Source: Candidatus Multivoradales bacterium | Lineage (GTDB): Bacteria > Acidobacteriota > Thermoanaerobaculia > Multivoradales > JAHEKO01 | NCBI GenBank assembly: GCA_965223155.1 | Contig: CBDCVR010000014.1 | Location: 704,001 to 768,000 of the forward strand | Reading direction: 5' to 3' | Length of the DNA stretch: 64,000 bases | Shown here: piece by piece, positions 1 through 64,000 of the stretch | Position numbering within the stretch: position 1 is the first letter of the stretch | Layout: each line of letters starts with the position of its first letter | The notes under the pieces: generated by a model | The model's database searches: none | What the model was told of the DNA's origin: nothing | What the model saw: only the letters and a program-made list of their open reading frames with translations | Program-made: the position numbers and the translations under genes

Positions 1-9
1 GTCCGCCGG

Positions 10-750
10 ATGTGGATCGCCGCCGCGGTCTTTGCGCTCCTGCCGAGCTTTGCTTCGGGCGAACCCGACGCTGCCACACCCAGCCCCGGGCAGCTGGTCG
101 CCTCGAGCGTTGCCCACCACGACCCTCAAGGCCGGTGGCCGGGGGGCGTCTTCGATCTGGTCCTGGCGTTCGAGCCACCGCCAGGTGGCGACACCGAGCC
201 GGCCGGCCAAGAGGTCCGAATCGACAACGCTCGCGGGCGCTACGAGATTCTGAGAACGTCGCATGGGGAACCGGTCCGCGCGGCGCTCGAGGCCGACGGC
301 TCTTGCAGCTTCGAGGTCGCCGAAGCGGCGACCAACGACCCGGACGTTCTGTCTCGCCATGGCCTCACCTGCAAGAAGCTGCTGCGGCGACGCAACTACC
401 ACCGCTACCTCTGGGGCCAGCCCATGAACCTCGCCGCTCCAGGCGAGATCGAGGGCGCGACCGTCGCCGCCGGGACCTTCCAGGGGCACGACGTCTGGAC
501 CCTGCGGCTCCAGTACGAGCCGCCCGCGGGCACGGACCTCTGGTACTTCCACTTCGCGCGCTCGTCACGAGCCCTCGTCGGGTACGAGTTCTTCAAAGAC
601 GAGGCCGAGCGCAAGGGTGAGTACATCGTGTTCGAAGACGAGATCGAAGGAGCTGGCCTTCGCCTGCCGCAACGCCGCACCTGGTACCAGTCCTGGGACG
701 ACGGGCTCCTGGGAACCGACGTCCTGGTTTCGATCGAGGCCGGCGACTAG
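10..750 (+). CDS. Secreted protein, DUF6503-like
   Basis: Signal-peptide-like N-terminus. RNYHRYLWGQPMNL and DLWYFHF...GEYI resemble the DUF6503 family from memory. The true start could lie upstream of the window. Confidence 0.55.
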   Translation: MWIAAAVFALLPSFASGEPDAATPSPGQLVASSVAHHDPQGRWPGGVFDLVLAFEPPPGGDTEPAGQEVRIDNARGRYEILRTSHGEPVRAALEADGSCSFEVAEAATNDPDVLSRHGLTCKKLLRRRNYHRYLWGQPMNLAAPGEIEGATVAAGTFQGHDVWTLRLQYEPPAGTDLWYFHFARSSRALVGYEFFKDEAERKGEYIVFEDEIEGAGLRLPQRRTWYQSWDDGLLGTDVLVSIEAGD

Positions 751-804
751 GGACCTGACCTCTCGGCTGTGTTCGTCAGGGCAAGGCCCCGGCGGGCAGG
801 GACG

Positions 805-2745
805 CTAGAGATCGCGGCTGCGGCTGGCGGCCAGCTCGAGGATCCTCTGACCGATGTCGGCCGGCGACTGCGCTCCCAGATCTTCGCCCGTGCGCAACCG
901 GACGGCGGCGGTACCCGACTCGAGCTCGCGCTCGCCCACGACCAGCATGTAGGGGATCTTCTGGAGCTGCGCCTCGCGAATCTTGTAGCCCAGCTTCTCG
1001 GAGCGCTCGTCCAGCTCGACCCGAACGCCGGTGCTCTCGAGTTCGGCTGCGACCCGGCGTCCATAGTCGGCGAAGCGCTCGGAGACCGGCAGAACGACCG
1101 CCTGGACCGGCGCCAGCCAGACCGGAAAGGCGCCGCCGGTGTGCTCGATCAGGATTCCGATCAGGCGCTCGACCGATCCCAGCATGGCGCGGTGGATCAT
1201 CACCGGCCGATGCTCGGCGCCATCGGCGCCGACATAGGCAAGCTCGAAGCGCTCGGGTAGCTGGTAGTCGAGCTGAACCGTGCCCAGCTGCCAGCTCCGG
1301 CCCAGCGCGTCCTGAACCTGGAAGTCCACCTTGGGGCCGTAGAACGCACCGTCGCCCTCGTTGACTTCGTACTCGATGCCGGCGCTGTCGAGAGCCGCGG
1401 CCAGCGCCTTCTCGGCGGCGTCCCAGACCTCGTCCGAGCCCAGACGCTTCTCCGGACGGGTCGAAAGCTCGATCAGCATGTCGGCAAAGCCGAAGGTGTC
1501 GTAGATGCCGCGGATGATCGAGACGGCTCGCAGGACCTCGTCCTCGACCTGCTCGGAGGTGCAAAAAACGTGGGCGTCGTCCTGGGCAAAGGAGCGGACC
1601 CGGGTGAGCCCCGTGGTCACGCCGCTTCGCTCATAGCGATGAAGACGCCCGAAGTCTGCGTAACGGATGGGCAGGTCCCGGTACGAGCGCAGGCCCGTGG
1701 CGTAGATCAAGCAGTGGGTCGGACAGTTCATCGGCTTGACCGCGAACTGCCGTTCGTCGACCTCGGCAAAGAACATGTTGTCCCGGTAGTTGTCGTAGTG
1801 CCCCGAGGTATGCCAGAGATCGACGTCCAGAATCTGAGGCGTGACCACCTCGGAGTAGCCGTTGGCCGCATTCTGTTCGCGCACGTAGTCGATCAGGGCC
1901 GTGTAGAGCCAGGCGCCCTTGGGATGGAAGAAGGGGCTCGCCGGCGCGTAGTCGCTGAAGCTGAAGAGATCCAGCTCGCCGCCCAGTCGGCGATGATCCC
2001 GCTGCCGGGCCAGCTCCAGCCGTTCCAGATACTCGCCCAGCTCTTCCTTGCGACCGAAAGCGGTGCCGTAGATGCGCTGGAGCATCTCGTTCGACTCATC
2101 GCCCTTCCAGTAGACCCCGGAGGTCTCGAGCAGCTTGATCGCCTTGATCTGACCGGCATGCTGGGCATGCGGTCCCCGGCACAGATCGACGAATCGGCCG
2201 TGCCGGTAGAGAGTGATGGTCTCGCCCTCGGGGATGTCCTCGAGCCGCTCGACCTTGAGCCGCTCGCCCATCTCGGAAAAGAGCTTCCGAGCCTCGTCGC
2301 GCGAGATCTCGATCCGCTCGAAGGCGCTCTTCTCCCGCACGATCTCGCTCATCTTGGCTTCGATGCGCTCGAGGTCCTCGGCCGTGAAGGCTCGCGGAAA
2401 ACGAAAGTCGTACTGGTACTTCTCGGAATGATCCTGGCGGCCCGCGTCGATCTCGACCTCGGGCCACAGCCGTTTGACCGCGTCGGCCAGCACGTGCTCG
2501 GCGCTATGACGCAAGAACTCCCCGGCCTCGGGATCGCGGGCGGTAATGAGCCGGAGGCGAGCGTCCGCCAGCAGCGGCTCGCGCAGGTCGGTCGGACGGC
2601 CGTCCACCTCGGCTCCCACGGCGGCCTTGGCCAAGCCGGGACCGATCGACTGGGCGACATCCATGGGAGTCGCGCCGCGCTCGATCTCGCGCACCGATCC
2701 ATCGGGCAGGGACAGCGAAATGGTCTCGGACATGACGACGGGCAC
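805..2745 (-). CDS. thrS: Threonine--tRNA ligase
   Basis: TGS domain plus DLCRGPH, RDHRRLG, KPMNCP, RYE, GAFYGPKVD, QLGTVQLD, HRAMLGS and the anticodon-binding domain. Start is GTG 2745 or ATG 2733. Confidence 0.98.
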   Translation of the reverse strand: MPVVMSETISLSLPDGSVREIERGATPMDVAQSIGPGLAKAAVGAEVDGRPTDLREPLLADARLRLITARDPEAGEFLRHSAEHVLADAVKRLWPEVEIDAGRQDHSEKYQYDFRFPRAFTAEDLERIEAKMSEIVREKSAFERIEISRDEARKLFSEMGERLKVERLEDIPEGETITLYRHGRFVDLCRGPHAQHAGQIKAIKLLETSGVYWKGDESNEMLQRIYGTAFGRKEELGEYLERLELARQRDHRRLGGELDLFSFSDYAPASPFFHPKGAWLYTALIDYVREQNAANGYSEVVTPQILDVDLWHTSGHYDNYRDNMFFAEVDERQFAVKPMNCPTHCLIYATGLRSYRDLPIRYADFGRLHRYERSGVTTGLTRVRSFAQDDAHVFCTSEQVEDEVLRAVSIIRGIYDTFGFADMLIELSTRPEKRLGSDEVWDAAEKALAAALDSAGIEYEVNEGDGAFYGPKVDFQVQDALGRSWQLGTVQLDYQLPERFELAYVGADGAEHRPVMIHRAMLGSVERLIGILIEHTGGAFPVWLAPVQAVVLPVSERFADYGRRVAAELESTGVRVELDERSEKLGYKIREAQLQKIPYMLVVGERELESGTAAVRLRTGEDLGAQSPADIGQRILELAASRSRDL

Positions 2746-2755
2746 CGAGGGGTCT

Positions 2756-2832
2756 TGGTAGGCGCTAGCGGACTCGAACCGCTGACCTCTACCGTGTGAA
2801 GGTAGCGCTCTAACCAGCTGAGCTAAGCGCCT
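2756..2832 (-). tRNA. tRNA-Val(CAC)
   Basis: Reverse complement AGGCGCTTAGCTCAGCTGGTTAGAGCGCTACCTT-CAC-ACGGTAGAGGTCAGCGGTTCGAGTCCGCTAGCGCCTACCA; cloverleaf, 77 nt, encoded CCA. Confidence 0.97.
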
Positions 2833-2894
2833 CCGGGTATCGTCGGCATCGGCGCCCGGACGAAGCCGCAGCCGCGAAACTCTGGCGAAAACTC

Positions 2895-2971
2895 TGGTAG
2901 GCCCGAGCGGACTCGAACCGCTGACCTCTACGATGTCAACGTAGCGCTCTAACCAGCTGAGCTACGGGCCT
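2895..2971 (-). tRNA. tRNA-Val(GAC)
   Basis: Reverse complement AGGCCCGTAGCTCAGCTGGTTAGAGCGCTACGTT-GAC-ATCGTAGAGGTCAGCGGTTCGAGTCCGCTCGGGCCTACCA; 77 nt, encoded CCA. Confidence 0.97.
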
Positions 2972-3023
2972 TTACCTGTCAAACCCGCCGGCCGGCCGAA
3001 GGCCTGTGCCGGCGAGGTCGTAG

Positions 3024-3053
3024 AACTTAGCAAGCGCTCTCGCAGAGTGTCAA
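3024..3053 (-). promoter_or_regulatory. Sigma70-type promoter for tRNA-Val/tRNA-Val/thrS
   Basis: Minus strand TTGACA-N18-TAAGTT with TGn extended -10, about 50 nt upstream of the first tRNA. Confidence 0.7.
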
Positions 3054-3059
3054 CGCGCG

Positions 3060-5303
3060 CTATCCGACGGTCGCGAGCCAGTTCCGGGCCTTCTCGAGAT
3101 CGGGTCCGTACTTGGCCGGCGGCGCGCCGGCCAGGAAGCGGCTGAGCGCCGCGCGCGCCACGTCGTCCCGGCCGAGCTCCCGGGCGACAAGCCCGAGATT
3201 GAAGAGCGCGTCGAAATTGCGCGGCTCGACCTCGACCGTTCGCTGCCACGCCAGCAGGGCTCCGGGCTTGTCTCCCTGGCTGTAGAGCGCGCTGCCCAGA
3301 TAGTTCCAGGCTTGATCCCGGCGTGGTCCCAGGGCCACGGACTGCCGTGCGTGGTTCTCGGCCTCGCTCCAGGCGCCGGTCCGGAGCGCCACCAGGGCCA
3401 GGGTCTCGTGAGCCGCGGCGTTGCGCGGATCCCGGGCGAAAACCTTGCGCAGCACGGCCGCGGCGGAGCGTTGGTCCCCGGCCTCGGACATGACCACGCC
3501 CAAGGCGTTCAGGGCGTCGGGATCACCAGTCACCGCCATCGGATCCAGCGCGTTGATCGCCTCCTGATAGCGCCCGGCCGCCGACAGGGAAAGCGCGAGC
3601 TGGCGCAGCAGAGCGGGCGTCGTGGCGCCGCGCTCGTGGGCCGAGGTCAAGACCGCCAAGGCCTCGCTAGAGCGCCCGCTCTCGAGCAGCATCTGGGCCA
3701 GGTAGTAGTACGGAGCCGCCATGTCCGGCCGCTCGCGGATGACCTCCTGGAGGGTGGCCGCCGCCCGCTCGAAGCGGCGTTGCCCAAAGTCCTCGAGAGC
3801 CTTGTGGATCTTGCCGTCGAGATGGATCAGGCGCTTGGGATCGTCTTCGACGCCATAGCTGGCCTTGGCCGGACTGGAGCCGCCGAGATACCCCAGCGCC
3901 TGGAGCGAGCGCTCGACCTCGGCCGAGACCTGGCCCCGGCTGGGGGGCCAGACGGACTCCGCGGGCAGAGTCCGAGCCAGCAGCCGCGCCTCGTCCCGCC
4001 GCTCATCGAAGAGATTCTGGGTCTCGCCCGGATCCGCCTCAAGATCGTAGAGCTCGGGCTCGGGCAGAGAGATGAGCTTGAGACCGCCGGCAACGACACC
4101 GCGAAGCGGAGCCCAGCCATGGTCGAGGCTGGCGGTCAGGGCTTCGAAGTAGCCCGAGCGCTCGCCGGTTCCGGCCTGGGTCGGGGGCGGCCCCCGCCAC
4201 AGCGAGCGTCCGGCAAGACCAGACGGCGACGCCACGGCCACGGCCTCGAGCACCGTCGGTAACAGATCGATGTGCCAGACCGGATCGGTTCGCCGCTGCG
4301 GCTTCAGGCCCGGCGTCCACAGCACGAGGGGCACCTTGAGGGTGGCCTCGTAGGCGAAGACGCCATGGGTCTCTTCGCCGTGATCTCCGAGTGCCTCACC
4401 GTGGTCCGAGGTCACGACCACCAAGGCCGGCGCGGCTTCCGCGCCTGCCCGTACGGCCTCGAACAGTGGCGCCAGAAACGAGTCCGTGGCGGCCACCTCT
4501 CCCAGGTACGGCTCCCGAGAATAGTGGGAGGCGAAGGTTCCCGGCGGGGCGTACGGCGCATGCGGATCGAAGAGATGCAGCCAGAGAAACCGGGGCCGTC
4601 CCGCCTGCAGGCGCCACCACGTCAGGCCGAGCTCGACCACGGCGTCGCCCCGGCGCTCGTCCGCCACGTCGCCGGTCGAGCTGCTGTCGCCAACGTCGTC
4701 GTCGTAAACGTCAAAGCCGGCACCGAGTCCAAAGCGCCCATCCAGCGGAAAGGCGCCAATGAAGGCGCCGGTGGCGAAACCGGCACCCCGGAGCAGACTC
4801 GCCAGCGTGGGCGTCGAGGCCGGCAGCACGAAGCCCCGGTTGTCGCGCACTCCGTGCTCGAACGGCAGCCGGCCGGTCAGAATGTTGGCATGGGACGGCA
4901 GAGTCACCACGTTGTGGGCGTGCGCGTTGTCAAACACCCACCCTTCGGCGGCCAGCCGGTCGAGTGCCGGAGTGTCCACGCGGTCGTTGCCAGCGAAGCC
5001 CAACGCATCGGCGCGCAAGGTATCGATCGTGACTAGGACGACGTCCCGGATGCCCACCGGCGCGTCCGAGGGTGCCGCATCGGCGCGATCGGCCGGATCG
5101 TCCGAATCGGCCGGACGGGCTACGGCCCCCGGCTCACTACCCGCGGGCGCCGCCGCAGCCGACTCCGCCGGCACGGAGCCTGCTTCCGGTTCCGCCGTGG
5201 AGCACGACCCGACGGCGATCCCCCCAACTGCCCCGGTCACGACGAGCCCGAGGACCCCGATGAGCGCACGCAGCCGATGCCGCCAACCTCGCATGCCACG
5301 CAT
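3060..5303 (-). CDS. Sulfatase-like hydrolase/transferase with C-terminal TPR repeats, exported
   Basis: LVTIDTLRAD, TLPSHANILTG, HLFDPH, SDHGE, LYDL..DPGE and LQALGY motifs followed by TPRs; hydrophobic N-terminus with Cys. Confidence 0.9.
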   Translation of the reverse strand: MRGMRGWRHRLRALIGVLGLVVTGAVGGIAVGSCSTAEPEAGSVPAESAAAAPAGSEPGAVARPADSDDPADRADAAPSDAPVGIRDVVLVTIDTLRADALGFAGNDRVDTPALDRLAAEGWVFDNAHAHNVVTLPSHANILTGRLPFEHGVRDNRGFVLPASTPTLASLLRGAGFATGAFIGAFPLDGRFGLGAGFDVYDDDVGDSSSTGDVADERRGDAVVELGLTWWRLQAGRPRFLWLHLFDPHAPYAPPGTFASHYSREPYLGEVAATDSFLAPLFEAVRAGAEAAPALVVVTSDHGEALGDHGEETHGVFAYEATLKVPLVLWTPGLKPQRRTDPVWHIDLLPTVLEAVAVASPSGLAGRSLWRGPPPTQAGTGERSGYFEALTASLDHGWAPLRGVVAGGLKLISLPEPELYDLEADPGETQNLFDERRDEARLLARTLPAESVWPPSRGQVSAEVERSLQALGYLGGSSPAKASYGVEDDPKRLIHLDGKIHKALEDFGQRRFERAAATLQEVIRERPDMAAPYYYLAQMLLESGRSSEALAVLTSAHERGATTPALLRQLALSLSAAGRYQEAINALDPMAVTGDPDALNALGVVMSEAGDQRSAAAVLRKVFARDPRNAAAHETLALVALRTGAWSEAENHARQSVALGPRRDQAWNYLGSALYSQGDKPGALLAWQRTVEVEPRNFDALFNLGLVARELGRDDVARAALSRFLAGAPPAKYGPDLEKARNWLATVG

Positions 5304-5388
5304 CTTAGCGAAGCAGGATGCTCGCCGAATCGGGGCACGGCGGCGGCCATGGACCCTCGGCGCCGGCTCCGGCTACGCTTGGCCCGCC

Positions 5389-7266
5389 ATGGACGGAAAC
5401 GCGAAACTCGGGCACCGGTTCGCTCGCCTTGGCCGGTTCACTAGCCTCCAATGGTGCGCGTGCCTCCTCGGGACCATCCTCTCGGGGATCGTCCTCTCGG
5501 CATCCGCCGCCAGCGCTCAACCCGACCTCGGCGGCGCCTCGAACCATCCCGCTGCCGGCGCAGATCCGCTGTTCGAAGAACTCCCCGCGGCATCGGGTCT
5601 CGATTTCGTCCACTTCAACGGCATGTCCGGCGAGCACTACCTGCTCGAGATCACCGGCGGCGGCGCCGCTCTCGTGGACTACGATCGGGACGGCGACCTC
5701 GACGTCTTCCTGGTTCAGGGCGAGATGCTGGCCGGCAAGCCCCTCGCACGGGCCACCTTCGCGCCCAAGCATCCACTGCCTCTGACCGACCGCCTCTATC
5801 GCAACGACACGCCCCAAGAGGGACCGCCGCGGTTCGTGGACGTCACCGAGCCGTCCGGGATCCCGCCTGGCGGCTACGGCATGGGGGTCGCCGCGGCCGA
5901 CTATGACGGCGACGGCTGGACCGACCTCTACATCACCAACTATGGCCAGAACCGGATGCTGCGCAACCGGGGCGACGGCACGTTCGAGGACGCGACCGAA
6001 CGCACCGGCACTGGCGAGCCCCGCTGGAGCGTGGCCGCGGCGTTCGTCGACTTCGACCGCGACGGGCACCTGGATCTCTTCGTCGGTAACTATCTCGACT
6101 TCCACTTCGCCCTCCACAAGGAATGCCCATCGAGTACCGGAGCTCCCGGCTACTGCGGTCCTCTCGCCTACCAGCCGGTGACCGACCGCATGTTCCGCAA
6201 TCGCGGCGACGGCACCTTCGAAGACGTCAGCGCGAGCACCGGCATCGGCTCGGAAGCAGGCACGGGGGGCACGCTGGGAGCGGTGGCGGCCGACTTCAAC
6301 GGTGACGGCTGGGCCGACCTGTACGTCGCCCACGACATGCTGCCCAACCGGCTCTGGATCAACCGGGAGGGACGCCTCTTCGAGGACGAGGCCCTGTTCA
6401 GCGGCTCAGCGGTCAACGGCACCGGCCTGCCCGAGGCCAGCATGGGCGTGGCCGCCGGCGATCCCGACGACGACGGCGACGAGGATCTGTTCCTGGCCCA
6501 TCTCCGCGGGGAGACCAATACGTTCTTCGCCAACGACGGCACGGGGCTCTTTCGCGACGAGACCGTCCGCTTCGGTCTCGCCGGCCCCAGCTTGAAGCAG
6601 ACCTCGTTCGGGGCGGCGTTTGTCGATTTCGACGGCGACGGCGACCTGGATCTGGCGACCGCCAACGGCGCGGTCCGCATCCTCGAATCGCTCGCTCGGC
6701 TGGGCGACCCGTTCCCCCTGCACCAGACCAATCAGCTCTTCGAACGCTCCGAAGCCGGAACCTACCGGGACGTCTCGGCCGCCGGAGGACCCGACTGGCT
6801 GCGCTCCGAGGTGAGCCGCGGTCTGGCCACGGGCGATCTCGACAACGACGGCGGCGTCGATCTGGTGGTCGCCAACAACGGCGGGCCGGTGCGAGCCTTC
6901 CGCAGCGCCGCCCCGCCGCAATGCTGGCTGGGCGTGCGCGCGCTCGACGCCCGCGCGGGCTCCGACGTCCACGGCAGCCTGGTGCGCCTCACCTCGGCAC
7001 CTTCGATAGGCCAGCCGGCCGGACGCTCCCGGCAACGCCGGATCCACAGCGACGGCAGCTACGCCTCGGCCAGCGATCCCAGGGTGCTCATCGCCCAGCC
7101 CTGTAATGAGCGTCCGAGCGCGCTGACCATTGCCTGGCCCGGCGGCGGCAGGCTCGAGCTCGACGACCCGCCCACTCGCTCGTACCTCACCTTCGTCCGC
7201 GGCCAACCGGCCTCCGGACCGCGGCGCCAGGACCAGCCGGAGTCCTCCCGAGGATCCGCTCAATGA
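5389..7266 (+). CDS. CRTAC1-family FG-GAP/VCBS repeat protein with ASPIC/UnbV C-terminus
   Basis: Repeated DxDxDGxxDL motifs, YCGP, EASMG, SRGLATGDLDNDG, GSYAS. Start moved from 4759, which overlaps the divergent sulfatase gene, to in-frame ATG 5389. Confidence 0.88.
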   Translation: MDGNAKLGHRFARLGRFTSLQWCACLLGTILSGIVLSASAASAQPDLGGASNHPAAGADPLFEELPAASGLDFVHFNGMSGEHYLLEITGGGAALVDYDRDGDLDVFLVQGEMLAGKPLARATFAPKHPLPLTDRLYRNDTPQEGPPRFVDVTEPSGIPPGGYGMGVAAADYDGDGWTDLYITNYGQNRMLRNRGDGTFEDATERTGTGEPRWSVAAAFVDFDRDGHLDLFVGNYLDFHFALHKECPSSTGAPGYCGPLAYQPVTDRMFRNRGDGTFEDVSASTGIGSEAGTGGTLGAVAADFNGDGWADLYVAHDMLPNRLWINREGRLFEDEALFSGSAVNGTGLPEASMGVAAGDPDDDGDEDLFLAHLRGETNTFFANDGTGLFRDETVRFGLAGPSLKQTSFGAAFVDFDGDGDLDLATANGAVRILESLARLGDPFPLHQTNQLFERSEAGTYRDVSAAGGPDWLRSEVSRGLATGDLDNDGGVDLVVANNGGPVRAFRSAAPPQCWLGVRALDARAGSDVHGSLVRLTSAPSIGQPAGRSRQRRIHSDGSYASASDPRVLIAQPCNERPSALTIAWPGGGRLELDDPPTRSYLTFVRGQPASGPRRQDQPESSRGSAQ

Positions 7267-9281
7267 CCTGCTCAATGACCCGGGCGCGGTTCCGGCGGCT
7301 GGCGCCCTTCATTCTGGCGCTCGTTCCCTACCTGGGAGAGGCCGGACAGATCGGCACGGTCGGAAACGTCGGGCAGGCCGGCGAGCTCGTGGCGGTGCCC
7401 CACCCGACCCTCGGGGCCATGGACTCGTCGGTGGCCTCGCAGCTCGAAGCCGCCCGTAGCGCCCTCGAAGAAGCCAGGCAGCGGCGCACCAATGATGACG
7501 CCCTGGCTTCGGCCTACGCCGAGCTGGGAAAGCTCTACCTGGCCTACGACCTGGTCGAGGCGGCGGCCGTCGCCCTCGAGAACGCTTCTCTTCTGCGCTC
7601 GAACTTCGAGGGAAGCTACCTGCTGGGGGTGGCGCGCGAGCTCGAAGGCGAGCTCGAAGCCTCTCGCGCGGCCTATGACCGGGCCCTCGAGATCCGGGCC
7701 GGCGACGTGCCGGCGCTGGTGCGCTCGGGCCGGCTGGCTCTCGAGTTGGGTGACGTCGAGACCGGCCGCACCCGGTTCTCGGCCGCCGCCGAGCGGGATC
7801 CGGCGAGCCCGGCGGCGCGCTTTGGCCTCGCACGGGTCGCCCTCGCCGATGGCGAAGCCGAGACCGCCATCCAGCTCCTCGAGCAGGTGGTCCGAGACCA
7901 GCCCAGCGCGGGCCTGGCTCACTATCAGTTGGGGCTCGCCTACCGCCAAGTCGGAGACCGCGCCAAGGCGCGCGCGGCGCTCGAGCGCCAGAACCGCGGA
8001 CCGGTCGCGTTTCCGGATCCGGTCGTCGAAGCGCTAGCGTCGTTGCGCTCCGGAAGTGGCGGCCACATCGTGCGCGCGGCGGCGGCGCGGGCCGCGGGCG
8101 ACCTCATAACGGCGCGAGCCGCCTACGAGGAGGCGCTGGCCGCCGATCCCACGCACGGCGGCGCCCGGCAGGCCCTGGCCGCGACCTTGCTGGGCCTGGG
8201 CCTTGCCGAGGAAGCCGCTCGCGAGTACCAGACCGTGCTCGAAGGCCAGCCTGCGGACGCCTCCGCCCGGTTCAACCTGGGCACCATCTTGATGCGCCTC
8301 GGCCGGATCGAAGACGCCCTGCCGCACCTCGAAGCAGCAGTTTCTCTGGCGCCGGACTTCGCCGACGCGCGTGCCAACCTGGGAACCCTGCTGGAGCGCC
8401 TGGGCCGGCTCGAACAGGCCACGGCGAGCTACCGCGCGAGCCTCGAGCTCGCTCCACAGGACCACGATCTGAGGGTCCAGCTCGCCAGAGTCCTGGATCG
8501 CCGCGGCTTGGACTCGGAGGCCGCAAGCGAAATCGAACGGGTCCTCGCGGCCAGCTCCGACCACCCTGGCGCGCTCTTCTACCAAGCCACGAGGATGGCC
8601 GAGCGTGGTCGGAGCGCGGAGGCGATCGCCGTCTATGACCGCCTGCTCGACCTAACCCGCGAGCCCGAGCGCCGATCCGTCCTCCACCAGCGAATCGCCG
8701 GACTCCTGCGCCGGTCCGGCCGTCCGGCGGAGGCTCTCGAACAGCTCGAAGCGGCTCATGCAGCGAGCACGGGTCCGGGCTTACGCCTCGCGCTTGCCAA
8801 CGCGCTCGCCGCCGCCGGCCGGTTCGATCGGGCCGAAACCACGCTCGCCCAGCTCGTCGCCGAGCAGCCCGAGAACGTCGAGGCCCGGTTTGGCCAGGCG
8901 GTGACTCGCCTCCTGGCGCGGCGCGACCGGCAAGCGCTGGAAGGACTCGAGGCCGGCCTGGCGGTCTTTCCCGAGGATGTCGGACTCCGTCACGTCCTGG
9001 CGCGCCTGCTCGCGGCCAGCGAGGAGGCTGAAATTCGGAACGGCCGTCGGGCTCTGCAGCTGGCACGAGCGGTGTACGAAGCCGCGCCCAACCCGGTCCA
9101 CGCCGAGACCGTCGCGATGGCGCTGGCCGAGCTGGGTGCGTTCGAAGAGGCCGTGCGCTGGCAACAGGGAATTTTGAAGGCCGTGCGTCAGGCGGGGCAC
9201 GAGGACCTGGCGACAGCCGCCGCCGACCGGCTCGATCTCTACCGGCGTGGCCAACCCTGCCGGGCGCCCTGGCTCAAGTAG
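7263..9281 (+). CDS. Exported TPR-repeat protein
   Basis: Many TPR units (ARFNLGTILMRLG, ARANLGTLLERLG); ATGA overlap with the upstream CRTAC1 gene. Confidence 0.88.
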   Translation: MTCSMTRARFRRLAPFILALVPYLGEAGQIGTVGNVGQAGELVAVPHPTLGAMDSSVASQLEAARSALEEARQRRTNDDALASAYAELGKLYLAYDLVEAAAVALENASLLRSNFEGSYLLGVARELEGELEASRAAYDRALEIRAGDVPALVRSGRLALELGDVETGRTRFSAAAERDPASPAARFGLARVALADGEAETAIQLLEQVVRDQPSAGLAHYQLGLAYRQVGDRAKARAALERQNRGPVAFPDPVVEALASLRSGSGGHIVRAAAARAAGDLITARAAYEEALAADPTHGGARQALAATLLGLGLAEEAAREYQTVLEGQPADASARFNLGTILMRLGRIEDALPHLEAAVSLAPDFADARANLGTLLERLGRLEQATASYRASLELAPQDHDLRVQLARVLDRRGLDSEAASEIERVLAASSDHPGALFYQATRMAERGRSAEAIAVYDRLLDLTREPERRSVLHQRIAGLLRRSGRPAEALEQLEAAHAASTGPGLRLALANALAAAGRFDRAETTLAQLVAEQPENVEARFGQAVTRLLARRDRQALEGLEAGLAVFPEDVGLRHVLARLLAASEEAEIRNGRRALQLARAVYEAAPNPVHAETVAMALAELGAFEEAVRWQQGILKAVRQAGHEDLATAAADRLDLYRRGQPCRAPWLK

Positions 9282-9470
9282 CTCCAGTAGCTCCGGCAAC
9301 TCCAGCGCTAGCCCCGCTGTCCTCAACGGGGCCATGGCTGAGACTTCGACGTTTCGTGCCCGGCGACGTCTTCGAGGGTGCGTCAGGGGCAGCTCGACCC
9401 GTCCCGGCCGCAAGCCTTCCAATTCGGCCGGCCGCGACGCTTGGGACGAACGCTCTCGGGAAGACCCGAC

Positions 9471-11648
9471 CTAGCCGGTCACGACGATCGGAAGCGACGT
9501 CGTCCGGCTGGTCCCGGAGCCGCCGTCCCGAACGGTGATGTCGAGCGTGTACTGGCCTGCGGCCAGACCCGTCGGAGCGAAGCGCAGCAGCAACCGGTCC
9601 ATGGTGACCGCTTCTGTCGTAGGCCGATCGTCCAGAGCGATCTCGCCGGTGCCGACCTTGGTGCCGTCCAGAGCCCGGACCTCGGAGCTGACCTCCAGCG
9701 GGCCGTCTCCCAGGTTGAACCCGACCAGCGAAACCGGAACGACTTGACCCTGCTGCAGAACCGGTTTGGCGGCCGGTACGAAGGGCGTCTCGCCCAGAAA
9801 GTACGGATAGTCGACGTCGGCCCGGTCCTCGTCCTTTTCGCGGCCCAAGAGCCACTTGCCCGAAGGCTCCGGAAAGAGCGGCGGCAGGACCGCGACCTCG
9901 CCGCCGTCAACGTCCGGGACCCGGACCGTCAGGCGCTCGACGCCGAAGGCCCCGGTGAGGCCGTTGCGCACCAGAACCCGGACGACGTAGTCCCCCGGTT
10001 CGAGCTCGAAGTGGCCCCAGTACTTGAGGCCGCTGTTGCGAATCACGTCTCCGGCCTTGGCCATGTCAAAGCCCAGAATCCGCGAGAAATAGTCTCGGAT
10101 GGTTCCGCTCGAGTCGATGGCGTAGGCGTAGATCTCGGTGGGCAGCACCTCTTCGGAGTGCTCCGCGAGGAGGCTCGTCCCGCCGACTTCGATCAGGACC
10201 GGCACGTAGGACACATGACCCAGATCCATCGGAAACGGGGTGGCCAGAACCGCCGTGTCCACCCCGCCGCCGCTCTCGCCACCCATGATGAGCCCGGCCG
10301 CGCTGACCCGGCGCTCGAACGGGGTCTGCTCGCCGTAGGGCAGCGGCGCGAAGTAGCCGGGCTTGTGCACCAGCTTGGCGCCCTTGAGATTCTTGGCCAG
10401 CCGTACCTTGAGCCGATGGAAGGAACCGTCGAAATCGAGATCCTCGGGCTGAATCGCCAGGACGTAGGTCAGGCTCGTCCGGGTCAGCATCTTGCCCATG
10501 GCCTCGCTCAGATTGTTGAAGTTGCGGTAGAACTCGCCGCCGGTGTTCTCGGCCATCATGTAGAGGCCGTCTTCCCGACGCCGGCCCGCGCCCGAGTCCG
10601 CCGTCGAGCCGCCGATCGCACCACCGGCGCGGAGCCCGCCGGTGTCCACCGCCTGAATCGTGCAGTCGGCCCTCAGGAAAGCCTGCGCCATGAGCTGGAG
10701 GGCGTTCTGGGCCGAGGTGTCGCCGAACCGCGCGTTCGAGTCCACCTCCCAGATCCGGCCCGACATCGCCGCGTCGGTCTGCTGCTGGGCCGACTGCTGC
10801 TCTTCGAGAGTCGAGACTCCGGTGCCCAGCAGCACGGAGCTGTCGAAGCCCTCGGAGAGGAAGACCACGTGCTTGCGTCCGTAGACGCTCTTCATGAGCC
10901 CGGCCAACTCGGCCAGGGACGAGGTCAGCGCGAGCACATCGTTCTTGCGCTCATTGCGCCGGGTGGTGGTGACCATGGATTCGAGGAGCTCGAGAACCTC
11001 GGCCTCGACGTCCGGCCGGCCGCCAGCACCGGCCCCAGCACCGCCACCGGCGGAGGCCTCGCCGGCAGGTGAGAAATCGGACAGCCCGGTGATCATGATG
11101 CCGAGCGGATCCCGGACCTCCTGCACCAACTGCGGCAAACCGAGGGACTCGATCGCGACCCGCAACTGGTACCGGTCGGAGGTGAACCCGAGCGGCATCT
11201 GCAGGCCCTGGGTCGTCGAATAGGTCGCCACGCCGGCAAGATCCGCCGGGTGGAGCCCCCGCTCGGCCAGCTCGATGGCGGCGTGCCTGGCCTTCGCGAT
11301 CGAGTTGGGATCCGACAGAGACATGTCGAAGAGGAAAAGGAAGTGGCGCCGGGCCACGATCGGAATCTCGGCCGCAGGCACCGCCTGCTCGAGCGACAGA
11401 TCGACCTCGTGGAAGCCCACGATGGGGCGCTTCCTGCGCCCTTCGGTGATCTCGAAGTCGGCCGCGGTCAAACCCCGCACCGGCTCGCCGTCCTGGATCA
11501 CCTGCACCGGAATCTCGACCTGGACCACGGTGGTCGTGTCTTCGAAACGATCCTTCTTCTTGCCTCGCTTCTGGGCCTCGGAAGCCGCCGGTGCGAGCAC
11601 CGTCAGAACTCCAAGCGCCGCAAGCGGCATCGCGTATCGTCGTCTCAT
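9471..11648 (-). CDS. Acidobacteria-type VWA-domain protein
   Basis: VRGLTAADFEI, FDMSLS (DxSxS), RKHVVFLSEG, AENTGG and FHRLKV motifs. Signal peptide; AGGAGAGGAG RBS before ATG 11648. Confidence 0.88.
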   Translation of the reverse strand: MRRRYAMPLAALGVLTVLAPAASEAQKRGKKKDRFEDTTTVVQVEIPVQVIQDGEPVRGLTAADFEITEGRRKRPIVGFHEVDLSLEQAVPAAEIPIVARRHFLFLFDMSLSDPNSIAKARHAAIELAERGLHPADLAGVATYSTTQGLQMPLGFTSDRYQLRVAIESLGLPQLVQEVRDPLGIMITGLSDFSPAGEASAGGGAGAGAGGRPDVEAEVLELLESMVTTTRRNERKNDVLALTSSLAELAGLMKSVYGRKHVVFLSEGFDSSVLLGTGVSTLEEQQSAQQQTDAAMSGRIWEVDSNARFGDTSAQNALQLMAQAFLRADCTIQAVDTGGLRAGGAIGGSTADSGAGRRREDGLYMMAENTGGEFYRNFNNLSEAMGKMLTRTSLTYVLAIQPEDLDFDGSFHRLKVRLAKNLKGAKLVHKPGYFAPLPYGEQTPFERRVSAAGLIMGGESGGGVDTAVLATPFPMDLGHVSYVPVLIEVGGTSLLAEHSEEVLPTEIYAYAIDSSGTIRDYFSRILGFDMAKAGDVIRNSGLKYWGHFELEPGDYVVRVLVRNGLTGAFGVERLTVRVPDVDGGEVAVLPPLFPEPSGKWLLGREKDEDRADVDYPYFLGETPFVPAAKPVLQQGQVVPVSLVGFNLGDGPLEVSSEVRALDGTKVGTGEIALDDRPTTEAVTMDRLLLRFAPTGLAAGQYTLDITVRDGGSGTSRTTSLPIVVTG

Positions 11649-11830
11649 GGTGTCTCCTCTCCTGGACTCTATCGGATGCTTGGGGGACGCCTGGGAGGCC
11701 GGGGAGGGCGGCCACGCCACCCTTCCGGTCGAAAACGCAGTGCCGGGTCACTACCACCCGGCACTCGTCCCTCCGGCTGGCGAGTTTCCTTGCAAAGGCG
11801 GGGCCGCAACCACGGCCCCAACGCTTAGAA

Positions 11831-14023
11831 CTAGTCCAGGACGAACGGTATCGAATTCGTCTGGGTGACCCCGCTCACGCGATCGGTCAGCGCGACCCGC
11901 AGCGTGTAGCTGCCGGCGCTCAGTCCCCGCGGCTCGAAGGTCGCCAGAAACTTGTCCAGCCCGTCGATGCCGGTCACCGTGCGCTCGATAACTCCGAACG
12001 GCTGCTCGGCCACGATCTGTCCGTCGGGGTTGACGATCTCGCCGTCGAGCTGAGGCTGTTCGTTGCTGAAGTTGTAGGCCACCAGGCAGACCTGCACACC
12101 TGAGCCCTCCGCGACCGCGGGCAACGCCGCTGGAACGTAGGGCTCGCCGTTGACCGTGAACGGATAGACCACAGACTTCTGGAACTCGGCCTGCTTTTCC
12201 CGGACCAGGAACCAGCGGCCGCTGTCCTCCAGAAAGAACGGCGGCAACAGAATCGGCTCGGCCTCGGCGTACTCCGGCACCTCGAGCTCCACGGTCTGCA
12301 GGCCGGTTCGGCCCGTACGGGCATTGCGCACCAGAACGCGCAAAAGGTAGCTGCCCGGAGCCAGATCCATGTGTCCGTAGTACTTGAGCCCGGTGCTCTC
12401 GAAAGTGGCCCGCTGCCGGCTGACGTCGAGGCTAACCATCTGCGTAAAGAAGTCCTTCATCTCGCCCCGCTCATCGGTGGCATAGGCAAAAAACTCGACC
12501 GGCAGCCGGCCCCCTTCCATGCCTTTGACGAGGTCCTTGCCTCCGACCTCCACGATCACCGGAACGTAGGCCTGCTCCTCGCTGGCACGGAAAGCGGCAG
12601 CAAGCACCTGCATCGGGACGTCGTTGGAGCTCGAGGCTGTGGCGATCGCGTCCGACGCCAACAGGCCCTTCTCCAGAGGATGAAGCTCCTCGTACGGCCG
12701 GGGCGCGTAGTAGCCCTTGCGCGCCGAGACCCGCGAACCCCGTGCGCCGCGCACCTTGATGCGGAGCCGGTGGTAGCGTCCGTCATGGGCCGCATCGGTG
12801 GGCTGAAACGTGAGCAGATAGGTCACCGAAGAGCGCTCCAGGACAGTGTTCAGCTCCTGGGTGAAGTCGTTGGCGTCTTCAAAGAGCTCGCCGCCTGTCT
12901 CATTGGCGACGAAGAAGAGAGCATCCCGCCCTACGGACCGGACTCGTTCCTCATCGGCCCGGTCGGCCCTCAGGCCGGAGATGTCCACAGCCTGGATCAC
13001 GCAGTCGGCACGGCGAAACTCCTCCACCATGAGGTCCATCTGGCTTTGCAGTCCGGTATTGCCGTAGATGTCGTCCGTATCGACCAGAAAGTGGTTGCCC
13101 GTCTGCAGGTTCTGTAAGTCCTGCTGGGTCTCCGCGTCCTGGGCGTCCGGATTGCGCCCGAGCAGCAGGCGGCCATCCCAACCTTCCGAGAAGTAGACGA
13201 CGTGCTTGCGGCCGCGCACGCTGTCGAGATACTTGGCGAGCTCGGCCATCGAGCGCGACCAGGACGAGACTCGCCCGCGGGCGAAGCTCCGCTCCATCTT
13301 GGCCATCTCCTTGGCGATGACCCGGATGTGAGCGACAACGCTTTGCTGAAGCCCGGTGGTCTGCGACTCGTTGGTCAGATCGTTGAGCTCGGAGCTGGCG
13401 ATGGCCTCGATGTCGTCTGGGTTGTCGATGATGAACCGAAGCGGATCCTGACGCGCCAGGTTGAGCAGCCGCGGCGCGCCCAGGGTATCGATCGCGCGGG
13501 CCACCTGCCCACGATCGGGAGTGAAGGTGACGAGAAGCTGGGCGCCCTGCTCCACCGAATGCGTGCCTACCGCCACCAGATCGGTCTCGTGAACCTCGTT
13601 CAGCACGAACTGTCTGGCCGCCTCCCGGGCGCGCATGATCGAGTGGGGTTTCGAAAACGAGAGGTCGAAGAGCAGCAAGAAGTGGCGCCGAGCACTCGCC
13701 GGAACCGCGGTCTCGATCTCGGTCCGGGTCTCCCCTGGCTCCAAGACCTCGAGGTCGATGACCTCGAAGTCTCGGATGTCCTGCTTCTTGCCTTCGTCCA
13801 GAATCTCGAAGTCTTCGGCCGTGAGTCCACGCACCGGCTCGCCGTCGCGACCGACGACGTTGACCGGAATCTGGACCTCGATGACGTCGGTGCGACCCGC
13901 AAAGGAGCGGTCGATCTCGACTGAAGCAACGGAGGATCCGGCGGTGAGGACGGCCAGGCCGGCCAGTGTTAGGCTGGCGGCGAGTGTCGCGGGAACTTTC
14001 CGAGAGCCTCGAATCCTCTTCAC
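11831..14023 (-). CDS. Acidobacteria-type VWA-domain protein (paralog of the neighbour)
   Basis: VRGLTAEDFEI, FDLSFS, RKHVVYFSEG, ANETGG and YHRLRIKV motifs; signal peptide. Confidence 0.88.
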   Translation of the reverse strand: MKRIRGSRKVPATLAASLTLAGLAVLTAGSSVASVEIDRSFAGRTDVIEVQIPVNVVGRDGEPVRGLTAEDFEILDEGKKQDIRDFEVIDLEVLEPGETRTEIETAVPASARRHFLLLFDLSFSKPHSIMRAREAARQFVLNEVHETDLVAVGTHSVEQGAQLLVTFTPDRGQVARAIDTLGAPRLLNLARQDPLRFIIDNPDDIEAIASSELNDLTNESQTTGLQQSVVAHIRVIAKEMAKMERSFARGRVSSWSRSMAELAKYLDSVRGRKHVVYFSEGWDGRLLLGRNPDAQDAETQQDLQNLQTGNHFLVDTDDIYGNTGLQSQMDLMVEEFRRADCVIQAVDISGLRADRADEERVRSVGRDALFFVANETGGELFEDANDFTQELNTVLERSSVTYLLTFQPTDAAHDGRYHRLRIKVRGARGSRVSARKGYYAPRPYEELHPLEKGLLASDAIATASSSNDVPMQVLAAAFRASEEQAYVPVIVEVGGKDLVKGMEGGRLPVEFFAYATDERGEMKDFFTQMVSLDVSRQRATFESTGLKYYGHMDLAPGSYLLRVLVRNARTGRTGLQTVELEVPEYAEAEPILLPPFFLEDSGRWFLVREKQAEFQKSVVYPFTVNGEPYVPAALPAVAEGSGVQVCLVAYNFSNEQPQLDGEIVNPDGQIVAEQPFGVIERTVTGIDGLDKFLATFEPRGLSAGSYTLRVALTDRVSGVTQTNSIPFVLD

Positions 14024-14140
14024 AACCTTCTCCTCTCTGGCGTCGCCTCAGCGGCTCACCGCCGCAGCATCGAGTCGCGACCAGTCGCCGGAATCACGCG
14101 CCCAGGACGAGTGCGGCCCGGGACTTCGCTCTCGAAAGCG

Positions 14141-15562
14141 TCAGTCAGTATACACCTCGGTATTCGGGTAGAACGCGAACCAGCCGAACCAGAAGGCGGT
14201 GTGGCCGGCGATTCGCTCCAACCCTCCTTGCTTGGCCGTCGTCGGCTCGAGAGCGAGCTCGCCGGCGCGCCAGCGCCCCCCCTGCTCGTCCTCCAGGACC
14301 CAGGGTTCGGCGGTGCCGCGAAAGCTCCGCTCGCCGGCGTCGTAGGCGCGCACGGCCCTCGCTTCTTCGGCTGCGACCAGCACGATCTTGCGCCCGCCCA
14401 CTTCGTCCTGGGTGACGCCGCGTTCGAAGAGGCCTGCCAGGGAATAAGCCTTGGCCACCCCCTCGAGGCGCAATGTATAGACCTCGGTGTCGCGCTCGAA
14501 ACGGTCGCTCTTGAGCCAGACCGGAAACGCCACTCCCTGCCGCGCGCGATCGGCGGCACCGGGCAGATACCGAAATCCGAACTTGCGGCCATGACTGGCT
14601 TCGAGCGCCTTGAGATCCAGGACTCGAGTGTCGGGATGGCTCGCCAACCAGTCCTCCCATGTCGTCACCGTCGCGGGCAGAACCTCGAGCTGGATCGGAC
14701 TGTTGGCCAGCCGTCCGAAGACCGGCTCGCCGGTGAGGTTGCTCCACAGACTGTAGGTGGACCGGTCCAGCATGAGCTTGTTGCTCCGGTACAGCAATCC
14801 CGAGGTCTCGAAGATGCGCCGCCCTCCGGAAGGTGTCGACGCGTCGTACAGAATCCCTGAGCCGCACAGGGTACAGAAGCTGAGGGTGACCGGCCGGCCC
14901 GCGATCGTGTCGTTCAGCATCTCGTGCCACGACATGATTCGGTGCGGGTAGGCCCGCGCCTCGCCGTCCACCAGCACGCCGAAAACGCGCTCGTCCGGCT
15001 TGAGATAGCGAGCCTCGGCGCCGGCAAGGGTGGGCGGATCCATCAGAGCCGGGATTCCCGCCAGGCGCACGCCCCCGGAGACCACCTCTTCGAGCCGAAT
15101 CCGGGCCGGCGCTCCCGGGTAGAACACCTTGCGGTACTCGGGGTCGATCTTCTGCAACAGAGCGCTCTTCCACTCCGGATACAGGGGGCCCGGGGTGAGG
15201 TCCTCGCGCCGGCCCACGAACTCGATCCACTCGTAGTAGCCCGAGTGTTCGACCCCGGTCAGCTCTTGAAGCACCGAGAAAATCTGCTTTCGGTTCTGGT
15301 AGGGAACGAAGAAAACCGTATCGACCAGCGCCGGCACCAGGGAAAGATCCGCCGAGCCGGCCAGAGAGCGCGCCGCCTTCTTGCGAACCTTGGCCTCCGG
15401 CGACATCAGGCGCGAAACGCTCCGGTAGAGCTCGCGCCGGGCATCGTCGGCCGCCGGATTGGGCGTTTCGCCAGGTGTCGGATCAGCGCCCGCTGAGACC
15501 GCTCCGTGGACGGCGGCCGCCGTCCACGAGACCAGCGCGAGAGCGGCGAGCGCGCGCTTCAA
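14141..15562 (-). CDS. DUF3179-domain protein (CxxC)
   Basis: GIPAL, ARAYP, WHEMLND, FCTLCGSG, SGLLYRSN, DRST.SLW and FWFGW.AFYP.T motifs; signal peptide. Confidence 0.85.
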   Translation of the reverse strand: MKRALAALALVSWTAAAVHGAVSAGADPTPGETPNPAADDARRELYRSVSRLMSPEAKVRKKAARSLAGSADLSLVPALVDTVFFVPYQNRKQIFSVLQELTGVEHSGYYEWIEFVGRREDLTPGPLYPEWKSALLQKIDPEYRKVFYPGAPARIRLEEVVSGGVRLAGIPALMDPPTLAGAEARYLKPDERVFGVLVDGEARAYPHRIMSWHEMLNDTIAGRPVTLSFCTLCGSGILYDASTPSGGRRIFETSGLLYRSNKLMLDRSTYSLWSNLTGEPVFGRLANSPIQLEVLPATVTTWEDWLASHPDTRVLDLKALEASHGRKFGFRYLPGAADRARQGVAFPVWLKSDRFERDTEVYTLRLEGVAKAYSLAGLFERGVTQDEVGGRKIVLVAAEEARAVRAYDAGERSFRGTAEPWVLEDEQGGRWRAGELALEPTTAKQGGLERIAGHTAFWFGWFAFYPNTEVYTD

Positions 15563-16833
15563 CGCGACGAGTCCGCTCCAGAATCCAACATCGCCGCGTA
15601 GCGGCGAGCCTCGGCATGGGTTGCGTCGAGGCGCAGCGCCCGTTGCAGATGATGCCGGGCTCGATCGAGGCTGCCGGTGGCGACAAAGACCTTGGCCAGG
15701 CCGACGTGAACCTCCGGCACTTCGCTGTCGGTGCGCAAGGCGCGGCGCATGTACTCCAGAGCGGTTCCGGGATCCCCCTCCGCCAGCGCCTGCTCGCCCC
15801 GATAGACGAAGAAAAAGGGATTGGTCTCGTTGACCTGCTCGAGCTCGTCCAGTAGCACCTTGGCCCGGTCCAACTCACCCAGCTCCTGGTAGGTGCGAGC
15901 CAGGTTGCTCATGATCGGCACGCTGGCGGGATGGAGTTCGAGCCCACGCGAGTAGAGCCTGGCAGCGTCGTCCAGCCTCCCCTGGCGCAAGTAGATGATG
16001 CCCAGGTTGTTCACCGCCTTCTCGAAGTCCGGGGCCAGAGCGGTGGCGATTCTGAGATGCGGCTCCGCGCTTGCGACATCGCCCTCCATCAAGGCTTCGG
16101 CGCCCAGGTTGTTGTAGAAGTGGGCCATCGCCGTGAGGTCGTCGATGGGTTTGAAGTCCCTGTAGGCCTTGGCCCGGTACGGCAGGAAGTCGAACGTCGA
16201 CAGGTCGCCGTCGATAGTCATCCCCGCCACGATGTGCCCGCGGCTGACCACCACGCCGTCCTTGTAGTTCCAGCGCTGGTAGTCCTCGACCTCGACGTAA
16301 AAGGGATTGAGGCGCTGCTCGCGGGCGATGCCCACGAACAAGTTGACGAACGACAGGCAGTTGCCCTCGCGGGAAAAGAAGGTGTCGCTGGCGTCCCGGG
16401 TCGGCGTCAGCGAGTACTGGAGATCGAGGCCACTGAAGATGTAGTCGATGATCTCCTCGGTCCTGCGTTTCTCGCTTCCCACTGGGCTCAGGATCTCCGC
16501 GACGGCAAGCCGGGTGGCCTCGTCCAACTGGGAGGGAACCTGGACTTGGTGCCGGAGCTCGGCCGGGACGCGATCGAGAGCCTTCTCGGTGACGTAGCGA
16601 TCGGCGTCGAAGGCCTGGTACTGCGAGCATCCCGCCGGCACCAGCCCAACCAGCGCCAACAGGACCACGAGCCCCCGTCCGGCGCCACGCCGGCTCGAGG
16701 GTCTGGAGAAGTTCAGGTTAGACGACATCCGCAAGAACGGGCCGAGATCAGCGGGATCCATGAGATCGACAGAGAGCCGAGTCGCTCGGTGCCTTCCAAG
16801 GAAAGCAAGATCCAGCCCACGCGTCGAATTCAA
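15559..16833 (-). CDS. Transglutaminase-like/TPR lipoprotein
   Basis: GNCLS, GHI and FDF give a candidate Cys-His-Asp triad, followed by TPRs. Lipobox-like PAGC suggests the real start is downstream (about 16728). Confidence 0.7.
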   Translation of the reverse strand: MNSTRGLDLAFLGRHRATRLSVDLMDPADLGPFLRMSSNLNFSRPSSRRGAGRGLVVLLALVGLVPAGCSQYQAFDADRYVTEKALDRVPAELRHQVQVPSQLDEATRLAVAEILSPVGSEKRRTEEIIDYIFSGLDLQYSLTPTRDASDTFFSREGNCLSFVNLFVGIAREQRLNPFYVEVEDYQRWNYKDGVVVSRGHIVAGMTIDGDLSTFDFLPYRAKAYRDFKPIDDLTAMAHFYNNLGAEALMEGDVASAEPHLRIATALAPDFEKAVNNLGIIYLRQGRLDDAARLYSRGLELHPASVPIMSNLARTYQELGELDRAKVLLDELEQVNETNPFFFVYRGEQALAEGDPGTALEYMRRALRTDSEVPEVHVGLAKVFVATGSLDRARHHLQRALRLDATHAEARRYAAMLDSGADSSR

Positions 16834-17053
16834 ACTACGAAGCCCAAAGCTCCAGGGTTTTCAGGCTCTTCTCGAGACCGCTGCGCCAGACCTCCAAACG
16901 GGATCCAAAACATTGGATCCGCCGCCATCCAAGGCCCCGGACACCCCTGCTGCGACAACCGATTCCGACTACCCGGTTCGTCCCGACAACTTCAATTGTG
17001 ACAGCTACTTAGGCCGCCCCTGGAGGCTATCGAAAAGTTGGCAGTGGCCTTGC

Positions 17054-17083
17054 TTGACCTTGCTGTCGTGACTAGTGTACAGT
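17054..17083 (+). promoter_or_regulatory. Putative sigma70 promoter of the TonB-dependent receptor gene
   Basis: TTGACC-N18-TACAGT in the AT-richer divergent intergenic region. Confidence 0.45.
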
Positions 17084-17237
17084 TCGCCGCATCGAGCCAT
17101 GGGTCCGCGACGGAATCGACTGTGTCGTTTCAGTCGAAGTTTGCCTGTGGCTCTAAGCATAGTGTGTCCGCGGAATTCCCGAACGGCCATGAGGCCAATC
17201 GGGGATTCCAACTAACCACAACCAAGGAGGTTTGTGT

Positions 17238-20204
17238 ATGAGAAACAGCGTCTTACGCAAGCTGATTGTCTTGGGTGTCGTCGCCGTCCTGGGTGCCGCG
17301 GGTTTCGCGGTTGCTCAGGAGGAGACCGGTAACGTTTACGTCGTTGCCAGCGATACCGATGGCAACCGGCTACCGGGCGTGACGACGACTCTGGACTGCG
17401 GCGCTGGCGCCCAGGTCCAGATCACCGACGGTCAGGGGCAAGCTCGCTTCCTGGCGATCGACCCGGGCAATTGTCAGCTGACGCTCCAACTGGATGGCTT
17501 CGGTACCGTTGAGTACCCGGCCGTCAACGTTCGTGTTGCGCGCAACACCAACGTCGAGGCGACGCTTTCCGCCGCCGTGACGGAGACCATCACGGTCACG
17601 TCTGAGAGTCCTCTTCTCGATGAGAAGAAGATCGGCGCGGGTACGACGATCTCGCAGGTCGAGCTGGAGAAGATCCCGACCGCTCGTGATCCCTGGTCGG
17701 TACTTTCCCAGACCCCGGGCGTCATGGTCGATCGCATCAACGTCGGCGGCAACGAAAGTGGCCAGCAGTCGACGTTCACCGGTCCCGGCGTGTCGGACGA
17801 TGAGAACGCCTTCCTCGTGGATGGCGTCGAGATCACCGACATGGCGGCCGTTGGCGCTTCCTCGACCTACTACGACTTCGACCAGTTCACCGAGATGCAG
17901 TTCTCGACGGGTGGCACCGACGTCACCAAGTCGGCGGCCGGCGTTTCGGTCAACCTGGTGACGAAGCGTGGCACCAACGAGTTCCGCGGTTCGGCCCGCA
18001 TCCTGCGCACCGACTCGAACGCGTTCGACGTCTTCACCCAGACGATCAACGTGCTGGAGTCCGGCAACGCGGACCTGGCCGACAACCAGTCGGGCTTCGT
18101 CGGCAACAGCATTCGCCAGATCACGGAATACGGCCTCGAGGCCGGTGGTCCGGTGATGCGCGACAAGCTCTGGTTCTGGGGCTCGTTTGGCAACAACGAC
18201 ATCCGCAACCGCACCGGCGGCCGCACCCTGGCTGACGTCCAGAGCGACGACACCGTGCTCGAGAACACCGCGTTCAAGTTCAACGCGTCGCTTTCGGGCT
18301 CGAACTCGGCTCAGGGTTCGTGGAACAACGGTGACAAGCAGAAGTTCGGCCGGAACGCCAGCCCGACCCGCCCCCAGGCCACGGCCTGGAACCAGCGTGG
18401 TCCCTCGGCGATCATCAAGTTCGAAGACACCCACGTCTTCAGCTCGAACTTCTTCCTCGGCGGCACCTGGGCGAAGGTGGACGGCGGCTTCGGCCTGACC
18501 TGCATCGCCTGCGCCGGCGCCGGCAGCCTCGAGGCCACGCCCGAGACTTCCTGGACCGCCGATGGTGTCTGGCAGAACAGCTTCCTCTCGGGGAACTCGA
18601 GCCGTCCGTCGGAAGAGATCAAGGTTGACGGTAACTACTTCTTCAACACCGGTTCGACCAACCACGAGATCAAGTTCGGCGCTCGCGAGCGCAACTTCGA
18701 GACCGTGAGTAACTTCAACTGGGCCGGCCGCGACATCTTCGTCGTCGACCTCGGCCTGTTCGGCGTTCCGGGTAACACCGAGTACGTGGTCGCCCACCGT
18801 GGCGCGACGCCTCTGATCTCGCAGGACTACACGTCCTTCTGGGCTCAGGACACGATCAGCGCCGGTGACTGGACGGTCAACGTCGGTTTCCGTTGGGATC
18901 AGCAGGAGGGCTTCAACGAGGCCTTCTCGATTCCGGCGAACCCCGCGTTCCCGGATCTGCTTCCGGCTCTGTCGATCAACGGCATCGATCCTGGTTTCGA
19001 CTGGGACACGATCTCGCCGCGTATCGGCGTGACCTACGCTCTGGGTGAGGAGAACAAGACTCTCCTCCGGGCGAGCTTCGCTCAGTTCCCCGAGCAGCTG
19101 TCGACCGGCAACATCCAGCAGGTCAACCCGCTGGGTGACGCCTACGCCTACCTGGTCTACGACGACGCCAATGGCGACCTCGTCTACCAGGAAGGTGAGA
19201 CCATCCTCGGTCTCGACGGTGCCACCAACTTCGATCCGTCGAACCCTGGTTCCACGGTCAGCCCGAACCGGACCGACCCGAATCTGGATCCGTCGATCAC
19301 CGACGAGATCCTGCTTTCGGTCGAGCACGCGTTCCTGCCCGAGTTCGTGGCCGGATTCAACGTCACGCTGCGTAACACCAGCGACCTGCTCTCCGCTGAG
19401 CGCGAGATCATCGTCGATCCGGTTACCGGTCAGACCCGTGTCACCACGGCGGCTGATTTCGTCCAGGACGGCACGGTCAGCGGCACGCTGCCCGATGGCT
19501 CGACCTACAACGAGCCGGTCTTCGCGATCTTCTGTGGCAGTGCCTGCCGTACCGGCGGTTCGCTCCTCGAGAACACCGACCGCGAGGTCGAGTACGAGGG
19601 CTTCGGCGTCAACTTCATCAAGCGCCTGTCCAACCGCTGGATGCTCCGTGGCTACTTCAACTTCGGCGAAGGTGAGTACAGCCTCGGCAACTCCTACGTC
19701 GCGAACTACGACCCGAACAACGGTGAGGGTGGATTCGACGACGCGGGTGGTCTCTTTGCGGTCCAGGCTGCCGGTTCCGGTGCCAAGCAGGACGTGTTCC
19801 TCCAGAGCTCGTACCAGTGGAACCTGAACGGCATGTACCAGGTCGCTCCCGACCGTCCGTGGGGCTTCAACGTCGCGGCCAATCTCTTTGGTCGTGAAGG
19901 CACCCCGCTGCCGTACTACCACCGGGCTCGCCAGTCCGATGGCATCCGGCGCGACATTCAGGTCACGAGCGGTATCGACTCGTTCCGTTCGGACGACGTC
20001 AACACCGTCGACCTGCGGCTCGAGAAGGAGTTCGCAGCGACCGGAAACGTCGGGTTCACGGTCAGCATCGACGCCTTCAACCTGCTGGATGAGAGTTTCG
20101 TCCTGCAGCGGCGTCGTCAGACGAATACTTCGCAGTTCGACTGGGTCACCGAGACCCTGTCGCCGCGGATCTTCCGTCTGGGCGTCCGCCTGAACTGGCG
20201 GTAA
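17238..20204 (+). CDS. TonB-dependent receptor with N-terminal carboxypeptidase-regulatory-like domain (Oar-like)
   Basis: Signal peptide, ETITVT, IPTARDPW, TKRGTNEFRGS, SPRIG.TY and C-terminal PRIFRLGVRLNW. AAGGAGG RBS before ATG 17238. Codon choice (GGT, CGT, TTC, AAC) suggests high expression. Confidence 0.92.
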   Translation: MRNSVLRKLIVLGVVAVLGAAGFAVAQEETGNVYVVASDTDGNRLPGVTTTLDCGAGAQVQITDGQGQARFLAIDPGNCQLTLQLDGFGTVEYPAVNVRVARNTNVEATLSAAVTETITVTSESPLLDEKKIGAGTTISQVELEKIPTARDPWSVLSQTPGVMVDRINVGGNESGQQSTFTGPGVSDDENAFLVDGVEITDMAAVGASSTYYDFDQFTEMQFSTGGTDVTKSAAGVSVNLVTKRGTNEFRGSARILRTDSNAFDVFTQTINVLESGNADLADNQSGFVGNSIRQITEYGLEAGGPVMRDKLWFWGSFGNNDIRNRTGGRTLADVQSDDTVLENTAFKFNASLSGSNSAQGSWNNGDKQKFGRNASPTRPQATAWNQRGPSAIIKFEDTHVFSSNFFLGGTWAKVDGGFGLTCIACAGAGSLEATPETSWTADGVWQNSFLSGNSSRPSEEIKVDGNYFFNTGSTNHEIKFGARERNFETVSNFNWAGRDIFVVDLGLFGVPGNTEYVVAHRGATPLISQDYTSFWAQDTISAGDWTVNVGFRWDQQEGFNEAFSIPANPAFPDLLPALSINGIDPGFDWDTISPRIGVTYALGEENKTLLRASFAQFPEQLSTGNIQQVNPLGDAYAYLVYDDANGDLVYQEGETILGLDGATNFDPSNPGSTVSPNRTDPNLDPSITDEILLSVEHAFLPEFVAGFNVTLRNTSDLLSAEREIIVDPVTGQTRVTTAADFVQDGTVSGTLPDGSTYNEPVFAIFCGSACRTGGSLLENTDREVEYEGFGVNFIKRLSNRWMLRGYFNFGEGEYSLGNSYVANYDPNNGEGGFDDAGGLFAVQAAGSGAKQDVFLQSSYQWNLNGMYQVAPDRPWGFNVAANLFGREGTPLPYYHRARQSDGIRRDIQVTSGIDSFRSDDVNTVDLRLEKEFAATGNVGFTVSIDAFNLLDESFVLQRRRQTNTSQFDWVTETLSPRIFRLGVRLNWR

Positions 20205-20228
20205 GCCGAACCTCAATCTTTGAGGTCC

Positions 20229-20262
20229 AAGGGCCGGGGGGCAACCCCCGGTCCTTTTTTTT
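20229..20262 (+). terminator. Rho-independent terminator
   Basis: AAGGGCCGGGGG-GCAA-CCCCCGGTCC hairpin followed by T8, immediately after the receptor stop codon. Confidence 0.92.
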
Positions 20263-20310
20263 ATGCCGGCGCACCAGAGGCAAGCGCCCGCGCCACGAGG
20301 CCCGGACGTT

Positions 20311-20795
20311 CGGCCGGCGGGAGCGCCGGGGGACGGCGGCCGCCAGGAGGCTTGCGACGACTCGGCGTCCGCCTGCACGCGGCTACGCGCAAGCCAATGA
20401 GAGTTCCTGAACCTTGGTTCCTAGCGCTTGCCGCGAGCCCCCGGATGTCCTGCCGGCTTCGGTCCTGAAGCGACTCTGAAGCCACGGTATCGGGAAGCGA
20501 AACGGCTCGCGGCCCTCCGACGACTCCAGGAGCCAAAGCGGTAGACCTTGAACGAGCCCGGCGGGAGTGATTGCCCTGGAACGACCCACAAGAAGGCCGT
20601 CCCCATGAGGCGGCAGAGCTGAGACTGAGGAGCGGGCGGTGGTTGTGCGGGGCTCGGACCGAGCGCCCGGAACCACGAACTGAGGCCCCTCTCGAGCCGG
20701 TGCGAAGGTCGGCGCAGGGCCGCGTCCACCACTCCAGAGGCCTCCCAGCGCGGCCCGTCCCGCACGGCACCGTCCGCTCCCAGCCGACAAGGAGG
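20311..20795. repeat. ~480-nt direct repeat, copy 1 (candidate structured ncRNA or MITE)
   Basis: Aligns with 20891-21376 at offset ~580, with scattered substitutions and small indels. Confidence 0.9.
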
Positions 20796-20890
20796 CGGGC
20801 CCGGCCTTCATCCCCGAGGACCGGAGCAGACAACAGACGCGGGAGACCCTTCGGCCGAACTCCGCACGTCCGATCCGTTGGGCGGGCCTC

Positions 20891-21376
20891 CGGCCGGCGA
20901 GAGCGCCGAGGGACGGCGGCCGCTAGGAGACTTGCGAGGACTGGCGTCCGCCTGCACGCGGCTTCGCGCAAGCCAGTGAGGGCTTCCGGAACATTGATTC
21001 CGAGCGCTTGCCGCGAAGCCCCCCGGACGTCCTGCCGGCCTCGCTCCTGAAGCGACTCTGAAACCGCGGTATCAGGAAGCGAAACGGCTCGCGGCCCTCC
21101 GACGACTCCAGGAGCCAAAGCGGTTGACCTTGAACGAGCCCGGCGGGAGTGATTGCCCTGGAACGACCCACAAGAAGGCCGTCGCCATGAGGCGGCAGAG
21201 CTGAGGCTGAGGAGCGGGCGGTGGTTGTGCGGGGCTCGGACCGAGCGCCCGGAACCACGAACGGAGGCCCCTCTCGAGCCGGTGCGAAGGTCGGCGCAGG
21301 GCCGCGCCTACCAACTCGGAGGCCGAACAGCGCGGCCCGTCCCACACGGCACCGCCCGCTCCCGGCCGGCACGGAG
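20891..21376. repeat. ~480-nt direct repeat, copy 2
   Basis: Shares long identical tracts with copy 1, e.g. GAACGAGCCCGGCGGGAGTGATTGCCCTGGAACGACCCACAAGAAGGCCGTC. Confidence 0.9.
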
Positions 21377-21616
21377 AAACGAGTACAAGGTCCTTGGAGC
21401 CGAGGACGGCAGCGACAAAACCGCACCGTCTTCCGAGGCGATCGAGAGGAAGTCGAAGCGTCGTCCTAAGATGCGCCGTGCCTGCCAGCCTGACCATGCC
21501 CCCGCGCCACGCCCTGGCTTTCTTCTTGCAAAAAGGCCCTGTAGTAGACTCGCGAAAGGCGTTCCGACGCCTTTTGCTCACAAGTTTCGACAAGGTTTTT
21601 CCAGGAGGGAAAGAGG

Positions 21617-22747
21617 ATGTCTCGCAAGCAATTCGCCAGTCTGGCGGTGGTCGCGGTAGCCAGCTTGGCGGTCGCGTCGGCGCCGGTTTTCGCGCAGTCT
21701 TGGGCAGGGAAAGGGCGTGCATTCGGTTCGGTCAAAGACGACAAGGGCAACCCGATCGAGGGCGCCCGCATTCAGATGTACAAAGACGCCGAGGGCAACG
21801 GCCCGGGGCCCAAGTACACGGACAAGAAGGGCAAGTTCGGCTTCGGCGGCCTGGGCGGCGGTCTCTGGACCGTGCTCATCGACGCCGACGGCTACAAGCC
21901 CTCTCAAGGCGCGTACGCGGTCAACGAGTTCCAAGCCGGCAAGCCGGTCCAGATCGTTCTGGTTCCAGATCCCTTCGGCGTCATCTCGGTGGGCGACGGC
22001 CTGCTCGAGGAGAAGAAGTACGCCGAGGCGCGGGCGGCCTACGAGAACGCGCTGGCCCAGCTTCCCGAGGAGCAGGCGGCAAGGCTTCGCTCCCGCATCG
22101 GCGACACCTATCTCGAGGAGGGCAATGCCGAGGCGGCCCGAGCCGAGTACCTGAAATCGCTCCCTCTGATTCCTGAGGCCGAACAGGCTCATATCCGCCT
22201 CCAGCTCGCCAAGACCTACGAGTTCGAGAACAACAACGAGGCGGTTCGCGGCGAGCTCGAAAAAGTCCTCGAGATCCTGGACCCGGCGGCGCAGGGTCAG
22301 GTGCTCCTGATGATGGCGCGCTCGTTCGACAGCGACGGCCAGACCGACAAGGCCATCGAGACCCTTCAGCGCGCCCTGGAACTGGATCCCGAGAACGTCC
22401 AGCTGCTGCAGATCACCGCCGACTTTCTGACGCGTACCGGCCGCGAGGACGAGGCCCGCGAGTACCTCGCGCGCCTTCCGGAAGACGTCACGCTGCCGGC
22501 CGACATGGTGCTCAACATCGGCATCCGGCTCTACAACGAAGGCGACGTGGACAAGGCATTCGGCTACTTCAACCGGGCCGTGGACGAGAATCCGAGCCTG
22601 GCCGAGGCGTACTACTACCGGGGTCTGGTCAACCTCAACCGCAACCAGACCGAAGAGGCAAAGGCCGACTTCGGCAAGCTGCTCGAGCTCGATCCCGAGT
22701 CCGCGCACGCGGCGGAAGTGAACGAGTTTCTCAAGTATCTCAACTAG
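21617..22747 (+). CDS. Exported carboxypeptidase-regulatory-like domain + TPR protein
   Basis: Signal peptide, G.VKDDKGNPIEGA, TDKKGKF, TPRs; AGGAGG/GAGG upstream of ATG. Confidence 0.88.
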   Translation: MSRKQFASLAVVAVASLAVASAPVFAQSWAGKGRAFGSVKDDKGNPIEGARIQMYKDAEGNGPGPKYTDKKGKFGFGGLGGGLWTVLIDADGYKPSQGAYAVNEFQAGKPVQIVLVPDPFGVISVGDGLLEEKKYAEARAAYENALAQLPEEQAARLRSRIGDTYLEEGNAEAARAEYLKSLPLIPEAEQAHIRLQLAKTYEFENNNEAVRGELEKVLEILDPAAQGQVLLMMARSFDSDGQTDKAIETLQRALELDPENVQLLQITADFLTRTGREDEAREYLARLPEDVTLPADMVLNIGIRLYNEGDVDKAFGYFNRAVDENPSLAEAYYYRGLVNLNRNQTEEAKADFGKLLELDPESAHAAEVNEFLKYLN

Positions 22748-22921
22748 TCAAATCTGCTCGCCGAGAGTCTACTGCGAAGCCGCAACTGCCTGAGTCCGCT
22801 GCGTTCCGCCGCCATCGGGCGTCTCGGCGTACCGACGGGGCGTCTGCACCGCCGTCGATCGCTCGTCCGGCATGCCGGAGCCTCCGCGGTTTCGCCTCAC
22901 GACTCCGGTGATGCGGCCGGG

Positions 22922-25123
22922 CTGGCTTACGCGCGGCATAGAGCCGTTCGTGCTCCGGGCGCCCGAGATCAGCGCTGGTTTCGTTTTCTAGCCGCGGTCG
23001 CCGTCCTCACGATCGCGGCTTTTTCGTGTCGGCCCGCCGCGCAAACGGCTCCGGCTCGTCCGCCGATCATCCTGATCTCGATCGACACGCTCCGATCCGA
23101 TCGGTTGCCGATGTACGGCTACACGGCGGTCGAGACCCCGAACCTGGACCGGCTGCGCGACGATTCGATCCTCTTCGAGCGTGCCTACAGCCACGTCCCG
23201 CTGACGCTGCCGTCCCACGCCTCGATGCTGAGCGGGCAGCTGCCGCCCGAACACGGCGTGCGCGACAACCTCGGCTACCGTCTCGACGCCACGGACGGGC
23301 CCTGGCTGCCGGCACGCCTCCGAGATCTCGGCTACCGAACCGGGGCCGCGATCTCGGCCTACGTGCTCCGATCCAGCACCGGCATCGGCTCCGGGTTCGA
23401 CCACTATGAGGACGACATCGCGCTCGCCGCTCAGGCCGCTTTGGGACGCCTCCAGCGCTCCGGCGCCGAGACCTTCGAGGCCTCCCTGGACTGGCTTGCC
23501 TCCGTGCGCTCCGGGCCGTTCTTCTACTTCTTCCACACCTACGAACCGCATTCTCCCTACACGCCGCCGGAGCCGTTCCGCTCGCGCTATCCCGACCGGC
23601 CCTACGACGGCGAGGTAGCGGAGGCCGATCGCCAGGTGGGGCTCCTCCTCCAGAAGCTCGAGGAATGGGACCTCTACGACTCGGCGGTCATCGTCCTGAC
23701 CTCGGATCATGGCGAGGGCCTCGGTGAGCACGAGCAGCAAGAGCACGAGGTCCTCGTGTACCGCGAGAACCTCCAAGTGCCGCTCTTGATCAAGCTCCCC
23801 GACTCCAAGCGAGGCGGAGACGCGGTCGCGGCACCGGTGCAACTGGTGGACCTCTACCCCACTCTGCTCGAGGTCGTAGGCGAGACCCCGGAGCCGGGTC
23901 TTCAAGGAAGCTCTCTGTTGGCGGCATCACCGGCCGCCGATCGCCCGATCTACGCCGAGTCGCTCTATCCCCGGCTGCACTATGGGTGGAGCGATCTGGC
24001 GTCGGTCATCCAAGGCAAGTGGCACTTCATCGCCGCGCCCCGGCCCGAGCTCTACGATCTGGATCGAGATCCCGGAGAGCTCGACAACGTCGCCGCCGCG
24101 AACCGCTCGGACTTCGCCCGCCTGCGCAAACGGCTCGACGAGTTCGGCTTCTCGTTCGCCCGGCCCACCGACGCCGGCGACGAGGACCGGGCCAAGTTGG
24201 CGGCGCTCGGCTATGTCGGCTCGGTGGCCGCCGAGGACGGCGCCCCTCTCGCCGACCCGAAAGACCGGATGCACGTCGTTGCCAGCCTGGGCCGGGCTTT
24301 CGGCTACTTCTTCCAGAGCCAGTACGGCCGGGCCGAGCAGGCTTTCGCGGCCACGGTCGCCGAAGAACCCCAGCTCATCGACGCCTGGGAGCATCTCGGC
24401 AAGGCGCGGCACCGATTGGGCCGGTTCGACCAGGCCGAGCAGGCCTTCCGGCGGGCCCTCGAGCTCTCGGGCGGGGCGCCGCACATCGCGCTCGCCGCGG
24501 CCGAGATGTTTCTGGAAGCCCAAGACCTCGACCAGGCGCGAGCCCACGCCGAACTCGCCCGCGGCCAGCACGAGGTGGCCCTGGACATCCTGGCGCAGAT
24601 CGCCGTCCGCCAGGAACGCCTGGACGATGCGGAAGCGCTCATTCAGGGGGCCCTGCCCGAACGCGGCCGCAGGCTGGGGCCGCTCATCACCCAAGTGGAC
24701 TTGCGCATCCGGCAGGGGCGACTCCAGGAAGCGGTGGCGTTGAGCCAAGCCGTCGAAGAGGAAGCGTCGGGCGGCGATCCGGTGCTCTTGCGCGGCCTGT
24801 TCTTCCTCAGAGGCACGGCCCTCGCCCGCCTCGGCGAAGCCGGTCCCGCGGCCGCCGCCTTCGAGCGGGAGATCGCTCTCTCGCCCAACGAGCTGGCCTC
24901 GTACACCCATCTCGCCTATCTGTACGCCCTCACTGGAAACCCGAACGGCGCAGGCGAGACCCTACGGCGCATGGTCGATACGAATCCGACTCCGCATGCC
25001 TTCGCCGAGGCCGTACGGACGTTGCGCGCGATGAACGACACGCGCTCGGCGGCCGGGCTGCTGCGTCAGGCTCGGTCCCGGTGGCCGCGCGATCCCGAGC
25101 TGGCCGAGCTCGCCCTCCGGTAG
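22922..25123 (+). CDS. Sulfatase-like hydrolase/transferase + TPR lipoprotein (start uncertain)
   Basis: The frame upstream of the listed 23105 start encodes FLAAVAVLTIAAFSC (lipobox) and PPIILISIDTLRSD, then TLPSH, SDHGE and TPRs. There is no in-frame ATG/GTG/TTG before these; CTG 22922 is used provisionally. Confidence 0.75.
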   Translation: MAYARHRAVRAPGARDQRWFRFLAAVAVLTIAAFSCRPAAQTAPARPPIILISIDTLRSDRLPMYGYTAVETPNLDRLRDDSILFERAYSHVPLTLPSHASMLSGQLPPEHGVRDNLGYRLDATDGPWLPARLRDLGYRTGAAISAYVLRSSTGIGSGFDHYEDDIALAAQAALGRLQRSGAETFEASLDWLASVRSGPFFYFFHTYEPHSPYTPPEPFRSRYPDRPYDGEVAEADRQVGLLLQKLEEWDLYDSAVIVLTSDHGEGLGEHEQQEHEVLVYRENLQVPLLIKLPDSKRGGDAVAAPVQLVDLYPTLLEVVGETPEPGLQGSSLLAASPAADRPIYAESLYPRLHYGWSDLASVIQGKWHFIAAPRPELYDLDRDPGELDNVAAANRSDFARLRKRLDEFGFSFARPTDAGDEDRAKLAALGYVGSVAAEDGAPLADPKDRMHVVASLGRAFGYFFQSQYGRAEQAFAATVAEEPQLIDAWEHLGKARHRLGRFDQAEQAFRRALELSGGAPHIALAAAEMFLEAQDLDQARAHAELARGQHEVALDILAQIAVRQERLDDAEALIQGALPERGRRLGPLITQVDLRIRQGRLQEAVALSQAVEEEASGGDPVLLRGLFFLRGTALARLGEAGPAAAAFEREIALSPNELASYTHLAYLYALTGNPNGAGETLRRMVDTNPTPHAFAEAVRTLRAMNDTRSAAGLLRQARSRWPRDPELAELALR

Positions 25124-25187
25124 TCAGCCTCTCGCGATCCAGGCAACACCGTAGCGGCCTAGAGCCGACATCGAGACAGCAGTGCTG

Positions 25188-27122
25188 CTAGCGCCACGGC
25201 GACCGGCACGGCTCGCCACGATCGTAGCCGGCCAGCCGTTCGCGCGCGGCTGGCAGCATCGCCTCACCGCCCAACCGGCCGGCCCTTTCGATCACCTTCC
25301 GCTGCCAGTCCATGGCCTCCTCGAACCGGCCCAACTCCGCGAAGGCCATGGCCACGGTTTCGGCATGCTCGAGCGACGGCGCAAGCTGGAAGATCCGTTG
25401 GGACAAATCGAGACTACGCGGGCCGTCCCGAACCTCGGCACTGTCCGCGGCGGCCAGAACCCGCGCCAGCAGATGCCCGAGGGTCAGGTTCCCGGGCAGG
25501 CTCTCGAGCCCCCGTTCCAGCGCGCGCCGAGCGTCGAGATCTCGACGCCCCAAGAGGTTCGCCATCGCCAGGCCCACAAAGACCCGTTCGTCCTTGTCGG
25601 CCTCGCCCGCGCTCAGGATGCGCTCGTAGACCTCGGCGGCCTCAGCGAACCGGCCGCTCCTGCCGAGCCAGAGCGCCAGCGGCTCCAGACGCTCGCGAAC
25701 CGGCTCGAGCTCGGCCGCCGCGCGCAGATGCTCCTCGGCAGCAGCGGATCCGGCGCGCTCGAACACGAGGCCGAGCTGGGCGTGGGCCTCGGCCCGGCCC
25801 TGCGGCTCGGCGCGCGCGTTATCCAGCACCGCCTCGAGATTCGCTCTGGCCGCTTGGAGCCGGCCCGAGCGCGCCGCCAGCACGCCCGCTTGCAGCCTGG
25901 CCCGCGGGTTCTCCGGGTCGCGACGCAGGATCTCGGCCACCTCTCCGGCCGCGTCGTCCAACCGATCCAGACGACTCAGCGCCACCACCCATTCCAGATG
26001 CGCCTCCAGGTCGTCGGCGTCGATCTCGACCGCGCGTCGAAAGTGACGCTCGGCGTCTGACAACCGTCCGTCCTCGGCGGCCAGGGTTCCCAGGTTGAAG
26101 TGCCCGTTCCGGAACTCGGGATCGAACTCGACCGATCGCTCTAGGCTCTCGACGGCCTGCGGCCGGCGACCCAGATGCAGGTACGCCAGCGCCAGGTTGT
26201 AGTGGATGAACGAGCCGTCGGGCTCCTCTGCCACGGCAAGCTGAAACTGACGGATGGCCTCTTCGAAGCGTCCCTGACGGGCGGCGTCAACGCCTGCCTT
26301 GAAGAAGACGTGCGAGGTCTTGAGCAGCTCGCTCAAGTTCTGAATTCGGGGATCCAGAAACTGCACCCGCACCCCGCTGTTCTTCGCCAGGTGCTCTCGG
26401 GCGCGGTCCAGGTCCCCAGCCCTGCGATACGCCAGCCCGAGTTGATGATGGATCGTGGTCGCGGTGGGCTGGATGGCCAGCGCCTCTTCTAGGTGGGCGA
26501 TCGCACCCTCCAGCCAGCCGCGGGCCAGCTCGACCTTGCCCAGCCCGAAGAGACCGGACGGATGCCGGGGTTCCGTCTCGAGCACGGCCAGGAAGGCGGC
26601 CTCGGCCTCGTCCAACCGGTCCAGGTCGTAGAGGGAATTGCCCAGCCGGATCCGGGCCGGAACGTCGCCGGGCTCGAGTTCCAGCACCGAGCTGAAACTG
26701 GCGGCGGCTTCTTGATGGCGCCCGTCCAACTGATCGATCGCCCCCAAAAGGTAGTGCCAGGACGGCTCTTCCGGATAGAGGTCGCGCGCGTTGGCGAAAC
26801 TCACCCGGGCCGCCGCGGTCAGATCGTAGACGTAGAGAAGCTTGCCCAGATAGCCGAACGCCTCGGACCGGAGGACTGGATCGTCGGACTCCTCCAGAAC
26901 CGTGTCCAGACGCTTCTTGGCTTCCCGGAGCTGCTCCTGGGAGTACGCTTCCAGGTTGTCGATCGCCGGCATCGGCACCTCGGGTAGCGCGGCCGGCGCC
27001 GAGGCGGCGGTCGTCTCCGACGCCACCGCCGGCTCGCTTGGTCCCAAGGTGGCGACCACGACGGCAGCCACGGCGGCGGCCTTCGTCGGCGGCGCGGTCC
27101 GAAGAAGAAACGACCCGGCCAT
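25188..27122 (-). CDS. Exported TPR-repeat protein (paralog of 7263-9281)
   Basis: TPRs, and a C-terminus HAETVAMA.AELG.FEEA..WQ...Y.RG.PCR.PW shared with 7263-9281. Confidence 0.88.
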   Translation of the reverse strand: MAGSFLLRTAPPTKAAAVAAVVVATLGPSEPAVASETTAASAPAALPEVPMPAIDNLEAYSQEQLREAKKRLDTVLEESDDPVLRSEAFGYLGKLLYVYDLTAAARVSFANARDLYPEEPSWHYLLGAIDQLDGRHQEAAASFSSVLELEPGDVPARIRLGNSLYDLDRLDEAEAAFLAVLETEPRHPSGLFGLGKVELARGWLEGAIAHLEEALAIQPTATTIHHQLGLAYRRAGDLDRAREHLAKNSGVRVQFLDPRIQNLSELLKTSHVFFKAGVDAARQGRFEEAIRQFQLAVAEEPDGSFIHYNLALAYLHLGRRPQAVESLERSVEFDPEFRNGHFNLGTLAAEDGRLSDAERHFRRAVEIDADDLEAHLEWVVALSRLDRLDDAAGEVAEILRRDPENPRARLQAGVLAARSGRLQAARANLEAVLDNARAEPQGRAEAHAQLGLVFERAGSAAAEEHLRAAAELEPVRERLEPLALWLGRSGRFAEAAEVYERILSAGEADKDERVFVGLAMANLLGRRDLDARRALERGLESLPGNLTLGHLLARVLAAADSAEVRDGPRSLDLSQRIFQLAPSLEHAETVAMAFAELGRFEEAMDWQRKVIERAGRLGGEAMLPAARERLAGYDRGEPCRSPWR

Positions 27123-28916
27123 CTAGTCGGACGCCGGTTCCGGGTCGCGGACGAAGACGTAGTGCCGATCCACCGGCAGCCCGCGCCAAACGGTCTCGCG
27201 GCCGCCCAGCCAGCTCGTCCGGATCTCGCGTGGCGCCGCCGATTCACCCAAACCCACCGTGGGAGCCGGCGCTGTGGCCGAAGCGTAGCTGCCATCGGTG
27301 CCGATGCGGCGCGAGCGCAGGCCCTCGCTTGACGCCTCGACCATCCGGCTGCCGTAGGCGTCCCACCCGCCCGGCGCCACCAGGAAGCGGCCCGAGATCC
27401 AGTGGCGCGCATCTTCTTCGCCACCCCGATTTTCGAGCAACCACAGCGGGCCGGAGTTGTTGACCGTGACCAGGTCGGGATCGCCGTCCAAATCCACGTC
27501 TCCGGCCGTCACACCGCGGCCGACCTCGGTCCGAGCAAGGACCTCGCCCCAATCGGCCGAGGCGTCCTGGAACCGCGCTCCTCCCAGGTTGCGGAAGACG
27601 AGGTCCGGCTGCTCGAGTGGGTAGACGTCCCCGGTCCGGGCGAGCTCCTCGATCACGCGCACCGCGCCGTTGGCGACATAGAGATCCTGGAGACCGTCCA
27701 GATCCAGATCGGCCAGAACGACGCCGAATCCGGTGTGCTGAAAACTGGGCGTCCCCAGACCGCTGGCCCGGCTCCGATCCTCGAAAAAACCGGAGCCGTC
27801 ATTGACATAGAGCGTGTTCGTCTCCCGCGTGAGATGGGTCATGAATAGGTCTTCATCAGCGTCGTCGTCGAAATCGCCGACCACGACGCCCATGCTGGCT
27901 TCGGCCATTCCGGTCTCGGAAACGGCACACCCTGCCAGCAGAGCCTCATTGACGAAAGTCCCGTCCCGCTGATTGACCCACAGCAGGTTGGGCATCTGGT
28001 CGTTGGCGACATAGAGGTCGATCCAGCCGTCCAGGTTGAAGTCCCCGGCCACGACCCCCAGGCCGCTGCGCGGCGTCTCGGTGTCCAGGCCGGCGGCCAG
28101 GCTCGCCTCTTCGAACGTGCCGTCGCCGCGGTTGCGGTAGAGCTTGTCGGCCTCCGGAGCGTAGGCCAGCGGACCGCAGTAGTCGGTAACACCGGTCGCC
28201 GACACACAAGCCTTGTCGATCGCCAATCGGTACTCCACGTAGTTGGCGACGTAGAGGTCCAACCAGCCATCGCGATCGTAGTCGGCAAAGGCCGCCGACA
28301 CGCTCCAGTGGCGGCCGGAAGTGCCGCTCGGCACCGTCACGTCCGAGAAAGTGCCGTCGCCGTTGTTGCGCCAGAGCTGATTGGCGCCTAGGTTGGTCAC
28401 GTAGAGGTCTGTCCAGCCGTCGTTGTCGATGTCCCCCGCCGCTACGCCGACCCCGTAGCCCAGCGCCTCGATGCCGGCTTCCGAGGTGACGTCCACGAAT
28501 CTGGGGCGCGCGCGTGGCGCTCCGGGCTCGCGAATCAAGTCGTTCCGGAAGAGCCGGTCCCGCGGCGGCGCGTCCCGGCCCTGCGGCGGAAATGTAGCCT
28601 GGGCCGAGTCCTCGCCGCCGAGCATCGCGCTCTGGACTACGTAGAGGTCCAGGTCCCCGTCGTTGTCGTAGTCGAAGAGAGCCGCGCCCGATCCCACGAT
28701 CTCGGCGAAATAGCGCTTACCCGACATGCCGTTGAACTGGACGAAGTCCAGACCGGCCTCGGCGGCAATATCGACGAGCTCACGCCGGCTTTCGGCCGCC
28801 GCGGCAAGAGCAGTCCCCGCCACGAGCAACGTCGCCACGCCCAAAGCAGCCCACGCGGAGCACCGGCCCCACACTCGGCGCTCGGCAGCTGATTGCAACT
28901 GGGATCGTGAGGTCAT
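27123..28916 (-). CDS. CRTAC1-family FG-GAP/ASPIC-UnbV protein
   Basis: DYDNDGDLDL repeats, YCGP, EASMG, GSYAS. Start placed at ATG 28916 (the ORF track gives 28961). Confidence 0.88.
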   Translation of the reverse strand: MTSRSQLQSAAERRVWGRCSAWAALGVATLLVAGTALAAAAESRRELVDIAAEAGLDFVQFNGMSGKRYFAEIVGSGAALFDYDNDGDLDLYVVQSAMLGGEDSAQATFPPQGRDAPPRDRLFRNDLIREPGAPRARPRFVDVTSEAGIEALGYGVGVAAGDIDNDGWTDLYVTNLGANQLWRNNGDGTFSDVTVPSGTSGRHWSVSAAFADYDRDGWLDLYVANYVEYRLAIDKACVSATGVTDYCGPLAYAPEADKLYRNRGDGTFEEASLAAGLDTETPRSGLGVVAGDFNLDGWIDLYVANDQMPNLLWVNQRDGTFVNEALLAGCAVSETGMAEASMGVVVGDFDDDADEDLFMTHLTRETNTLYVNDGSGFFEDRSRASGLGTPSFQHTGFGVVLADLDLDGLQDLYVANGAVRVIEELARTGDVYPLEQPDLVFRNLGGARFQDASADWGEVLARTEVGRGVTAGDVDLDGDPDLVTVNNSGPLWLLENRGGEEDARHWISGRFLVAPGGWDAYGSRMVEASSEGLRSRRIGTDGSYASATAPAPTVGLGESAAPREIRTSWLGGRETVWRGLPVDRHYVFVRDPEPASD

Positions 28917-29019
28917 GGGAAAAACGGAGGCGAAGCTCGATCTCCCGGGGAAACCGAGCAAGAACCGGACCAGAGAATCCTACCGAATACCGTCCGGTGC
29001 TTCCGCTCCGGCGGCAGAC

Positions 29020-31170
29020 TCAGGCTCCCGGAGAGCCTCCCAGCGCTTGCGCGGGATTGAAGTCCGGAAAGTCGCCCCGCAGCCGCTCCAGCAGGGCCTG
29101 CGCGCGCTCGGTCTCCCCCGCCGCCCGTAGCCACAGTGCCCGGGCGAAGCGGACGCGGGGATCGCCCTCGCCAACCAGCCGGGCGGCGCTCTCGATCGCC
29201 CGCGCCGCCTCGTCGGCCTCTCCCGCGGCGGTCGCGACCATGGCGAGCACGATCAAGGCCTCGGGATTGCCGCCGTCCAGACTTGCCGCCCGCCGAGCCG
29301 GTTCCAGACCCCGGGCCGGTTCGCCCAAGGCTCCGGCGATGCGAGCCAGCGCCTGGAGCGAGCGGGCGTCGTTGCGGTCGAAATGGACCATGGTCTCGAA
29401 CACCGTCCGGGCCTCCTCCAGACGCCCGAGCTCGAGCAGCAGGCGTCCCAGGTCCCGGCCGATCGTCGGCGTATCCGGTGCGATGCGGTGCGCTTCCTGG
29501 TAGGCCTTCAGCGCCTCGGACCTTCGCCCCTGCTGCCACAGCAGCGCGCCGAGCCCCCCGTGCGCCTTTGCATAGCCCGGGCCGGCCGCGATCGCCCGGC
29601 GGAAGGCGTCCTCGGCCTCGTTCGGCCGGCCCTGGCGCTGGAGTGTCCGGCCCAGGCCCGTCCACGAGTACTCCGCGCCCGGCTCCAGCCGAAGCGCCTC
29701 GCGATAGGTCGATTCGGCTTCGGCCAACTTCCCGTCCCGCTCGAGCGAGCTCGCGGTCAGACCCAGTTCTTCGGCAAACCCTCTGGAAGGCTCGTGGCGC
29801 CAGAGATGGGACAAGCCGAAAAGCACCAGGCACGCGGCCAGGAGCCCACCGAGCGACCGCCAGCGCTTCTCGCGCGCCCAGCTCAAGAGCCGGAAGAGCG
29901 TCCAGCCCGCCGGAATCGCCAGAGCCGGCACCAGCGGCAGCCGGTAGCGCGAGCTCATGATGATGAGAATGCAGCTCGCCACCGTTGCGGCGAGATAGGC
30001 ACCCAACCCCCAGGCGAGCCTGCGCTCACGGACCGCCATTCCGAGGCCGGCAACGCCGAGAGCGAAGATCAGCCCGAAGCCGGGCAACAGCCCCAGGAGC
30101 GCCGAGCGCTGCCGGAAGAAGTAGTAGCTGTGCGTCTCACGAACCTCTTCGGCCTGGGTGAGCCACACCGCTTTCCGGGCGAGCCCACGGAGCACTCCGA
30201 GTGGGTTCTCGCGGGTGAGTTCCAGCGCTTTTCCCAGATAGTAGCTCTCGCGATCGGCAACGCTGCGGGCGCCTTCGCGGTAGGCCTCGCCCGCCACCTC
30301 GTCCCAGGTCTCCCCTAAGCGGGCGTAGGGCACGCCCTCGTGCTCCGGATGGTTCCCCATCAGGATGTTGAGCCCGCCGAAACCCTGAAGGAAGAAGGGC
30401 ACCTCGAAGCGTTGGCCGAAACCGCGGGCCACCGGCACGACGACGAGCGCCCAGGTCAGCGCCAGGGCCGCGACCGCCCCGACTCGCGTCTTCCAGGACG
30501 CCGTACCGCCATCGCTCCGCCGCAACCAGAGAGCCAGGGCAAAGGCGGGAACGAACAGGAGACCGGTGGCTCGCACCACGGTCGCAAGTCCCAGCAAGAG
30601 CCCGCTCACCGCACCCGACCAGTGCCCGCTCCGGATCCGAGCTAGAGCGAAGAGCGCGGTCATCAGGAGTAGAACGAAGAGCCCTTCCGCCAGGAAGCTC
30701 ACCTCCACAAAGATGAGCGGTCCCTGAAGGGCGACCAGGGCGCCGGCGGCGAGTCCGCTCCAAGCCCCGAACCAACGCCGGCCCAGAAGCGCCACAACGA
30801 CGCAGACTACCCCTCCCAGAGCTGCTTGGACGGCCCTGGCGCCCGCGAGCGATCCATCCAGGATCTCGAGTACCGAGCCCAAGAAGAACGGGTATCCGGG
30901 AGCGTGGCTGGGAATCCAGATCGGGTTTCCGGCCGCGATCGAACGTGCCCAGGTCAAGAACTCATGGGGATCGAGCTGCGGGCTTCGAAAGAGAACGGTC
31001 TCGGCCAGCGCGCCCGCGACCGCGAGCCGCAAGGCGAAGGCTCCAGCGAACAGCCCGACCAGCCAGAGCCAGAAGCCCGGCACCGTATCGCTTCCTGCGC
31101 CCACCGGCTGTGCCCTGCCGGCGTCCGCTCGGGCGCCCGCCTGCTTCCGCCGCCGCTTCTTCCGACCCAT
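29020..31170 (-). CDS. GT-C (PMT/ArnT-like) membrane glycosyltransferase with C-terminal TPRs
   Basis: Multiple TM helices; LD...F, PGYPFFL, LAEGL, GNHP and RYRLP motifs; TPR tail. Confidence 0.75.
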   Translation of the reverse strand: MGRKKRRRKQAGARADAGRAQPVGAGSDTVPGFWLWLVGLFAGAFALRLAVAGALAETVLFRSPQLDPHEFLTWARSIAAGNPIWIPSHAPGYPFFLGSVLEILDGSLAGARAVQAALGGVVCVVVALLGRRWFGAWSGLAAGALVALQGPLIFVEVSFLAEGLFVLLLMTALFALARIRSGHWSGAVSGLLLGLATVVRATGLLFVPAFALALWLRRSDGGTASWKTRVGAVAALALTWALVVVPVARGFGQRFEVPFFLQGFGGLNILMGNHPEHEGVPYARLGETWDEVAGEAYREGARSVADRESYYLGKALELTRENPLGVLRGLARKAVWLTQAEEVRETHSYYFFRQRSALLGLLPGFGLIFALGVAGLGMAVRERRLAWGLGAYLAATVASCILIIMSSRYRLPLVPALAIPAGWTLFRLLSWAREKRWRSLGGLLAACLVLFGLSHLWRHEPSRGFAEELGLTASSLERDGKLAEAESTYREALRLEPGAEYSWTGLGRTLQRQGRPNEAEDAFRRAIAAGPGYAKAHGGLGALLWQQGRRSEALKAYQEAHRIAPDTPTIGRDLGRLLLELGRLEEARTVFETMVHFDRNDARSLQALARIAGALGEPARGLEPARRAASLDGGNPEALIVLAMVATAAGEADEAARAIESAARLVGEGDPRVRFARALWLRAAGETERAQALLERLRGDFPDFNPAQALGGSPGA

Positions 31171-31173
31171 TGC

Positions 31174-32217
31174 CTAACCCAGATACGCCAGCAACCCGTG
31201 ATCCTCGAAGCAGCGGTACAGAGCGGCCGCGACATAGCGGTCCCCGAGGTCCTGAAAGTGAATCCCATCCTCCAGGAAGAGACGCTGCCGGCGTTCTTCC
31301 AGGGGCACGCCCTCGAAGGCGGCGGCCAGATCGCACAACGGCACGCCCTCGGTCGCGGCCACCTCGCGCACCACGTCGGCGTAGCGCCGGTGCATGGGCA
31401 CGAGCTCCGCAAGATCGGTCACCCAGCGTCCCTCCAGGTACTTGGGCTCGGAACCCTCAGCGTGCGACGAGGGCGCGGTCAGAAGTACCGGGATCACGTC
31501 CGCGACGTGGGCCGCCGCCACCAGATCTCTCAGCGAGCTCCGGAAGGAATCGAGCGGAACCCGGACCGGGGGCGGATCGTCCTCACCGATCCAGCCCACG
31601 TACGCCTTAAGCAGCAACTGGACCAGGCGCGAGCCCTGCCTGCGGAAGACCGGCATGCGCGCGATCTCGAGCGCTTTGCGATCCTCGACGCCGATGCTCA
31701 GCCAGTGATCGTTCCAGCCATAGTAGACGGTCGCCAGCCTGGGCCGGATGCGGACGACGTCTCGGCGCATCTGCTCCAGCCCCTGCACCGCGGTCCAGCC
31801 CGCGGTAGCCAGGTTGGCATGGCGCACGGGCCGGCCCAGCCCCCGCTCCAACCCGCCGGCAAGATACTCGGGATAGCGCCCGAGGTGGGTGCAGCTATCA
31901 CCCAGAAAGACCAGCGCGGGCCGGTCGCGGACGGCTTCCTCCACGATGCGATCGTAGTCTCCCCGCACCCAGATCAGGTCGGGGTCGATGTCGAAGTGAT
32001 CCAGCACGGTGTCCGGGTTGGGCGCCGTACTTTCGACCACGTGGATGCGCAGCTGGTACTCGAATCCCACCAGCCGCAGTACCAGCTCGACCGCGGCAAG
32101 CGTGAGCGCGACCGCGGCGAGGGCGGCCAGGGCTTTGGTCCAGGGCGAGCGCTTCCGTTTCGCGGTCCTCTTGCGGGCCTTGCTCTTGCGCTGTTTCGCC
32201 ACGGAACGACTCGACAT
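31174..32217 (-). CDS. Membrane-anchored SGNH/GDSL hydrolase
   Basis: LGDSCT (block I), GWND (block III), DGIH (block V); N-terminal TM ending AVELVLR. Confidence 0.85.
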   Translation of the reverse strand: MSSRSVAKQRKSKARKRTAKRKRSPWTKALAALAAVALTLAAVELVLRLVGFEYQLRIHVVESTAPNPDTVLDHFDIDPDLIWVRGDYDRIVEEAVRDRPALVFLGDSCTHLGRYPEYLAGGLERGLGRPVRHANLATAGWTAVQGLEQMRRDVVRIRPRLATVYYGWNDHWLSIGVEDRKALEIARMPVFRRQGSRLVQLLLKAYVGWIGEDDPPPVRVPLDSFRSSLRDLVAAAHVADVIPVLLTAPSSHAEGSEPKYLEGRWVTDLAELVPMHRRYADVVREVAATEGVPLCDLAAAFEGVPLEERRQRLFLEDGIHFQDLGDRYVAAALYRCFEDHGLLAYLG

Positions 32218-32278
32218 CCTGCTTTCGAAAGCTCTCGAACGGAGCAAAGAGTATCAGTGCCTGCGGTACTATTTTTCG

Positions 32279-34009
32279 ATGCTGGGCCGGCCGGTCAGGA
32301 CTCATACGCAGCTGGCCTCCGCCTTCGTCGCAGCTTGCTGCTGGCTTTGCCCGGCTGGAGCCCAGACACCGGACGCGGCCGCCTCCGGCGGCACCGACCA
32401 TGCCGCGCCGATTCGATTCCGGGAGGTCTCGGAGACCTGGGGACTCGACTTCCGCCACCACCACGGCGGCTCGGGTCGCCGATACATGGTCGAGACCATG
32501 ATCGGTGGCCTCGTCGCCTTTGACTACGACGGCGACGGCGACCACGATCTCTTCTTCGTGGACGGCGCCGCCCTACCCGGCTACGACGGCGAGACTCCGA
32601 TCTCGAAGCTCTTTCGCAACGACGGAGCCGCGGGCTTCGTCGACGTCACCGCCTCGGCCGGCCTCTCGACCGACGCCTACGGCAGCGGCGCGGTTACGGC
32701 CGACGTTGACGGCGATCGCGATCTCGATCTCTATCTGACGGTTTTCGGCACGAATCTGTTCTTCGAGAATCTGGGAGACGGCACCTTCCGCGAACGCGGC
32801 CGCGAGCTAGGCCTCGACGAAGCCAGCTTTGCCGCGGCCGGCGCGTTCGCGGACGCCGATCTGGACGGCGATCTGGATCTCTACCTGGCCAACTACGTTC
32901 GGTTCACGATCGACGCTCACCGGCCCTGCACTAACGACATCGGCGTCGAGGGCTATTGCCGCGGCACCAACTATCCTTCGGCCCGCGACGTCTTCTTCCG
33001 CAATCACGAGGGCCGCTTTCAGGATGAGACCGCTGCGGCCGGCTTCACCACCGCCTACGCCCCCGGCCTCGGCGTGCTCTTCGCCGACTTCGACTTCGAC
33101 GGCGCTCCCGACGTCTACGTCGCCAACGACGGCGCCCCCAATTTTCTGTTCCGAAACATGGGAGACGGCACCTTTCTGGATGACTCCCTGCTTTCGGGCA
33201 CCGCGTTCAGCGGCACTGGGGCGCCCGAGGGTGGCATGGGCGTGGCCCTCGGCGACGTTGACGAAAACGGCCTCTTCGACATCCTGGTGACCAACTTCGA
33301 GCTCGAGACCAACGCCCTCTACACCACCGAGGGCGAGGCCCTCTACTCTGACCGGCGTTTCCGGCATGGCATTGCCGAGCCGTCCCTCCCCTACGTCGGG
33401 TTCGGGGTGGACTTCGGCGATCTCGACAACGACGGCGACCTGGATCTTCTGGTCGCCAACGGTCACGTCCTGGACAACCCTCAGGAGCTCCAGGGTCTCG
33501 GCGCGTTCGAGCAGCCCAACCAGGTCTACGCCAATCTGGGCAGCGGCCGCTTCCGGGCGGTGCCAGAGGCTGGCCTGGACGTCACGCGTGCCAGCCGCGG
33601 CCTGGTCACCGCCGATCTGGATGGCGACGGCGACCTGGACTTCGCCGTCAACAACTCCAACGATCGCGCCGAGGTCTACGAGAACCTGACCGAGGGCGGA
33701 AGCTGGCTGGCGGTGGATCTGGACAGCCTCCAGGGCCGGCATCTGGGTGTCGGCTCCCGGCTCGTCGCCAAACGCTCCGGCACCAGCTTCTTGCGCGTTG
33801 CTCTGGCTGGGAACTCGTACCTGTCCCAGAGCGCCGACACCGTCCACTTCGGACTGCCCCCGGAACCCGCCGCAAGCCCGGCGGCCGGGCCACCATCAGT
33901 CGATCTCGAGATCTCGTGGCCGACGGCTCCCCGCCAGTTGTTCCGCGAGCTGCCGGCCGACCGAAGGGTCCGGGTCTTCGCTTCGGTCCCGACGCGACCG
34001 GCCGGCTAG
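32279..34009 (+). CDS. CRTAC1-family FG-GAP/ASPIC-UnbV protein
   Basis: FRHHHGGSG, DxDxDGD repeats, GGMG, SRGL, SYLSQ. Start moved to in-frame ATG 32279 to avoid overlapping the divergent SGNH gene. Confidence 0.87.
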   Translation: MLGRPVRTHTQLASAFVAACCWLCPAGAQTPDAAASGGTDHAAPIRFREVSETWGLDFRHHHGGSGRRYMVETMIGGLVAFDYDGDGDHDLFFVDGAALPGYDGETPISKLFRNDGAAGFVDVTASAGLSTDAYGSGAVTADVDGDRDLDLYLTVFGTNLFFENLGDGTFRERGRELGLDEASFAAAGAFADADLDGDLDLYLANYVRFTIDAHRPCTNDIGVEGYCRGTNYPSARDVFFRNHEGRFQDETAAAGFTTAYAPGLGVLFADFDFDGAPDVYVANDGAPNFLFRNMGDGTFLDDSLLSGTAFSGTGAPEGGMGVALGDVDENGLFDILVTNFELETNALYTTEGEALYSDRRFRHGIAEPSLPYVGFGVDFGDLDNDGDLDLLVANGHVLDNPQELQGLGAFEQPNQVYANLGSGRFRAVPEAGLDVTRASRGLVTADLDGDGDLDFAVNNSNDRAEVYENLTEGGSWLAVDLDSLQGRHLGVGSRLVAKRSGTSFLRVALAGNSYLSQSADTVHFGLPPEPAASPAAGPPSVDLEISWPTAPRQLFRELPADRRVRVFASVPTRPAG

Positions 34010-35835
34010 CGGACCAGGACCACCGTCCTGCCCACCGGCAGGTCCAAGTAGCGCGCCACGCTCCGCCCCCGGTAGACCAGCTCGACGACGTCCACCTTGC
34101 GAGCAGCGCCCAGCCCGAAATGGGCCCGGAGAGCGCTCTGAGACAGATATCCCTCGCCACTCTGGACTTCGCGGATCTGCCGTTCCGGTACGCGGTCGCC
34201 GCCAACCGCCCGTCCCGGCGAGGTCGTCACCCGGAAGCGAACGCCGATGCCATGGTGTAGGTCGGCGCCGCGCACCGCCAGCTGGATCCAGGTCCCACGG
34301 CCGACCGACTCACTCGACTCCACCGGATCATTGCGGTAGAGCGACGGCCGATCGTTGATGTTGTTGACCACGACATCCACGTCGCCGTCCTCGTCGAAGT
34401 CCCCGAAAGCGGCTCCCCGGCTGGAGAAATCATTCTGGTCCGCCTCGAAGACGCTGTCGGTAACGTCCTCGAAACGGCCGCCCGCGGCCAGGTCCCGGTT
34501 CCAGAAGACCTGGTTCGGCTGCCGGTAGGTGGAGCCGATCGAGAACTCCTCGACATCCTCGTAGATGTGGCCGTTGGCCACGAAAAGATCCTCCCTGCCG
34601 TCATTGTCGAAATCCTGGAAGCCGGTGCTCCATGCCAGGTGCGGCAAGGACGGCCCGGCCAGGCCGACCGGATAGCTGGCGTCCTGGAACAACCCCGACC
34701 CGAAGTTCCGGTAGAAGGTGTTGTGATCCTGGGAGAAGTTCGTCACCAGCAGATCCAGGTCGCCGTCGTTGTCGGGATCTCCGGAGGTCACTCCCATTCC
34801 CGCCTGGGCCTCGGCCCGCCCGTTGACCGCGACTCCCGACAAGAGCGCGCTATCCACGAGTCCAGAGCCGCCCGTGCCCATTGCGCTCGTCGCGTCCGTG
34901 CCGCCAAGAAAGAGGACGTTCGACTCCGAATCGTTGGCGACGTAGACGTCTGGAATCCCGTCGTCATCGAGATCGTTGACCACCAGGGCCAGGCCGTAGC
35001 GCACCATCGGTGTCACGTCCGCAACCGGAACCTCGCCGAAGCTCCCCCGGGGCGCATCCAGGTTGCGGTACAGGCGGTCGCGCTCGGCGGTCAGGCCGAG
35101 TGGGCCGCAGAAAACGGTCTTGCCCAGATAGTTGCAGCCCGGCGGATCAGCTCGATGGGGCACTTCGGACTCCTCGAAGTCAACATAGTTGGCAACGTAG
35201 AGATCGAGCGCGCCGTCGCCGTCGAAGTCGGCAAAGGCGCAACTGGCGCTCCACTCCTCCGGCGCCTCCCCGGCCTCCTCACCCAGCGCCGTCCGTTCGA
35301 AGACCCCGGAGCCTGTGCCGCGGAAGAGGTAGTTGGGACCCAGAGCGGTCAGCAGGAAGTCTCCGAGGCCGTCCCCATCGAAGTCGCCGGCGCAGAGCCC
35401 CATGCCCCAGCCAAACGCTTCCAGCCCCGACTCCCGGGTGACGTCGACAAAGGTACCGCCGTCGTTCCGGTAGAGATGGAGCATCGGGTCGCCACCGGTC
35501 CCGAGCCGCTCCAGGGTCGAACCGTTGGTCAGCAGAACGTCCAGATCGCCATCCCCGTCGTAGTCGAGAAACGCGGCGCCGCTCCCGGTGGAGTCGACAA
35601 TGTAGTCCTTGGCGAGCTCGCCGGCGGTGTTGAGAGCGCCGACCCCCGCCTCGCCAGCTACCTCCACCAGCCGGAAGCCCGGTTTCGGGCCCGGTCCTTC
35701 GCCCGCGCGCACCGATCCGGCAACCGTGGCAAGCACCACGAGGCCCAAGAACCACCAGAGGCCCTGGCCCGCAAGGTCCGGCAAACCTGGACTGCGCTCC
35801 GGACGCCGGGCTGGCGGCGCCGTCGAACTCTGCAC
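34006..35835 (-). CDS. CRTAC1-family FG-GAP/ASPIC-UnbV protein
   Basis: DYDGDGDLD repeats, FCGP, QAGMG, SRGAAFGD, GYLSQS..AHFGLG. Start estimated at GTG 35835. Confidence 0.87.
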   Translation of the reverse strand: MQSSTAPPARRPERSPGLPDLAGQGLWWFLGLVVLATVAGSVRAGEGPGPKPGFRLVEVAGEAGVGALNTAGELAKDYIVDSTGSGAAFLDYDGDGDLDVLLTNGSTLERLGTGGDPMLHLYRNDGGTFVDVTRESGLEAFGWGMGLCAGDFDGDGLGDFLLTALGPNYLFRGTGSGVFERTALGEEAGEAPEEWSASCAFADFDGDGALDLYVANYVDFEESEVPHRADPPGCNYLGKTVFCGPLGLTAERDRLYRNLDAPRGSFGEVPVADVTPMVRYGLALVVNDLDDDGIPDVYVANDSESNVLFLGGTDATSAMGTGGSGLVDSALLSGVAVNGRAEAQAGMGVTSGDPDNDGDLDLLVTNFSQDHNTFYRNFGSGLFQDASYPVGLAGPSLPHLAWSTGFQDFDNDGREDLFVANGHIYEDVEEFSIGSTYRQPNQVFWNRDLAAGGRFEDVTDSVFEADQNDFSSRGAAFGDFDEDGDVDVVVNNINDRPSLYRNDPVESSESVGRGTWIQLAVRGADLHHGIGVRFRVTTSPGRAVGGDRVPERQIREVQSGEGYLSQSALRAHFGLGAARKVDVVELVYRGRSVARYLDLPVGRTVVLVR

Positions 35836-35976
35836 GGCCGGGATTGTGCCACAGCAGATTCCTGGCTTGCCTCTTGCAGCCGATTCCCTTCGGCCGGCCG
35901 GCCCGCGAGTCCGGCTGCCGCAGGAAGCTACAATGCGCGGGCGGCATCCGCCACTCGCCCGCCGAGGAACCCTCCA

Positions 35977-37671
35977 ATGCATCGAAGTCACCGCACCGTC
36001 TCGACGACTGGCCTGGCCCTGATGGCCCTGATGGCTCTGATGGCTCTGATGGCTCTGATCACCCCGCTCGCATGGTTCGCCCAGCCCGCGGCCGCCCAGC
36101 CGCTCGCCGAGCCGATGAGTGATGAGCGGGCGCGCAAGGTCGAGCGCGCCGTCGAGTTGGCGCAGCAGGGTCAGATCGACGCGGCCCGCGAGATCCTGAA
36201 CGGCATCGACACAAACTCCCTCGACGCGCCGGGGCAAGCCCTCATCGGCGCGATCTACGCCCAGATCGGTCCCCCGGCCCGAGCTCTCGAGCTCCTGGCG
36301 CCTCTCGCCGACGCCGCCGACGCCAACCCGGCGGTTCTCTACAACGCCGGGCGCGCGGCCTTCACCATGGGCCAGTTCGCCAGAGCGGAACGGTACTGGC
36401 AGCGGAGCGTAGACGTTCAACCCAACACTCCGGCTTCCCGGGAACTGGCCTTGCTCCGCGCACGGGACGGACGCTGCGATGCGGCCTATCCGGATCTGGT
36501 CTCCTGGCTGCGCGGCGGCGGCGACGAGCCGGAGGTCAAGCTAGTGTCCGCCCTGTGCGCCGTCCAGATGGAACGGCCTCCCGATGCCGAGGAGTTTCTA
36601 GCCGATCTTCCTCAGGAAGATCCTCGCGTCCAGTTGCTCCAGGGCAAGCTCCGCCTGCTGCGCTCCGATCCCGACGGCGCCATCGAGATCCTGGAAAAGG
36701 TCTTCCAGAACCATCCGCCGGCCATGGACTTGGACGTCCGACGCACCCTGGCCGACGTCTACTCGGCCACCGGCCGAGCCTCCCAGGCCGTCGACCTCCT
36801 GCTGGGCCAGGTCGAAGGGCGCCCGGACGCCGTCCTGCAGCTCGGGCTCGCTCAGTATCAGAGCGGCGACCTGGACGGGGCGCTGGCTACCCTCGAGCCC
36901 GCCGCGGCGGCGCTGCTGGCTCGCCTCCAGGCCGGTCAGCCCGCCGGCGAGTACCCCACGGCTCTCCTCATCGAATACGGCCGGTTCTTGGTGCTGGGCG
37001 GCCGCCATGCCGAAGCGCTTCCCTATCTCGAAACCGCTACCCAGGTGGTCCCGGACAGGAAGCAGGGCTGGCAGCAGCTAGGTCAAGCCCTGGCCGCGGT
37101 CGGTCGCCGGGACGAGGCGCGCGCCGCGCTCGACCAGTTCCAGAACATCGTCCAAAACGAGGTCCCTGGCTCGCTGCGCAACATCCGACTCAAGGGCGGC
37201 TTCGAGGATCCGGTCGATCGCGAGCTCCGCCGCGCGTACCTGCTGATGCTCCAGGATCAAGGCACCGAGGCACTCGAGATCGTGCAACGGGAAGCGCGGC
37301 TGGCCCCGAACGATCCCAGGCCCCGCTTGCTCGAGGCCCGCATCTACCTGGCGCTGGAGGACTTCGACGCCGCCGCGGCCACCGCCGACGCTCTCGTCTC
37401 CGGGCTTCCGGGCAACGCCGACGCCCTGTATATCCGCGGCACCACACGCATGGCGCGCCAAGACGTCGAGGGCGCCGAGAGCGACTTGCGTGGCGCTCTG
37501 GAGCTCCATCCGGAGCACACCGCCGCCCTCAATGATCTGGCCGTCCTGCTCATGGACACCGAGCGCGGCGAGGAAGCCCGCGGCCTCCTCGAACGAGCAC
37601 TCGAGATCCGTCCCGACGACGCTCTCGCGCGCGAAAACCTGGCCAAGCTCGACGCCGGCGGCTCGGGCTAG
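35977..37671 (+). CDS. Exported TPR-repeat protein (full-length copy)
   Basis: GAGG RBS then in-frame ATG 35977, signal peptide containing (LMA)n, TPRs (ALNDLAVLL). Confidence 0.85.
   Translation: MHRSHRTVSTTGLALMALMALMALMALITPLAWFAQPAAAQPLAEPMSDERARKVERAVELAQQGQIDAAREILNGIDTNSLDAPGQALIGAIYAQIGPPARALELLAPLADAADANPAVLYNAGRAAFTMGQFARAERYWQRSVDVQPNTPASRELALLRARDGRCDAAYPDLVSWLRGGGDEPEVKLVSALCAVQMERPPDAEEFLADLPQEDPRVQLLQGKLRLLRSDPDGAIEILEKVFQNHPPAMDLDVRRTLADVYSATGRASQAVDLLLGQVEGRPDAVLQLGLAQYQSGDLDGALATLEPAAAALLARLQAGQPAGEYPTALLIEYGRFLVLGGRHAEALPYLETATQVVPDRKQGWQQLGQALAAVGRRDEARAALDQFQNIVQNEVPGSLRNIRLKGGFEDPVDRELRRAYLLMLQDQGTEALEIVQREARLAPNDPRPRLLEARIYLALEDFDAAAATADALVSGLPGNADALYIRGTTRMARQDVEGAESDLRGALELHPEHTAALNDLAVLLMDTERGEEARGLLERALEIRPDDALARENLAKLDAGGSG
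36019..36059 (+). repeat. 9-bp tandem repeat (CTGATGGCY) x4.5 in the signal peptide
   Basis: CTGATGGCC CTGATGGCT CTGATGGCT CTGATGGCT CTGAT encodes LMALMALMALMAL. Confidence 0.92.
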
Positions 37672-40600
37672 GGCAGCGGGGCTTCGAGTTCGATCCAGTT
37701 GATCTCGGCGCGCCGGTTGTTCTCGTTCCAGAGCTCATTGAACTTAACGATCCGAACGCGCACGTCCGAGTAGTCAGTCAAGCCCGAGGCCACCGAGGCC
37801 GGGATCGCAACCCGCATCGTCGATTCCTGGAAGTAGAGATCGCGGCCCCAGTACTTGAGGGTCGTGCCGCCCTGGAGCAGCACGATCCGAATCCGGACCG
37901 GCTCGTTATCGAGCGCCCGGCCGCGGACCCGAAGGACATGGCCTTCGTCGGTCCCGGGATCCGTCATCGAGGCCATCGCAAGGGTGAATGAGTCCGAGGT
38001 GCCGGCCGAGACCGAGGAGGTGACGACGTTCGTCAGATCATCGACCTGCTCGTGAACGGGTGTCGGCGAGAAGGAGTTGGTCGCGGTCGTACCGACAGCG
38101 GCCACCCGCTGGACGGGAGCGGAAACCTCGGGGACTCGAAACTCGACCTCAAACAGCTCGGCCCGACGATCCGAGTTGTTGCCCGTGATCTCATGGAACT
38201 TGACCACCTTAATCTGAACGTCGCCGTAGTCTTCGAGATTCGTGGCGGCTTCGGGAGGTATGGCGACTACCGCGACCGACTCCTCGAAGCCGAACTCGAG
38301 GTTTTGGTAGGTCAGCGAGGTGCTTCCCCGCATCAGGTGCACGCGCAAGGTCACCGGGGCGTTGTCGAGTGCCCGGGCCCGGACGTGGATCTCGTGCCCG
38401 AGATCGGTGTCAGGATCGCCCATCGGAGCCATCCGAACCGTCAGAGCATCGCTCATACTGGTACCAGCCGTCATGCGGGAGGTCACGAAGTTGGTGGGAT
38501 CGTCGAGCTGATCATGGACCGGCTCCGAAGAAGTCCAGTTCGAGCTCACCGTGGCGACCGGATAGGCGCGCCAGGCCTCGAACGTGAGGGCCGCCGGATC
38601 CGACAGGGCTTGTCCGTAGTCGCTCGAGGCCAGGCACCGGTAGGTGCCCGCGCTCGAGGCGTCGACGTTCCGAATCGTAAGCTGGGTAGTCGCGGCGCCT
38701 TCGATGCTGGCATCATCGGCCAGATCCGCGCCGTCTTTCTGCCAAAGATACGAGAGGGTGCCATCGCCCGTCGCCGCGCACGAGAAGCTCGCCTCTCCGC
38801 CGGCGATCGCCGTCGCCGGGGCCGGCTGGCTCGTCACCTGCGGCGGGTTTCCGATAACGAGACTCGCCGAGGCCGACACGGCCTCGCCAAAGCCGTTCGC
38901 CACCCGGCAGGCATACCCGCCGGCATCGGACGCGACCAGACTCGAAACCGTCACGCTTGGAGTCGCTGAGCCCGTCACTCGGGCTCCATCCACGAGCTCG
39001 ACACCGTTTCGGAGCCACTCGTAGCTGAGTGGCTCCGTGCCCGAGGCCGAGCAAGAAAAGGTGGCGCTCGTGCCGACAAGGGTCGAGACGCTTGCGGGAC
39101 TTGTGGTGACTATTGGCGCTGACCCGACCGAGACCAAGGCCTGAGCCGAGATCGCCTCGCCCCAGTCGTTGGCGACGCGGCAGCTGTACTGTCCGGAATC
39201 GCTCCCAACTGCGTTGGAGATCGTCAAGGCTTGAGTCGAAGCGCCCGTGACACGGCCGCCGTCCACAATCGCCTGCCCGTCTTTGTGCCAGGAGTAGGCC
39301 AAAGGCTTCGTCCCGGCTGCGAGGCAGGACAACGAAACGGAGGAACCTTCGGACACGGCCTGAGGTGCCGGCCCTTCGGTCAGATGCGGCCGAACGGCGA
39401 CGGTAAGCTCTGCGGGAGCCGAGATAGCTTCGCCAAACTCGTTCGAGACCTTGCACGAATACACCCCGGCGTCGCCGCTGGAAACCGAGTCGATTGTCAG
39501 CACAGGGGTCTCGGCTCCCGGAATGCCCTCGTCGCACAGCGACACGCTGTCCCGCCACCAGCAGACGTAGGCGGGATGGTCGCTGTAGTAGTCACAGGTC
39601 AGCGAAACCGATTGCCCGGCCAGAACCGTTTGATCCACCGGCTGGTAGGTCAGCACCGGGGCATGCTCGTTGTCCGCCGGAGGTGCCGCGCCGTTGCACA
39701 GGACGGTGCGCTCGGTGCCTTCCGTGCCCATATTGGAGTTGAAGCCGGCAGACGAGTCGGCGTTGACACGGACTCGCGTGGGCTCGGCGGGGATTGCATA
39801 GGGAATGTCGACCGTTACGGTGCCGCCAGGAGGAACGGGACCGACGGCGCCGAGATCCGCCTCCACGAAAATGGGATCGTGGGTCGCGTTCCACACGCTG
39901 GCCCGAAGCTTGTAGCCCTCCTCGAGCGTCCATATGGACGTACCGTCGTTGAGGAAGGAAACCGTGAACGTGTAGTCGGTGCCGCATTCGAGTACCGGCG
40001 GCACCGGCCCAATTGAAATCTGCGCGGAATCCCTGCTAGCGACCTCCTGCGATTCGAGGAGCAGCGCCTCCCCGGAGTGCAAACTCAGGATGGCATTCGT
40101 GGCCAAGACAACGGTCCCGTCGCCGGCCCAGAAGAGAAACGCCGGCACCATAACCGCCCGATCGGCCGCGAGATCGATGACGTAGGTTGTATCTCGGTAG
40201 GCTTTGACACTTCCCCGGACCGCTATCTTGGAGTCGTCAACCCACCACCAGCCCCCCTCGTCCCAGAGCGGATAGAGGCGGCCGTCCTCGAAAACGGCCA
40301 GCGTCTCGACTAGATTCTCCCCCGTGGCCGCAGAAAAGACCCCACCGAAGCCCTCGAAAAGACCTGTCTCGAGGTAGTAGGTACCGTCCGGCGAAAGCCC
40401 GTCGAGATGAGGAGACAGATCCGTGGACGGACTCCAGACGCCGCCGCTGTCTCGTTCGAGACGCACATCAGACTCATAGAGGGGCCGGACCACCAGCGTC
40501 CCCCCAGACTCCCAGAGCACCTCATCGCCGCCATCCAGCATTGCTTCGACCACCCACCCATCGATCGTCACCACAGCGGTCTGGCGGTTGATGAATCCCT

Positions 40601-41018
40601 CTTCGGTGTAATCCCCCAGGACGAGCGCAAGGTGTCTCGAATCGGGCGCCCAGCTGTACTTGTAGACGCCGGTCATCGCAAACTGCTGGGTGCCTGTCTC
40701 CGAATCGAGGACTCTAAGATGGTCCAGACCCTCGACAAACGAAACGAACTGGCCGTCCGGTGAAATACCAGGACGCTTGATGCCGTCCTCGGTGCACCGC
40801 CAGAACACTTCGGGCGGCTCCCCTGGTCGTTGCTGATAAAGCACACTGCGCTCGAAGGCCGCATCTTCGGGGACGAGCTGTTGGGATACCTCGGTCGGAA
40901 TTGCGACTCCGAAGCCAACCACTGGGCTCCATTCTGAGGGCCAGGCCGACGCGCAACTGCCCAGGGCAATGAGGAAATAGGCGGCGTAACCTTGCCTTTG
41001 TCGGGAATTCTGCATCAT
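37668..41018 (-). CDS. Cassette 1 gene B1: signal peptide + beta-propeller + NBR1-like Ig + 4 Ig domains + conserved C-terminal tandem domains (candidate immunity/partner)
   Basis: ISPDGQFVSF, WAPDSRHLA and LSPDGTYY are propeller-type motifs; C..W....D.G.Y.C Ig signature occurs 4 times; ATGA overlap with the A1 stop. Confidence 0.8.
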   Translation of the reverse strand: MMQNSRQRQGYAAYFLIALGSCASAWPSEWSPVVGFGVAIPTEVSQQLVPEDAAFERSVLYQQRPGEPPEVFWRCTEDGIKRPGISPDGQFVSFVEGLDHLRVLDSETGTQQFAMTGVYKYSWAPDSRHLALVLGDYTEEGFINRQTAVVTIDGWVVEAMLDGGDEVLWESGGTLVVRPLYESDVRLERDSGGVWSPSTDLSPHLDGLSPDGTYYLETGLFEGFGGVFSAATGENLVETLAVFEDGRLYPLWDEGGWWWVDDSKIAVRGSVKAYRDTTYVIDLAADRAVMVPAFLFWAGDGTVVLATNAILSLHSGEALLLESQEVASRDSAQISIGPVPPVLECGTDYTFTVSFLNDGTSIWTLEEGYKLRASVWNATHDPIFVEADLGAVGPVPPGGTVTVDIPYAIPAEPTRVRVNADSSAGFNSNMGTEGTERTVLCNGAAPPADNEHAPVLTYQPVDQTVLAGQSVSLTCDYYSDHPAYVCWWRDSVSLCDEGIPGAETPVLTIDSVSSGDAGVYSCKVSNEFGEAISAPAELTVAVRPHLTEGPAPQAVSEGSSVSLSCLAAGTKPLAYSWHKDGQAIVDGGRVTGASTQALTISNAVGSDSGQYSCRVANDWGEAISAQALVSVGSAPIVTTSPASVSTLVGTSATFSCSASGTEPLSYEWLRNGVELVDGARVTGSATPSVTVSSLVASDAGGYACRVANGFGEAVSASASLVIGNPPQVTSQPAPATAIAGGEASFSCAATGDGTLSYLWQKDGADLADDASIEGAATTQLTIRNVDASSAGTYRCLASSDYGQALSDPAALTFEAWRAYPVATVSSNWTSSEPVHDQLDDPTNFVTSRMTAGTSMSDALTVRMAPMGDPDTDLGHEIHVRARALDNAPVTLRVHLMRGSTSLTYQNLEFGFEESVAVVAIPPEAATNLEDYGDVQIKVVKFHEITGNNSDRRAELFEVEFRVPEVSAPVQRVAAVGTTATNSFSPTPVHEQVDDLTNVVTSSVSAGTSDSFTLAMASMTDPGTDEGHVLRVRGRALDNEPVRIRIVLLQGGTTLKYWGRDLYFQESTMRVAIPASVASGLTDYSDVRVRIVKFNELWNENNRRAEINWIELEAPLP

Positions 41019-44000
41019 GGGTCACATTTCAGCTCAAGAGCTGTCTGCGGTTGCCGGAAACCGATATGTAAGTGATGGTGGTGCTGGTCGTTCTCGTATT
41101 TGTAGACGCCGTCTGGAAAGATTGGACAGATGTCTTTGAGTCTGCTGCGGTCGTCGACGATGACCTTTCTTATCAAGCCGCCTGGTGAGTTCTTCTGGAG
41201 GAGGGTCAGGAATAGGCAGGTTGCCTCCGGGTCGAACACCTGATCAGCGTATCGCCAGTCGAACGAAAAACTCTTCTCGTTCGTGTTCTTGAAGTACCTC
41301 ATGTCAATGTCCAGTCCATTCTGGTGGTCGAAGTGGGGGGGGGCCGAACCTCCACGTATCTTGCTAAGGTCGTTGAACATCGGCCGAATCTCACCGACGA
41401 AGTCCGTATCAGTGGGGACCGTTGGGTTGTCGAAGCCCTCGGCGGTGGCCGTGATCCATTTGATAACTGACCACGCACAGCTGTAGTCCTCTTCTTCCCA
41501 GCCGCCGTAGCGACCCCAGTGCTCGCTGGTGCCGAGTGCTGAGGAATTCACCAGGCATCCATTGCTACGGGTGCCGATGTGGTGGCAGGCGGTGCAGGAG
41601 CCGCTGACATGGGGACCGAGGTCCACTCCCGTGTCGAAGGGCGAGAACCCCGTGCCGGAGGCGCTGGCGAAAAGCCGCGTTTCGGTACTTCCGCCGGCAC
41701 AGCCACATCTTTGGGGCAACTGCACCTGGACCGTGCGGCGTCCGGTACGCGGGGGCCACTCGGGATCGCCCTCGATGATGGTCACGTCGACGACTCGGAC
41801 GCATTCGTCTTCGGTCCCAACCGACAAGGCATTCAGCTCGCCACTGGGCTCGGTTTCGTTTTCAAACGTTGGCCCTTCGAAGCCATAGCACCAGAGACCC
41901 GAAATCGACCAGCCTCTTACTAGCGGTATCGTTCCCCGGGTTTCGTAGTTGGCGCAGATCTCGAGATCGATCGCAAACTCGAAGACATTGTCACTGTTGA
42001 ACGGATCGATTAGAACGCAGCCTACGAGAGACCCTTCGATCTCGAGTCGTGCAATGACGTGAAGTACATTGAGTTCGAGGAACTTCTCGGCCCCGGGTAG
42101 CAGACTGACGACTTCCGACGGCGCCATGTCCGCAAGCGACTCCAGGTCCTTCCATAGAGTCTGGGACTCGTCAAAGTCCAAGATGTTGTATCGGTAGTTC
42201 TTGGAGTAGCAGCCACTCAAGATACTTCCGGTAGGGAGCGTGACGTCCGGCTGGAGCAATGTCTCCGTAGGTCTTGGGGCCTGAAGCCGAACGCCTGTGC
42301 CGCCGATGAGCGTCTCGGCGACCGATGCCGTTGCCGTACTGCCACCTACCGTCAGCGGCAGCCGAACGCTGCCTTCGGAAGTGGTCACAACCAGTTCGGA
42401 GGCTCCCAAAGATGCTCCGTGGGTAACAGCAAGCGTTGCAAGGACCCCGTTCGGAGCGGTTCTGACGCTGTGAAACCGAAGGCCGCTCCCGCTCACCGAA
42501 AGCGTTGCACCCGAGAGATTCGCGCCGGCGATCTGAAGGAGGTACTGTCGGCCGCGCGCCACTTCACTGGGCGTGTACGAGTCAACCACAGGTCCCTTTG
42601 GAAGGATTCTCACGAGAGCGAAGTCGATACCTCCGTCGGTTGCGACAGCGAGGGCCTTGAAGCCGACGTCTGCGGACCGTGCGTCGATATCTAAGGTCAG
42701 CTGACTCGCAGAAGAAGAAACCGACGCCACCGAGGGCAGCCCTTTGTTGGCACCACCCGGGAGCCCGAACGAGACATCGGCACCTTGGAGATTTCCACCG
42801 GACAGGGTCGTCCGGGTAACCGCACCTTGGGGCACGACGATCAAAGCATCTGTCAGAGTTGGTGATCCGGCAGTCGGATTCGTGACTTGGATTGCGGAAG
42901 CGTCGAGCTCGCCAAAGCGGGTCCCGCTCGTAGTTTCCATTTGCCAACGGACAGAGTAGTAGCCAGGGACCGCTGAGCCGGGGATCGTGACCTCGAAGAC
43001 GAACGAGTGCGAGCCAGATTCGTCGATCTGTGCACCTGCCGGCAGCTCCACGCTCGCCGGAAAAAAGTCGAGGTCGGTGTCGACGGCCAGCCGATGGGTG
43101 CCGGCCTGCCAAGTCGAGGTACCGTTGTTGGCAACACTTACTGAGATCGTATGGGTCGAACCGAGTGCCATCGGAGACGGAACGTTGGCCGAGACGATGT
43201 CGGCGTCGTTGGCTCCCGTCTGGCAGGTCACCTCGATGGGATGAGAGACGACGCCGCCGAACCAGGCGACGCCCTCGTTGACCATCTGCCACTCCGTCCC
43301 ATAGCTTCCGGGCTGCGACGGCGCGGTCAAGGCGACCGAGAACGAATGCTGGGATTGCGGGGCGATCGAGGCGCTTGTGGGCAGCTGAACCCGAGTCGCA
43401 TCGGCCCGGAACGGGTCGCTTCCTCCCGTCGGGCCTAGTTTGTAGCCGTCCGCCCGTGTCCAGACCGTGTCGCCCGTGTTCTTCATCGTGACGGCATAGG
43501 TCCCCACTTCGCCACAGGCCATCTGCGACGGCAAGTTGTGACCAACAGCCTGGGCAGCGTCTTGACAGGTCACGGTGATGGTCTTCGAGACCTTCTCGCC
43601 GAACCACTGCCCGTTCTCGACCATCTGCCACTCAGTGGTGAGAGTCGTTGCCGTCTCGGGCGCTACCAGCGAGACGTCGAAGGTGTGGGAGTCGTTCTCT
43701 TCGATCGCGAGGCTCGCCGGCAGGTGGACCCGGGCGCCGCTCGGGTTGAAGGGATCGGTATCCCCGGGAACCCCCAGTTGATGACCGCCGGCAGCGGTCC
43801 AGGGCTTCGAGCCGCCGTTGCGAAGCGTTATCTCACGAACCAGGGTCGAGCCGCAGGTCATGGAATCGGGCAGGGTGTCCGAGACCCGGGTGGCAGCGTT
43901 GACGCAATCAACGTCGATCCTGGCAGTCACGAGCGGGCCAAAAGGCTCGCCGTTGTGCTCCATCTGCCAGAGGGTCATGACGTCGTTCTGGTGGGTGTCG

Positions 44001-44752
44001 CTCGGGGCCTGGAGGGGAACCTTGAAAGGGTACTGGCCTCCGCCGCGACCGACCGTGACATTGCTCGGCAAGCGCACCGGAGCGCCGGACGGGTTGAACG
44101 CGTCGCTCGTGCCCACGTTGGCGAGATAGAACCCAGCCGCGTCGGTCCAGTCGGTCGAGCCCATGTTCTGGAGCGTCACCGTGGCTTCGTCTTCCGAAGA
44201 GCAGTTCATCGCCGCCGGGAACACCTCGGCGGCGAGGACCGCGTGATCCCCACAGACGACGTTGATGTCCTTGAAGACGATCGAACCGAACCATTCGACC
44301 CCCTGCTCGGCCATCTGCCACTCCGTGCGCACGACGCCGTGGACGTCCGGGGCGGTCAACTCGACGGTGAACGTGTGCCGCTGTCCCGGAGCGATGGTCG
44401 TGCCTACGGGGAGCCGGACCTTGTTGCCGTTCGGCCGAAACGGATCGTCGTTGTCCGTGACCCCGAGCCGGTGCCCGTTCGTACCGTCCTCGGTCCAGTC
44501 GCCCGTACCGACGTTCTCGAGCCGAATCGTGAACGACTCGGTGTCGCCGCAGTACATCGCGTCCGGCAGGTTCTGCGAGACGACAAGAGCATCATTGACG
44601 TCGGCGCCGACCGGCGGATCCTCTGGCCCCGGGTCGGGCTCCTGGGCGGTGGCGACCGCGGCTGCCGCGAGCACGGCTGCGCAGGCTCGCCCGATTCTTC
44701 GGTATCGGCGGGAGGGGCTAGCCTTCTGTCGTCCCATCCCAACCCACTCCAT
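41015..44752 (-). CDS. Cassette 1 gene A1: secreted NBR1-like Ig-repeat protein with C-terminal MepA-like metallopeptidase (candidate polymorphic toxin)
   Basis: Signal peptide; five N.G...W / WQM....FG repeats; C-terminal DLS...GG, HFDHQNGLDIDMR and HHHHLH match the MepA/M74 LAS peptidase pattern. Confidence 0.8.
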   Translation of the reverse strand: MEWVGMGRQKASPSRRYRRIGRACAAVLAAAAVATAQEPDPGPEDPPVGADVNDALVVSQNLPDAMYCGDTESFTIRLENVGTGDWTEDGTNGHRLGVTDNDDPFRPNGNKVRLPVGTTIAPGQRHTFTVELTAPDVHGVVRTEWQMAEQGVEWFGSIVFKDINVVCGDHAVLAAEVFPAAMNCSSEDEATVTLQNMGSTDWTDAAGFYLANVGTSDAFNPSGAPVRLPSNVTVGRGGGQYPFKVPLQAPSDTHQNDVMTLWQMEHNGEPFGPLVTARIDVDCVNAATRVSDTLPDSMTCGSTLVREITLRNGGSKPWTAAGGHQLGVPGDTDPFNPSGARVHLPASLAIEENDSHTFDVSLVAPETATTLTTEWQMVENGQWFGEKVSKTITVTCQDAAQAVGHNLPSQMACGEVGTYAVTMKNTGDTVWTRADGYKLGPTGGSDPFRADATRVQLPTSASIAPQSQHSFSVALTAPSQPGSYGTEWQMVNEGVAWFGGVVSHPIEVTCQTGANDADIVSANVPSPMALGSTHTISVSVANNGTSTWQAGTHRLAVDTDLDFFPASVELPAGAQIDESGSHSFVFEVTIPGSAVPGYYSVRWQMETTSGTRFGELDASAIQVTNPTAGSPTLTDALIVVPQGAVTRTTLSGGNLQGADVSFGLPGGANKGLPSVASVSSSASQLTLDIDARSADVGFKALAVATDGGIDFALVRILPKGPVVDSYTPSEVARGRQYLLQIAGANLSGATLSVSGSGLRFHSVRTAPNGVLATLAVTHGASLGASELVVTTSEGSVRLPLTVGGSTATASVAETLIGGTGVRLQAPRPTETLLQPDVTLPTGSILSGCYSKNYRYNILDFDESQTLWKDLESLADMAPSEVVSLLPGAEKFLELNVLHVIARLEIEGSLVGCVLIDPFNSDNVFEFAIDLEICANYETRGTIPLVRGWSISGLWCYGFEGPTFENETEPSGELNALSVGTEDECVRVVDVTIIEGDPEWPPRTGRRTVQVQLPQRCGCAGGSTETRLFASASGTGFSPFDTGVDLGPHVSGSCTACHHIGTRSNGCLVNSSALGTSEHWGRYGGWEEEDYSCAWSVIKWITATAEGFDNPTVPTDTDFVGEIRPMFNDLSKIRGGSAPPHFDHQNGLDIDMRYFKNTNEKSFSFDWRYADQVFDPEATCLFLTLLQKNSPGGLIRKVIVDDRSRLKDICPIFPDGVYKYENDQHHHHLHIGFRQPQTALELKCDP

Positions 44753-44868
44753 CGTTGGTCACGGGCTGGAATGCGTTGGCGGACGACGACTCGCGGCTCA
44801 GAAAGCCCTGAGAGCGACGGGCTCGCGCCGCCGGAGAACCGACACAACCATTACCAACCACGGAACAC

Positions 44869-44897
44869 AGGGTAGTGGCAACCGTTGTGATTCGCAA
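44869..44897 (-). promoter_or_regulatory. Putative sigma70 promoter, cassette 1
   Basis: TTGCGA-N17-TACCCT; the boxes are conserved in the diverged cassette 3 copy. Confidence 0.55.
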
Positions 44898-45025
44898 GTC
44901 AATTTCAAGGCGAAGCCCCAAACGGCCCGACATCCTGAAGCCGAATCGGATGGGGTGAAGACAGGTCGAGCCCGAAACGGCGGCCCTTCCTAGCGCCGTA
45001 TTCGACCGGCGGCGGCCGGGCCGCC

Positions 45026-45922
45026 CGAGCATCGCAAGCGGTGGACCTCTTGCTGGGCCGCGTCGAAAGCCGACCGGACGCCGTTTTGCAGCTCGGGCTC
45101 GCCCAGTATCAGAGCGGCGACCTGGACGGGGCGCTGGCTACCCTCGAGCCGGCCGCGGCGGCGCTGCTGGCTCGCCTCCAAGCCGGTCAGCCCGCCGGCG
45201 AATACCCCACGGCTCTCCTCATCGAGTACGGCCGCTTCCTGGTTCTGGGCGGCCGCCATGCCGAAGCGCTCCCCTATCTCGAGACCGCTACCAAGGTGGT
45301 CCCGGACAGGAAGCAGGGCTGGCAGCAGCTAGGTCAAGCCCTGGCCGCGGTCGGCCGCCGGGACGAGGCGCGAGCCGCCCTCGACCAGTTCCAGAGCATC
45401 GTCCAGAACGAGGTTCCCGGATCGCTACGCAACATCCGGCTCAAGGGCGGCTTTGAAGATCCCGTCGATCGCGAGCTCCGCCGCGCGTACCTGCTCATGC
45501 TCCAGGATCAAGGCGCCGAAGCGCTCGAGATCGTGCAACGGGAGGCTCGCCTGGCGCCCGAGGATCCCCGACCCCGCTTGCTCGAAGCCCGCATCTATCT
45601 CGCCCAAGAGGACTTCGACGCCGCGGCGGCCGCCGCCGAGGCTCTCGTCGCTGGACTTCCGGGTAACGCAGACGCCCTCTACATCCGCGGCACCACGCGC
45701 ATGGCGCGGCAGGACATGGAGGGCGCCGAGAGCGACCTGCGCAACGCCCTCGAGCTCCATCCCGAGCACACCGCCGCCCTCAACGACCTGGCCGTCCTGC
45801 TCATGGACACCGACCGGGGCCAGGAAGCTCGCGGCCTCCTGGAACGAGCGCTCGAGATCCGTCCCGACGACACCCTCGCGCGCGAGAACCTGAACAAGCT
45901 CGACGCCGGCGGCTCGGGCTAG
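45026..45922 (+). pseudogene. 3' half of the TPR gene (5'-truncated copy 2)
   Basis: Matches ~36775-37671 (RASQAVDLLLG...KLDAGGSG) with mostly synonymous changes; lacks the signal peptide and N-terminal half; frame intact from GTG 45041. Confidence 0.75.
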
Positions 45923-48840
45923 GGCAGCGGGGCTTCGAGTTCGATCCAGTTGATCTCGGCGCGCCGGTTGCTCTCGTTCCAGAGCTCATTGAACTTGACG
46001 ATCCGAACGCGCACGTCCGAGTAGTCAGTCAAGCCCGAGGCCACCGAGGCCGGGATCGCAACCCGCACCGTCGACTCCTCGAAGTCGAGATCGCGGCCCC
46101 AGTACTTGAGGGTCGTACCGCCCTGGAGCAGCATGATCCGAATCCGGACCGGCTCGTTATCGAGCGCCCGGCCGCGGACCCGAAGGACATGGCCTTCGTC
46201 GGTCCCGGGATCCGTCATCGAGGCCATCGCAAGGGTGAATGAGTCCGAGGTGCCGGCCGAGACCGAGGAGGTGACGACGTTCGTCAGATCATCGACCTGC
46301 TCGTGAACGGGTGTCGGCGAGAAGGAGTTGGTCGCGGTCGTACCGACAGCGGCCACCCGCTGGACCGGAGCGGAAACCTCGGGAACCCGAAACTCGACCT
46401 CTACGAGCTCGGCCCGGCGGTCCGAGTTGTTGCCCGAGATCTCATGGAACTTGACCACCTTGATCTGGACGTCGCCGTAGTCTTCGAGATTCGTGGCGGC
46501 TTCGGGAGGTATGGCGACTACCGCGACCGACTCCTCGAAGCCGAACTCCAGGTTCTGGTAGGTCAGCGAGGTGCTTCCCCGCATCAGGTGCACGCGCAAG
46601 GTCACCGGGGCGTTGTCGAGCGCCCGGGCCCGGACGTGGATCTCGTGCCCGAGATCGGTATCCGGGTCGCTCATCGGGGCCATGCGGACCGTCAGAGCGT
46701 CGCTCAGGCTGGTGCCGGCGGTCATGCGGGAGGTCACCACGGTGGTGGGATCGTCGAGCTGGTCATGGACCGGCTCCGAGGAGATCCAGTTCGAGCTCAG
46801 GGTCTCGACCGGATAAGCGCGCCAAGACTCGAAGTCGAGGGCCGCCGGATCCGACAGGGCTTGTCCGTAGTCGCTCGAAGCCAGGCACCGGTAGGTGCCC
46901 GCGCTCGAGGCGTCGACGTTCCGAATCGTAACCTGGGCAGTCGCGGCGCCTTCGATGCTGGCATCATCGGCCAGATCCGCGCCGTCTTTCTGCCACTGAT
47001 ACGAGAGGGTGCCATCGCCCGTTGCCGCGCACGAGAAGCTCGCCTCTCCGCCGGCGATCGCCGTCGCCGGGGCCGGCTGGCTCGTCACCTGCGGCGGGTT
47101 TCCGATAACGAGACTCGCCGAGGCCGACACGGCCTCGCCAAAGCCGTTCGCCACCCGGCAGGCATACCCGCCGGCATCGGACGCGACCAGACTCGAAACC
47201 GTCACGCTCGGAGTCGCTGAGCCCGTCACCCGGGCTCCATCCACGAGCTCGACACCGTTCCGCAGCCATTGGTAGGCGAGTGGCTCTGTCCCCGAGGCCG
47301 AGCAGGAAAACGTGGCGTTGGCGCCGATCGCGGACTCCACCGACGCCGGTTCGCCGGCGATCGCCGGAGGGTCGCCGACGGTCAGTTGCGCTGGGACCGA
47401 CTCCGCGGAGCCCCAGTCGTTGCTTACGTGGCACCGATAGCTGCCCGAGTGATCCGCGGCGACGGCCGCGAACTGAAGAGACGGAGAGGCGGTGCCCGAC
47501 AGAGTCGCGGTGTCCGAAAGCGCGGCATCGTCTTTCGTCCAGGTGAAGGCTAGCGGTCCGGTGCCCGTGGCGGTGCAAGCGAGAGTGAAGCTGGAACCGG
47601 TGGCGACTGAAGCTGCGGCCGGGCCGGCCGTAATCGACGGCGCACTACCCACCCGAACGAGTGCCGGATTCGAGGTGATGATCCCCCACTCGTTGGACAC
47701 GCCACACACGTACTCTCCGGCGTCTTCGCTCTGGACGGACTGGATGGTCAAGGTCGCCGTCGCGGTGCCCTGGAGCGTTGCTCCCGTGCCAGACGGGCCG
47801 TCCTCGAGGGCGACGCCGTCCTTGACCCAGTGATAGGTCAACGGCTCGCCGCCGGAAGCCGAGCAGGACAGGAGCCCCGTGGACCCTACGACCGCGTTGA
47901 TGGACGCCGGGTGGGTGACGATCTCGGGGTGCTTCTCGAAGCGCTCGATGCGTCCCAAGGCGGAGGAGGCTTGGGCGCGGACCTCTCCGATAGAGCTGCT
48001 TGCGATCAGGTCTCGCAGAGCCGCCTTGGTCTCCTCGTCGGCGATGCCGATGTCTCCAAGGGCTTGCGCCGCCCTGATCCGATGGCTGCTCTCAGGGTCG
48101 CTGAGCTCGGCGCGGAGAGCGTCGAGGACCTCCTGCGGTGGTTCGGGTACCGGGCCTTCGAGCGACGGCCTCCGGAACATCTGGCCCAGGGCGGTAACCG
48201 CCGCGTAGTCGGTCCGATCGTCGGCGCAGCGCAGGACGAGCTCGCCGACGACCAGTGCGTCCCGAGGCCGGATCGCCGCCAGGGCGAGGGCGGCCGGCTT
48301 CAAGACGGATTCGTCCGTCTCGATTTCGAGAACGGCCGCGATCGGCGCAAACGCGTCGACGGAAAGACCCGGCCAGTTCGCGAGGGCATAGAACAGGGTC
48401 TCTCTAACGCCAGCATCCGGGTCCGACAGGTAAGCGGTTACGTCCTCAAGATGCGAGTCAAGCTTCACCAGATTGGAAGGAGCATGCGTTGCCTGCATCT
48501 CACTGGCGCCGTAGAACACCGGACCCTTGTTCAGCATGATGGCCTTGTAGAAACCATGGGCGGCGGCGCCTCTGACGGCCGGATCCGGATCCTCCATCAG
48601 AGACGCGACGAGCGTCCAGGTTTCTTCATAGTGGTCCAGCCAGTAGGCGAAGATCTCCTCGTCCATGGCAGCCAGGCCGGCTAGGCGCGTCTCAGGATCG
48701 TCGGAAGCAAACGCGATCGCGATCGTCTCAACGAGATCGGTGGCCGAGCCCCAAACTGGGTTGCACGTCAGGCTAGCCACAATGATGGATCCGACCGCGA
48801 GGACTCGAGTCACCGAAAGGCGGACGGTCATTCGGAACAT
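45919..48840 (-). CDS. Cassette 2 gene B2: signal peptide + HEAT repeats + 4 Ig domains + conserved C-terminus
   Basis: DPDPAVRGAAA, DPDAGVRE, RIRAAQALGDIG and VRAQASSALG are HEAT-like. The C-terminal ~460 aa nearly match B1/B3. Start is ATG 48840 or 48831 (ATGA overlap with A2). Confidence 0.8.
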   Translation of the reverse strand: MFRMTVRLSVTRVLAVGSIIVASLTCNPVWGSATDLVETIAIAFASDDPETRLAGLAAMDEEIFAYWLDHYEETWTLVASLMEDPDPAVRGAAAHGFYKAIMLNKGPVFYGASEMQATHAPSNLVKLDSHLEDVTAYLSDPDAGVRETLFYALANWPGLSVDAFAPIAAVLEIETDESVLKPAALALAAIRPRDALVVGELVLRCADDRTDYAAVTALGQMFRRPSLEGPVPEPPQEVLDALRAELSDPESSHRIRAAQALGDIGIADEETKAALRDLIASSSIGEVRAQASSALGRIERFEKHPEIVTHPASINAVVGSTGLLSCSASGGEPLTYHWVKDGVALEDGPSGTGATLQGTATATLTIQSVQSEDAGEYVCGVSNEWGIITSNPALVRVGSAPSITAGPAAASVATGSSFTLACTATGTGPLAFTWTKDDAALSDTATLSGTASPSLQFAAVAADHSGSYRCHVSNDWGSAESVPAQLTVGDPPAIAGEPASVESAIGANATFSCSASGTEPLAYQWLRNGVELVDGARVTGSATPSVTVSSLVASDAGGYACRVANGFGEAVSASASLVIGNPPQVTSQPAPATAIAGGEASFSCAATGDGTLSYQWQKDGADLADDASIEGAATAQVTIRNVDASSAGTYRCLASSDYGQALSDPAALDFESWRAYPVETLSSNWISSEPVHDQLDDPTTVVTSRMTAGTSLSDALTVRMAPMSDPDTDLGHEIHVRARALDNAPVTLRVHLMRGSTSLTYQNLEFGFEESVAVVAIPPEAATNLEDYGDVQIKVVKFHEISGNNSDRRAELVEVEFRVPEVSAPVQRVAAVGTTATNSFSPTPVHEQVDDLTNVVTSSVSAGTSDSFTLAMASMTDPGTDEGHVLRVRGRALDNEPVRIRIMLLQGGTTLKYWGRDLDFEESTVRVAIPASVASGLTDYSDVRVRIVKFNELWNESNRRAEINWIELEAPLP

Positions 48841-51800
48841 GGGATCGTCCCTTCTATGCGGCCGGTGACTACTTCCCGGGTGCGGTTTGCTAGGCACCTG
48901 AAGAACTCAAGGGGTGGGATCGTCGCCGGACGGGTCGCGGGATAGTGATGGACAAGTTCGTCTGCTACGTAGACCTCGTGTGCCGGGACACAGTCATGCT
49001 GACCCTCGAGGGCCCAGGTCAGAGAGCCGTCTGCATTGCGGCGCAGGGTCATATCGTAGTAGTAGCGGATCGGCGGAGCGAAGAACAACAAGGGATCGCT
49101 GGCTTCTCCGCTGATTCTCAGCGCTAGCAATCCCCCGGCCGACACCTCAGATTTCACCTGCATCTGTCCGATGTCAGCGCGGCCGTGGCGGTTGAAAAGG
49201 TAGCAGTCCCTCTCCTTGTTATCGTAGTCGCCTCCGTTCTCGGGCAGCCGAAAATCGACGCGTCCGTCGCCCTCCAGAGTCGAATCCTTGTGAAACTCCA
49301 TTGTCGGGCCGGCGGAAGGGAAGTTCGCGACGTGAAAGTCGGAAGAGTCAAGATCGACTCGAATGATCTGCTGGGTTCGGTACTTTTCCTTTCGGGTCGG
49401 ATGATTCGTCCCCGGGTGCTCCGGAAGCCCAACCGTTACCGGATCGCTTTCCAGCCATCGGTCATCTCCAGTGTGGATCGTGGTCTGAGGGACAGGCAGG
49501 ATAGGTGGCGTACACAGACCGACTCCGACCGGCAGATCCACATAGTTCGTCGGGATGAAGGTCCTGATCTCGATCTCCACCTCTTCGCCGGTACAGGACG
49601 TGGCACAGGTGACGTGGGTGTCCGCGACGTCCTCGTCCCCGGTGTCGAAGTCCGTAAAGCCGCTGCCGATGGCGCGGGCGCTGAGGACGCCGTCTCGGGG
49701 AGCGCTCTGCTGGCAGCCGCACTCCCTGGGAATGGCGACTTCCACCCGCTTGACGCCGGTGGGCGGACGGTTGGGATCTTCAGGTTCTCCATCCACGATC
49801 GAGATCTCGACAACCTTGACACAGGCATCGCTGTGGCGCACGGAGAAGGACTCCATGTCTCCGGTGGGCTCGGTCTCGGTCGGAGGCTCTTCGCGCTGGA
49901 CTCCGAAACACCATTCCTTGGTGAACATGTAGCCCCGCACCAGCGGGATCGTGATGCGGGCTTCCGCCCGGATGCAGAGATCGATGTTGTAGCCCCACTC
50001 GAAGGTCCCGGTGAGCGGTTCAAAGAAGACGCAGACGACGACGGCCCCCTCGACCTCGATCCGGGCATGGGTCTGCAGAACGGTCGCGTCAAGAACCCGT
50101 CCGATCTCGGGAACAAGATTGACCACATCGCCGGGCAGAACCGCGGCCGCCGTCTGCAGGTCCTCGAGAATCAGTTGCGTCGAAGTGTGATTGATGACGT
50201 TGTAGCGGAAGTTCTTGTCGTAGCAACCCGCGAAGAAGGCGTTTTCCGGAATCGTCGATTTGGGATTCGTAAAGTCCCCGTAGGTCGCGGGCGTCTGGAA
50301 GCGTGCGCCTCCGAGGGTCCGAGTCGCCGGAGAGCCACCGGACAAAGATGCAAGCACGCGGAGCGGAAGGCTGACGGAGCCGGCCGACGTCATGACCGAC
50401 AGTTCGCGCTCGCCGGTCGACGCGTCATCCTCCACGGACAGGACAGCCGATATCCCATTGGTTTCGGCGTGGACCGAGTGGAGCTGAATGCCAGAGCTGG
50501 AAGTGGAAATCGAGCCGCCACCTAGATTCGCACCAACGATGTGAAGCACGTAGGTCTCACCTCGGGCGACCTCGCTCGGTGTGTAGGTGTCCACCACCGG
50601 TCCGGGAGCAAGGACGCGGACGAGTGCCGACTCAACGCCACCGGCGGTCTCGATCGTCAGGACATGAAAGCCGGTCTCGGTCGCCCCTCGAGTATCGACG
50701 TCGAAGGCCAGCTGCTGGCCGGACGAAGTCACGGCGCTGGCGAGGGGAGTGCTCGCCGGATCGCCGGTCGCCGGCCGGGCAAAGGAGACCTCGGCGCCCG
50801 AGAGGCCCGATCCCGTGAGACTGGCGCGCGTCACCGCTCCCAGGGGCACGACGATGAGCTCGGAGTCAACCATCGGCAGGGCAGTGGACGGATCGACGAC
50901 CTTGACCACAGTGCTCTCGGTCTCGCCGAACGCGTCTCCGCTCACCGTCTCCATCTGCCACTGGATGACTTGGTTGCCTAGCGTTGCCGTCGTCGGGATC
51001 GTGACCTCGAAGACGAACGAGTGCGAACCAGATTCGTCGATCTGTGCACCTGCCGGCAGCTCCACGCTCGCCGGGAAGAAGTCGAGGTCGGCGTCGACGG
51101 CCAGCCGATGGGTGCCGGCCTGCCAAGTCGAGGTGCCGTTGTTGGCAACACTTACTGAGATCGTATGGGTCGAGCCGAGTGCCATCGGAGACGGAACGTT
51201 GGCCGAGACGATGTCGGCGTCGTTGGCCCCCGTCTGGCAGGTCACCTCGATGGGATGAGAGACGACGACGCCGAACCAGCCGACGCCCTCGTTGACCATC
51301 TGCCATTCCGTCACATAGCTTCCGGGCTGCGACGGCGCGGTCAAGGCGACCGAGAACGAATGCTGGGATTGCGGGGCGATCGAGGCGCTTGTGGGCAGCT
51401 GAACCCGAGTCGCATCGGCCCGGAACGGGTCGCTTCCTCCCGTCGGGCCTAGTTTGTAGCCGTCCGCCCGTGTCCAGACCGTGTCGCCCGTGTTCTTCAT
51501 CGTGACGGCATAGGTCCCCACTTCGCCACAGGCCATCTGCGACGGCAAGTTGTGGGCCAAGGCCTCTGCACCGTCCTGACAGGTCACGGTGATGGTCTTT
51601 GAGACCTTCTCGCCGAACCACTGCCCGTTCTCGACCATCTGCCACTCGGTGGTGAGAGTCGTTGCCGTCTCGGGCGCAACCAGCGAGACGTCAAAGGTGT
51701 GGGAGCCGTTCTCTTCGATCGCGAGGCTCGCCGGCAGGTGGACCCGGGCGCCGCTCGGGTTGAAGGGATCGCTGTCTCCGGTGACGCCCAATTGATGACC

Positions 51801-52766
51801 GCCGGCAGCGGTCCAGGGTTTCGAGCCGCCGTTGCGAAGCGTCACCTCGCGCACCAGGGTCGAGCCGCAGGTCATCACATCCGGCAGAGTGTCCGAGACC
51901 CGGGTCGCGCCGTTGACGCAATCGACGTCGATCCTGGCAGTCACCAGCGGGCCGAAGGGTTCGCCGTTGTGCTCCATCTGCCAGAGGGTCATGACGTCGT
52001 TCTGGTGGGTGTCGCTCGGGGCCTGGAGGGGAACCTTGAAAGGGTACTGGCCTCCGCCGCGACCGACCGTGACATTGCTCGGCAAGCGCACCGGAGCGCC
52101 GGACGGATTGAAGGCGTCGCTCGTGCCCACGTTGGCGAGATAGAACCCAGCCGCGTCGGTCCAGTCGGTCGAGCCCATGTTCTGGAGCGTCACCGTGGCT
52201 TCGTCTTCCGAAGAGCAGTTCATCGCCGCCGGGAACGCCTCGGCGGCGAGGACCGCGTGATCCCCACAGACGACGTTGATGTCCTTGAAGACGATCGAAC
52301 CGAACCATTCGACCCCCTGCTCGGCCATCTGCCACTCCGTGCGCACGACGCCGTGGACGTCCGGGGCGGTCAACTCGACGGTGAACGTGTGCCGCTGTCC
52401 CGGAGCGATGGTCGTGCCTACGGGGAGCCGGACCTTGTTGCCGTTCGGCCGAAACGGATCGTCGTTGTCCGTGACCCCGAGCCGGTGCCCGTTCGTACCG
52501 TCCTCGGTCCAGTCGCCCGTACCGACGTTCTCGAGCCGAATCGTGAACGACTCGGTGTCGCCGCAGTACATCGCGTCCGGCAGGTTCTGCGAGACGACAA
52601 GAGCATCATTGACGTCGGCGCCGACCGGCGGATCCTCTGGCCCCGGGTCGGGCTCCTGGGCGGTGGCGACCGCGGCTGCCGCGAGCACGGCTGCGCAGGC
52701 TCGCCCGATTCTTCGGTATCGGCGGGAGGGGCTAGCCTTCTGTCGTCCCATCCCAACCCACTCCAT
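48828..52766 (-). CDS. Cassette 2 gene A2: secreted NBR1-like Ig-repeat protein with C-terminal DUF3238-like domain
   Basis: First ~590 aa nearly identical to A1/A3; middle homologous but diverged; last ~250 aa unrelated, with TFIP, GDDR, YRTQQ, ASDPL..APPI.Y and GQHDCVPAHEVY resembling DUF3238 from memory. Confidence 0.75.
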   Translation of the reverse strand: MEWVGMGRQKASPSRRYRRIGRACAAVLAAAAVATAQEPDPGPEDPPVGADVNDALVVSQNLPDAMYCGDTESFTIRLENVGTGDWTEDGTNGHRLGVTDNDDPFRPNGNKVRLPVGTTIAPGQRHTFTVELTAPDVHGVVRTEWQMAEQGVEWFGSIVFKDINVVCGDHAVLAAEAFPAAMNCSSEDEATVTLQNMGSTDWTDAAGFYLANVGTSDAFNPSGAPVRLPSNVTVGRGGGQYPFKVPLQAPSDTHQNDVMTLWQMEHNGEPFGPLVTARIDVDCVNGATRVSDTLPDVMTCGSTLVREVTLRNGGSKPWTAAGGHQLGVTGDSDPFNPSGARVHLPASLAIEENGSHTFDVSLVAPETATTLTTEWQMVENGQWFGEKVSKTITVTCQDGAEALAHNLPSQMACGEVGTYAVTMKNTGDTVWTRADGYKLGPTGGSDPFRADATRVQLPTSASIAPQSQHSFSVALTAPSQPGSYVTEWQMVNEGVGWFGVVVSHPIEVTCQTGANDADIVSANVPSPMALGSTHTISVSVANNGTSTWQAGTHRLAVDADLDFFPASVELPAGAQIDESGSHSFVFEVTIPTTATLGNQVIQWQMETVSGDAFGETESTVVKVVDPSTALPMVDSELIVVPLGAVTRASLTGSGLSGAEVSFARPATGDPASTPLASAVTSSGQQLAFDVDTRGATETGFHVLTIETAGGVESALVRVLAPGPVVDTYTPSEVARGETYVLHIVGANLGGGSISTSSSGIQLHSVHAETNGISAVLSVEDDASTGERELSVMTSAGSVSLPLRVLASLSGGSPATRTLGGARFQTPATYGDFTNPKSTIPENAFFAGCYDKNFRYNVINHTSTQLILEDLQTAAAVLPGDVVNLVPEIGRVLDATVLQTHARIEVEGAVVVCVFFEPLTGTFEWGYNIDLCIRAEARITIPLVRGYMFTKEWCFGVQREEPPTETEPTGDMESFSVRHSDACVKVVEISIVDGEPEDPNRPPTGVKRVEVAIPRECGCQQSAPRDGVLSARAIGSGFTDFDTGDEDVADTHVTCATSCTGEEVEIEIRTFIPTNYVDLPVGVGLCTPPILPVPQTTIHTGDDRWLESDPVTVGLPEHPGTNHPTRKEKYRTQQIIRVDLDSSDFHVANFPSAGPTMEFHKDSTLEGDGRVDFRLPENGGDYDNKERDCYLFNRHGRADIGQMQVKSEVSAGGLLALRISGEASDPLLFFAPPIRYYYDMTLRRNADGSLTWALEGQHDCVPAHEVYVADELVHHYPATRPATIPPLEFFRCLANRTREVVTGRIEGTIPCSE

Positions 52767-52882
52767 CGTTGGTCACGGGCTGGAATGCGTTGGCGGACGA
52801 CGACTCGCGGCTCAGAAAGCCCTGAGAGCGACGGGCTCGCGCCGCCGGAGAACCGACACAACCATTACCAACCACGGAACAC

Positions 52883-52911
52883 AGGGTAGTGGCAACCGTT
52901 GTGATTCGCAA
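52883..52911 (-). promoter_or_regulatory. Putative sigma70 promoter, cassette 2
   Basis: Identical to 44869-44897. Confidence 0.55.
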
Positions 52912-53039
52912 GTCAATTTCAAGGCGAAGCCCCAAACGGCCCGACATCCTGAAGCCGAATCGGATGGGGTGAAGACAGGTCGAGCCCGAAACGGCGGCCC
53001 TTCCTAGCGCCGTATTCGACCGGCGGCGGCCGGGCCGCC

Positions 53040-53936
53040 CGAGCATCGCAAGCGGTGGACCTCTTGCTGGGCCGCGTCGAAAGCCGACCGGACGCCGTTT
53101 TGCAGCTCGGGCTCGCCCAGTATCAGAGCGGCGACCTGGACGGGGCGCTGGCTACCCTCGAGCCGGCCGCGGCGGCGCTGCTGGCTCGCCTCCAAGCCGG
53201 TCAGCCCGCCGGCGAATACCCCACGGCTCTCCTCATCGAGTACGGCCGCTTCCTGGTTCTGGGCGGCCGCCATGCCGAAGCGCTCCCCTATCTCGAGACC
53301 GCTACCAAGGTGGTCCCGGACAGGAAGCAGGGCTGGCAGCAGCTAGGTCAAGCCCTGGCCGCGGTCGGCCGCCGGGACGAGGCGCGAGCCGCCCTCGACC
53401 AGTTCCAGAGCATCGTCCAGAACGAGGTTCCCGGATCGCTACGCAACATCCGGCTCAAGGGCGGCTTTGAAGATCCCGTCGATCGCGAGCTCCGCCGCGC
53501 GTACCTGCTCATGCTCCAGGATCAAGGCGCCGAAGCGCTCGAGATCGTGCAACGGGAGGCTCGCCTGGCGCCCGAGGATCCCCGACCCCGCTTGCTCGAA
53601 GCCCGCATCTATCTCGCCCAAGAGGACTTCGACGCCGCGGCGGCCGCCGCCGAGGCTCTCGTCGCTGGACTTCCGGGTAACGCAGACGCCCTCTACATCC
53701 GCGGCACCACGCGCATGGCGCGGCAGGACATGGAGGGCGCCGAGAGCGACCTGCGCAACGCCCTCGAGCTCCATCCCGAGCACACCGCCGCCCTCAACGA
53801 CCTGGCCGTCCTGCTCATGGACACCGACCGGGGCCAGGAAGCTCGCGGCCTCCTGGAACGAGCGCTCGAGATCCGTCCCGACGACACCCTCGCGCGCGAG
53901 AACCTGAACAAGCTCGACGCCGGCGGCTCGGGCTAG
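53040..53936 (+). pseudogene. 3' half of the TPR gene (5'-truncated copy 3)
   Basis: Translation identical to 45041-45922; offset 8014. Confidence 0.75.
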
Positions 53937-56900
53937 GGCAGCGGGGCTTCGAGTTCGATCCAGTTGATCTCGGCGCGCCGGTTGCTCTCGTTCCAGAGCT
54001 CATTGAACTTGACGATCCGAACGCGCACGTCCGAGTAGTCAGTCAAGCCCGAGGCCACCGAGGCCGGGATCGCAACCCGCACCGTCGACTCCTCGAAGTC
54101 GAGATCGCGGCCCCAGTACTTGAGGGTCGTACCGCCCTGGAGCAGCATGATCCGAATCCGGACCGGCTCGTTATCGAGCGCCCGGCCGCGGACCCGAAGG
54201 ACATGGCCTTCGTCGGTCCCGGGATCCGTCATCGAGGCCATCGCAAGGGTGAATGAGTCCGAGGTGCCGGCCGAGACCGAGGAGGTGACGACGTTCGTCA
54301 GATCATCGACCTGCTCGTGAACGGGTGTCGGCGAGAAGGAGTTGGTCGCGGTCGTACCGACAGCGGCCACCCGCTGGACCGGAGCGGAAACCTCGGGAAC
54401 CCGAAACTCGACCTCTACGAGCTCGGCCCGGCGGTCCGAGTTGTTGCCCGAGATCTCATGGAACTTGACCACCTTGATCTGGACGTCGCCGTAGTCTTCG
54501 AGATTCGTGGCGGCTTCGGGAGGTATGGCGACTACCGCGACCGACTCCTCGAAGCCGAACTCGAGGTTCTGGTAGGTCAGCGAGGTGCTTCCCCGCATCA
54601 GGTGCACGCGCAAGGTCACCGGGGCGTTGTCGAGCGCCCGGGCCCGGACGTGGATCTCGTGCCCGAGATCGGTATCCGGGTCGCTCATCGGGGCCATGCG
54701 GACCGTCAGAGCGTCGCTCAGGCTGGTGCCGGCGGTCATGCGGGAGGTCACCACGGTGGTGGGATCGTCGAGCTGGTCATGGACCGGCTCCGAGGAGATC
54801 CAGTTCGAGCTCAGGGTCTCGACCGGATAAGCGCGCCAAGACTCGAAGTCGAGGGCCGCCGGATCCGACAGGGCTTGTCCGTAGTCGCTCGAAGCCAGGC
54901 ACCGGTAGGTGCCCGCGCTCGAGGCGTCGACGTTCCGAATCGTAACCTGGGCAGTCGCGGCGCCTTCGATGCTGGCATCATCGGCCAGATCCGCGCCGTC
55001 TTTCTGCCACTGATACGAGAGGGTGCCATCGCCCGTTGCCGCGCACGAGAAGCTCGCCTCTCCGCCGGCGATCGCCGTCGCCGGGGCCGGCTGGCTCGTC
55101 ACCTGCGGCGGGTTTCCAATGACGAGACTCGCGGAAACGGACGTCACCTCGCCAAAGCCGTTCGCCACCCGGCAGGAATACCCGCCCGCATCGGACGCGA
55201 CCAGACTCGACACCGTCACGCTCGGAGTCGCTGAGCCCGTCACTCGGGCGCCATCCACGAGCTCGACGCCATTCCGCAACCATTGGTAGGCGAGCGGCTC
55301 CGAGCCCGAGGCCGAGCAGGAAAACGTGGCGCTCGTGCCGACAAGGGTCGAGACGCTTGCGGGACTTGTGGTGACAATTGGCGCTGACCCGACCGAGACC
55401 AAGGCCTGGGCCGAGATCGCCTCGCCCCAGTCGTTGGCGACGCGGCAGCTGTACTGTCCGGAATCGCTCCCAACTGCGTTGGAGATCGTCAAGGCTTGAG
55501 TCGAAGCGCCCGTGACACGGCCGCCGTCCACAATCGCCTGCCCGTCTTTGTGCCAGGAGTAGGCCAAAGGCTCCGTCCCGGCTGCGAGGCAGGACAACGA
55601 AACGGAGGAACCTTCGGACACAGCCTGAGGTGCCGGCCCTTCGGTCAGATGCGGCCGAACGGCGACGGTAAGCTCTGCGGGAGCCGAGATAGCTTCGCCA
55701 AACTCGTTCGAGACCTTGCACGAATACGCCCCGGCATCGCCGCTGGAAACCGAGTCGATTGTCAGCACAGGGGTCTCGGCTCCCGGAATGCCCTCGTCGC
55801 ACAGCGACACGCTGTCCCGCCACCAGCAGACGTAGGCGGGATGGTCGCTGTAGTAGTCACAGGTCAGCGAAACCGATTGCCCGGCCAGAACCGTCTGATC
55901 CACCGGCTGGTAGGTCAGCACCGGGGCATGCTCGTTGTCCGCCGGAGGCGCGGCGCCATTGCACAGGACGGTGCGCTCAATTCCCTCCAACTCGGCAAAA
56001 AGGTTCTGGCCGAACACGGCATCAGCTCGTATTGCGACTTTGGCTGGGGCGGCCGGAGTGGTATAGGAGACACTTAAGTTCAAAGTCTCGCCCGGGGAAA
56101 CTGGCCCGAGGGTCGAAAGATCGGCTTCGAGCAAGATAGGGTCGTGCATCGCGCCGTGCACAACCGCGCGAAGCTCATACCCGTCCTCGACTGTCCAAGT
56201 TGACGTGCCGTCGTTCAGGAAAGAAGCAACAAAGTCGTACGTCGTACTGCACTCGAGAACAGCGGGGATCGGCCCGGCTGAAAGTCGCGCGGAATCTCTA
56301 TCCCCGGTTTCCTGGGACGCCGAGAGCAGTGCTTCTGCCGAGTGCGAGTTCAGGATGGCGTTCGTTGCGAGGATGACGTCACCTTCGCCGGCCCAAAACA
56401 GAAAGGCCCGTTCCAGGACGGCGCGGTCAGCCGCGAGATCGATGATGTAGGTCACGTCTCGGTAGGCACTGAGGCTTCCCCGAACCGCGATCTTGGAGTC
56501 GTCAATCCACCACCAGGACTCGTCGCTCCATTCCGGGTAGAGTCGTCCTTCATCGAAGACGGACAGCGTCTCGACGAGATTTTCCCCTGTGGCCCTTTCG
56601 AAGATCCCGTAGAGGCCCGAAGCCCCGCCTTGAACATAGTGAGTCCCTCCTGGTGAGAGTCGGTCAAGGTAAGGGGATTGGTCGGCAGACGGGCTCCAGA
56701 CTGCGTTCGCCTCCCGCTCTAGCCGCATCTCGTCCTCGAACTGGGGATCGTCATAGCGCACAACCAAGGATCCCTCGGGTTCCCAGTGGACTTCAATTCC
56801 GCCCTCGAGAACCGATTCGACGACCCAGCCGTCCGTGGCGACGACTGCCGTTTGGCGGTTCATGAAGCGGTCGCTCTCAGCGTCTTCCCCCAATAAGATC

Positions 56901-57301
56901 GCCAGATACTTCGAGTCCGGAGACCATTGGAATCTGTAGCCTCCAGGCATTTCAAACAGCTGCATCCCGGAATCAGAATCCAGCACGCGGAGAAAAACGT
57001 AGCCCTCGACAAATGCGATGAACCGACCGTTAGGAGAGATTGAGGAATCTGCGATCCAGTTCCCTGCACCTTGCCAAAAGACCTCTGGCGGTTGCCCGAG
57101 CTGTTGGATGTAGAGGACATTCTCGCCGAAGGTCGTACCTTCAACAACGAGTTGGTGAAGTAGCTCAGCCGAGGTAACAACCCCGAAGCCGGCCAGCGAA
57201 CTCCAGTCCGAAGGCCTGGCGGCCATCGGAGTTCCGAAAACAAGGATAAGAACTGCTACAACCCGGATGCCCTGATCACGCAGTGACTTCACTGGTCGCA
57301 T
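53933..57301 (-). CDS. Cassette 3 gene B3: signal peptide + beta-propeller variant + NBR1-like Ig + 4 Ig domains + conserved C-terminus
   Basis: ISPNGRFIAF, WSPDSKYLA. N-terminus homologous to B1 but diverged; near-identical from ERTVLCNG onward. Start is ATG 57301 or GTG 57292 (GTGA overlap with A3). Confidence 0.8.
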   Translation of the reverse strand: MRPVKSLRDQGIRVVAVLILVFGTPMAARPSDWSSLAGFGVVTSAELLHQLVVEGTTFGENVLYIQQLGQPPEVFWQGAGNWIADSSISPNGRFIAFVEGYVFLRVLDSDSGMQLFEMPGGYRFQWSPDSKYLAILLGEDAESDRFMNRQTAVVATDGWVVESVLEGGIEVHWEPEGSLVVRYDDPQFEDEMRLEREANAVWSPSADQSPYLDRLSPGGTHYVQGGASGLYGIFERATGENLVETLSVFDEGRLYPEWSDESWWWIDDSKIAVRGSLSAYRDVTYIIDLAADRAVLERAFLFWAGEGDVILATNAILNSHSAEALLSASQETGDRDSARLSAGPIPAVLECSTTYDFVASFLNDGTSTWTVEDGYELRAVVHGAMHDPILLEADLSTLGPVSPGETLNLSVSYTTPAAPAKVAIRADAVFGQNLFAELEGIERTVLCNGAAPPADNEHAPVLTYQPVDQTVLAGQSVSLTCDYYSDHPAYVCWWRDSVSLCDEGIPGAETPVLTIDSVSSGDAGAYSCKVSNEFGEAISAPAELTVAVRPHLTEGPAPQAVSEGSSVSLSCLAAGTEPLAYSWHKDGQAIVDGGRVTGASTQALTISNAVGSDSGQYSCRVANDWGEAISAQALVSVGSAPIVTTSPASVSTLVGTSATFSCSASGSEPLAYQWLRNGVELVDGARVTGSATPSVTVSSLVASDAGGYSCRVANGFGEVTSVSASLVIGNPPQVTSQPAPATAIAGGEASFSCAATGDGTLSYQWQKDGADLADDASIEGAATAQVTIRNVDASSAGTYRCLASSDYGQALSDPAALDFESWRAYPVETLSSNWISSEPVHDQLDDPTTVVTSRMTAGTSLSDALTVRMAPMSDPDTDLGHEIHVRARALDNAPVTLRVHLMRGSTSLTYQNLEFGFEESVAVVAIPPEAATNLEDYGDVQIKVVKFHEISGNNSDRRAELVEVEFRVPEVSAPVQRVAAVGTTATNSFSPTPVHEQVDDLTNVVTSSVSAGTSDSFTLAMASMTDPGTDEGHVLRVRGRALDNEPVRIRIMLLQGGTTLKYWGRDLDFEESTVRVAIPASVASGLTDYSDVRVRIVKFNELWNESNRRAEINWIELEAPLP

Positions 57302-60300
57302 CTCAGCTCCAGTGCGGTTTGAGGTTGTTTGAAACGGATGTGCAGATGGTTGTGGTGGTCGCCGACGTAGCTGAACTTGCTTGCCAGGTCCTTGCATCTC
57401 TTTTTGAGCTTGCTTCGCTCGTCACTGAGTATCGTCAAGATGCGGTCGCCGGTTCCGCTCGAACTGCCGTTCAGCAGCTTCAAGAAGTTGCAGGTCACTG
57501 CAGGTTCAAAAGTCGCATCGTCGTTACTGGTGCCTCGGAACTCAAACGGGCCATCATCCCAGTTGTGAAAGTAGCGCATATCTAGATCAAGTCCGTTTTC
57601 GTGGGTGGCGTGGTCCGGGGTATCTCCGCCCCGTTGCAAACTGAGGTCGTTGAACATGGGTTGGATCTCCTCGCCTTGCCAATTGGGGTTTCTTCCAACC
57701 GTGGGATTGTGGAATTGCTGCGCCGCAGCCCTGAGCCACGAGATGACGGACCAGTCGCAGCTGTAGTCGTGTGCTTGCCATCCGCCATAGCGACCAAAGT
57801 GCTCACTGGTGCCTAGTGCCGAAGAATTCACAAGGCATCCTGGCTCGCGTTTGCCGCCGATCGTGCCGTAGCCTCCAATGTGATGGCATGCCGTGCACGA
57901 GCCGCTCACGTGGGGGCCGGGGTCCACTCCTGTATCGAAGGGTGAGAATCCGGTGCCGGAGGCGCTGGCGAAAAGCCGCGTTTCGGTACTTCCGCCGGCA
58001 CAGCCACATCTTTGGGGCAACTGCACCTGGACCGTGCGGCGTCCGGTACGCGGGGGCCACTCGGGATCGCCCTCGATGACGGTTACGTCGACAACCCGGA
58101 CGCATTCGTCCTCGGTCCCAACCGACAAGGCATTCAGCTCGCCACTGGGCTCGGTTTCGTTTTCAAACGTTGGCCCTTCGAAGCCATAGCACCAGAGACC
58201 CGAAATCGACCAGCCTCTTACTAGCGGTATCGTTCCCCGGGTTTCGTAGTTGGCGCAGATCTCGAGATCGATCGCAAACTCGAAGACATTGTCACTGTTG
58301 AACGGATCGATTAGAACGCAGCCTACGAGAGACCCTTCGATCTCGAGTCGTGCAATGACGTGAAGTACATTGAGTTCGAGGAACTTCTCGGCCCCGGGTA
58401 GCAGACTGACGACTTCCGACGGCGCCATGTCCGCAAGCGACTCCAGGTCCTTCCATAGAGTCTGGGACTCGTCAAAGTCCAAGATGTTGTATCGGTAGTT
58501 CTTGGAGTAGCAGCCACTCAAGATACTTCCGGTAGGGAGCGTGACGTCCGGCTGGAGCAATGTCTCCGTAGGTCTTGGGGCCTGAAGCCGAACGCCTGTG
58601 CCGCCGATGAGCGTCTCGGCGACCGATGCCGTTGCCGTACTGCCACCTACCGTCAGCGGCAGCCGAACGCTGCCTTCGGAAGTGGTCACAACCAGTTCGG
58701 AGGCTCCCAAAGATGCTCCGTGGGTAACAGCAAGCGTTGCAAGGACCCCGTTCGGAGCGGTTCTGACGCTGTGAAACCGAAGGCCGCTCCCGCTCACCGA
58801 AAGCGTTGCACCCGAGAGATTCGCGCCGGCGATCTGAAGGAGGTACTGTCGGCCGCGCGCCACTTCACTGGGCGTGTACGAGTCAACCACAGGTCCCTTT
58901 GGAAGGATTCTCACGAGAGCGAAGTCGATACCTCCGTCGGTTGCGATAGCGAGGGCCTTGAAGCCGACGTCTGCGGACCGTGCGTCGATATCTAAGGTCA
59001 GCTGACTCGCAGAAGAAGAAACCGACGCCACCGAGGGCAGCCCTTTGTTGGCACCACCCGGGAGCCCGAACGAGACATCGGCACCTTGGAGATTTCCACC
59101 GGACAGGGTCGTCCGGGTAACCGCACCTTGGGGCACGACGATCAAAGCATCTGTCAGAGTTGGTGATCCGGCAGTCGGATTCGTGACTTGGATTGCGGAA
59201 GCGTCGAGCTCGCCAAAGCGGGTCCCGCTCGTAGTTTCCATTTGCCAACGGACAGAGTAGTAGCCAGGGACCGCTGAGCCGGGGATCGTGACCTCGAAGA
59301 CGAACGAGTGCGAGCCAGATTCGTCGATCTGTGCACCTGCCGGCAGCTCCACGCTCGCCGGAAAAAAGTCGAGGTCGGTGTCGACGGCCAGCCGATGGGT
59401 GCCGGCCTGCCAAGTCGAGGTACCGTTGTTGGCAACACTTACCGAGATCGTGTGGGTCGAACCGAGTGCCATCGGAGACGGAACGTTGGCCGAGACGATG
59501 TCGGCGTCGTTGGCCCCCGTCTGGCAGGCCACCTCGATGGGATGAGAGACGACGCCACCAAACCAGCCAACCCCCTCGTTGACCATCTGCCATTCCGTTA
59601 CATAGCTGCCAGGCTGCGCCGGTGCGGTCAGGGACACCGAGAACGAATGCTGGGATTGCGGGGCGATCGAGGCGCTTGTGGGCAGCTGAACCCGAGTCGC
59701 ATCGGCCCGGAACGGGTCGCTTCCTCCCGTCGGGCCTAGTTTGTAGCCGTCCGCCCGTGTCCAGACCGTGTCGCCCGTGTTCTTCATCGTGACGGCATAG
59801 GTCCCCACTTCGCCACAGGCCATCTGCGACGGCAAGTTGTGACCAACAGCCTGGGCAGCGTCTTGACAGGTCACGGTGATGGTCTTCGAGACCTTCTCGC
59901 CGAACCACTGCCCGTTCTCGACCATCTGCCACTCAGTGGTGAGAGTCGTTGCCGTCTCGGGCGCTACCAGCGAGACGTCGAAGGTGTGGGAGTCGTTCTC
60001 TTCGATCGCGAGGCTCGCCGGCAGGTGGACCCGGGCGCCGCTCGGGTTGAAGGGATCGGTATCCCCGGGAACCCCCAGTTGATGACCGCCGGCAGCGGTC
60101 CAGGGCTTCGAGCCGCCGTTGCGAAGCGTTATCTCACGAACCAGGGTCGAGCCGCAGGTCATGGAATCGGGCAGGGTGTCCGAGACCCGGGTGGCAGCGT
60201 TGACGCAATCAACGTCGATCCTGGCAGTCACGAGCGGGCCAAAAGGCTCGCCGTTGTGCTCCATCTGCCAGAGGGTCATGACGTCGTTCTGGTGGGTGTC

Positions 60301-61053
60301 GCTCGGGGCCTGGAGGGGAACCTTGAAAGGGTACTGGCCTCCGCCGCGACCGACCGTGACATTGCTCGGCAAGCGCACCGGAGCGCCGGACGGGTTGAAC
60401 GCGTCGCTCGTGCCCACGTTGGCGAGATAGAACCCAGCCGCGTCGGTCCAGTCGGTCGAGCCCATGTTCTGGAGCGTCACCGTGGCTTCGTCTTCCGAAG
60501 AGCAGTTCATCGCCGCCGGGAACACCTCGGCGGCGAGGACCGCGTGATCCCCACAGACGACGTTGATGTCCTTGAAGACGATCGAACCGAACCATTCGAC
60601 CCCCTGCTCGGCCATCTGCCACTCCGTGCGCACGACGCCGTGGACGTCCGGGGCGGTCAACTCGACGGTGAACGTGTGCCGCTGTCCCGGAGCGATGGTC
60701 GTGCCTACGGGGAGCCGGACCTTGTTGCCGTTCGGCCGAAACGGATCGTCGTTGTCCGTGACCCCGAGCCGGTGCCCGTTCGTACCGTCCTCGGTCCAGT
60801 CGCCCGTACCGACGTTCTCGAGCCGAATCGTGAACGACTCGGTGTCGCCGCAGTACATCGCGTCCGGCAGGTTCTGCGAGACGACAAGAGCATCATTGAC
60901 GTCGGCGCCGACCGGCGGATCCTCTGGCCCCGGGTCGGGCTCCTGGGCGGTGGCGACCGCGGCTGCCGCGAGCACGGCTGCGCAGGCTCGCCCGATTCTT
61001 CGGTATCGGCGGGAGGGGCTAGCCTTCTGTCGTCCCATCCCAACCCACTCCAT
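57289..61053 (-). CDS. Cassette 3 gene A3: secreted NBR1-like Ig-repeat protein with a second MepA-like C-terminal variant
   Basis: Near-identical to A1 up to SGSCTACHHIG, then diverged but retaining DLS...GG, HATHENGLDLDMR and HHNHLH. Confidence 0.8.
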   Translation of the reverse strand: MEWVGMGRQKASPSRRYRRIGRACAAVLAAAAVATAQEPDPGPEDPPVGADVNDALVVSQNLPDAMYCGDTESFTIRLENVGTGDWTEDGTNGHRLGVTDNDDPFRPNGNKVRLPVGTTIAPGQRHTFTVELTAPDVHGVVRTEWQMAEQGVEWFGSIVFKDINVVCGDHAVLAAEVFPAAMNCSSEDEATVTLQNMGSTDWTDAAGFYLANVGTSDAFNPSGAPVRLPSNVTVGRGGGQYPFKVPLQAPSDTHQNDVMTLWQMEHNGEPFGPLVTARIDVDCVNAATRVSDTLPDSMTCGSTLVREITLRNGGSKPWTAAGGHQLGVPGDTDPFNPSGARVHLPASLAIEENDSHTFDVSLVAPETATTLTTEWQMVENGQWFGEKVSKTITVTCQDAAQAVGHNLPSQMACGEVGTYAVTMKNTGDTVWTRADGYKLGPTGGSDPFRADATRVQLPTSASIAPQSQHSFSVSLTAPAQPGSYVTEWQMVNEGVGWFGGVVSHPIEVACQTGANDADIVSANVPSPMALGSTHTISVSVANNGTSTWQAGTHRLAVDTDLDFFPASVELPAGAQIDESGSHSFVFEVTIPGSAVPGYYSVRWQMETTSGTRFGELDASAIQVTNPTAGSPTLTDALIVVPQGAVTRTTLSGGNLQGADVSFGLPGGANKGLPSVASVSSSASQLTLDIDARSADVGFKALAIATDGGIDFALVRILPKGPVVDSYTPSEVARGRQYLLQIAGANLSGATLSVSGSGLRFHSVRTAPNGVLATLAVTHGASLGASELVVTTSEGSVRLPLTVGGSTATASVAETLIGGTGVRLQAPRPTETLLQPDVTLPTGSILSGCYSKNYRYNILDFDESQTLWKDLESLADMAPSEVVSLLPGAEKFLELNVLHVIARLEIEGSLVGCVLIDPFNSDNVFEFAIDLEICANYETRGTIPLVRGWSISGLWCYGFEGPTFENETEPSGELNALSVGTEDECVRVVDVTVIEGDPEWPPRTGRRTVQVQLPQRCGCAGGSTETRLFASASGTGFSPFDTGVDPGPHVSGSCTACHHIGGYGTIGGKREPGCLVNSSALGTSEHFGRYGGWQAHDYSCDWSVISWLRAAAQQFHNPTVGRNPNWQGEEIQPMFNDLSLQRGGDTPDHATHENGLDLDMRYFHNWDDGPFEFRGTSNDDATFEPAVTCNFLKLLNGSSSGTGDRILTILSDERSKLKKRCKDLASKFSYVGDHHNHLHIRFKQPQTALELRCDQ

Positions 61054-61168
61054 CGTTGGTCACGGGCTGGAATGCGTTGGCGGACGACGACTCGCGGCTC
61101 AGAAAGCCCTGAGAGCGACGGGCTCGCGCCGCCGGAGAACCGACACAACCATTACCAACCACGCGGTC

Positions 61169-61197
61169 AGGGTAGTGGAAAACGTTGCGACTTGCAA
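61169..61197 (-). promoter_or_regulatory. Putative sigma70 promoter, cassette 3
   Basis: TTGCAA-N17-TACCCT. Confidence 0.55.
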
Positions 61198-61267
61198 GTC
61201 AATCGATAATCTGGGTCTAGACTCGAGCCTCGTCTTCCTGGCGATCCGTGCCTGCTCTTCTCACCGG

Positions 61268-62968
61268 CTAGCTACCCGGCTCTAGAGCCACCGCCGCCGC
61301 CACGGCCAAGGACGTGACGATCCGGAGCCGGCGATCGAGCGGCGGCGCCACCAGCGTGAGCCGCTCGCCGCCGGGCCAGATCACGGTCAGCCGATCGGCC
61401 GAGTCGCGCTCGGCTGGTCCGACCCCGAAGATCGTGGTGGCGGGATTCTGGGAATGGAACGAGGAGGCCGTGCGCATCTCGCGGAGCTGGCGCCGGCCGG
61501 CCGCTTCGAGCTCCAAGCGCGCGCCGATCCCTAGCGGGTTGCCGCCAGGCGCCGCTAGACCGACCTGGAGCCACCGGTGGCCAGACGAGGTGACGTTCTC
61601 GTAGACCTCGGCCAGGTCGTTGGAGTTCGAGATCACGAGATCGGCGTCGCCGTCGCCGTCCAGATCGCCGCTCGCCAAGCCGCGGCTGACTCGCACCTCC
61701 GACAGGCCCGCCTCCGGCTCGACCCGGAAGCGGCCGCTTCCTTGGTTGACGTAGATCTGGTTGGCCTGCCGGTAGCTGCTATGCGCTTGGTGGACCTCGG
61801 CGTTGTCCAGGATGTGGCCGTTGGCGATGGCGAGATCCAGATCACCGTCCAGGTCGAAGTCCTCCAGATCGGCCCCGAAGGCCAGCTTCATGAGCGAGGC
61901 CTCGGCCACGTTCGACGCGTACCGGTTGTCCAGGAACAAGTCGCCGCCGGCGTTCTTGTACAGGGCGTTGGTCTCGAGCTCGTAGTTCGTGACCGCGATG
62001 TCGAGCCAACCGTCGCCGTCCACGTCGCCCAGATCGACGCCCATCCCGGCCTCGGGCCGTCCGCTATCGCCATAGGCCGTTCCGGACAGCAGCGAGACGT
62101 CCTCGAAGGTGCCGTCCCCCCGGTTCAGAAAGAGGTAGTTCGAGACCGAGTCGTTGGCAACGTAGAGATCCGGCCAGCCATCGTTGGTGACGTCGCCGAA
62201 GACGACGCCCAGCCCGGCGCGCGGCTTGTCGGTCACGAGACCGGCGGTTTCGAGCGCGCGCTCGAAGCGGCCGTCGCCCAGGTTGCGGAAAAAGACGTCG
62301 GTCTGGCCATCGAAGCTCGCCGGCGCACAGTAGCCGGGAATGCCGTTGGTGTTGCACTCCTTGTGGCCCGCGATCGTGAACTCGACGTAGTTGGCGACGT
62401 AGAGATCCAGATCGCCGTCGCGGTCGGTGTCGGCAAACCCTGCCGAGGTACCCCAGCCGGCATCGGCGGTCCCGGTCTCGGCGGTCGCTTTGATGAAGGT
62501 GCCATCGCCCTGGTTGCGCCACATGACGTTCTCACCCCAGGCGGTCAGGTAGAGATCGGTGTCGCCGTCTCCGTCGATGTCCGCGGCCGATCCGCCCGTG
62601 CCGTAGGCGGGCGTCTCAAGACCCGCCCGCTCGGTCACGTCCACGAAGCGGCCGCCGCCGTCGTTGCGGTAGAGCGCCGTTCGGGCCGGCTCGCCTTCGT
62701 AGCCGGGCAGCGCGCCGGCGTCGGTGAAGAGCACATCCGGATCGCCATCGCCGTCGTAGTCGAAAAGCAGCACGCCCCCGCCCAGGGTCTCGAGGAAGTA
62801 GCGCCGGCCGGAGCCGCCGTGATGGTGGCGAAAGACCAAGCCCCAGGCTTCGGACGTCTCACGGAACCGCGGGCCGGCCGGAGCGCCGTCGGCGCGAGCA
62901 GCACCGGCGCCGGGAGCGCTCGCAAGCGCGAACGCGGCCGCCAAGGTCCAGATCCGGAAGCGTCTCAT
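61268..62968 (-). CDS. CRTAC1-family FG-GAP/ASPIC-UnbV protein
   Basis: Signal peptide, FRHHHGGSG, DxDxDGD repeats, EAGMG, SRGL, GIGARL. Confidence 0.9.
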   Translation of the reverse strand: MRRFRIWTLAAAFALASAPGAGAARADGAPAGPRFRETSEAWGLVFRHHHGGSGRRYFLETLGGGVLLFDYDGDGDPDVLFTDAGALPGYEGEPARTALYRNDGGGRFVDVTERAGLETPAYGTGGSAADIDGDGDTDLYLTAWGENVMWRNQGDGTFIKATAETGTADAGWGTSAGFADTDRDGDLDLYVANYVEFTIAGHKECNTNGIPGYCAPASFDGQTDVFFRNLGDGRFERALETAGLVTDKPRAGLGVVFGDVTNDGWPDLYVANDSVSNYLFLNRGDGTFEDVSLLSGTAYGDSGRPEAGMGVDLGDVDGDGWLDIAVTNYELETNALYKNAGGDLFLDNRYASNVAEASLMKLAFGADLEDFDLDGDLDLAIANGHILDNAEVHQAHSSYRQANQIYVNQGSGRFRVEPEAGLSEVRVSRGLASGDLDGDGDADLVISNSNDLAEVYENVTSSGHRWLQVGLAAPGGNPLGIGARLELEAAGRRQLREMRTASSFHSQNPATTIFGVGPAERDSADRLTVIWPGGERLTLVAPPLDRRLRIVTSLAVAAAVALEPGS

Positions 62969-64000
62969 TCGTAGATGGTAATCCGTCGCTCGCCGGGCAG
63001 GTCGAGCAGCTCTTGCCGGCGGCCCGACGGCCAGGAAACGCGAACGCGTTCGGTTCGTTGGTGCTCGCCCAGGCCCAGGTGGGCGGTGAGCTCGTCCTGG
63101 GACAGGTACGAGCCGGAGGTTCGGACCTCGCGTACCAGGCGGCCGGAGCCGGTCCAGGCCTCGACGCGGGCGCCGACTCCGAAGCGGTCGGACGAGCGCC
63201 CGCGCAGCTCGATCCGCAGCTCCCGGCCGAGCCCGGTCGAGACGTTCTCGTAGACCTCGGCCGGCTCGTCGGAATTGGAGACCACCAGATCCAGATCGCC
63301 GTCGCCGTCCAGATCCCCCAGCGCCTGCCCGCGGCTCGAGCGCACGACGTCGAGCCCGGCCCTATCGGCCTCGATCATCTTGCCGGAACCGTCGTTTTCA
63401 AACACCTGGTTCGCCTGCCGGAAGGTCGTACCGCGATCCCAGGCGTCGATGTTGTGAATGATGTGGCCGTTGGCTACCGCCAGATCCAGGTCGCCATCGT
63501 GGTCCAGGTCGGCCAAGGTGACGCCGAACCCGACCTTGGCGAAGGAGGGGGTCTCGACGCCGGTCATCCGTCGCCGGTCTACGTAGAACCCGCCTTCGCG
63601 GCGCGAATAGACGGCATTGCTCTGCCGATCCAGATGGGTGACGACCAGCTCCGGTCCGCCATCCCCATCCATGTCGCCGATAGCGATCCCCATCCCGGCT
63701 TCGGGCTGGCCCCGATCGCCGTAGGCCACTCCCGCCGCCAGTCCCTCCTCGGCTGGCCCGTCGGCCAGGCTGCCTCCCGGAGCCGGCGCCCGCAGCAGGT
63801 GGTTGGGCGTCATGTCATTGGCGACGTAGATTTCGGGCCGGCCGTCGCCCTCCTCGTCCAGAAAGGCCACGCCGAGACCCTTGCCCGGAGCACGGATCAC
63901 CTCGTCCGGCAGGGCGATGGGCACAAAGCGGCCGTCGACATTCTCGAAGAGCGCGTCCGCGACGCCGTCGTAGGCGTCCGGATGGCAGTACGAGCGCAAC
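62965..64000 (-). CDS. CRTAC1-family protein, 3' part (starts beyond the window)
   Basis: GKGLGV, YVAND, EAGMG, GSYLSQ..AHLGLG; ATGA overlap with the next gene. Confidence 0.88.
   Translation of the reverse strand, partial: LRSYCHPDAYDGVADALFENVDGRFVPIALPDEVIRAPGKGLGVAFLDEEGDGRPEIYVANDMTPNHLLRAPAPGGSLADGPAEEGLAAGVAYGDRGQPEAGMGIAIGDMDGDGGPELVVTHLDRQSNAVYSRREGGFYVDRRRMTGVETPSFAKVGFGVTLADLDHDGDLDLAVANGHIIHNIDAWDRGTTFRQANQVFENDGSGKMIEADRAGLDVVRSSRGQALGDLDGDGDLDLVVSNSDEPAEVYENVSTGLGRELRIELRGRSSDRFGVGARVEAWTGSGRLVREVRTSGSYLSQDELTAHLGLGEHQRTERVRVSWPSGRRQELLDLPGERRITIYE

Follow-up and report, generated by a model that had tools for sequence, protein, structure and literature searches.

Two ~480-nt copies behind a TonB-dependent receptor gene of a Multivoradales bacterium as probable inverted doublets of a dispersed, branched palindromic repeat

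The closest described systems are short palindromic repeats and the RNAs of certain insertion elements. ERIC/IRU and Correia elements are larger enterobacterial and neisserial palindromic repeats. The bridge RNA of IS110 is encoded in the non-coding end of the IS110-family recombinase gene, and IS110/IS1111 elements show REP-targeting behaviour. REPINs are described as REP doublets mobilised by RAYT transposases (PMC3116915; PMC3337134), REP families are reported to prefer convergent over divergent intergenic regions (PMC3733652), and a census of prokaryotic MITEs exists (PMC11602168).

The window, i.e. the whole stretch of 64,000 nucleotides analysed here, comes from a Candidatus Multivoradales genome and carries two ~480-nt copies of an element 3' of an Oar-like TonB-dependent receptor gene. 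The protein-atlas neighbours of the receptor fit the phylum Acidobacteriota. The original prediction took them for a duplicated large structured RNA of an undescribed kind or for a non-autonomous mobile element. The reading as one ~480-nt structured RNA was rejected, each copy consisting of two opposed members of one ~150-nt repeat, and the non-autonomous repeat reading is favoured. We put at about 0.6 the probability that each copy consists of one dispersed intergenic repeat of the REP/REPIN/ERIC/MITE kind, present twice in inverted order (+ then -). The features of the locus are as follows, with the scores of the covariance model R1 described below.

17232..20204, + strand: Oar-like TonB-dependent receptor gene (Pfam: OMP_b-brl_4, CarboxypepD_reg, Plug)
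20229..20264, + strand: intrinsic terminator of the receptor gene (12-bp G+C-rich stem, then a T run)
20303..20794, no strand assigned: doublet A (first ~480-nt copy), in which modules A1 (+) and A2 (-) flank a spacer
20312..20458, + strand: module A1, a full-length family member (R1 101.4 bits, E 9.8e-19, model positions 1-152)
20459..20648, no strand assigned: spacer within doublet A, with homologs found only in the doublets of its own genome
20649..20761, - strand: core of module A2 (R1 39.4 bits, E 3.8e-6, model positions 19-130)
20795..20882, no strand assigned: spacer between doublets A and B, poorly conserved in the MAFFT alignment
20883..21376, no strand assigned: doublet B (second ~480-nt copy), which repeats doublet A in tandem at 91.1% identity
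20892..21044, + strand: module B1 (R1 100.1 bits, E 1.8e-18)
21231..21343, - strand: core of module B2 (R1 44.7 bits, E 3.1e-7, model positions 19-130)
21617..22747, + strand: downstream gene for a protein with CarboxypepD_reg and TPR domains (Pfam)

Judged by eye, the closing arms of module A2 reach ~20631-20783, and alifold on the three-copy consensus placed its 13-bp closing stem at 20631-20643 / 20771-20783. The receptor terminator lies outside the repeat, upstream of doublet A. It accounts for the only Rfam matches in 19500-22500, which stay below the gathering thresholds (BjrC68, 26.3 of 39 bits; suhB, 19.8 of 41 bits), and it is the only terminator-like site in 20000-21700, an interval in which no promoter-like site was found.

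The presence of two ~480-nt copies behind the receptor terminator was confirmed. Positions 20303-20794 and 20883-21376 are direct repeats with 91.1% identity over 495 columns (BLAST), recovered in a repeat search as four collinear blocks with a start-to-start spacing of 579-582 nt, one of them being 300 nt at 95% identity (20438-20737 / 21020-21319). Tandem Repeats Finder missed the pair, its maximum period of 500 being shorter than the ~580 here. In the MAFFT alignment the copies differ by 1-2-nt indels, and similarity drops sharply in the ~90 nt after each copy. Logan contigs from runs X1 and X2 (two samples of one study, possibly the window's source study, the contigs themselves being separate from this assembly) spanned 20743-21104 with 0 differences; they run from the last part of copy A across the spacer into the first part of copy B, so the A-spacer-B order is not an assembly artefact. 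The small indels had been taken as a sign that the element is non-coding, and this also held. Open reading frames across the doublets had flat GC1/GC2/GC3 values of ~0.7, compared with GC3 0.83-0.84 and GC2 0.40-0.46 in the receptor and TPR gene frames (~17193-20204 and ~21548-22747), and the two longest frames overlapping the doublets had no Pfam match. On these compositional grounds, the doublet region does not look coding.

R1 matched each copy twice, on the + strand at the 5' end and on the - strand at the 3' end, which makes each ~480-nt element an inverted doublet around a spacer of ~190 nt. A third copy, on contig C13, has the same +/- layout. That the ends of the element can pair, as the original prediction had noted, is correct; it is a consequence of the inverted orientation of the two modules. 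In the window doublets the two halves belong to diverged subtypes, and no near-perfect hairpin results from them. A 490-nt query matched its own genome at A, at B, at C13:1024237-1024637 and at a 94-nt fragment (C14:1325085-1325178, - strand). The C13 copy lacks element positions 165-253, that is, ~90 nt of the spacer, and nhmmer with the middle part of the element found only the copies of this genome. When relatives were searched, only the 5' module was matched; in the congener G002, element positions ~15-145 were found at six places.

Two paralogs of the receptor gene occur in other parts of the genome, at least one of them with the same doublet behind it. The C13 copy lies 3' of the paralog at C13:1021211-1024401 (86% identity), and the other paralog, C15:1306909-1309891 (93%), runs to the contig end, where loose contig ends suggest that it may carry a doublet too. 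The doublet behind a receptor paralog indicates that the element was duplicated along with the receptor gene and its terminator, and the two window copies arose when one doublet was duplicated locally in tandem. Tandem and segmental duplication can account for all three doublets of this genome, with no need for mobility of the doublet itself. Whole-genome searches recovered the R1 matches of the window again, and the 11 in this genome comprise these three doublets (six matches), four units of a tandem array at C13:1077481-1078242 (period ~203, sense strand minus) and one singleton at C15:1144346-1144493. Inverted pairs less than 500 nt apart were all of the (+,-) type, both in the three doublets of this genome and in 7/7 pairs from six other genomes (five loci from five genomes and two in G002). 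Gaps within doublets ranged from 78 to 394 nt, and the spacers in other genomes were unrelated. The single (-,+) pair, in G002:C348, has its members 1.2 kb apart.

The repeat has a core of ~150 nt, or ~190-215 nt with its outer arms, and forms a long imperfect palindrome. The conserved unit spans 152 model positions with five helices and one branch point; its branched apex comprises the closing helix P1, the hairpin P2 at the side, helices P3 and P4 and, at the tip, a variable hairpin. Even among the copies of one genome, this tip hairpin and the loop of P2 are hypervariable. The places in G002 are ~190-nt imperfect palindromes with a highly conserved centre and outer arms that are inverted repeats of ~30-38 nt, variable between copies and with compensatory changes. 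The same pattern of a module centre that is the most conserved part and ends that vary with compensatory changes characterises the module.

The covariance model R1 (152 positions, 22 pairs) was built from alignment A3, comprising 28 G002 copies, the three 5' parts of this genome and the four C13 array units. Alignment A4 holds 43 R1 matches from many genomes fitted to the model, so its share of paired cells, 93.6% compared with 31.6-50.1% when the 3' partners were slid by 1-3 columns, is inflated. In A4, 18 of the 22 pairs changed on both sides, and the covariation score was 0.412, compared with at most 0.087 in the slid controls; none of 500 shuffles reached 0.412. RNAalifold on MAFFT alignments made before the model also gave compensatory pairs, at 45-83 (GC 14, CG 13) and 50-78 (GC 19, AU 7, CG 3). 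Covariation was strong for the ~150-nt module, and the three-copy fold of the whole ~480-nt element gave no signal on either strand. In four of six single modules tested, MFE z lay at about -3 to -5 whichever strand was folded (module A1, -3.37 on + and -3.20 on -); the exceptions were a copy from another genus and the window's minus-strand core, truncated to 113 nt. R1 gave 0 matches on 80 high-GC loci of other taxa that contain the short gapped motif. These loci serve as a specificity control for R1. A scan with the gapped core motif itself reached at least 118 stretches in unrelated high-GC taxa and is uninformative on the distribution of the family.

R1 gave 11 matches in this genome and matches (E <=0.001) in 37 of 101 relatives, tallies that take in G005, where there is no module match. 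Within family f1, R1 matched 28 of 44 genomes, and none of the 4 congeners lacked a match. Counts were 11 in the window's own genome, at least 30 each in G001 and G002, and 24 each in G018 and G028, and congeners differed widely in copy number (11, at least 30 in two of them, 6 and 2). Outside f1, four families of the order contributed nine matching genomes, mostly with one weak match; G038 and G055 had 12 and 13 R1 matches. In the class-wide sample 10 of 151 genomes matched, all from the same order, and families f13-f22 of other orders gave 0/114. Conservation of the core extends over at least 19 genera, a spread that suggests long persistence or a function.

G002 contains 31 exact copies of an 18-nt core motif and 15 that differ from it by one mismatch. 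With up to two mismatches it was found 22 times forward and 37 times in reverse, compared with 2 and 6 for a reversed-pattern control, and several matches lay within a few hundred bases of contig ends. Truncated and nested copies were visible in the same genome. Pair 81-135 was G-C in all seven plus-type copies of the window's genome and C-G in 25 of 28 G002 copies; such a signature, common to the copies within a genome, is a sign of amplification within each genome. No published description was found, including with the core motif string as query, and the supplement of the MITE census PMC11602168 could hold the family. The repeat family seems not to have been described before and has no Rfam entry.

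Pairing in the module showed little that is specific to one strand. Over 881 cells of 21 pairs, 832 were Watson-Crick, 5 G-U, 14 A-C and 30 other. For 62 modules folded by MFE together with their 20-nt flanks, G-U pairs made up 342/4177 (8.2%) on the sense strand and 288/4119 (7.0%) on the antisense strand, and the antisense strand was slightly more stable (38 cases vs 23). Neither a G-U excess nor greater stability of one strand was found as a strand-specific signal, z being alike on both strands. Watson-Crick swaps, few G-U pairs, two strands that fold alike and the lack of a promoter-like site in 20000-21700 fit a palindrome at the DNA level, or at least betray no preferred strand.

Genes next to 70 modules were called by a crude GC3-based rule on open reading frames. 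The 45 modules with genes called on both sides lay in 19 convergent, 23 co-directional (15 sense, 8 antisense) and 3 divergent regions. Relative to the module, the upstream gene was co-oriented in 36 of the 70 cases, opposite in 18 and uncalled in 16. Among singletons we counted 23 vs 13, a sense bias that is not significant. All copies in the window's genome lie downstream of gene 3' ends. The sense bias, together with the uniformly (+,-) close pairs, could reflect a transcription-related constraint.

At the site orthologous to the window locus, the receptor and TPR genes are ~155 nt apart in G003, with the terminator only between them, and ~1.9 kb apart in G001, where the interval holds one module, a different palindromic repeat and a fragment of an IS110-like transposase; the related genomes are too diverged for intergenic alignment and for insertion boundaries to be drawn. 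No consistent direct repeat that could be a target-site duplication was seen by eye in the flanks of ~10 G002 copies. Modules were absent within ~1.5 kb of transposase genes in 20 IS110-like (PF02371) loci of five genomes and in 10 Y1 (PF01797) loci, and no parent element with the same ends was found at these loci. Y1_Tnp occurs in 84 of 101 relatives, in 30/37 module-positive and 54/64 module-negative genomes, and this similarity means that it has no association with the module. G001, at 99% completeness, carries at least 30 modules and had no Y1_Tnp match. This genome has 17 IS110-family matches, 16 of them of 364 aa at the same E-value. With 0 modules in 30 loci and no phyletic association, an IS110 or Y1 (RAYT-type) transposase was rejected as partner. 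The alternative in the original prediction, a non-autonomous mobile element, fits a multi-copy family that is found in many genomes and absent from Rfam, with transposition as a candidate only.

Two readings place the selected function in RNA. The leading idea at the outset was a large structured non-coding RNA gene that takes up the whole of each ~480-nt copy and was duplicated in tandem, and we now find it scarcely credible. The ~480-nt unit is ~92% identical between the C14 and C13 copies, above the receptor gene (86%) and the flanks, its ends can pair, and a few differences between copies preserve pairing through G-U on the + strand. Yet the unit resolves into two inverted members of a dispersed repeat; its middle ~190 nt has no homolog beyond this genome, with 90 nt of it missing from the third copy, and the doublets of other genomes have unrelated spacers of 78-394 nt. 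The whole 480 nt was not unusually stable against shuffled sequences (MFE z -0.41 on +, -1.86 on -). In the three-copy consensus fold, the + strand had 25 variable pairs, of which 14 were kept and 11 broken, with 1 compensatory, and the - strand had 36, of which 18 were kept and 18 broken, so that neither strand showed an excess of pair-preserving changes. The orthologous receptor-TPR site in G003 is empty, and the unit has no Rfam family match. Its proposed stems fared unevenly. The stem GGGCCGCG/CGCGGCCC is present and covaries across the family, as helix P2 of the minus-strand module. GCTTGCG/CGCAAGC is not a conserved stem, since 55.7% of its cells pair compared with a shuffle mean of 56.0, which 327 of 500 shuffles reach. 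The stem of GTGGTT../..AACCAC is present in a block that is invariant among the three copies and competes with the family consensus. Rfam 15 scans (E up to 1) of 19500-22500, seven loci and 20 further loci gave no match overlapping modules, and no covariance model of RNase P, tmRNA, 6S, OLE, ROOL, GOLLD or HEARO matched over the element. The two-module decomposition, the unconserved spacer and the ordinary stability thus dispose of the large structured RNA. The other reading, which takes the module as mainly a cis-acting RNA in 3' untranslated regions whose hairpin stabilises, processes or insulates the mRNA under selection at the RNA level, with doublets serving both facing genes of a convergent pair, we consider unlikely, though it has more to recommend it. 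Many modules begin 12-130 nt past a co-oriented stop codon, the orientation of the upstream gene (36 the same vs 18) and of co-directional regions (15 vs 8) leans to sense, and the (+,-) layout of 7/7 close inverted pairs outside this genome makes each module sense to its nearer gene in convergent regions. The core is kept across at least 19 genera, and REP families are described as thought to act as cis RNA elements (PMC3733652). Against this, G-U pairs in the covarying helices (5/881 cells) are rarer than A-C pairs (14), both strands of the module fold equally well, and the singleton sense bias (23 vs 13) is weak. The receptor terminator lies upstream of the doublets, whose transcription would therefore need read-through, and in each window doublet one module is antisense to both flanking genes.

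The remaining readings tie the module to an enzyme. It may be a DNA site or guide-like scaffold RNA of a recombinase or nuclease, with a conserved scaffold and two variable specificity loops, recalling IS110 bridge RNAs, TnpB omega-RNAs and integron attC sites. The conserved branched scaffold with its hypervariable P2 loop and tip hairpin, the 17 IS110-family matches in this genome, the IS110-like fragment next to a module at the orthologous G001 site and a Watson-Crick-only pairing that fits folded DNA substrates would agree with this, but no module lies in the 20 IS110-like or 10 Y1-transposase loci, and matches of the variable loops elsewhere in the genome were short (11-16 nt, E ~0.01 or higher), i.e. 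of chance length. No gene was seen consistently beside modules in an unsystematic look. We judge this very unlikely. A related idea, decidedly unlikely but less so, is an unrecognised replicator system of one acidobacterial order, passed on vertically, REPIN-like but RAYT-independent and served by a single-copy enzyme yet to be recognised, with the module as its substrate or guide scaffold. That enzyme would read the branched DNA or RNA fold, the hypervariable loops would give specificity, and the (+,-) doublet would be the functional unit.

For the preferred reading of a dispersed intergenic repeat, we propose that the family is a non-coding DNA repeat whose copies would slowly increase in number inside each genome. 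Its folded, conserved core would be the target of an enzyme acting in trans, probably on DNA that is single-stranded or extruded, and copies would persist mainly downstream of genes, where they may do little harm. They would probably be co-transcribed into the 3' ends of mRNAs, any effect at the RNA level, e.g. protection of the 3' end, being secondary.

Recasting the element removes a false lead, as there is no new large non-coding RNA at this locus, and puts in its place a structured, order-specific repeat with strong covariation and 10 to at least 30 copies per genome. Such repeats can be mistaken for non-coding RNA genes and break metagenome-derived assemblies, and copies are found at contig ends, with one receptor paralog ending a contig. 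R1, A3 and A4 could seed an annotation family. If the family were a long-lived replicator that operates without RAYT, the REPIN concept would extend past Proteobacteria-type REPs.

The family resembles REP/REPIN populations as these are described: multi-copy intergenic palindromes, often in inverted pairs with a spacer, and apparently vertically inherited and long-lived in a lineage (PMC3733652; PMC3116915; PMC3337134), mostly in co-directional and convergent regions and in genome-specific populations (PMC3733652). It differs in the unit, which is a 20-40-bp hairpin in REP and here measures 150-215 nt with a branched conserved apex, and GT pairing, frequent in REP stems (PMC3733652), is rare in the module helices. 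In the REPIN-RAYT system the cognate Y1/RAYT gene is flanked by repeats, whereas the module shows no such link. Like MITE, ERIC, IRU and Correia elements, the module belongs to the 100-200 nt class, with inverted outer arms and dispersed, nested and truncated copies, and differs widely in copy number between congeners. The outer arms occupy the place of MITE terminal inverted repeats, but the ends are variable and the centre is conserved, which is the reverse of the conservation pattern of transposase-bound terminal inverted repeats. Like an IS110 bridge RNA, the module is structured, ~150-190 nt long and carries internal variable loops, and the genome is rich in IS110-family copies; it differs in that modules do not lie beside IS110 genes (0 in 20 loci), and G001 has at least 30 modules vs 4 PF02371 matches. 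The combination of a doublet architecture and a conserved branched core is unusual among REP/REPIN/MITE-like repeats.

The gene for the Oar-like TonB-dependent receptor is present as three paralogs in this genome (G000), with identities of 86–94%:

Window 17232-20204, + strand, Oar-like receptor gene
G000:C13:1021211-1024401, receptor paralog on contig C13
G000:C15:1306909-1309891, receptor paralog at which contig C15 terminates

The duplicated segment begins near the start of the receptor gene and ends where the doublet, the inverted pair of palindromic modules, ends. In the C13 doublet, the 5' outer arm is directly duplicated (~26 nt) at the doublet start (G000:C13:1024200-1024262). In sequencing run X4, one low-depth contig has 124 nt of the doublet spacer replaced by 38 other letters (window 20442-20567), and this variant is similar to the shortened C13 copy; it represents either a population polymorphism of the spacer or one more paralog. 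Loose ends of contigs from the sequencing runs suggest additional unassembled doublet copies in G000. C13 also carries modules in another arrangement, located in a convergent intergenic region of ~950 nt:

G000:C13:1077481-1078242 (locus L017, ~1481-2243), - strand, four module units repeated in tandem every ~203 nt

The P2 side hairpin helix of these units is a perfect 9-bp stem with a sequence unlike that of every other module subtype.

A second palindromic repeat, with the core GGGGACACC..GGTGTCCCC and unrelated to the module, was identified in the congeners G001 and G002. In G001, the receptor and TPR genes have a ~1.7-kb insert between them, and inverted copies of this repeat lie on both sides of it:

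L057 (G001:C251), ~100-150 nt past the receptor stop
L049 (G001:C237), on the 5' side of the TPR gene
L015 (G002:C254), further occurrence, in G002

Upstream of the window receptor, a gene was assigned to the minus strand because of its codon-position GC:

Window 15559-16860, - strand, gene (GC3 0.83, GC2 0.43)

The + strand ORF at 15931-17001 (356 aa) was rejected as a gene: its GC pattern is that of a frame antisense to a gene, and it has no Pfam match.

G000 contains 17 matches to PF02371 (IS110-family), e.g., C13:303001-303240 and C14:304229-304468, and all except one lie in 364-aa open frames with an identical E-value. The same element, apparently an insertion sequence that was active recently, occupies several small G000 contigs.

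Follow-up and report, generated by a model that had tools for sequence, protein, structure and literature searches.

The window, i.e., the whole 64,000-nt stretch of DNA analyzed, contains three tandem units of ~8 kb, each carrying one pair of genes, designated A and B, on the minus strand (Table 1). All six A/B genes are open frames of 970–1312 codons. Self-blastn revealed 98.2% nucleotide identity between positions 42981–47327 and 50995–55341, and 96.9% between 41418–44903 and 57698–61203. The convergent neighbor of the array is a TPR gene ending at 37671, whose 3′ part recurs as copied fragments within the units, which identifies the array as a product of segmental tandem duplication. Many exported TPR, sulfatase and FG-GAP/ASPIC proteins are encoded elsewhere in the window. 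Reading of the DNA confirmed the stop/start overlap within the pairs noted in the first-pass annotation, after a shift of two start codons: A1/B1 overlap by ATGA, as do A2/B2 provided that B2 (970 aa) begins at 48831, while the A3/B3 overlap is 14 nt provided that B3 (1122 aa) begins at ATG 57301. In the ORF list B2 and B3 occupy 45919–48897 and 53933–57397; given these overlaps, the listed starts probably lie too far upstream.

Table 1. Features of the A/B array (positions within the window).
Feature	Position	Strand	Description	Basis
Repeat unit 1	36770..44903	-	TPR gene 3′ end, B1, A1, ~150 nt 5′ of A1	self-blastn
B1	37668..41018	-	1116 aa; signal peptide, propeller, FW-like domain, four Ig I-set, two C-terminal domains	
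B1 C-terminal domains	37671..38531	-	unnamed ~140-aa domain, twice; constant	
B1 Ig I-set domains	38574..39656	-	four; constant stalk	Pfam
B1 FW-like domain	39669..40013	-	within variable region; 59% identical to B3	
B1 N-terminal domain	40014..40937	-	variable beta-propeller, ~aa 28–335	AF2 model, Foldseek, homologues adjoining M74-like genes
A1	41015..44752	-	1245 aa; signal peptide, five Nbr1-FW, CARDB-like domain, IPT-like region, Cys-rich pre-tip, M74-like tip	
A1 tip	41018..41497	-	variable, aa 1086–1245; MepA/M74-like LAS peptidase domain	H..D and HxH motifs
A1 pre-tip	41498..42325	-	Cys-rich, ~aa 810–1085; without family match	
Repeat unit 2	45021..52917	-	TPR fragment, B2, A2, upstream region	self-blastn
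TPR fragment, first copy	45041..45922	+	C-terminal fragment, 293 aa; source TPR gene ends at 37671	
B2	45919..48831	-	970 aa from ATG 48831; signal peptide, HEAT repeats, Ig I-set stalk, two C-terminal domains	
B2 N-terminal domain	47900..48831	-	variable; HEAT repeats	Pfam HEAT_2, E 1.8e-17
A2	48828..52766	-	1312 aa; stalk as A1, diverged IPT/pre-tip, DUF3238-like tip	
A2 tip	48831..49514	-	variable, aa 1085–1312; DUF3238-like	
Repeat unit 3	53035..61203	-	TPR fragment, B3, A3, upstream region	self-blastn
TPR fragment, second copy	53055..53936	+	293 aa	
B3	53933..57301	-	1122 aa from ATG 57301; propeller type, N-terminal domain 56–60% identical to B1	
B3 N-terminal domain	56297..57301	-	variable; propeller	
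A3	57289..61053	-	1254 aa; ~100% identical to A1 to ~aa 1100, then diverged M74-like tip	
A3 end of pre-tip and tip	57292..57906	-	variable, aa 1050–1254; M74-like	

Every A and B protein starts with charged residues and then a hydrophobic segment, so that, judged by eye, the signal peptides annotated earlier are present in all. In the A protein (~130 kDa), beta-sandwich domains of the Nbr1-FW, CARDB-like and IPT-like kinds (Pfam) form a long stalk, after which come a Cys-rich pre-tip and the tip, which resembles a LAS zinc peptidase of the MepA/M74 kind in A1, A3 and A5 and is DUF3238-like in A2 and A4 (pairs 4 and 5 lie outside the window). The sole Pfam match of the M74-like tips is PF03411 (Peptidase_M74), the family of MepA, the penicillin-insensitive murein endopeptidase of E. 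coli (PDB 1tzp). The earlier MepA-like label is upheld by the metal motifs, which align to 1tzp, but the Pfam scores are weak (22.4, 18.2 and 25.6 bits for A1, A3 and A5), two of the three tips falling under the curated cut-off of 25. Residues H94, D101, H178 and H180 are shared without exception by the three tips and eight aligned homologues, and the N-terminal GxxSNGC stretch, the HQxGLDxD motif and the C-terminal HxH motif of MepA align with the tips. MepA differs in that the tip has ~160 aa against a 240-position profile, of which positions 2–92 and the C-terminal motif are matched, and in that the tip ends a 1245-aa protein and belongs to a subfamily traveling with a propeller gene. The isolated A2 tip scores 21.8 bits with DUF3238, just over the cut-off (21.1) and in agreement with its previous assignment; its AF2 model was unusable.

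The B proteins carry four or five Ig I-set domains followed by an unknown C-terminal domain, present twice, and differ in their N-terminal domains. The N-terminal propeller is without any Pfam match; an AF2 model of that of B1 (mean pLDDT 72) yielded beta-propellers alone among the listed Foldseek PDB matches (TM 0.31–0.45), as had been proposed from the sequence. The HEAT repeats of B2 were likewise recovered (HEAT_2, E 1.8e-17).

Sliding identity showed that the A proteins are 92–100% identical over ~aa 1–500; A1 and A2 part from ~aa 600, and A1 and A3 remain at ~100% to ~aa 1100, dropping to 32–53% thereafter. B1 and B3 share 35–72% identity over the first ~450 aa and 86–100% beyond. Variation is thus centered on the A/B junction, with a sharp identity break and constant flanks, and the annotated arrangement of a constant N-terminus and variable C-terminus in A is mirrored in B. 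The constant parts (dS 0.03–0.17, dN/dS 0.12–0.26) are under purifying selection. At the junction, dS is at least 1.6 or uncomputable and dN/dS is 0.15–0.35 (for the A1 versus A3 tip, dN is 0.43 with dS saturated), and the GC content is 58–62% versus ~67% elsewhere. The junction alleles are old and selected, while the flanks are young, recently duplicated or homogenized.

The whole genome, that of an environmental acidobacterium, contains five A/B pairs: pair 4, with an ATGA overlap, is complete and lies on another contig, and pair 5 has an apparent frameshift in its B gene, adjoining a contig end, so the earlier statement that all cassettes are full length is true of the three in the window but apparently not of the fifth. 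In total, there are exactly three M74-like tips, three propellers and two DUF3238-like tips, and no orphan immunity or tip cassettes were found in this genome. It is very improbable that the array is a collapsed or mis-joined repeat, stitched strain variants or a decaying duplication whose genes do not work as a system. The units do share more than 4 kb at 97–98% identity, which is hard to assemble, the frameshift lies by a contig end, and short-read contigs end where constant and variable parts meet, none bridging two units, so that the tandem order is supported by the assembly alone. However, the six frames are intact, with dN/dS as low as given above in their constant parts, the assembly comprises three contigs above 1.2 Mb and 12 small ones, and each of the three variable junctions is reproduced without differences in short-read contigs of four public runs (from one study, possibly the source of this assembly). 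The complete pair on another contig and the copied TPR-gene fragment, a mark of true segmental duplication, also argue against an artefact.

In other genomes, the A tip had 33 matches at E ≤ 1e-3 among 1.84 billion representative proteins. The 10 scanned for domains included (i) an RHS-repeat protein (P0007) with the tip domain at its C-terminus and (ii) another FW-stalk protein, from an Acidobacteriota MAG (P0002). The N-terminal part of P0007, encoded on a 4.9-kb contig, consists of RHS repeats and DUF6531 without an FW stalk; its C-terminal ~170 aa share ~36% identity with the A1 tip in the matching segment (28–30% in alignments), contain the same H..D and HxH motifs and fall in the tree clade of the M74-like A tips. 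At another locus (L048), the tip domain closes a 1370-aa protein with nine InlB B-repeats. Many RHS-repeat ORFs (83 repeat matches) occur in the genome studied here.

A profile built on the N-terminal domain of B showed that 13 of 71 M74-like loci of other genomes have a propeller partner (~330–370 aa) as the next gene downstream in the same orientation; the partners have weak PD40/DPPIV_N signals and, in the six inspected, hydrophobic N-termini. A quick ML tree built from 95 tip domains groups all 16 propeller-coupled tips, including A1, A3 and A5, in a single clade (SH-aLRT 94, 22 rows), together with the RHS tip. Of the 17 clade members whose gene context is known, 16, representing at least seven phyla, have a propeller homologue as the next gene (the sole uncoupled gene is IS-flanked); none of the 73 rows outside the clade does. 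No propeller was found within 1.5 kb on either side of the 18 M74-like matches in 400 same-phylum genomes, which indicates that the coupling is confined to one M74-like subfamily. Co-variation at the junction, previously read from three cassettes, is evident in the correlation of tip and partner distances (Spearman r 0.66, 0 of 2000 permutations as high), also with the three pairs of this genome removed (r 0.43, 5 of 2000). The DUF3238-like/HEAT combination recurred once outside this genome, in another acidobacterium (G054), where an 825-aa signal-peptide protein has a C-terminal domain with 24% identity to the A2 tip (E 1e-8), and the next genes encode a 214-aa HEAT_2 protein and then a transposase; the HEAT protein as called has no evident signal peptide and does not match the B2 N-terminus significantly (E 0.09). 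The proposed search of other genomes thus recovered both kinds of junction but no full A/B pair, and no second strain carrying the locus was found.

These comparative data fit a polymorphic toxin/immunity-type module, given the break between constant and variable parts, the ancient junctions, the tip on RHS and other stalk proteins, the propeller downstream across phyla, the distance correlation and the DUF3238-like/HEAT recurrence. Another reading, unlikely but deserving serious attention, is that A and B form a non-antagonistic surface complex of two stalks, halves of a long extracellular fiber or enzyme display serving adhesion, peptidoglycan scavenging or host interaction. Tip and partner would dock specifically to each other, as enzyme and inhibitor or cohesin and dockerin do, and paralogue-specific junctions would stop the five A proteins from mispairing with B. 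A 2765-aa protein encoded on contig C13 joins, in a single chain, FW repeats, a ~470-aa unknown central domain, PKD, Ig I-set, the C-terminal domain of B in four copies and a Laminin_G_3 domain, which makes "stalk – middle domain – stalk" a native design in this genome. Moreover, stand-alone small M74-like genes with a propeller neighbor often look like exported lipoproteins, so the pair could be a housekeeping wall enzyme with its regulator or adaptor; the absence of orphan cassettes from the genome and the many exported proteins that the window encodes (TPR, sulfatase, FG-GAP/ASPIC) agree with such a complex. On the other hand, the tip subfamily also closes an RHS-repeat protein, a scaffold known from toxins, and old alleles in near-identical flanks with low-GC junctions are the pattern of polymorphic toxin loci. 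An inhibited enzyme has no obvious use as a joint, and two unrelated junction types on one scaffold fit swappable effectors better.

A role in allorecognition, the A tip binding the B N-terminal domain of a neighboring cell so that matching junctions signal kinship, with an enzyme/inhibitor pair co-opted purely as lock and key, is distinctly improbable. Two long Ig-type stalks varying at the ends that would meet, the co-variation of tip and partner, and several diverged pairs in one genome would suit it, and adjacent genes whose polymorphic products bind one another through their variable parts are known in TgrB1/TgrC1 of Dictyostelium (IPT/Ig-like folds) and IdsD/IdsE of Proteus. Here, however, the variable parts are enzyme-like and repeat-protein domains found elsewhere in small adjacent genes, and the metal/catalytic motif, needless for pure recognition, is kept in all three peptidase tips. 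Neither a membrane anchor nor a signaling domain was seen by Pfam in A or B, and the searches brought up no second strain with the locus.

We favor, at a probability of roughly 0.55, the reading that the A/B pairs represent a polymorphic toxin/immunity system of the Sec class in which the immunity domain is fused to its own ~700-residue stalk. On sequence grounds, the A tip is a putative exchangeable effector, and B, which overlaps A or follows it closely, begins with the domain that appears to travel with that effector, propeller with peptidase and HEAT repeats with DUF3238-like tip. The tip peptidase would cleave peptidoglycan cross-links; the stop/start overlap would couple translation of A and B; and the B N-terminal domain would bind and block its cognate tip in the periplasm or on the surface of the producer. 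With five diverged pairs, the genome would have several specificities that do not cross-protect, to be used in antagonism or kin discrimination. Until a target is touched, the Ig stalk of B may keep the inhibited toxin at the cell surface; the window shows no evident route across the outer membrane. Alternatively, B may leave the cell with the toxin, as immunity proteins of colicins do: colicins and pyocins are made together with their immunity proteins (~10 kDa in colicins), bind them tightly and exit as a complex. Such complexes offer a possible model for the export of B, with no sequence or domain relation to A/B, which lack a recognizable lysis gene and receptor/translocation domains. We know of no precedent for an immunity domain fused to a ~700-residue exported Ig stalk, and none on a long exported Ig stalk was found among proteins of 613–1953 aa. 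If the reading is true, this is a toxin/antidote system of unusual build, its partner domain borne on a long exported stalk.

Among characterized effectors, Tse1/Tsi1 of Pseudomonas aeruginosa, as portrayed in section 11 of PMC3391265, offers a parallel: Tse1 cleaves peptidoglycan, and its periplasmic all-beta immunity protein Tsi1 is a partial beta-propeller resembling that of DPP IV, comparable with the weak PD40/DPPIV_N signals of the partners described above. Tse1 belongs to the NlpC/P60-type amidases and reaches its target through a type VI system, and Tsi1 is small and stand-alone, whereas the tip here is LAS metallopeptidase-like, the genome has no match to a T6SS sheath, and the partner domain is part of a long Ig-stalk protein. 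MepA-like DD-peptidase domains are listed in T6SS WHIX effectors (PMC12135965, Table 2). The closest framework is the signal-peptide "T2SS/Sec" class of polymorphic toxins, tabulated together with ImmHEAT immunity proteins by Zhang, de Souza, Anantharaman, Iyer and Aravind (2012; PMC3482391, Tables 1–2). Relative to the class as tabulated there, A and B lack RHS, ALF, tail-fiber, MafB-N and releasing-peptidase domains (Pfam), the A stalk is Nbr1-FW, CARDB-like and IPT-like, the partner is the N-terminal domain of a 970–1120-aa exported Ig-stalk protein rather than a small protein, and no orphan cassettes follow the pair. Common to both are the signal peptide, a repeat-built N-terminal region, an exchangeable C-terminal effector with a sharp identity break, a co-varying gene directly downstream and HEAT-type immunity. 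The first-pass annotation had proposed a new polymorphic toxin/immunity system; the comparative evidence is consistent with such a module, but the A/B pairs are best classed within the Sec-class polymorphic toxins, as a lineage-specific form of these rather than a categorically new system.

The 36.8-61.2 kb part of the window consists of three repeat units arranged head-to-tail, each carrying two long minus-strand genes, A and B. Stop and start codons, read from the DNA, overlap as ATGA in A1/B1 and A2/B2 and by 14 nt in A3/B3; the further-upstream starts of B2 and B3 in the mechanical ORF list are probably not used. This confirms the three tandem minus-strand pairs with overlapping stop/start codons described in the first-pass annotation. 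Each unit also repeats 293 codons from the 3' end of a convergent TPR gene, the full-length version of which ends at 37671, indicating that the array arose when a segment with one end inside this neighbouring gene was duplicated in tandem.

Positions of the repeat units, stalk genes and FG-GAP/ASPIC-UnbV genes in the window
Feature	Position	Strand	Basis
8-kb repeat unit 1	36770-44903		self-blastn
8-kb repeat unit 2	45021-52917		self-blastn
8-kb repeat unit 3	53035-61203		self-blastn
A1	41015-44752	minus	
B1	37668-41018	minus	
A2	48828-52766	minus	
B2	45919-48831	minus	
A3	57289-61053	minus	
B3	53933-57301	minus	
FG-GAP/ASPIC-UnbV gene	4759-7266		
FG-GAP/ASPIC-UnbV gene	27123-28961		
FG-GAP/ASPIC-UnbV gene	32009-34009		
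FG-GAP/ASPIC-UnbV gene	34006-36420		
FG-GAP/ASPIC-UnbV gene	61268-62968		
FG-GAP/ASPIC-UnbV gene	62965-63999		

Whole-genome searches revealed two extra pairs outside the window, giving five in total: A4/B4 on a different contig, with an ATGA overlap, and A5/B5 at a contig end, with a 56-nt gap between the genes and an apparent frameshift in B5 near that end. The frame change lies inside the Ig stalk (locus L012, about 8990-9100, end of contig C14), about 2.8 kb before the contig end, and is either a genuine frameshift or an assembly error in a repeat.

The A proteins begin with a signal-peptide-like N-terminus (judged by eye), followed by (i) five Nbr1-type FW domains (PF16158, E about 1e-37), (ii) a CARDB-like domain, (iii) an IPT-like region, (iv) a Cys-rich pre-tip, about 280 residues long, that matches no family, and (v) the variable C-terminal domain, here called the tip, which is MepA/M74-like in A1, A3 and A5 and DUF3238-like in A2 and A4. 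The B proteins start with a signal-peptide-like N-terminus and a variable domain, the partner, which consists of HEAT repeats in B2 and B4 (E 1.8e-17) and is followed by an FW-like domain in B1, B3 and B5; the stalk then comprises four or five Ig I-set domains (E about 1e-55), and the protein ends in an unnamed domain of ~140 residues, present twice. The last domain of B had no match in PHROGs or among PDB sequences. In the ESM Atlas, this domain (window 37671-38111, ~147 aa) scored 0.97 against ~157-aa hypothetical tailed-phage proteins, with 206 of 256 language-model features in common, a phage likeness that we treat as a lead only.

Sliding identity along the proteins revealed a mosaic structure. 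All five A proteins are 92-100% identical over the first ~500 residues. A1 and A3 remain ~100% identical up to about residue 1100, with tips at 32-53%, and A2 and A4 are 100% identical across residues 500-1050, with tips at 32-55%, while A1 and A2 diverge past about residue 600, and A5 departs from the other A proteins past about residue 500. Since identity drops at differing residues, several different breakpoints are indicated. In B the pattern is mirrored, with N-terminal identities of 35-72% (B1 and B3) and 16-70% (B2 and B4) and C-terminal identities of 86-100% in both comparisons. The dS values are 0.03-0.17 in the constant parts, whereas in the junction (tip plus partner) dS is at least 1.6 or too saturated to compute, and dN/dS is 0.15-0.35. 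The saturated dS and low dN/dS point to old junction alleles under purifying selection, and the low dS of the constant parts to flanks that were recently copied or homogenised. The GC content is 58-62% in the junctions versus about 67% around them. Identity and dS together bear out the proposal that A has a constant N-terminus and a variable C-terminus, mirrored in B. An assembly artefact or a decaying duplication appears highly improbable. A diversity-generating retroelement or hypermutation was ruled out by the saturated junction dS and dN/dS below 1, and silent-cassette antigenic variation by the finding that every unit possesses a start and a signal peptide of its own, along with a conserved region upstream.

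Tandem ~1640-aa paralogues of two other genomes, G026 and G037, were rejected as mosaic relatives, as they diverge evenly along their length without a constant/variable pattern. These genes, three in L104 (G026 contig C3, 2598-18288) and two in L105 (G037 contig C10), encode ~1620-1650-aa proteins matching the CARDB/IPT part of A and are 50-90% identical over the whole length, with a dip near the C-terminus.

The M74-like tips match PF03411 weakly (25.6 bits for A5, 22.4 for A1 and 18.2 for A3; curated cut-off 25), and two of their relatives from the representative protein set score higher (P0002, 32.6 bits; P0007, 30.8 bits). Their "HQxGLDxD" and "HxH" motifs align with those of E. coli MepA (1tzp). 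The H-x(6)-D and H-x-H residues are invariant in the three tips and in an alignment of 8 homologues, and across 17 aligned sequences H94 and D101 never vary and H178 and H180 rarely do. From the MepA literature we take these residues to be the zinc ligands, and the tip would be predicted to cleave peptidoglycan. HMMER, run with the A1 tip against all 1.84 billion representative proteins (E<=1e-3), yielded 33 proteins; Pfam was run on 10 of these, and 8 matched Peptidase_M74. The same kind of tip domain is carried by unrelated scaffolds: (i) P0007 (1037 aa), an RHS-repeat/DUF6531 protein with the domain at its extreme C-terminus, (ii) the product of locus L048 (Nitrospiraceae MAG), a 1370-residue protein with nine InlB B-repeats that is closed by the domain, and (iii) P0002 (1683 aa; Acidobacteriota MAG according to its source record), an FW-stalk protein that combines nine FW domains with a related pre-tip and the tip. 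A published list of type VI WHIX effectors includes MepA-like DD-peptidase domains (PMC12135965).

The partner of these tips is predicted to adopt a beta-propeller fold. An AF2 model of the B1 variable domain from a 17-row alignment reached a mean pLDDT of 72 (85-96 over residues 70-200), and Foldseek, a check proposed in the first-pass annotation, gave propellers only among the PDB matches listed, with modest TM values of 0.31-0.45. A pattern-plus-tblastn scan of one genome per species identified 71 loci with M74-like domains, and in 10 of them tblastn with the B N-terminal domains found a match directly downstream of the peptidase. With a profile combining the three B domains and seven of those matches, 13 of the 71 loci (a weak match at L100, E 5e-4, being left out) proved to contain a gene of roughly 330-370 codons, always immediately downstream on the same strand and nowhere else within ±7 kb. 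The partner genes show sub-threshold PD40, DPPIV_N or WD40 signals in Pfam, and the six inspected have hydrophobic, leader-like N-termini. At one Ignavibacteriaceae locus (L034, 6639-9229) two propeller-partner genes follow the M74-like gene in a row. Stand-alone peptidase/propeller pairs often resemble lipoproteins with a partner, which keeps alive the reading that they could be housekeeping enzyme-regulator pairs.

Coupling of tip and propeller is not general among M74-like domains: among 400 other genomes of the phylum, none of 18 M74-like matches (17 genomes) had a propeller neighbour within 1.5 kb on each side. The two observations are reconciled by a tree of the tips, in which the coupled tips belong to one clade. 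The tree (quick maximum-likelihood search, midpoint rooting only) comprised 95 rows, namely 87 loci, the three tips of the source genome and five proteins of undescribed context; 2 of 89 loci, covering fewer than 110 profile positions, had been dropped. All 16 coupled tips, those of A1, A3 and A5 among them, fall into one clade of 22 rows (SH-aLRT 94), which they share with the five context-less proteins (P0002 and the RHS-borne P0007 included) and one uncoupled gene, L111, so that the partner is present in 16 of 17 members of known context; outside the clade coupling was found in 0 of 73 rows. L111 is flanked by transposase-like frames. Tip and partner distances correlate across the 16 pairs (Spearman 0.66; 0 of 2000 permutations as high) and also when the source genome's three pairs are removed (0.43; 5 of 2000), the permutation tests being inflated by kinship among rows. 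The peptidase and propeller genes move and diverge as one unit. Co-variation of tip and partner, anticipated from the three window pairs, was found in all five pairs by type, as well as in the clade and the distances.

The B N-terminal domain would act as an inhibitor of its cognate tip. A precedent is Tsi1, a propeller-like periplasmic immunity protein acting against a peptidoglycan hydrolase (PMC3391265). Prediction of an A1 tip/B1 propeller complex gave an ipSAE of 0.00 in both runs (17-row alignments each, without controls), which speaks neither for nor against binding. It is rather unlikely that tip and partner serve, without antagonism, as a docking joint that links one half of a surface fibre to the other, and very unlikely that they are a pure recognition pair, a role that would not call for the conserved metal motif of the M74-like tips.

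The second junction type pairs a DUF3238-like tip with HEAT repeats. The match to DUF3238 (PF11579; cut-off 21.1) is marginal for A2 (21.8 bits for the tip alone, 18.0 within the whole protein) and lower for A4 (14.7 bits), and PF11579 occurs in 3 of 301 genomes of the phylum, including the source genome. One of these, G054, encodes an 825-residue protein with a leader; its C-terminal domain shares 24% identity with the A2 tip (E 1e-8), and the next two genes code for a HEAT_2 protein of 214 residues and a transposase, in that order. As called, the HEAT_2 protein has no evident leader, and it does not resemble the B2 N-terminus significantly (E 0.09); G054 replicates the pairing once, and imperfectly. 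In G147 the DUF3238-like domain is internal to a 2107-residue Laminin_G_3 protein. HEAT-type immunity proteins (ImmHEAT) are on record (PMC3482391). An AF2 model of the A2 tip from a 4-row alignment (mean pLDDT 45) was too poor for a fold search, and the best ESM Atlas score (0.82) was uninformative. A shared-word search of 721-2296-aa proteins, scoring about 8000 candidates at most, gave no homologue of this tip; a metagenome scan with the DUF3238-like alignment gave pattern matches and no confirmed relative, and a literature search for DUF3238 turned up no paper.

Among the genomes and proteins searched, the complete A/B design was found in the source genome only. Other genomes were searched for the constant parts, as suggested in the first-pass annotation: in 40 relatives, including 4 genomes of the genus, only FW and IPT parts of A plus three short M74-like ORFs were matched, and no full-length A; the B C-terminal domain pair was not detected in 300 other genomes of the class, and a metagenome scan with its alignment gave pattern matches and no confirmed relative. 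In shared-word searches, which require common words and score about 8000 candidates at most each, A1 residues 610-1090 matched only themselves, and the B1 N-terminal part (proteins of 613-1953 aa) matched B1, B3 and one weak unrelated protein; no propeller-plus-Ig protein outside the source genome was found among the 613-1953-residue proteins. Six-frame ORF profile searches of the source genome detected three M74-like tips, three propellers, two DUF3238-like tips and no more; every one of them lies inside the five pairs, with no orphan tip or partner cassette. Contig C13 encodes an exported 2765-aa protein (L013, 4187-12484) with FW repeats, a ~470-aa central region for which Pfam gave no match, 2 PKD and 6 Ig I-set domains, the C-terminal domain of B in four copies, and a Laminin_G_3 domain. 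The two stalks have in it a "fused" relative that lacks tip and partner; the shared modules are thus a general building set of the organism. The A/B system is seemingly confined to one little-studied environmental lineage, which limits its general reach for now.

Exported proteins of the TPR, sulfatase-TPR and FG-GAP/ASPIC types, a TonB-type receptor and ThrRS are the products of the other window genes, among which no secretion apparatus was found. Searches of the genome gave two secretins as well as 83 RHS-repeat matches, the latter spread over many large ORFs, with ORF arrays on contigs C13 (184-197 kb), C15 (951-981 kb), C14 (157-182 kb), C1, C2 and C9; RHS pieces make up several of the small contigs. 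Around the array lie six FG-GAP/ASPIC-UnbV paralogues, with TPR and sulfatase-TPR proteins in between; some pairs are 66-68% identical in DNA. The TPR gene adjoining B1 has in its signal-peptide part a 9-bp tandem repeat (36014-36059; 5.1 copies of TGGCTCTGA) that is translated as (MAL)n. The gene of the TonB-type receptor is separated from a CarboxypepD_reg/TPR gene by a stretch that contains two tandem ~490-bp copies (20303-21376; 91% identical), with no convincing ORF. At 9471-11720 and 11831-14023, two neighbouring minus-strand ORFs (749 and 730 aa) show high GC3 and matched nothing in Pfam at E<=1e-4.

Given the observed architecture, the mosaic with its old junctions and young flanks, conservation of the metal motif, recurrence on other scaffolds and a conserved gene neighbourhood, we favour, at slightly better than even odds (about 0.55), a Sec-class polymorphic toxin/immunity system with five specificities, assembled from modules grafted onto an exported stalk pair. 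Two effector/partner modules, which in other places are encoded by small neighbouring genes or carried by RHS and further scaffolds, would have been transferred to the stalk proteins, and A and B would be translationally coupled and serve antagonism; speculatively, the B stalk might hold the blocked toxin on the surface or leave the cell with it. A distinctly unlikely extension is a contact device in which A and B are displayed together on the surface as a tip-to-tip enzyme-inhibitor lock: a neighbour with matching B would keep it closed or re-paired, as a kin signal, and a non-matching cell would be attacked by the freed peptidase or DUF3238-like tip. Such a device would be a Sec-dependent, stalk-borne kin-discrimination weapon with the immunity protein as part of the delivery structure.

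The polymorphic toxin/immunity concept is already known. As far as our searches show, the chief novelty is an immunity-like domain heading its own large exported stalk, and to our knowledge there is no earlier case of an immunity domain in this position. Within the literature searched (supplements excluded), the FW-stalk scaffold, the M74-subfamily/propeller module and the DUF3238-like/HEAT module also appear to be new; no description of an M74-like/propeller pair was found there, and the supplements of PMC3482391 and PMC12135965 may list M74-like toxins or propeller immunity families. If the toxin/immunity reading is right, the M74-like peptidase subfamily and its PD40-like propeller, which travel together in at least seven phyla, would constitute a new effector-immunity family pair, Nbr1-FW domains would be a new scaffold for Sec-class polymorphic toxins, DUF3238 would gain a functional lead, and the stalked immunity protein would raise the question of whether immunity proteins can join toxin display or delivery.

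Compared with known systems, the six window proteins differ from RHS, CDI, MafB and LXG toxins: Pfam scans found no RHS/YD or TPS/haemagglutinin repeats, MafB-N or LXG, confirming the absence of RHS/YD, haemagglutinin and LXG noted at first pass. Type VI effector-immunity pairs differ as well, since the sheath (VipB/TssC, the sole apparatus family searched) had no match in the 98.7%-complete source genome, and no PAAR/VgrG/Hcp-type gene is linked to the pairs in the window. The polymorphic toxin systems outlined in PMC3482391, which include a signal-peptide "T2SS/Sec" class, have nearby orphan or stand-alone cassettes, unlike the source genome. The A/B pairs resemble these systems in that (i) A is exported, with a constant N-terminus, a variable C-terminus and a sharp identity break between them, (ii) the C-terminal domain also occurs on unrelated scaffolds, and (iii) a cognate, co-varying gene lies directly downstream.

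Follow-up and report, generated by a model that had tools for sequence, protein, structure and literature searches.

The window, that is, the whole 64,000-nt stretch of Candidatus Multivoradales bacterium DNA analysed here, carries three tandem A/B gene pairs, all six genes being encoded on the minus strand: A1 (57289-61053) and B1 (53933-57301), A2 (48828-52766) and B2 (45919-48840), and A3 (41015-44752) with the context gene B3 (37668-41018). Five such cassettes with near-identical frames were found in the genome as a whole, the fifth being a paralogue located on contig C15. The genes neighbouring the cassettes encode TPR, FG-GAP/ASPIC, sulfatase and TonB-receptor proteins; no delivery machinery was found among them, and a search for a route that would carry A over the outer membrane or into a target likewise returned none.

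The A2 open reading frame translates into a 1312 aa-long protein, in which a signal peptide is followed by NBR1-type Ig repeats (Pfam N_BRCA1_IG, 123.6 bits in 4 stretches), a diverged middle part and a DUF3238-like tip. Residues 1-590 (50997-52766) form a constant part that is almost identical in the protein alignment of A1, A2 and A3 (DNA identity 0.89-1.0). Residues 591-1056 (49599-50996), comprising the middle and pre-tip regions, are homologous to A1 and A3 yet diverged, and are 99% identical to the C15 paralogue; within this part, residues 787-1056 found no match in Pfam, PDB sequences or Atlas. The last stretch that A2 has in common with A1 and A3 is TCATSCTG (residues 1051-1058; 49593-49616), and the final 256 aa constitute the tip (P0007; 48831-49598), an all-β domain. 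The HDxxPxHEVY pattern reported in the initial annotation of the A2 C-terminus is indeed present, as HDCVPAHEVY (residues 1257-1266; 48969-48998), and represents the most conserved motif of the family (G.HD.FPA.E.Y).

B2 encodes 973 aa from the ATG at 48840. As read directly from the sequence, its start codon (48840-48838) and the TGA stop of A2 (48830-48828) delimit a 13-nt overlap of the two genes (48828-48840). A signal peptide (residues 1-31; 48748-48840), recognized by eye in the translation from its charged start and subsequent hydrophobic run, precedes a head (residues 32-305; 47926-48747) that had been described as helical and HEAT-like, a description borne out by Pfam (HEAT_2, 63.5 bits against a cut-off of 27.7; HEAT, 47.3 bits). 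The constant part of B2 (45919-47925), ~100% identical to B1 at the DNA level, consists of four I-set Ig domains (Ig_3, 194.7 bits; I-set, 180.8 bits) and two C-terminal repeats that could be assigned to no known family, no Pfam family being detected in the last 290 aa. An NCBIfam scan of A1, A2, B1 and B2 yielded a weak DUF11-repeat match and nothing else.

Joint replacement of the tip and the head

Past the residues SCT the A1, A2 and A3 proteins cease to align, in keeping with the earlier observation that the A2 C-terminus is unlike those of A1 and A3 after TCATSCTG. At the DNA level, cassette 2 is ~100% identical to cassettes 1 and 3 in both flanks, falls to 44-61% from ~51,000 to 49,600, and shows no real homology (12-45%) from ~49,600 to 47,950; these limits agree with the interval (47930-49600) over which both sides of the junction had been proposed to be replaced together. 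Comparison with the C15 paralogue gives sharp breakpoints: DNA identity of 97-100% drops to ~50% between ~49,560 and ~47,970 and then returns to 90-98%, which sets the bounds of the swappable tip-plus-head module on the minus strand at 47970-49560. The amino-acid identities between these two cassettes follow the same outline (95.8% for A residues 1-590, 99.1% for A 590-1060, 48.4% for the tip, 47.5% for the B head and 93.6% for the B constant part). A tip and a head that are both ~48% identical inside 94-99% identical flanks therefore diverge together, and the alignments directly show a single 1.6-kb module exchanged and diverging between otherwise near-identical cassettes. The pairing is consistent across the genome, LAS-like tips occurring with non-HEAT heads in cassettes 1, 3 and 4 and DUF3238-like tips with HEAT heads in cassettes 2 and 5. 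As in polymorphic toxins, a variable C-terminal domain is thus set on a conserved N-terminal part among the A paralogues, and the directly downstream gene co-varies with it.

The distribution of the cassette is narrow. The full cassette was not found in the 40 related genomes examined (4 of the same genus), whose matches are confined to the Ig repeats; a search of 5.8 billion proteins with the A2 middle part retrieved its own-genome paralogue and no other; a search with whole A2 found no relative in the collection of genome contigs, and tblastn with the tip found no match in 72,556 plasmid records. Within the phylum, the tip domain itself was found in 6 genomes out of 401.

Family and fold of the A2 tip

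The initial annotation had named DUF3238 on the basis of the motif. When Pfam was run on the isolated tip (the last ~250 aa of A2), DUF3238 (PF11579) was matched at 21.4 bits (E 2.4e-4), with a gathering cut-off of 21.1 bits, the model covering only part of the tip (profile positions 87-157 of 193). Whole A2 scored 18.0 bits, below the cut-off, and a scan of the own genome gave 20.9 bits at the tip, or 22 with the neighbours in frame. A score so close to the threshold, the partial coverage and the sub-threshold result for the whole protein could all be read as a chance borderline likeness of an unrelated orphan domain. This is made highly improbable by a profile of 70 tip relatives, which matches the DUF3238 crystal structure 3c5p (BAS0735) with an E-value of 6.1e-16, by an AF2 model of high confidence (pLDDT 90.2, pTM 0.87) that superposes on the same structure (Foldseek E 1.2e-11; VIA Z 19.6, rmsd 3.0, 187 of 194 residues), and by the relatives that reach the DUF3238 cut-off in their own right, 41 of 113 in all (21 of 53 in one set and 20 of 60 in the other). 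Judged by profile and predicted structure, the A2 tip is a member of the DUF3238 family, as had been suggested. The sole solved member shares its fold and a kinship detectable at the profile level; it is, however, a free-standing protein of 197 residues deposited as a 'protein of unknown function', whereas the domain of A2 caps a 1312-residue exported Ig-repeat protein with a dedicated HEAT partner.

After 3c5p, the next VIA match of the tip model reaches only Z 7.5, and the fold is therefore without a characterized relative. No function is on record for DUF3238: full-text literature searches returned no paper for DUF3238, PF11579 or BAS0735, and only unrelated ones for 3C5P. Since the family has no known activity and its fold no characterized relative, the words 'enzyme' and 'toxin' as used below derive from context alone.

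Among 87 near-full-length relatives, the motif residues H, D, P and E are conserved in 77, 73, 87 and 78, respectively, and D45, R47, R74, D126, D131, H201, D202 and E208 (tip numbering) are each kept in 72-82. In 84 of the 87, a loop cysteine and C132 either both occur or are both missing, and C203 and C235 behave likewise in 83. C132, which is C1188 of A2, had been considered as a catalytic cysteine; given this co-occurrence, a role as one partner of a disulfide is more likely, and the candidate was dropped.

Scaffolds and partners of the tip relatives

In 84 of the 92 relatives having most of the domain, no more than 60 residues separate it from the C-terminus. Six sequences (P0012, P0025, P0062, P0100, P0106 and P0115), matching only via short repeated stretches, were left out as family members. 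Whether the domain also caps RHS scaffolds, a check proposed along with the initial annotation, was answered by an NCBIfam scan of 101 of the 113 relatives (ten exceeding 1200 residues, P0106 and P0115 being excluded): in P0068 and P0072 the motif that ends the RHS core stands directly before the domain (TIGR03696, 61.3 and 45.7 bits). The domain also directly follows an RHS core in a 360-residue open reading frame of genome G386 (L015:6581-7660), which sits in an array of four RHS-core reading frames next to a multi-TM one. At locus L067 the gene after the domain gene encodes VgrG, and the best relative, P0008, combines Transglut_core with a DUF3238-like tip. Such reuse on unrelated scaffolds is again a trait of polymorphic toxins. 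RHS carriers are rare (2 of 101 plus one locus), and the scaffolds of most relatives are adhesin-like, with Ig, PKD, cadherin, fn3 or lectin domains. In A2 itself no RHS family was detected at E ≤ 0.01 (Pfam) or E ≤ 0.1 (NCBIfam); the genome contains 23 RHS-core matches above the cut-off, all elsewhere, and none of the 24 TIGR03696 matches falls in the cassettes.

Of the 74 motif-selected loci, 9 encode a HEAT protein directly downstream on the same strand; all 9 belong to the 46 loci whose domain is C-terminal, and they account for every HEAT match among the reading frames of the 74 loci. The HEAT neighbours at L046 and L104 were detected by phmmer. Signal peptides were recognized by eye in all 7 HEAT neighbours inspected (a set that leaves aside L046 and L104), partners from other phyla included, and two of the 7 also have a C-terminal TM helix. 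At L013 the same pairing of tip and HEAT protein occurs with a neighbour lacking an evident signal peptide, and in P0033 the pairing is built into one exported chain. The 569-residue product downstream at L012 does not resemble the HEAT head (hhalign probability 0.3).

The surroundings of the domain in other proteins point to the cell wall. Where the domain is embedded, the 28 segments that follow it contain Peptidase_C70 in 18 cases, Peptidase_C92 in 4, Amidase_2 in 3 and trypsin in 1, and the 30 upstream segments scanned contain Amidase_2 in 7, trypsin in 3, and NlpC_P60 plus C92 in one; in all, the domain is found among peptidoglycan amidase or peptidase domains in ~20 loci. The genome under study is that of a diderm, with Omp85 present and a TonB-dependent receptor encoded in the window. 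A2 and B2 each begin with a signal peptide, of the Sec type in A2 and judged by eye in B2, which accords with the exported partner that had been described. Together with the co-occurring cysteine pairs and the signal peptides of HEAT partners in other phyla, these signals support a probable action outside the cytoplasm.

Predicted complex of the A2 tip and the B2 head

Structure prediction for the A2 tip together with the B2 head gave a median score of 0.79 (runs of 0.80, 0.01 and 0.79), the best of three controls scoring 0.00. Of 157 solved complexes, 116 attain the 0.79 mark, as do 2 of 215 mismatched pairs; because the alignments were our own, these counts apply only approximately here. At least 1% of contacts are shared between the runs, with a partner pLDDT of at least 82. 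Positions identical between cassettes 2 and 5 are scarcer at the predicted interface than elsewhere, both in the tip (12 of 37 vs 110 of 219; Fisher p 0.051) and in the head (13 of 49 vs 112 of 225; p 0.004), a difference that may merely reflect quicker change of surface residues. The prediction supports binding of the tip by the head and says nothing on inhibition.

Tips and heads of the other cassettes

The A1 and A3 tips had been taken for peptidoglycan peptidases. Peptidase_M74 matches them below its 25-bit cut-off (18.3 and 22.4 bits), a PDB sequence search with the A1 tip gave chance-level matches only (best E 0.26), and the model built from 3 sequences is poor (pLDDT 50.4). What holds of the proposal is that Hx6D and HxH, which we take to be the zinc-binding motifs defining LAS enzymes, are invariant in A1, A3 and A4 (H100, D107, H185 and H187), and that the best VIA match of the poor model is MepA (1tzp; Z 5.8, rmsd 4.2, 138 residues), other LAS enzymes following at Z 3.2-3.6; the MepA match is no more than consistent with a LAS-type reading of these tips. 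The propeller fold assigned to the B1 and B3 heads could not be confirmed: no Pfam family was detected at E ≤ 0.01, and when the own genome was scanned for PD40 at E ≤ 1, nothing came up at either head (E 0.7 at the B4 head). In Atlas, the B1 head led to PD40 clusters at 0.84, below the 0.9 level of the tool.

Discussion

We consider it somewhat better than an even bet that cassette 2 is an exported toxin-inhibitor module working outside the cytoplasm, the roles of toxin and inhibitor being putative. It would comprise an effector and its cognate inhibitor, both exported, akin to a toxin-immunity pair and both placed inside long constant Ig-repeat scaffolds. A2 carries a Sec-type signal peptide and ends in a probably disulfide-bonded DUF3238-family domain; B2, coupled to A2 in translation through the 13-nt overlap, has a HEAT solenoid behind its own signal peptide. 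The head may wrap the tip with its inner helices and hold it inactive in the producer, much as colicin and periplasmic T6SS immunity proteins do. The tip would then be a putative enzyme, damaging the envelope from the extracytoplasmic side, with D1101, R1103, R1130, D1182, D1187, H1257, D1258 and E1264 as candidate active-site residues. Peptidoglycan, or a nearby envelope component, would be its likeliest target, because the domain replaces a LAS-type peptidase here and is strung with amidases and NlpC/P60-type peptidases elsewhere. The Ig stalk of B may show the inhibitor on the cell surface, or B may travel in complex with A; immunity by itself leaves the ~650-residue constant part of B unexplained.

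Several observations count against this interpretation. Beyond the nine HEAT-associated loci, the genes that end in the domain are followed by something else or by nothing recognized, and the single exported chain of P0033 contains both tip and HEAT repeats, an uncommon arrangement for a toxin and the protein conferring immunity to it. Of the three complex runs, one failed to recover the interaction; among the 20 most conserved tip positions, only 6 belong to the predicted interface or come within 2 residues of it; and H1257, D1258 and E1264 are not among the confident predicted contacts, so that the prediction does not demonstrate occlusion of an active site by the head.

Some of the same evidence would suit a docking pair, in which the tip is a non-catalytic binding module and the HEAT head its receptor, holding A on B in the manner of dockerin and cohesin, with the variable interface providing pairing specificity for surface adhesin assembly or kin recognition. 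A and B are both long, adhesin-like Ig-repeat chains, the scaffolds that bear the domain in most relatives are of Ig, PKD, cadherin or lectin type, the fold is a β sandwich or barrel without an enzyme relative, and the fusion in P0033 and a complex prediction that backs binding while silent on inhibition would both be accommodated; non-catalytic wall-binding beads are, moreover, common in multi-enzyme lysins, and the domain is found among amidases and peptidases. We nonetheless regard docking as unlikely, given that in three proteins the payload behind the cleavage motif of the RHS core consists of the domain alone, that one relative adjoins a VgrG gene, that the tip displaced by the domain in this genome has its LAS metal-binding motifs intact, and that eight charged or histidine residues are kept across the relatives beyond the usual need of a docking surface. 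Less probable again is a housekeeping role, in which the A proteins would remodel the wall of the producer itself and the exported B proteins would regulate or scaffold them. LAS peptidases of the MepA type are murein endopeptidases with housekeeping duties, the A1, A3 and A4 tips retain LAS motifs, and the cassettes lie among TPR, FG-GAP/ASPIC, sulfatase and TonB-receptor genes without adjoining delivery machinery; but five near-identical frames with tip-head modules co-diverged or swapped would not be expected of such enzymes, nor would the failure to find the full cassette in 40 related genomes, the single paralogue of the A2 middle part or the rarity of the tip domain in the phylum. This patchy, fast-diversifying pattern and the RHS link suit conflict genes better.

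The toxin-inhibitor interpretation has parallels among described systems. In colicin E-type nuclease/immunity pairs and in the periplasmic T6SS Tae/Tai pairs, Tse1/Tsi1 included, the gene for the cognate inhibitor follows immediately, the interface residues that set specificity diverge within constant frames, and immunity proteins against wall-targeting toxins are exported. Cassette 2 resembles them in its downstream partner, divergence at the predicted interface and partner export; it shares no sequence or fold relation with them, and A2 has no T6SS or colicin uptake domains. RHS/YD-repeat toxins carry the same DUF3238-like payload after the core in the three proteins named above, whereas A2 itself has neither RHS repeats nor a core. 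The portion of Zhang et al. (2012, PMC3482391) compared here describes Imm-HEAT immunity proteins, linked to Ntox34 and Tox-REase-7, as well as toxins that are exported via Sec and borne on stalks of Ig or transglutaminase type. As in the Sec/T2SS-type polymorphic toxins with Imm-HEAT covered there, A2 has a signal peptide, a long repeat stalk and a variable C-terminal domain; the next gene overlaps it by 13 nt, co-varies with it and supplies a HEAT-repeat partner, and the domain is reused on RHS and transglutaminase-plus-Ig stalks. Unlike the Imm-HEAT systems in that portion of the paper, the partner forms the N-terminal head of an exported Ig-repeat protein, 973 residues long, instead of being a small free immunity protein, and the swapped unit of toxin tip and immunity head is set within two constant genes. 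DUF3238 did not come up in any of the papers searched.

A wider generalization, which we offer tentatively and hold to be short of an even chance, is that DUF3238 comprises widespread, hitherto unrecognized disulfide-bonded antibacterial effectors acting on the envelope from outside the cytoplasm, with an exported HEAT immunity family of their own, and that in this genome toxin tip and immunity head are swapped as one module amid a two-gene Ig-repeat frame, with the inhibitor on a surface stalk. We know of no toxin-immunity system described with an inhibitor displayed on a long surface stalk. For a family structurally solved since 2008 yet without an assigned function, these results put forward a testable function, namely that of an exported, inhibitor-controlled and probably cell wall-directed effector. 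They also name exported HEAT-repeat proteins, which adjoin the domain in at least five separate lineages, as a likely family of DUF3238 inhibitors, and point to an unusual layout in which the putative toxin and immunity domains sit inside large, constant scaffold genes and are exchanged jointly as a 1.6-kb unit. If toxicity and cognate protection are true, cassettes 2 and 5, with tips 48% and heads 47.5% identical, would be a natural pair for studying the evolution of specificity.

Genomic organization of the cassettes

Three gene pairs arranged head to tail occupy the minus strand in the right half of the window: A1 (57289-61053) with B1 (53933-57301), A2 (48828-52766) with B2 (45919-48840) and A3 (41015-44752) with B3 (37668-41018). 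All A proteins share an identical 37-residue signal-peptide-like start and carry four or five NBR1-type Ig domains each (N_BRCA1_IG, 124-130 bits); each B protein contains four I-set Ig domains (Ig_3, 187-195 bits). The scores of the latter are very strong (E 1e-54 to 1e-58; window 45919-47925 in B2), and domains of this type are better known from animals. The C-terminal part of the B proteins, including two repeats of ~140 residues, matched no known family. B2 overlaps the end of A2 by 13 nt (B2 start codon, 48840-48838; A2 stop codon, 48830-48828), so that translation probably skips the 19 residues with which the longest B2 frame opens.

The two inter-cassette spacers (44753-45925 and 52767-53940) are 100% identical over 1173 nt, and in both a TPR frame of 327 codons runs along the plus strand. 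Over the last 900 nt of the spacers, identity to the 3' end of a full, convergent TPR gene (34261-37668) is 89.9%, indicating that the tandem duplication unit (~8 kb) took in the tail of the neighbouring gene. The surrounding regions (1-37000 and 61271-64000) are dense in exported TPR and FG-GAP/ASPIC-UnbV proteins, and also encode two sulfatase-TPR fusions, a DUF3179 protein and a TonB-dependent receptor. This receptor, together with the presence of Omp85 in the genome, identifies the organism as diderm. Genes for secretion or delivery are lacking beside the cassettes.

The genome (4.0 Mb, 15 contigs, 98.7% complete) encodes five A/B pairs, two of them outside the window. Cassette 5, on contig C15, has a tip (the A C-terminus; residues 1057-1312, 256 aa, in A2) and a head (the N-terminal part of B; residues 32-305 in B2) of the cassette-2 type. 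Cassette 4 extends from C14:1325377 to the end of the contig, off which it runs; its A4 frame of 1245 codons has an LAS-like tip, and the head of B4 differs from the others. A search of 40 related genomes did not turn up the full A/B design; matches there were confined to the Ig repeats and portions of the middle region. With A2 residues 625-1056 as query, a word-indexed search through 5.8 billion proteins retrieved only the cassette-5 paralogue. A single 2831-codon open frame elsewhere in the genome (C13:33989-42481) combines A-like NBR1-Ig repeats (~30% identity), a central enzyme-like region of ~450 residues, PKD-like repeats and two B-like units of Ig domains plus C-terminal part (36-44% identity). 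It may represent an unsplit relative of the A/B design, in which an enzyme in mid-chain takes the place of tip and head.

Tip and head diverge as a single unit

In protein alignments A2 is nearly identical to A1 and A3 up to residue 590 and homologous but diverged over residues 591-1056, and the alignment ends after the motif TCATSCTG (residues 1051-1058). At the DNA level the identity between cassettes is nested: ~100% in the flanks, 44-61% at ~51,000-49,600 and ~47,950-47,300, and no real homology at ~49,600-47,950, a core that coincides with the segment 47930-49600 delimited in the initial annotation. That both sides of the gene junction had been replaced together, as proposed there, is borne out by cassette 5. 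Its nucleotide identity to cassette 2 falls to ~50% exactly between window positions ~49,560 and ~47,970, meaning that tip and head behave as one unit. In amino acids, the two cassettes are 95.8% identical over A residues 1-590, 99.1% over residues 590-1060 and 93.6% over the constant part of B, as against 48.4% in the tip and 47.5% in the head. Tip and head have thus diverged together; either the evolution of this unit has far outpaced that of its frame, or the unit was replaced whole.

The tip is a DUF3238-family domain

The motif HDxxPxHEVY, read from the A2 C-terminus at the outset, is present as HDCVPAHEVY at residues 1257-1266. The DUF3238 assignment, initially made from the motif, was recovered by independent means. 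Searched alone, the tip reaches 21.4 bits against the Pfam cut-off of 21.1 (18.0 bits for the whole A2 protein). Its relatives are remote: among 1.84 billion representative proteins, 113 were found at E <= 1e-3, five at E <= 1e-10 and none at E <= 1e-30 (best E 2.6e-17, 35% identity), and 41 of the 113 reach or pass the DUF3238 cut-off themselves. An alignment of 70 rows matches PDB 3c5p ('BAS0735, unknown function') at E 6.1e-16, and the AF2 model built from it (pLDDT 90.2) superimposes on the same structure (Foldseek E 1.2e-11; VIA Z 19.6, rmsd 3.0, 187 of 194 residues), the next VIA row scoring Z 7.5. A chance match, which the narrow Pfam margin might on its own suggest, is in the face of the profile and fold matches to 3c5p extremely improbable, and the tip is a DUF3238-family domain of ~220 residues, all-beta with two short helices. 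In the papers searched, DUF3238, PF11579 and BAS0735 are not mentioned, and '3C5P' appears only in unrelated uses.

The family motifs are FIP, GDxR, R..Q, DxD....DC, NPL and G.HD.FPA.E.Y. Across 87 near-full-length relatives, P205 is kept in all, D131 in 82, D126 and E208 in 78 each, R74 and H201 in 77 each, D45 in 75, D202 in 73 and R47 in 72. Two pairs of cysteines are present or absent jointly: C132 with a loop cysteine (84/87) and C203 with C235 (83/87). This pattern fits two disulfides and an extracytoplasmic life of the tip; a catalytic role for C132 is argued against by its co-occurrence with the loop cysteine.

The tips of A1, A3 and A4, which fill the same slot, retain invariant Hx6D and HxH motifs. 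Their Peptidase_M74 matches stay below threshold, and a poor model (pLDDT 50.4) has MepA as its best match (Z 5.8). They are likely LAS-type murein peptidases, in line with the peptidoglycan peptidase originally proposed. The propeller fold implied for the B1 and B3 heads stays tentative, with a weak Atlas lead behind it; neither head matched a recognised family.

Scaffolds and neighbours of the domain

The domain is C-terminal (fewer than 60 residues after it) in 84 of 92 relatives that retain most of it, and is mostly preceded by Ig-like, PKD, cadherin, fn3, lectin or transglutaminase scaffolds. It also caps toxin scaffolds: in two of 101 relatives scanned (P0068 and P0072) the RHS repeat-associated core stops right at the domain start. 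A third case is a 360-residue ORF with RHS core followed by the domain in a further genome (G386). It is the third of four ORFs in an array (C17:2000-17000), each made up of DUF4214 or an upstream region, the end of an RHS core and a distinct C-terminal domain, and precedes a multi-TM ORF of 212 residues. The domain is rare in the phylum, with six of 401 genomes encoding it, our own included and one match being weak; no match was found in the same-genus genome of this set. The RHS core has 24 matches in our genome (23 above cut-off), several in arrays (e.g., C14:159-182 kb and C15:954-982 kb) and none in the cassettes; such a supply of polymorphic toxins is large for 4 Mb.

Scanning one genome per species for the motif yielded 106 stretches; 80 loci were fetched, 74 of which encode the true domain. 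It is C-terminal in 46 and followed by at least 150 residues in 28, the latter being multi-enzyme chains mostly from Sphingomonadales, Lysobacterales, Nevskia and allies. The 28 segments after the domain contain Peptidase_C70 (18), Peptidase_C92 (4), Amidase_2 (3) and trypsin (1), and 30 scanned segments before it contain Amidase_2 (7), trypsin (3) and NlpC_P60 with C92 (1). Chains of 1000-2000 residues (L045, L053, L054, L068, L076, L086, L097, L101, L102 and others, from Sphingomonadales, Lysobacterales, Nevskia and Halieaceae) join the domain to up to three Amidase_2 domains, trypsin-like, Peptidase_C92/NlpC_P60 and Peptidase_C70 domains. At least 13 multi-enzyme loci have an ORF of ~330-390 residues without a Pfam family directly after the chain; these chains look like multi-headed lytic proteins with a putative partner. 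At another locus (L067), a 340-residue member precedes a VgrG gene.

The HEAT-like character of the B2 head, noted from the start, is confirmed by Pfam (HEAT_2, 63.5 bits), and a HEAT neighbour recurs. One lies immediately downstream on the same strand at nine of the 74 loci, all nine among the 46 with a C-terminal domain (seven identified by Pfam, two by phmmer), and no other ORF of the 80 loci gave a HEAT-like match. These nine stem from Verrucomicrobiota, Kiritimatiellae, Planctomycetota, Pseudomonadota, a Heliobacteriaceae MAG and unclassified bacteria but fall into ~5 similarity groups, and are therefore not nine independent events. The pairing is also seen in genome G015, where a HEAT protein comes after a DUF3238-tipped protein of 881 residues. 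Of the nine partners, seven were inspected by eye (those at all loci but L046 and L104); all seven have a signal-peptide-like start and two of them a C-terminal TM helix. In P0033, a single chain unites a signal peptide, the tip domain (860-1076) and HEAT repeats (1203-1396). Immunity proteins built of HEAT repeats have been described as a class, Imm-HEAT (PMC3482391).

Predicted tip-head complex and proposed function

A single complex prediction, pairing the tip alignment with the head alignment in three runs, scored 0.80, 0.01 and 0.79 (median 0.79; best of three controls 0.00). Among solved complexes 116 of 157 attain this median, and among mismatched pairs two of 215; these counts apply only roughly, since our own alignments served as input. 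The runs share at least 1% of contacts, with partner pLDDT of at least 82. The model thus supports binding of the tip by the head. The head contacts recur at helical spacing along the solenoid, and those of the tip include residues 129-145 and 165-176, adjoining the conserved D131/C132 and NPL loops; of the 20 tip positions conserved best, only six fall in or close to the predicted interface. When cassettes 2 and 5 are compared, identical residues are fewer at the interface than elsewhere, both in the tip (12/37 vs 110/219, p 0.051) and in the head (13/49 vs 112/225, p 0.004), a difference that may partly reflect generally fast surface change.

Predicted binding would also suit a docking pair without toxicity, a reading we consider distinctly less probable, the domain being found on RHS toxin scaffolds. 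Less probable still is a self-directed pair of enzyme and regulator. The most economical account, which we favour by a modest degree, is that cassette 2 encodes a toxin and its inhibitor as one module, in the manner of polymorphic toxins, with the DUF3238-family domain as the presumably toxic payload. The company kept by the tip (a likely LAS peptidase in the equivalent slot, beads of amidase and NlpC/P60, exported partners and disulfides) makes the cell envelope its candidate target, and the tip would act outside the cytoplasm, as initially predicted. The inhibitor would be the head of a large exported Ig-repeat B protein, and tip and head would for this reason have been swapped together inside two otherwise constant genes.
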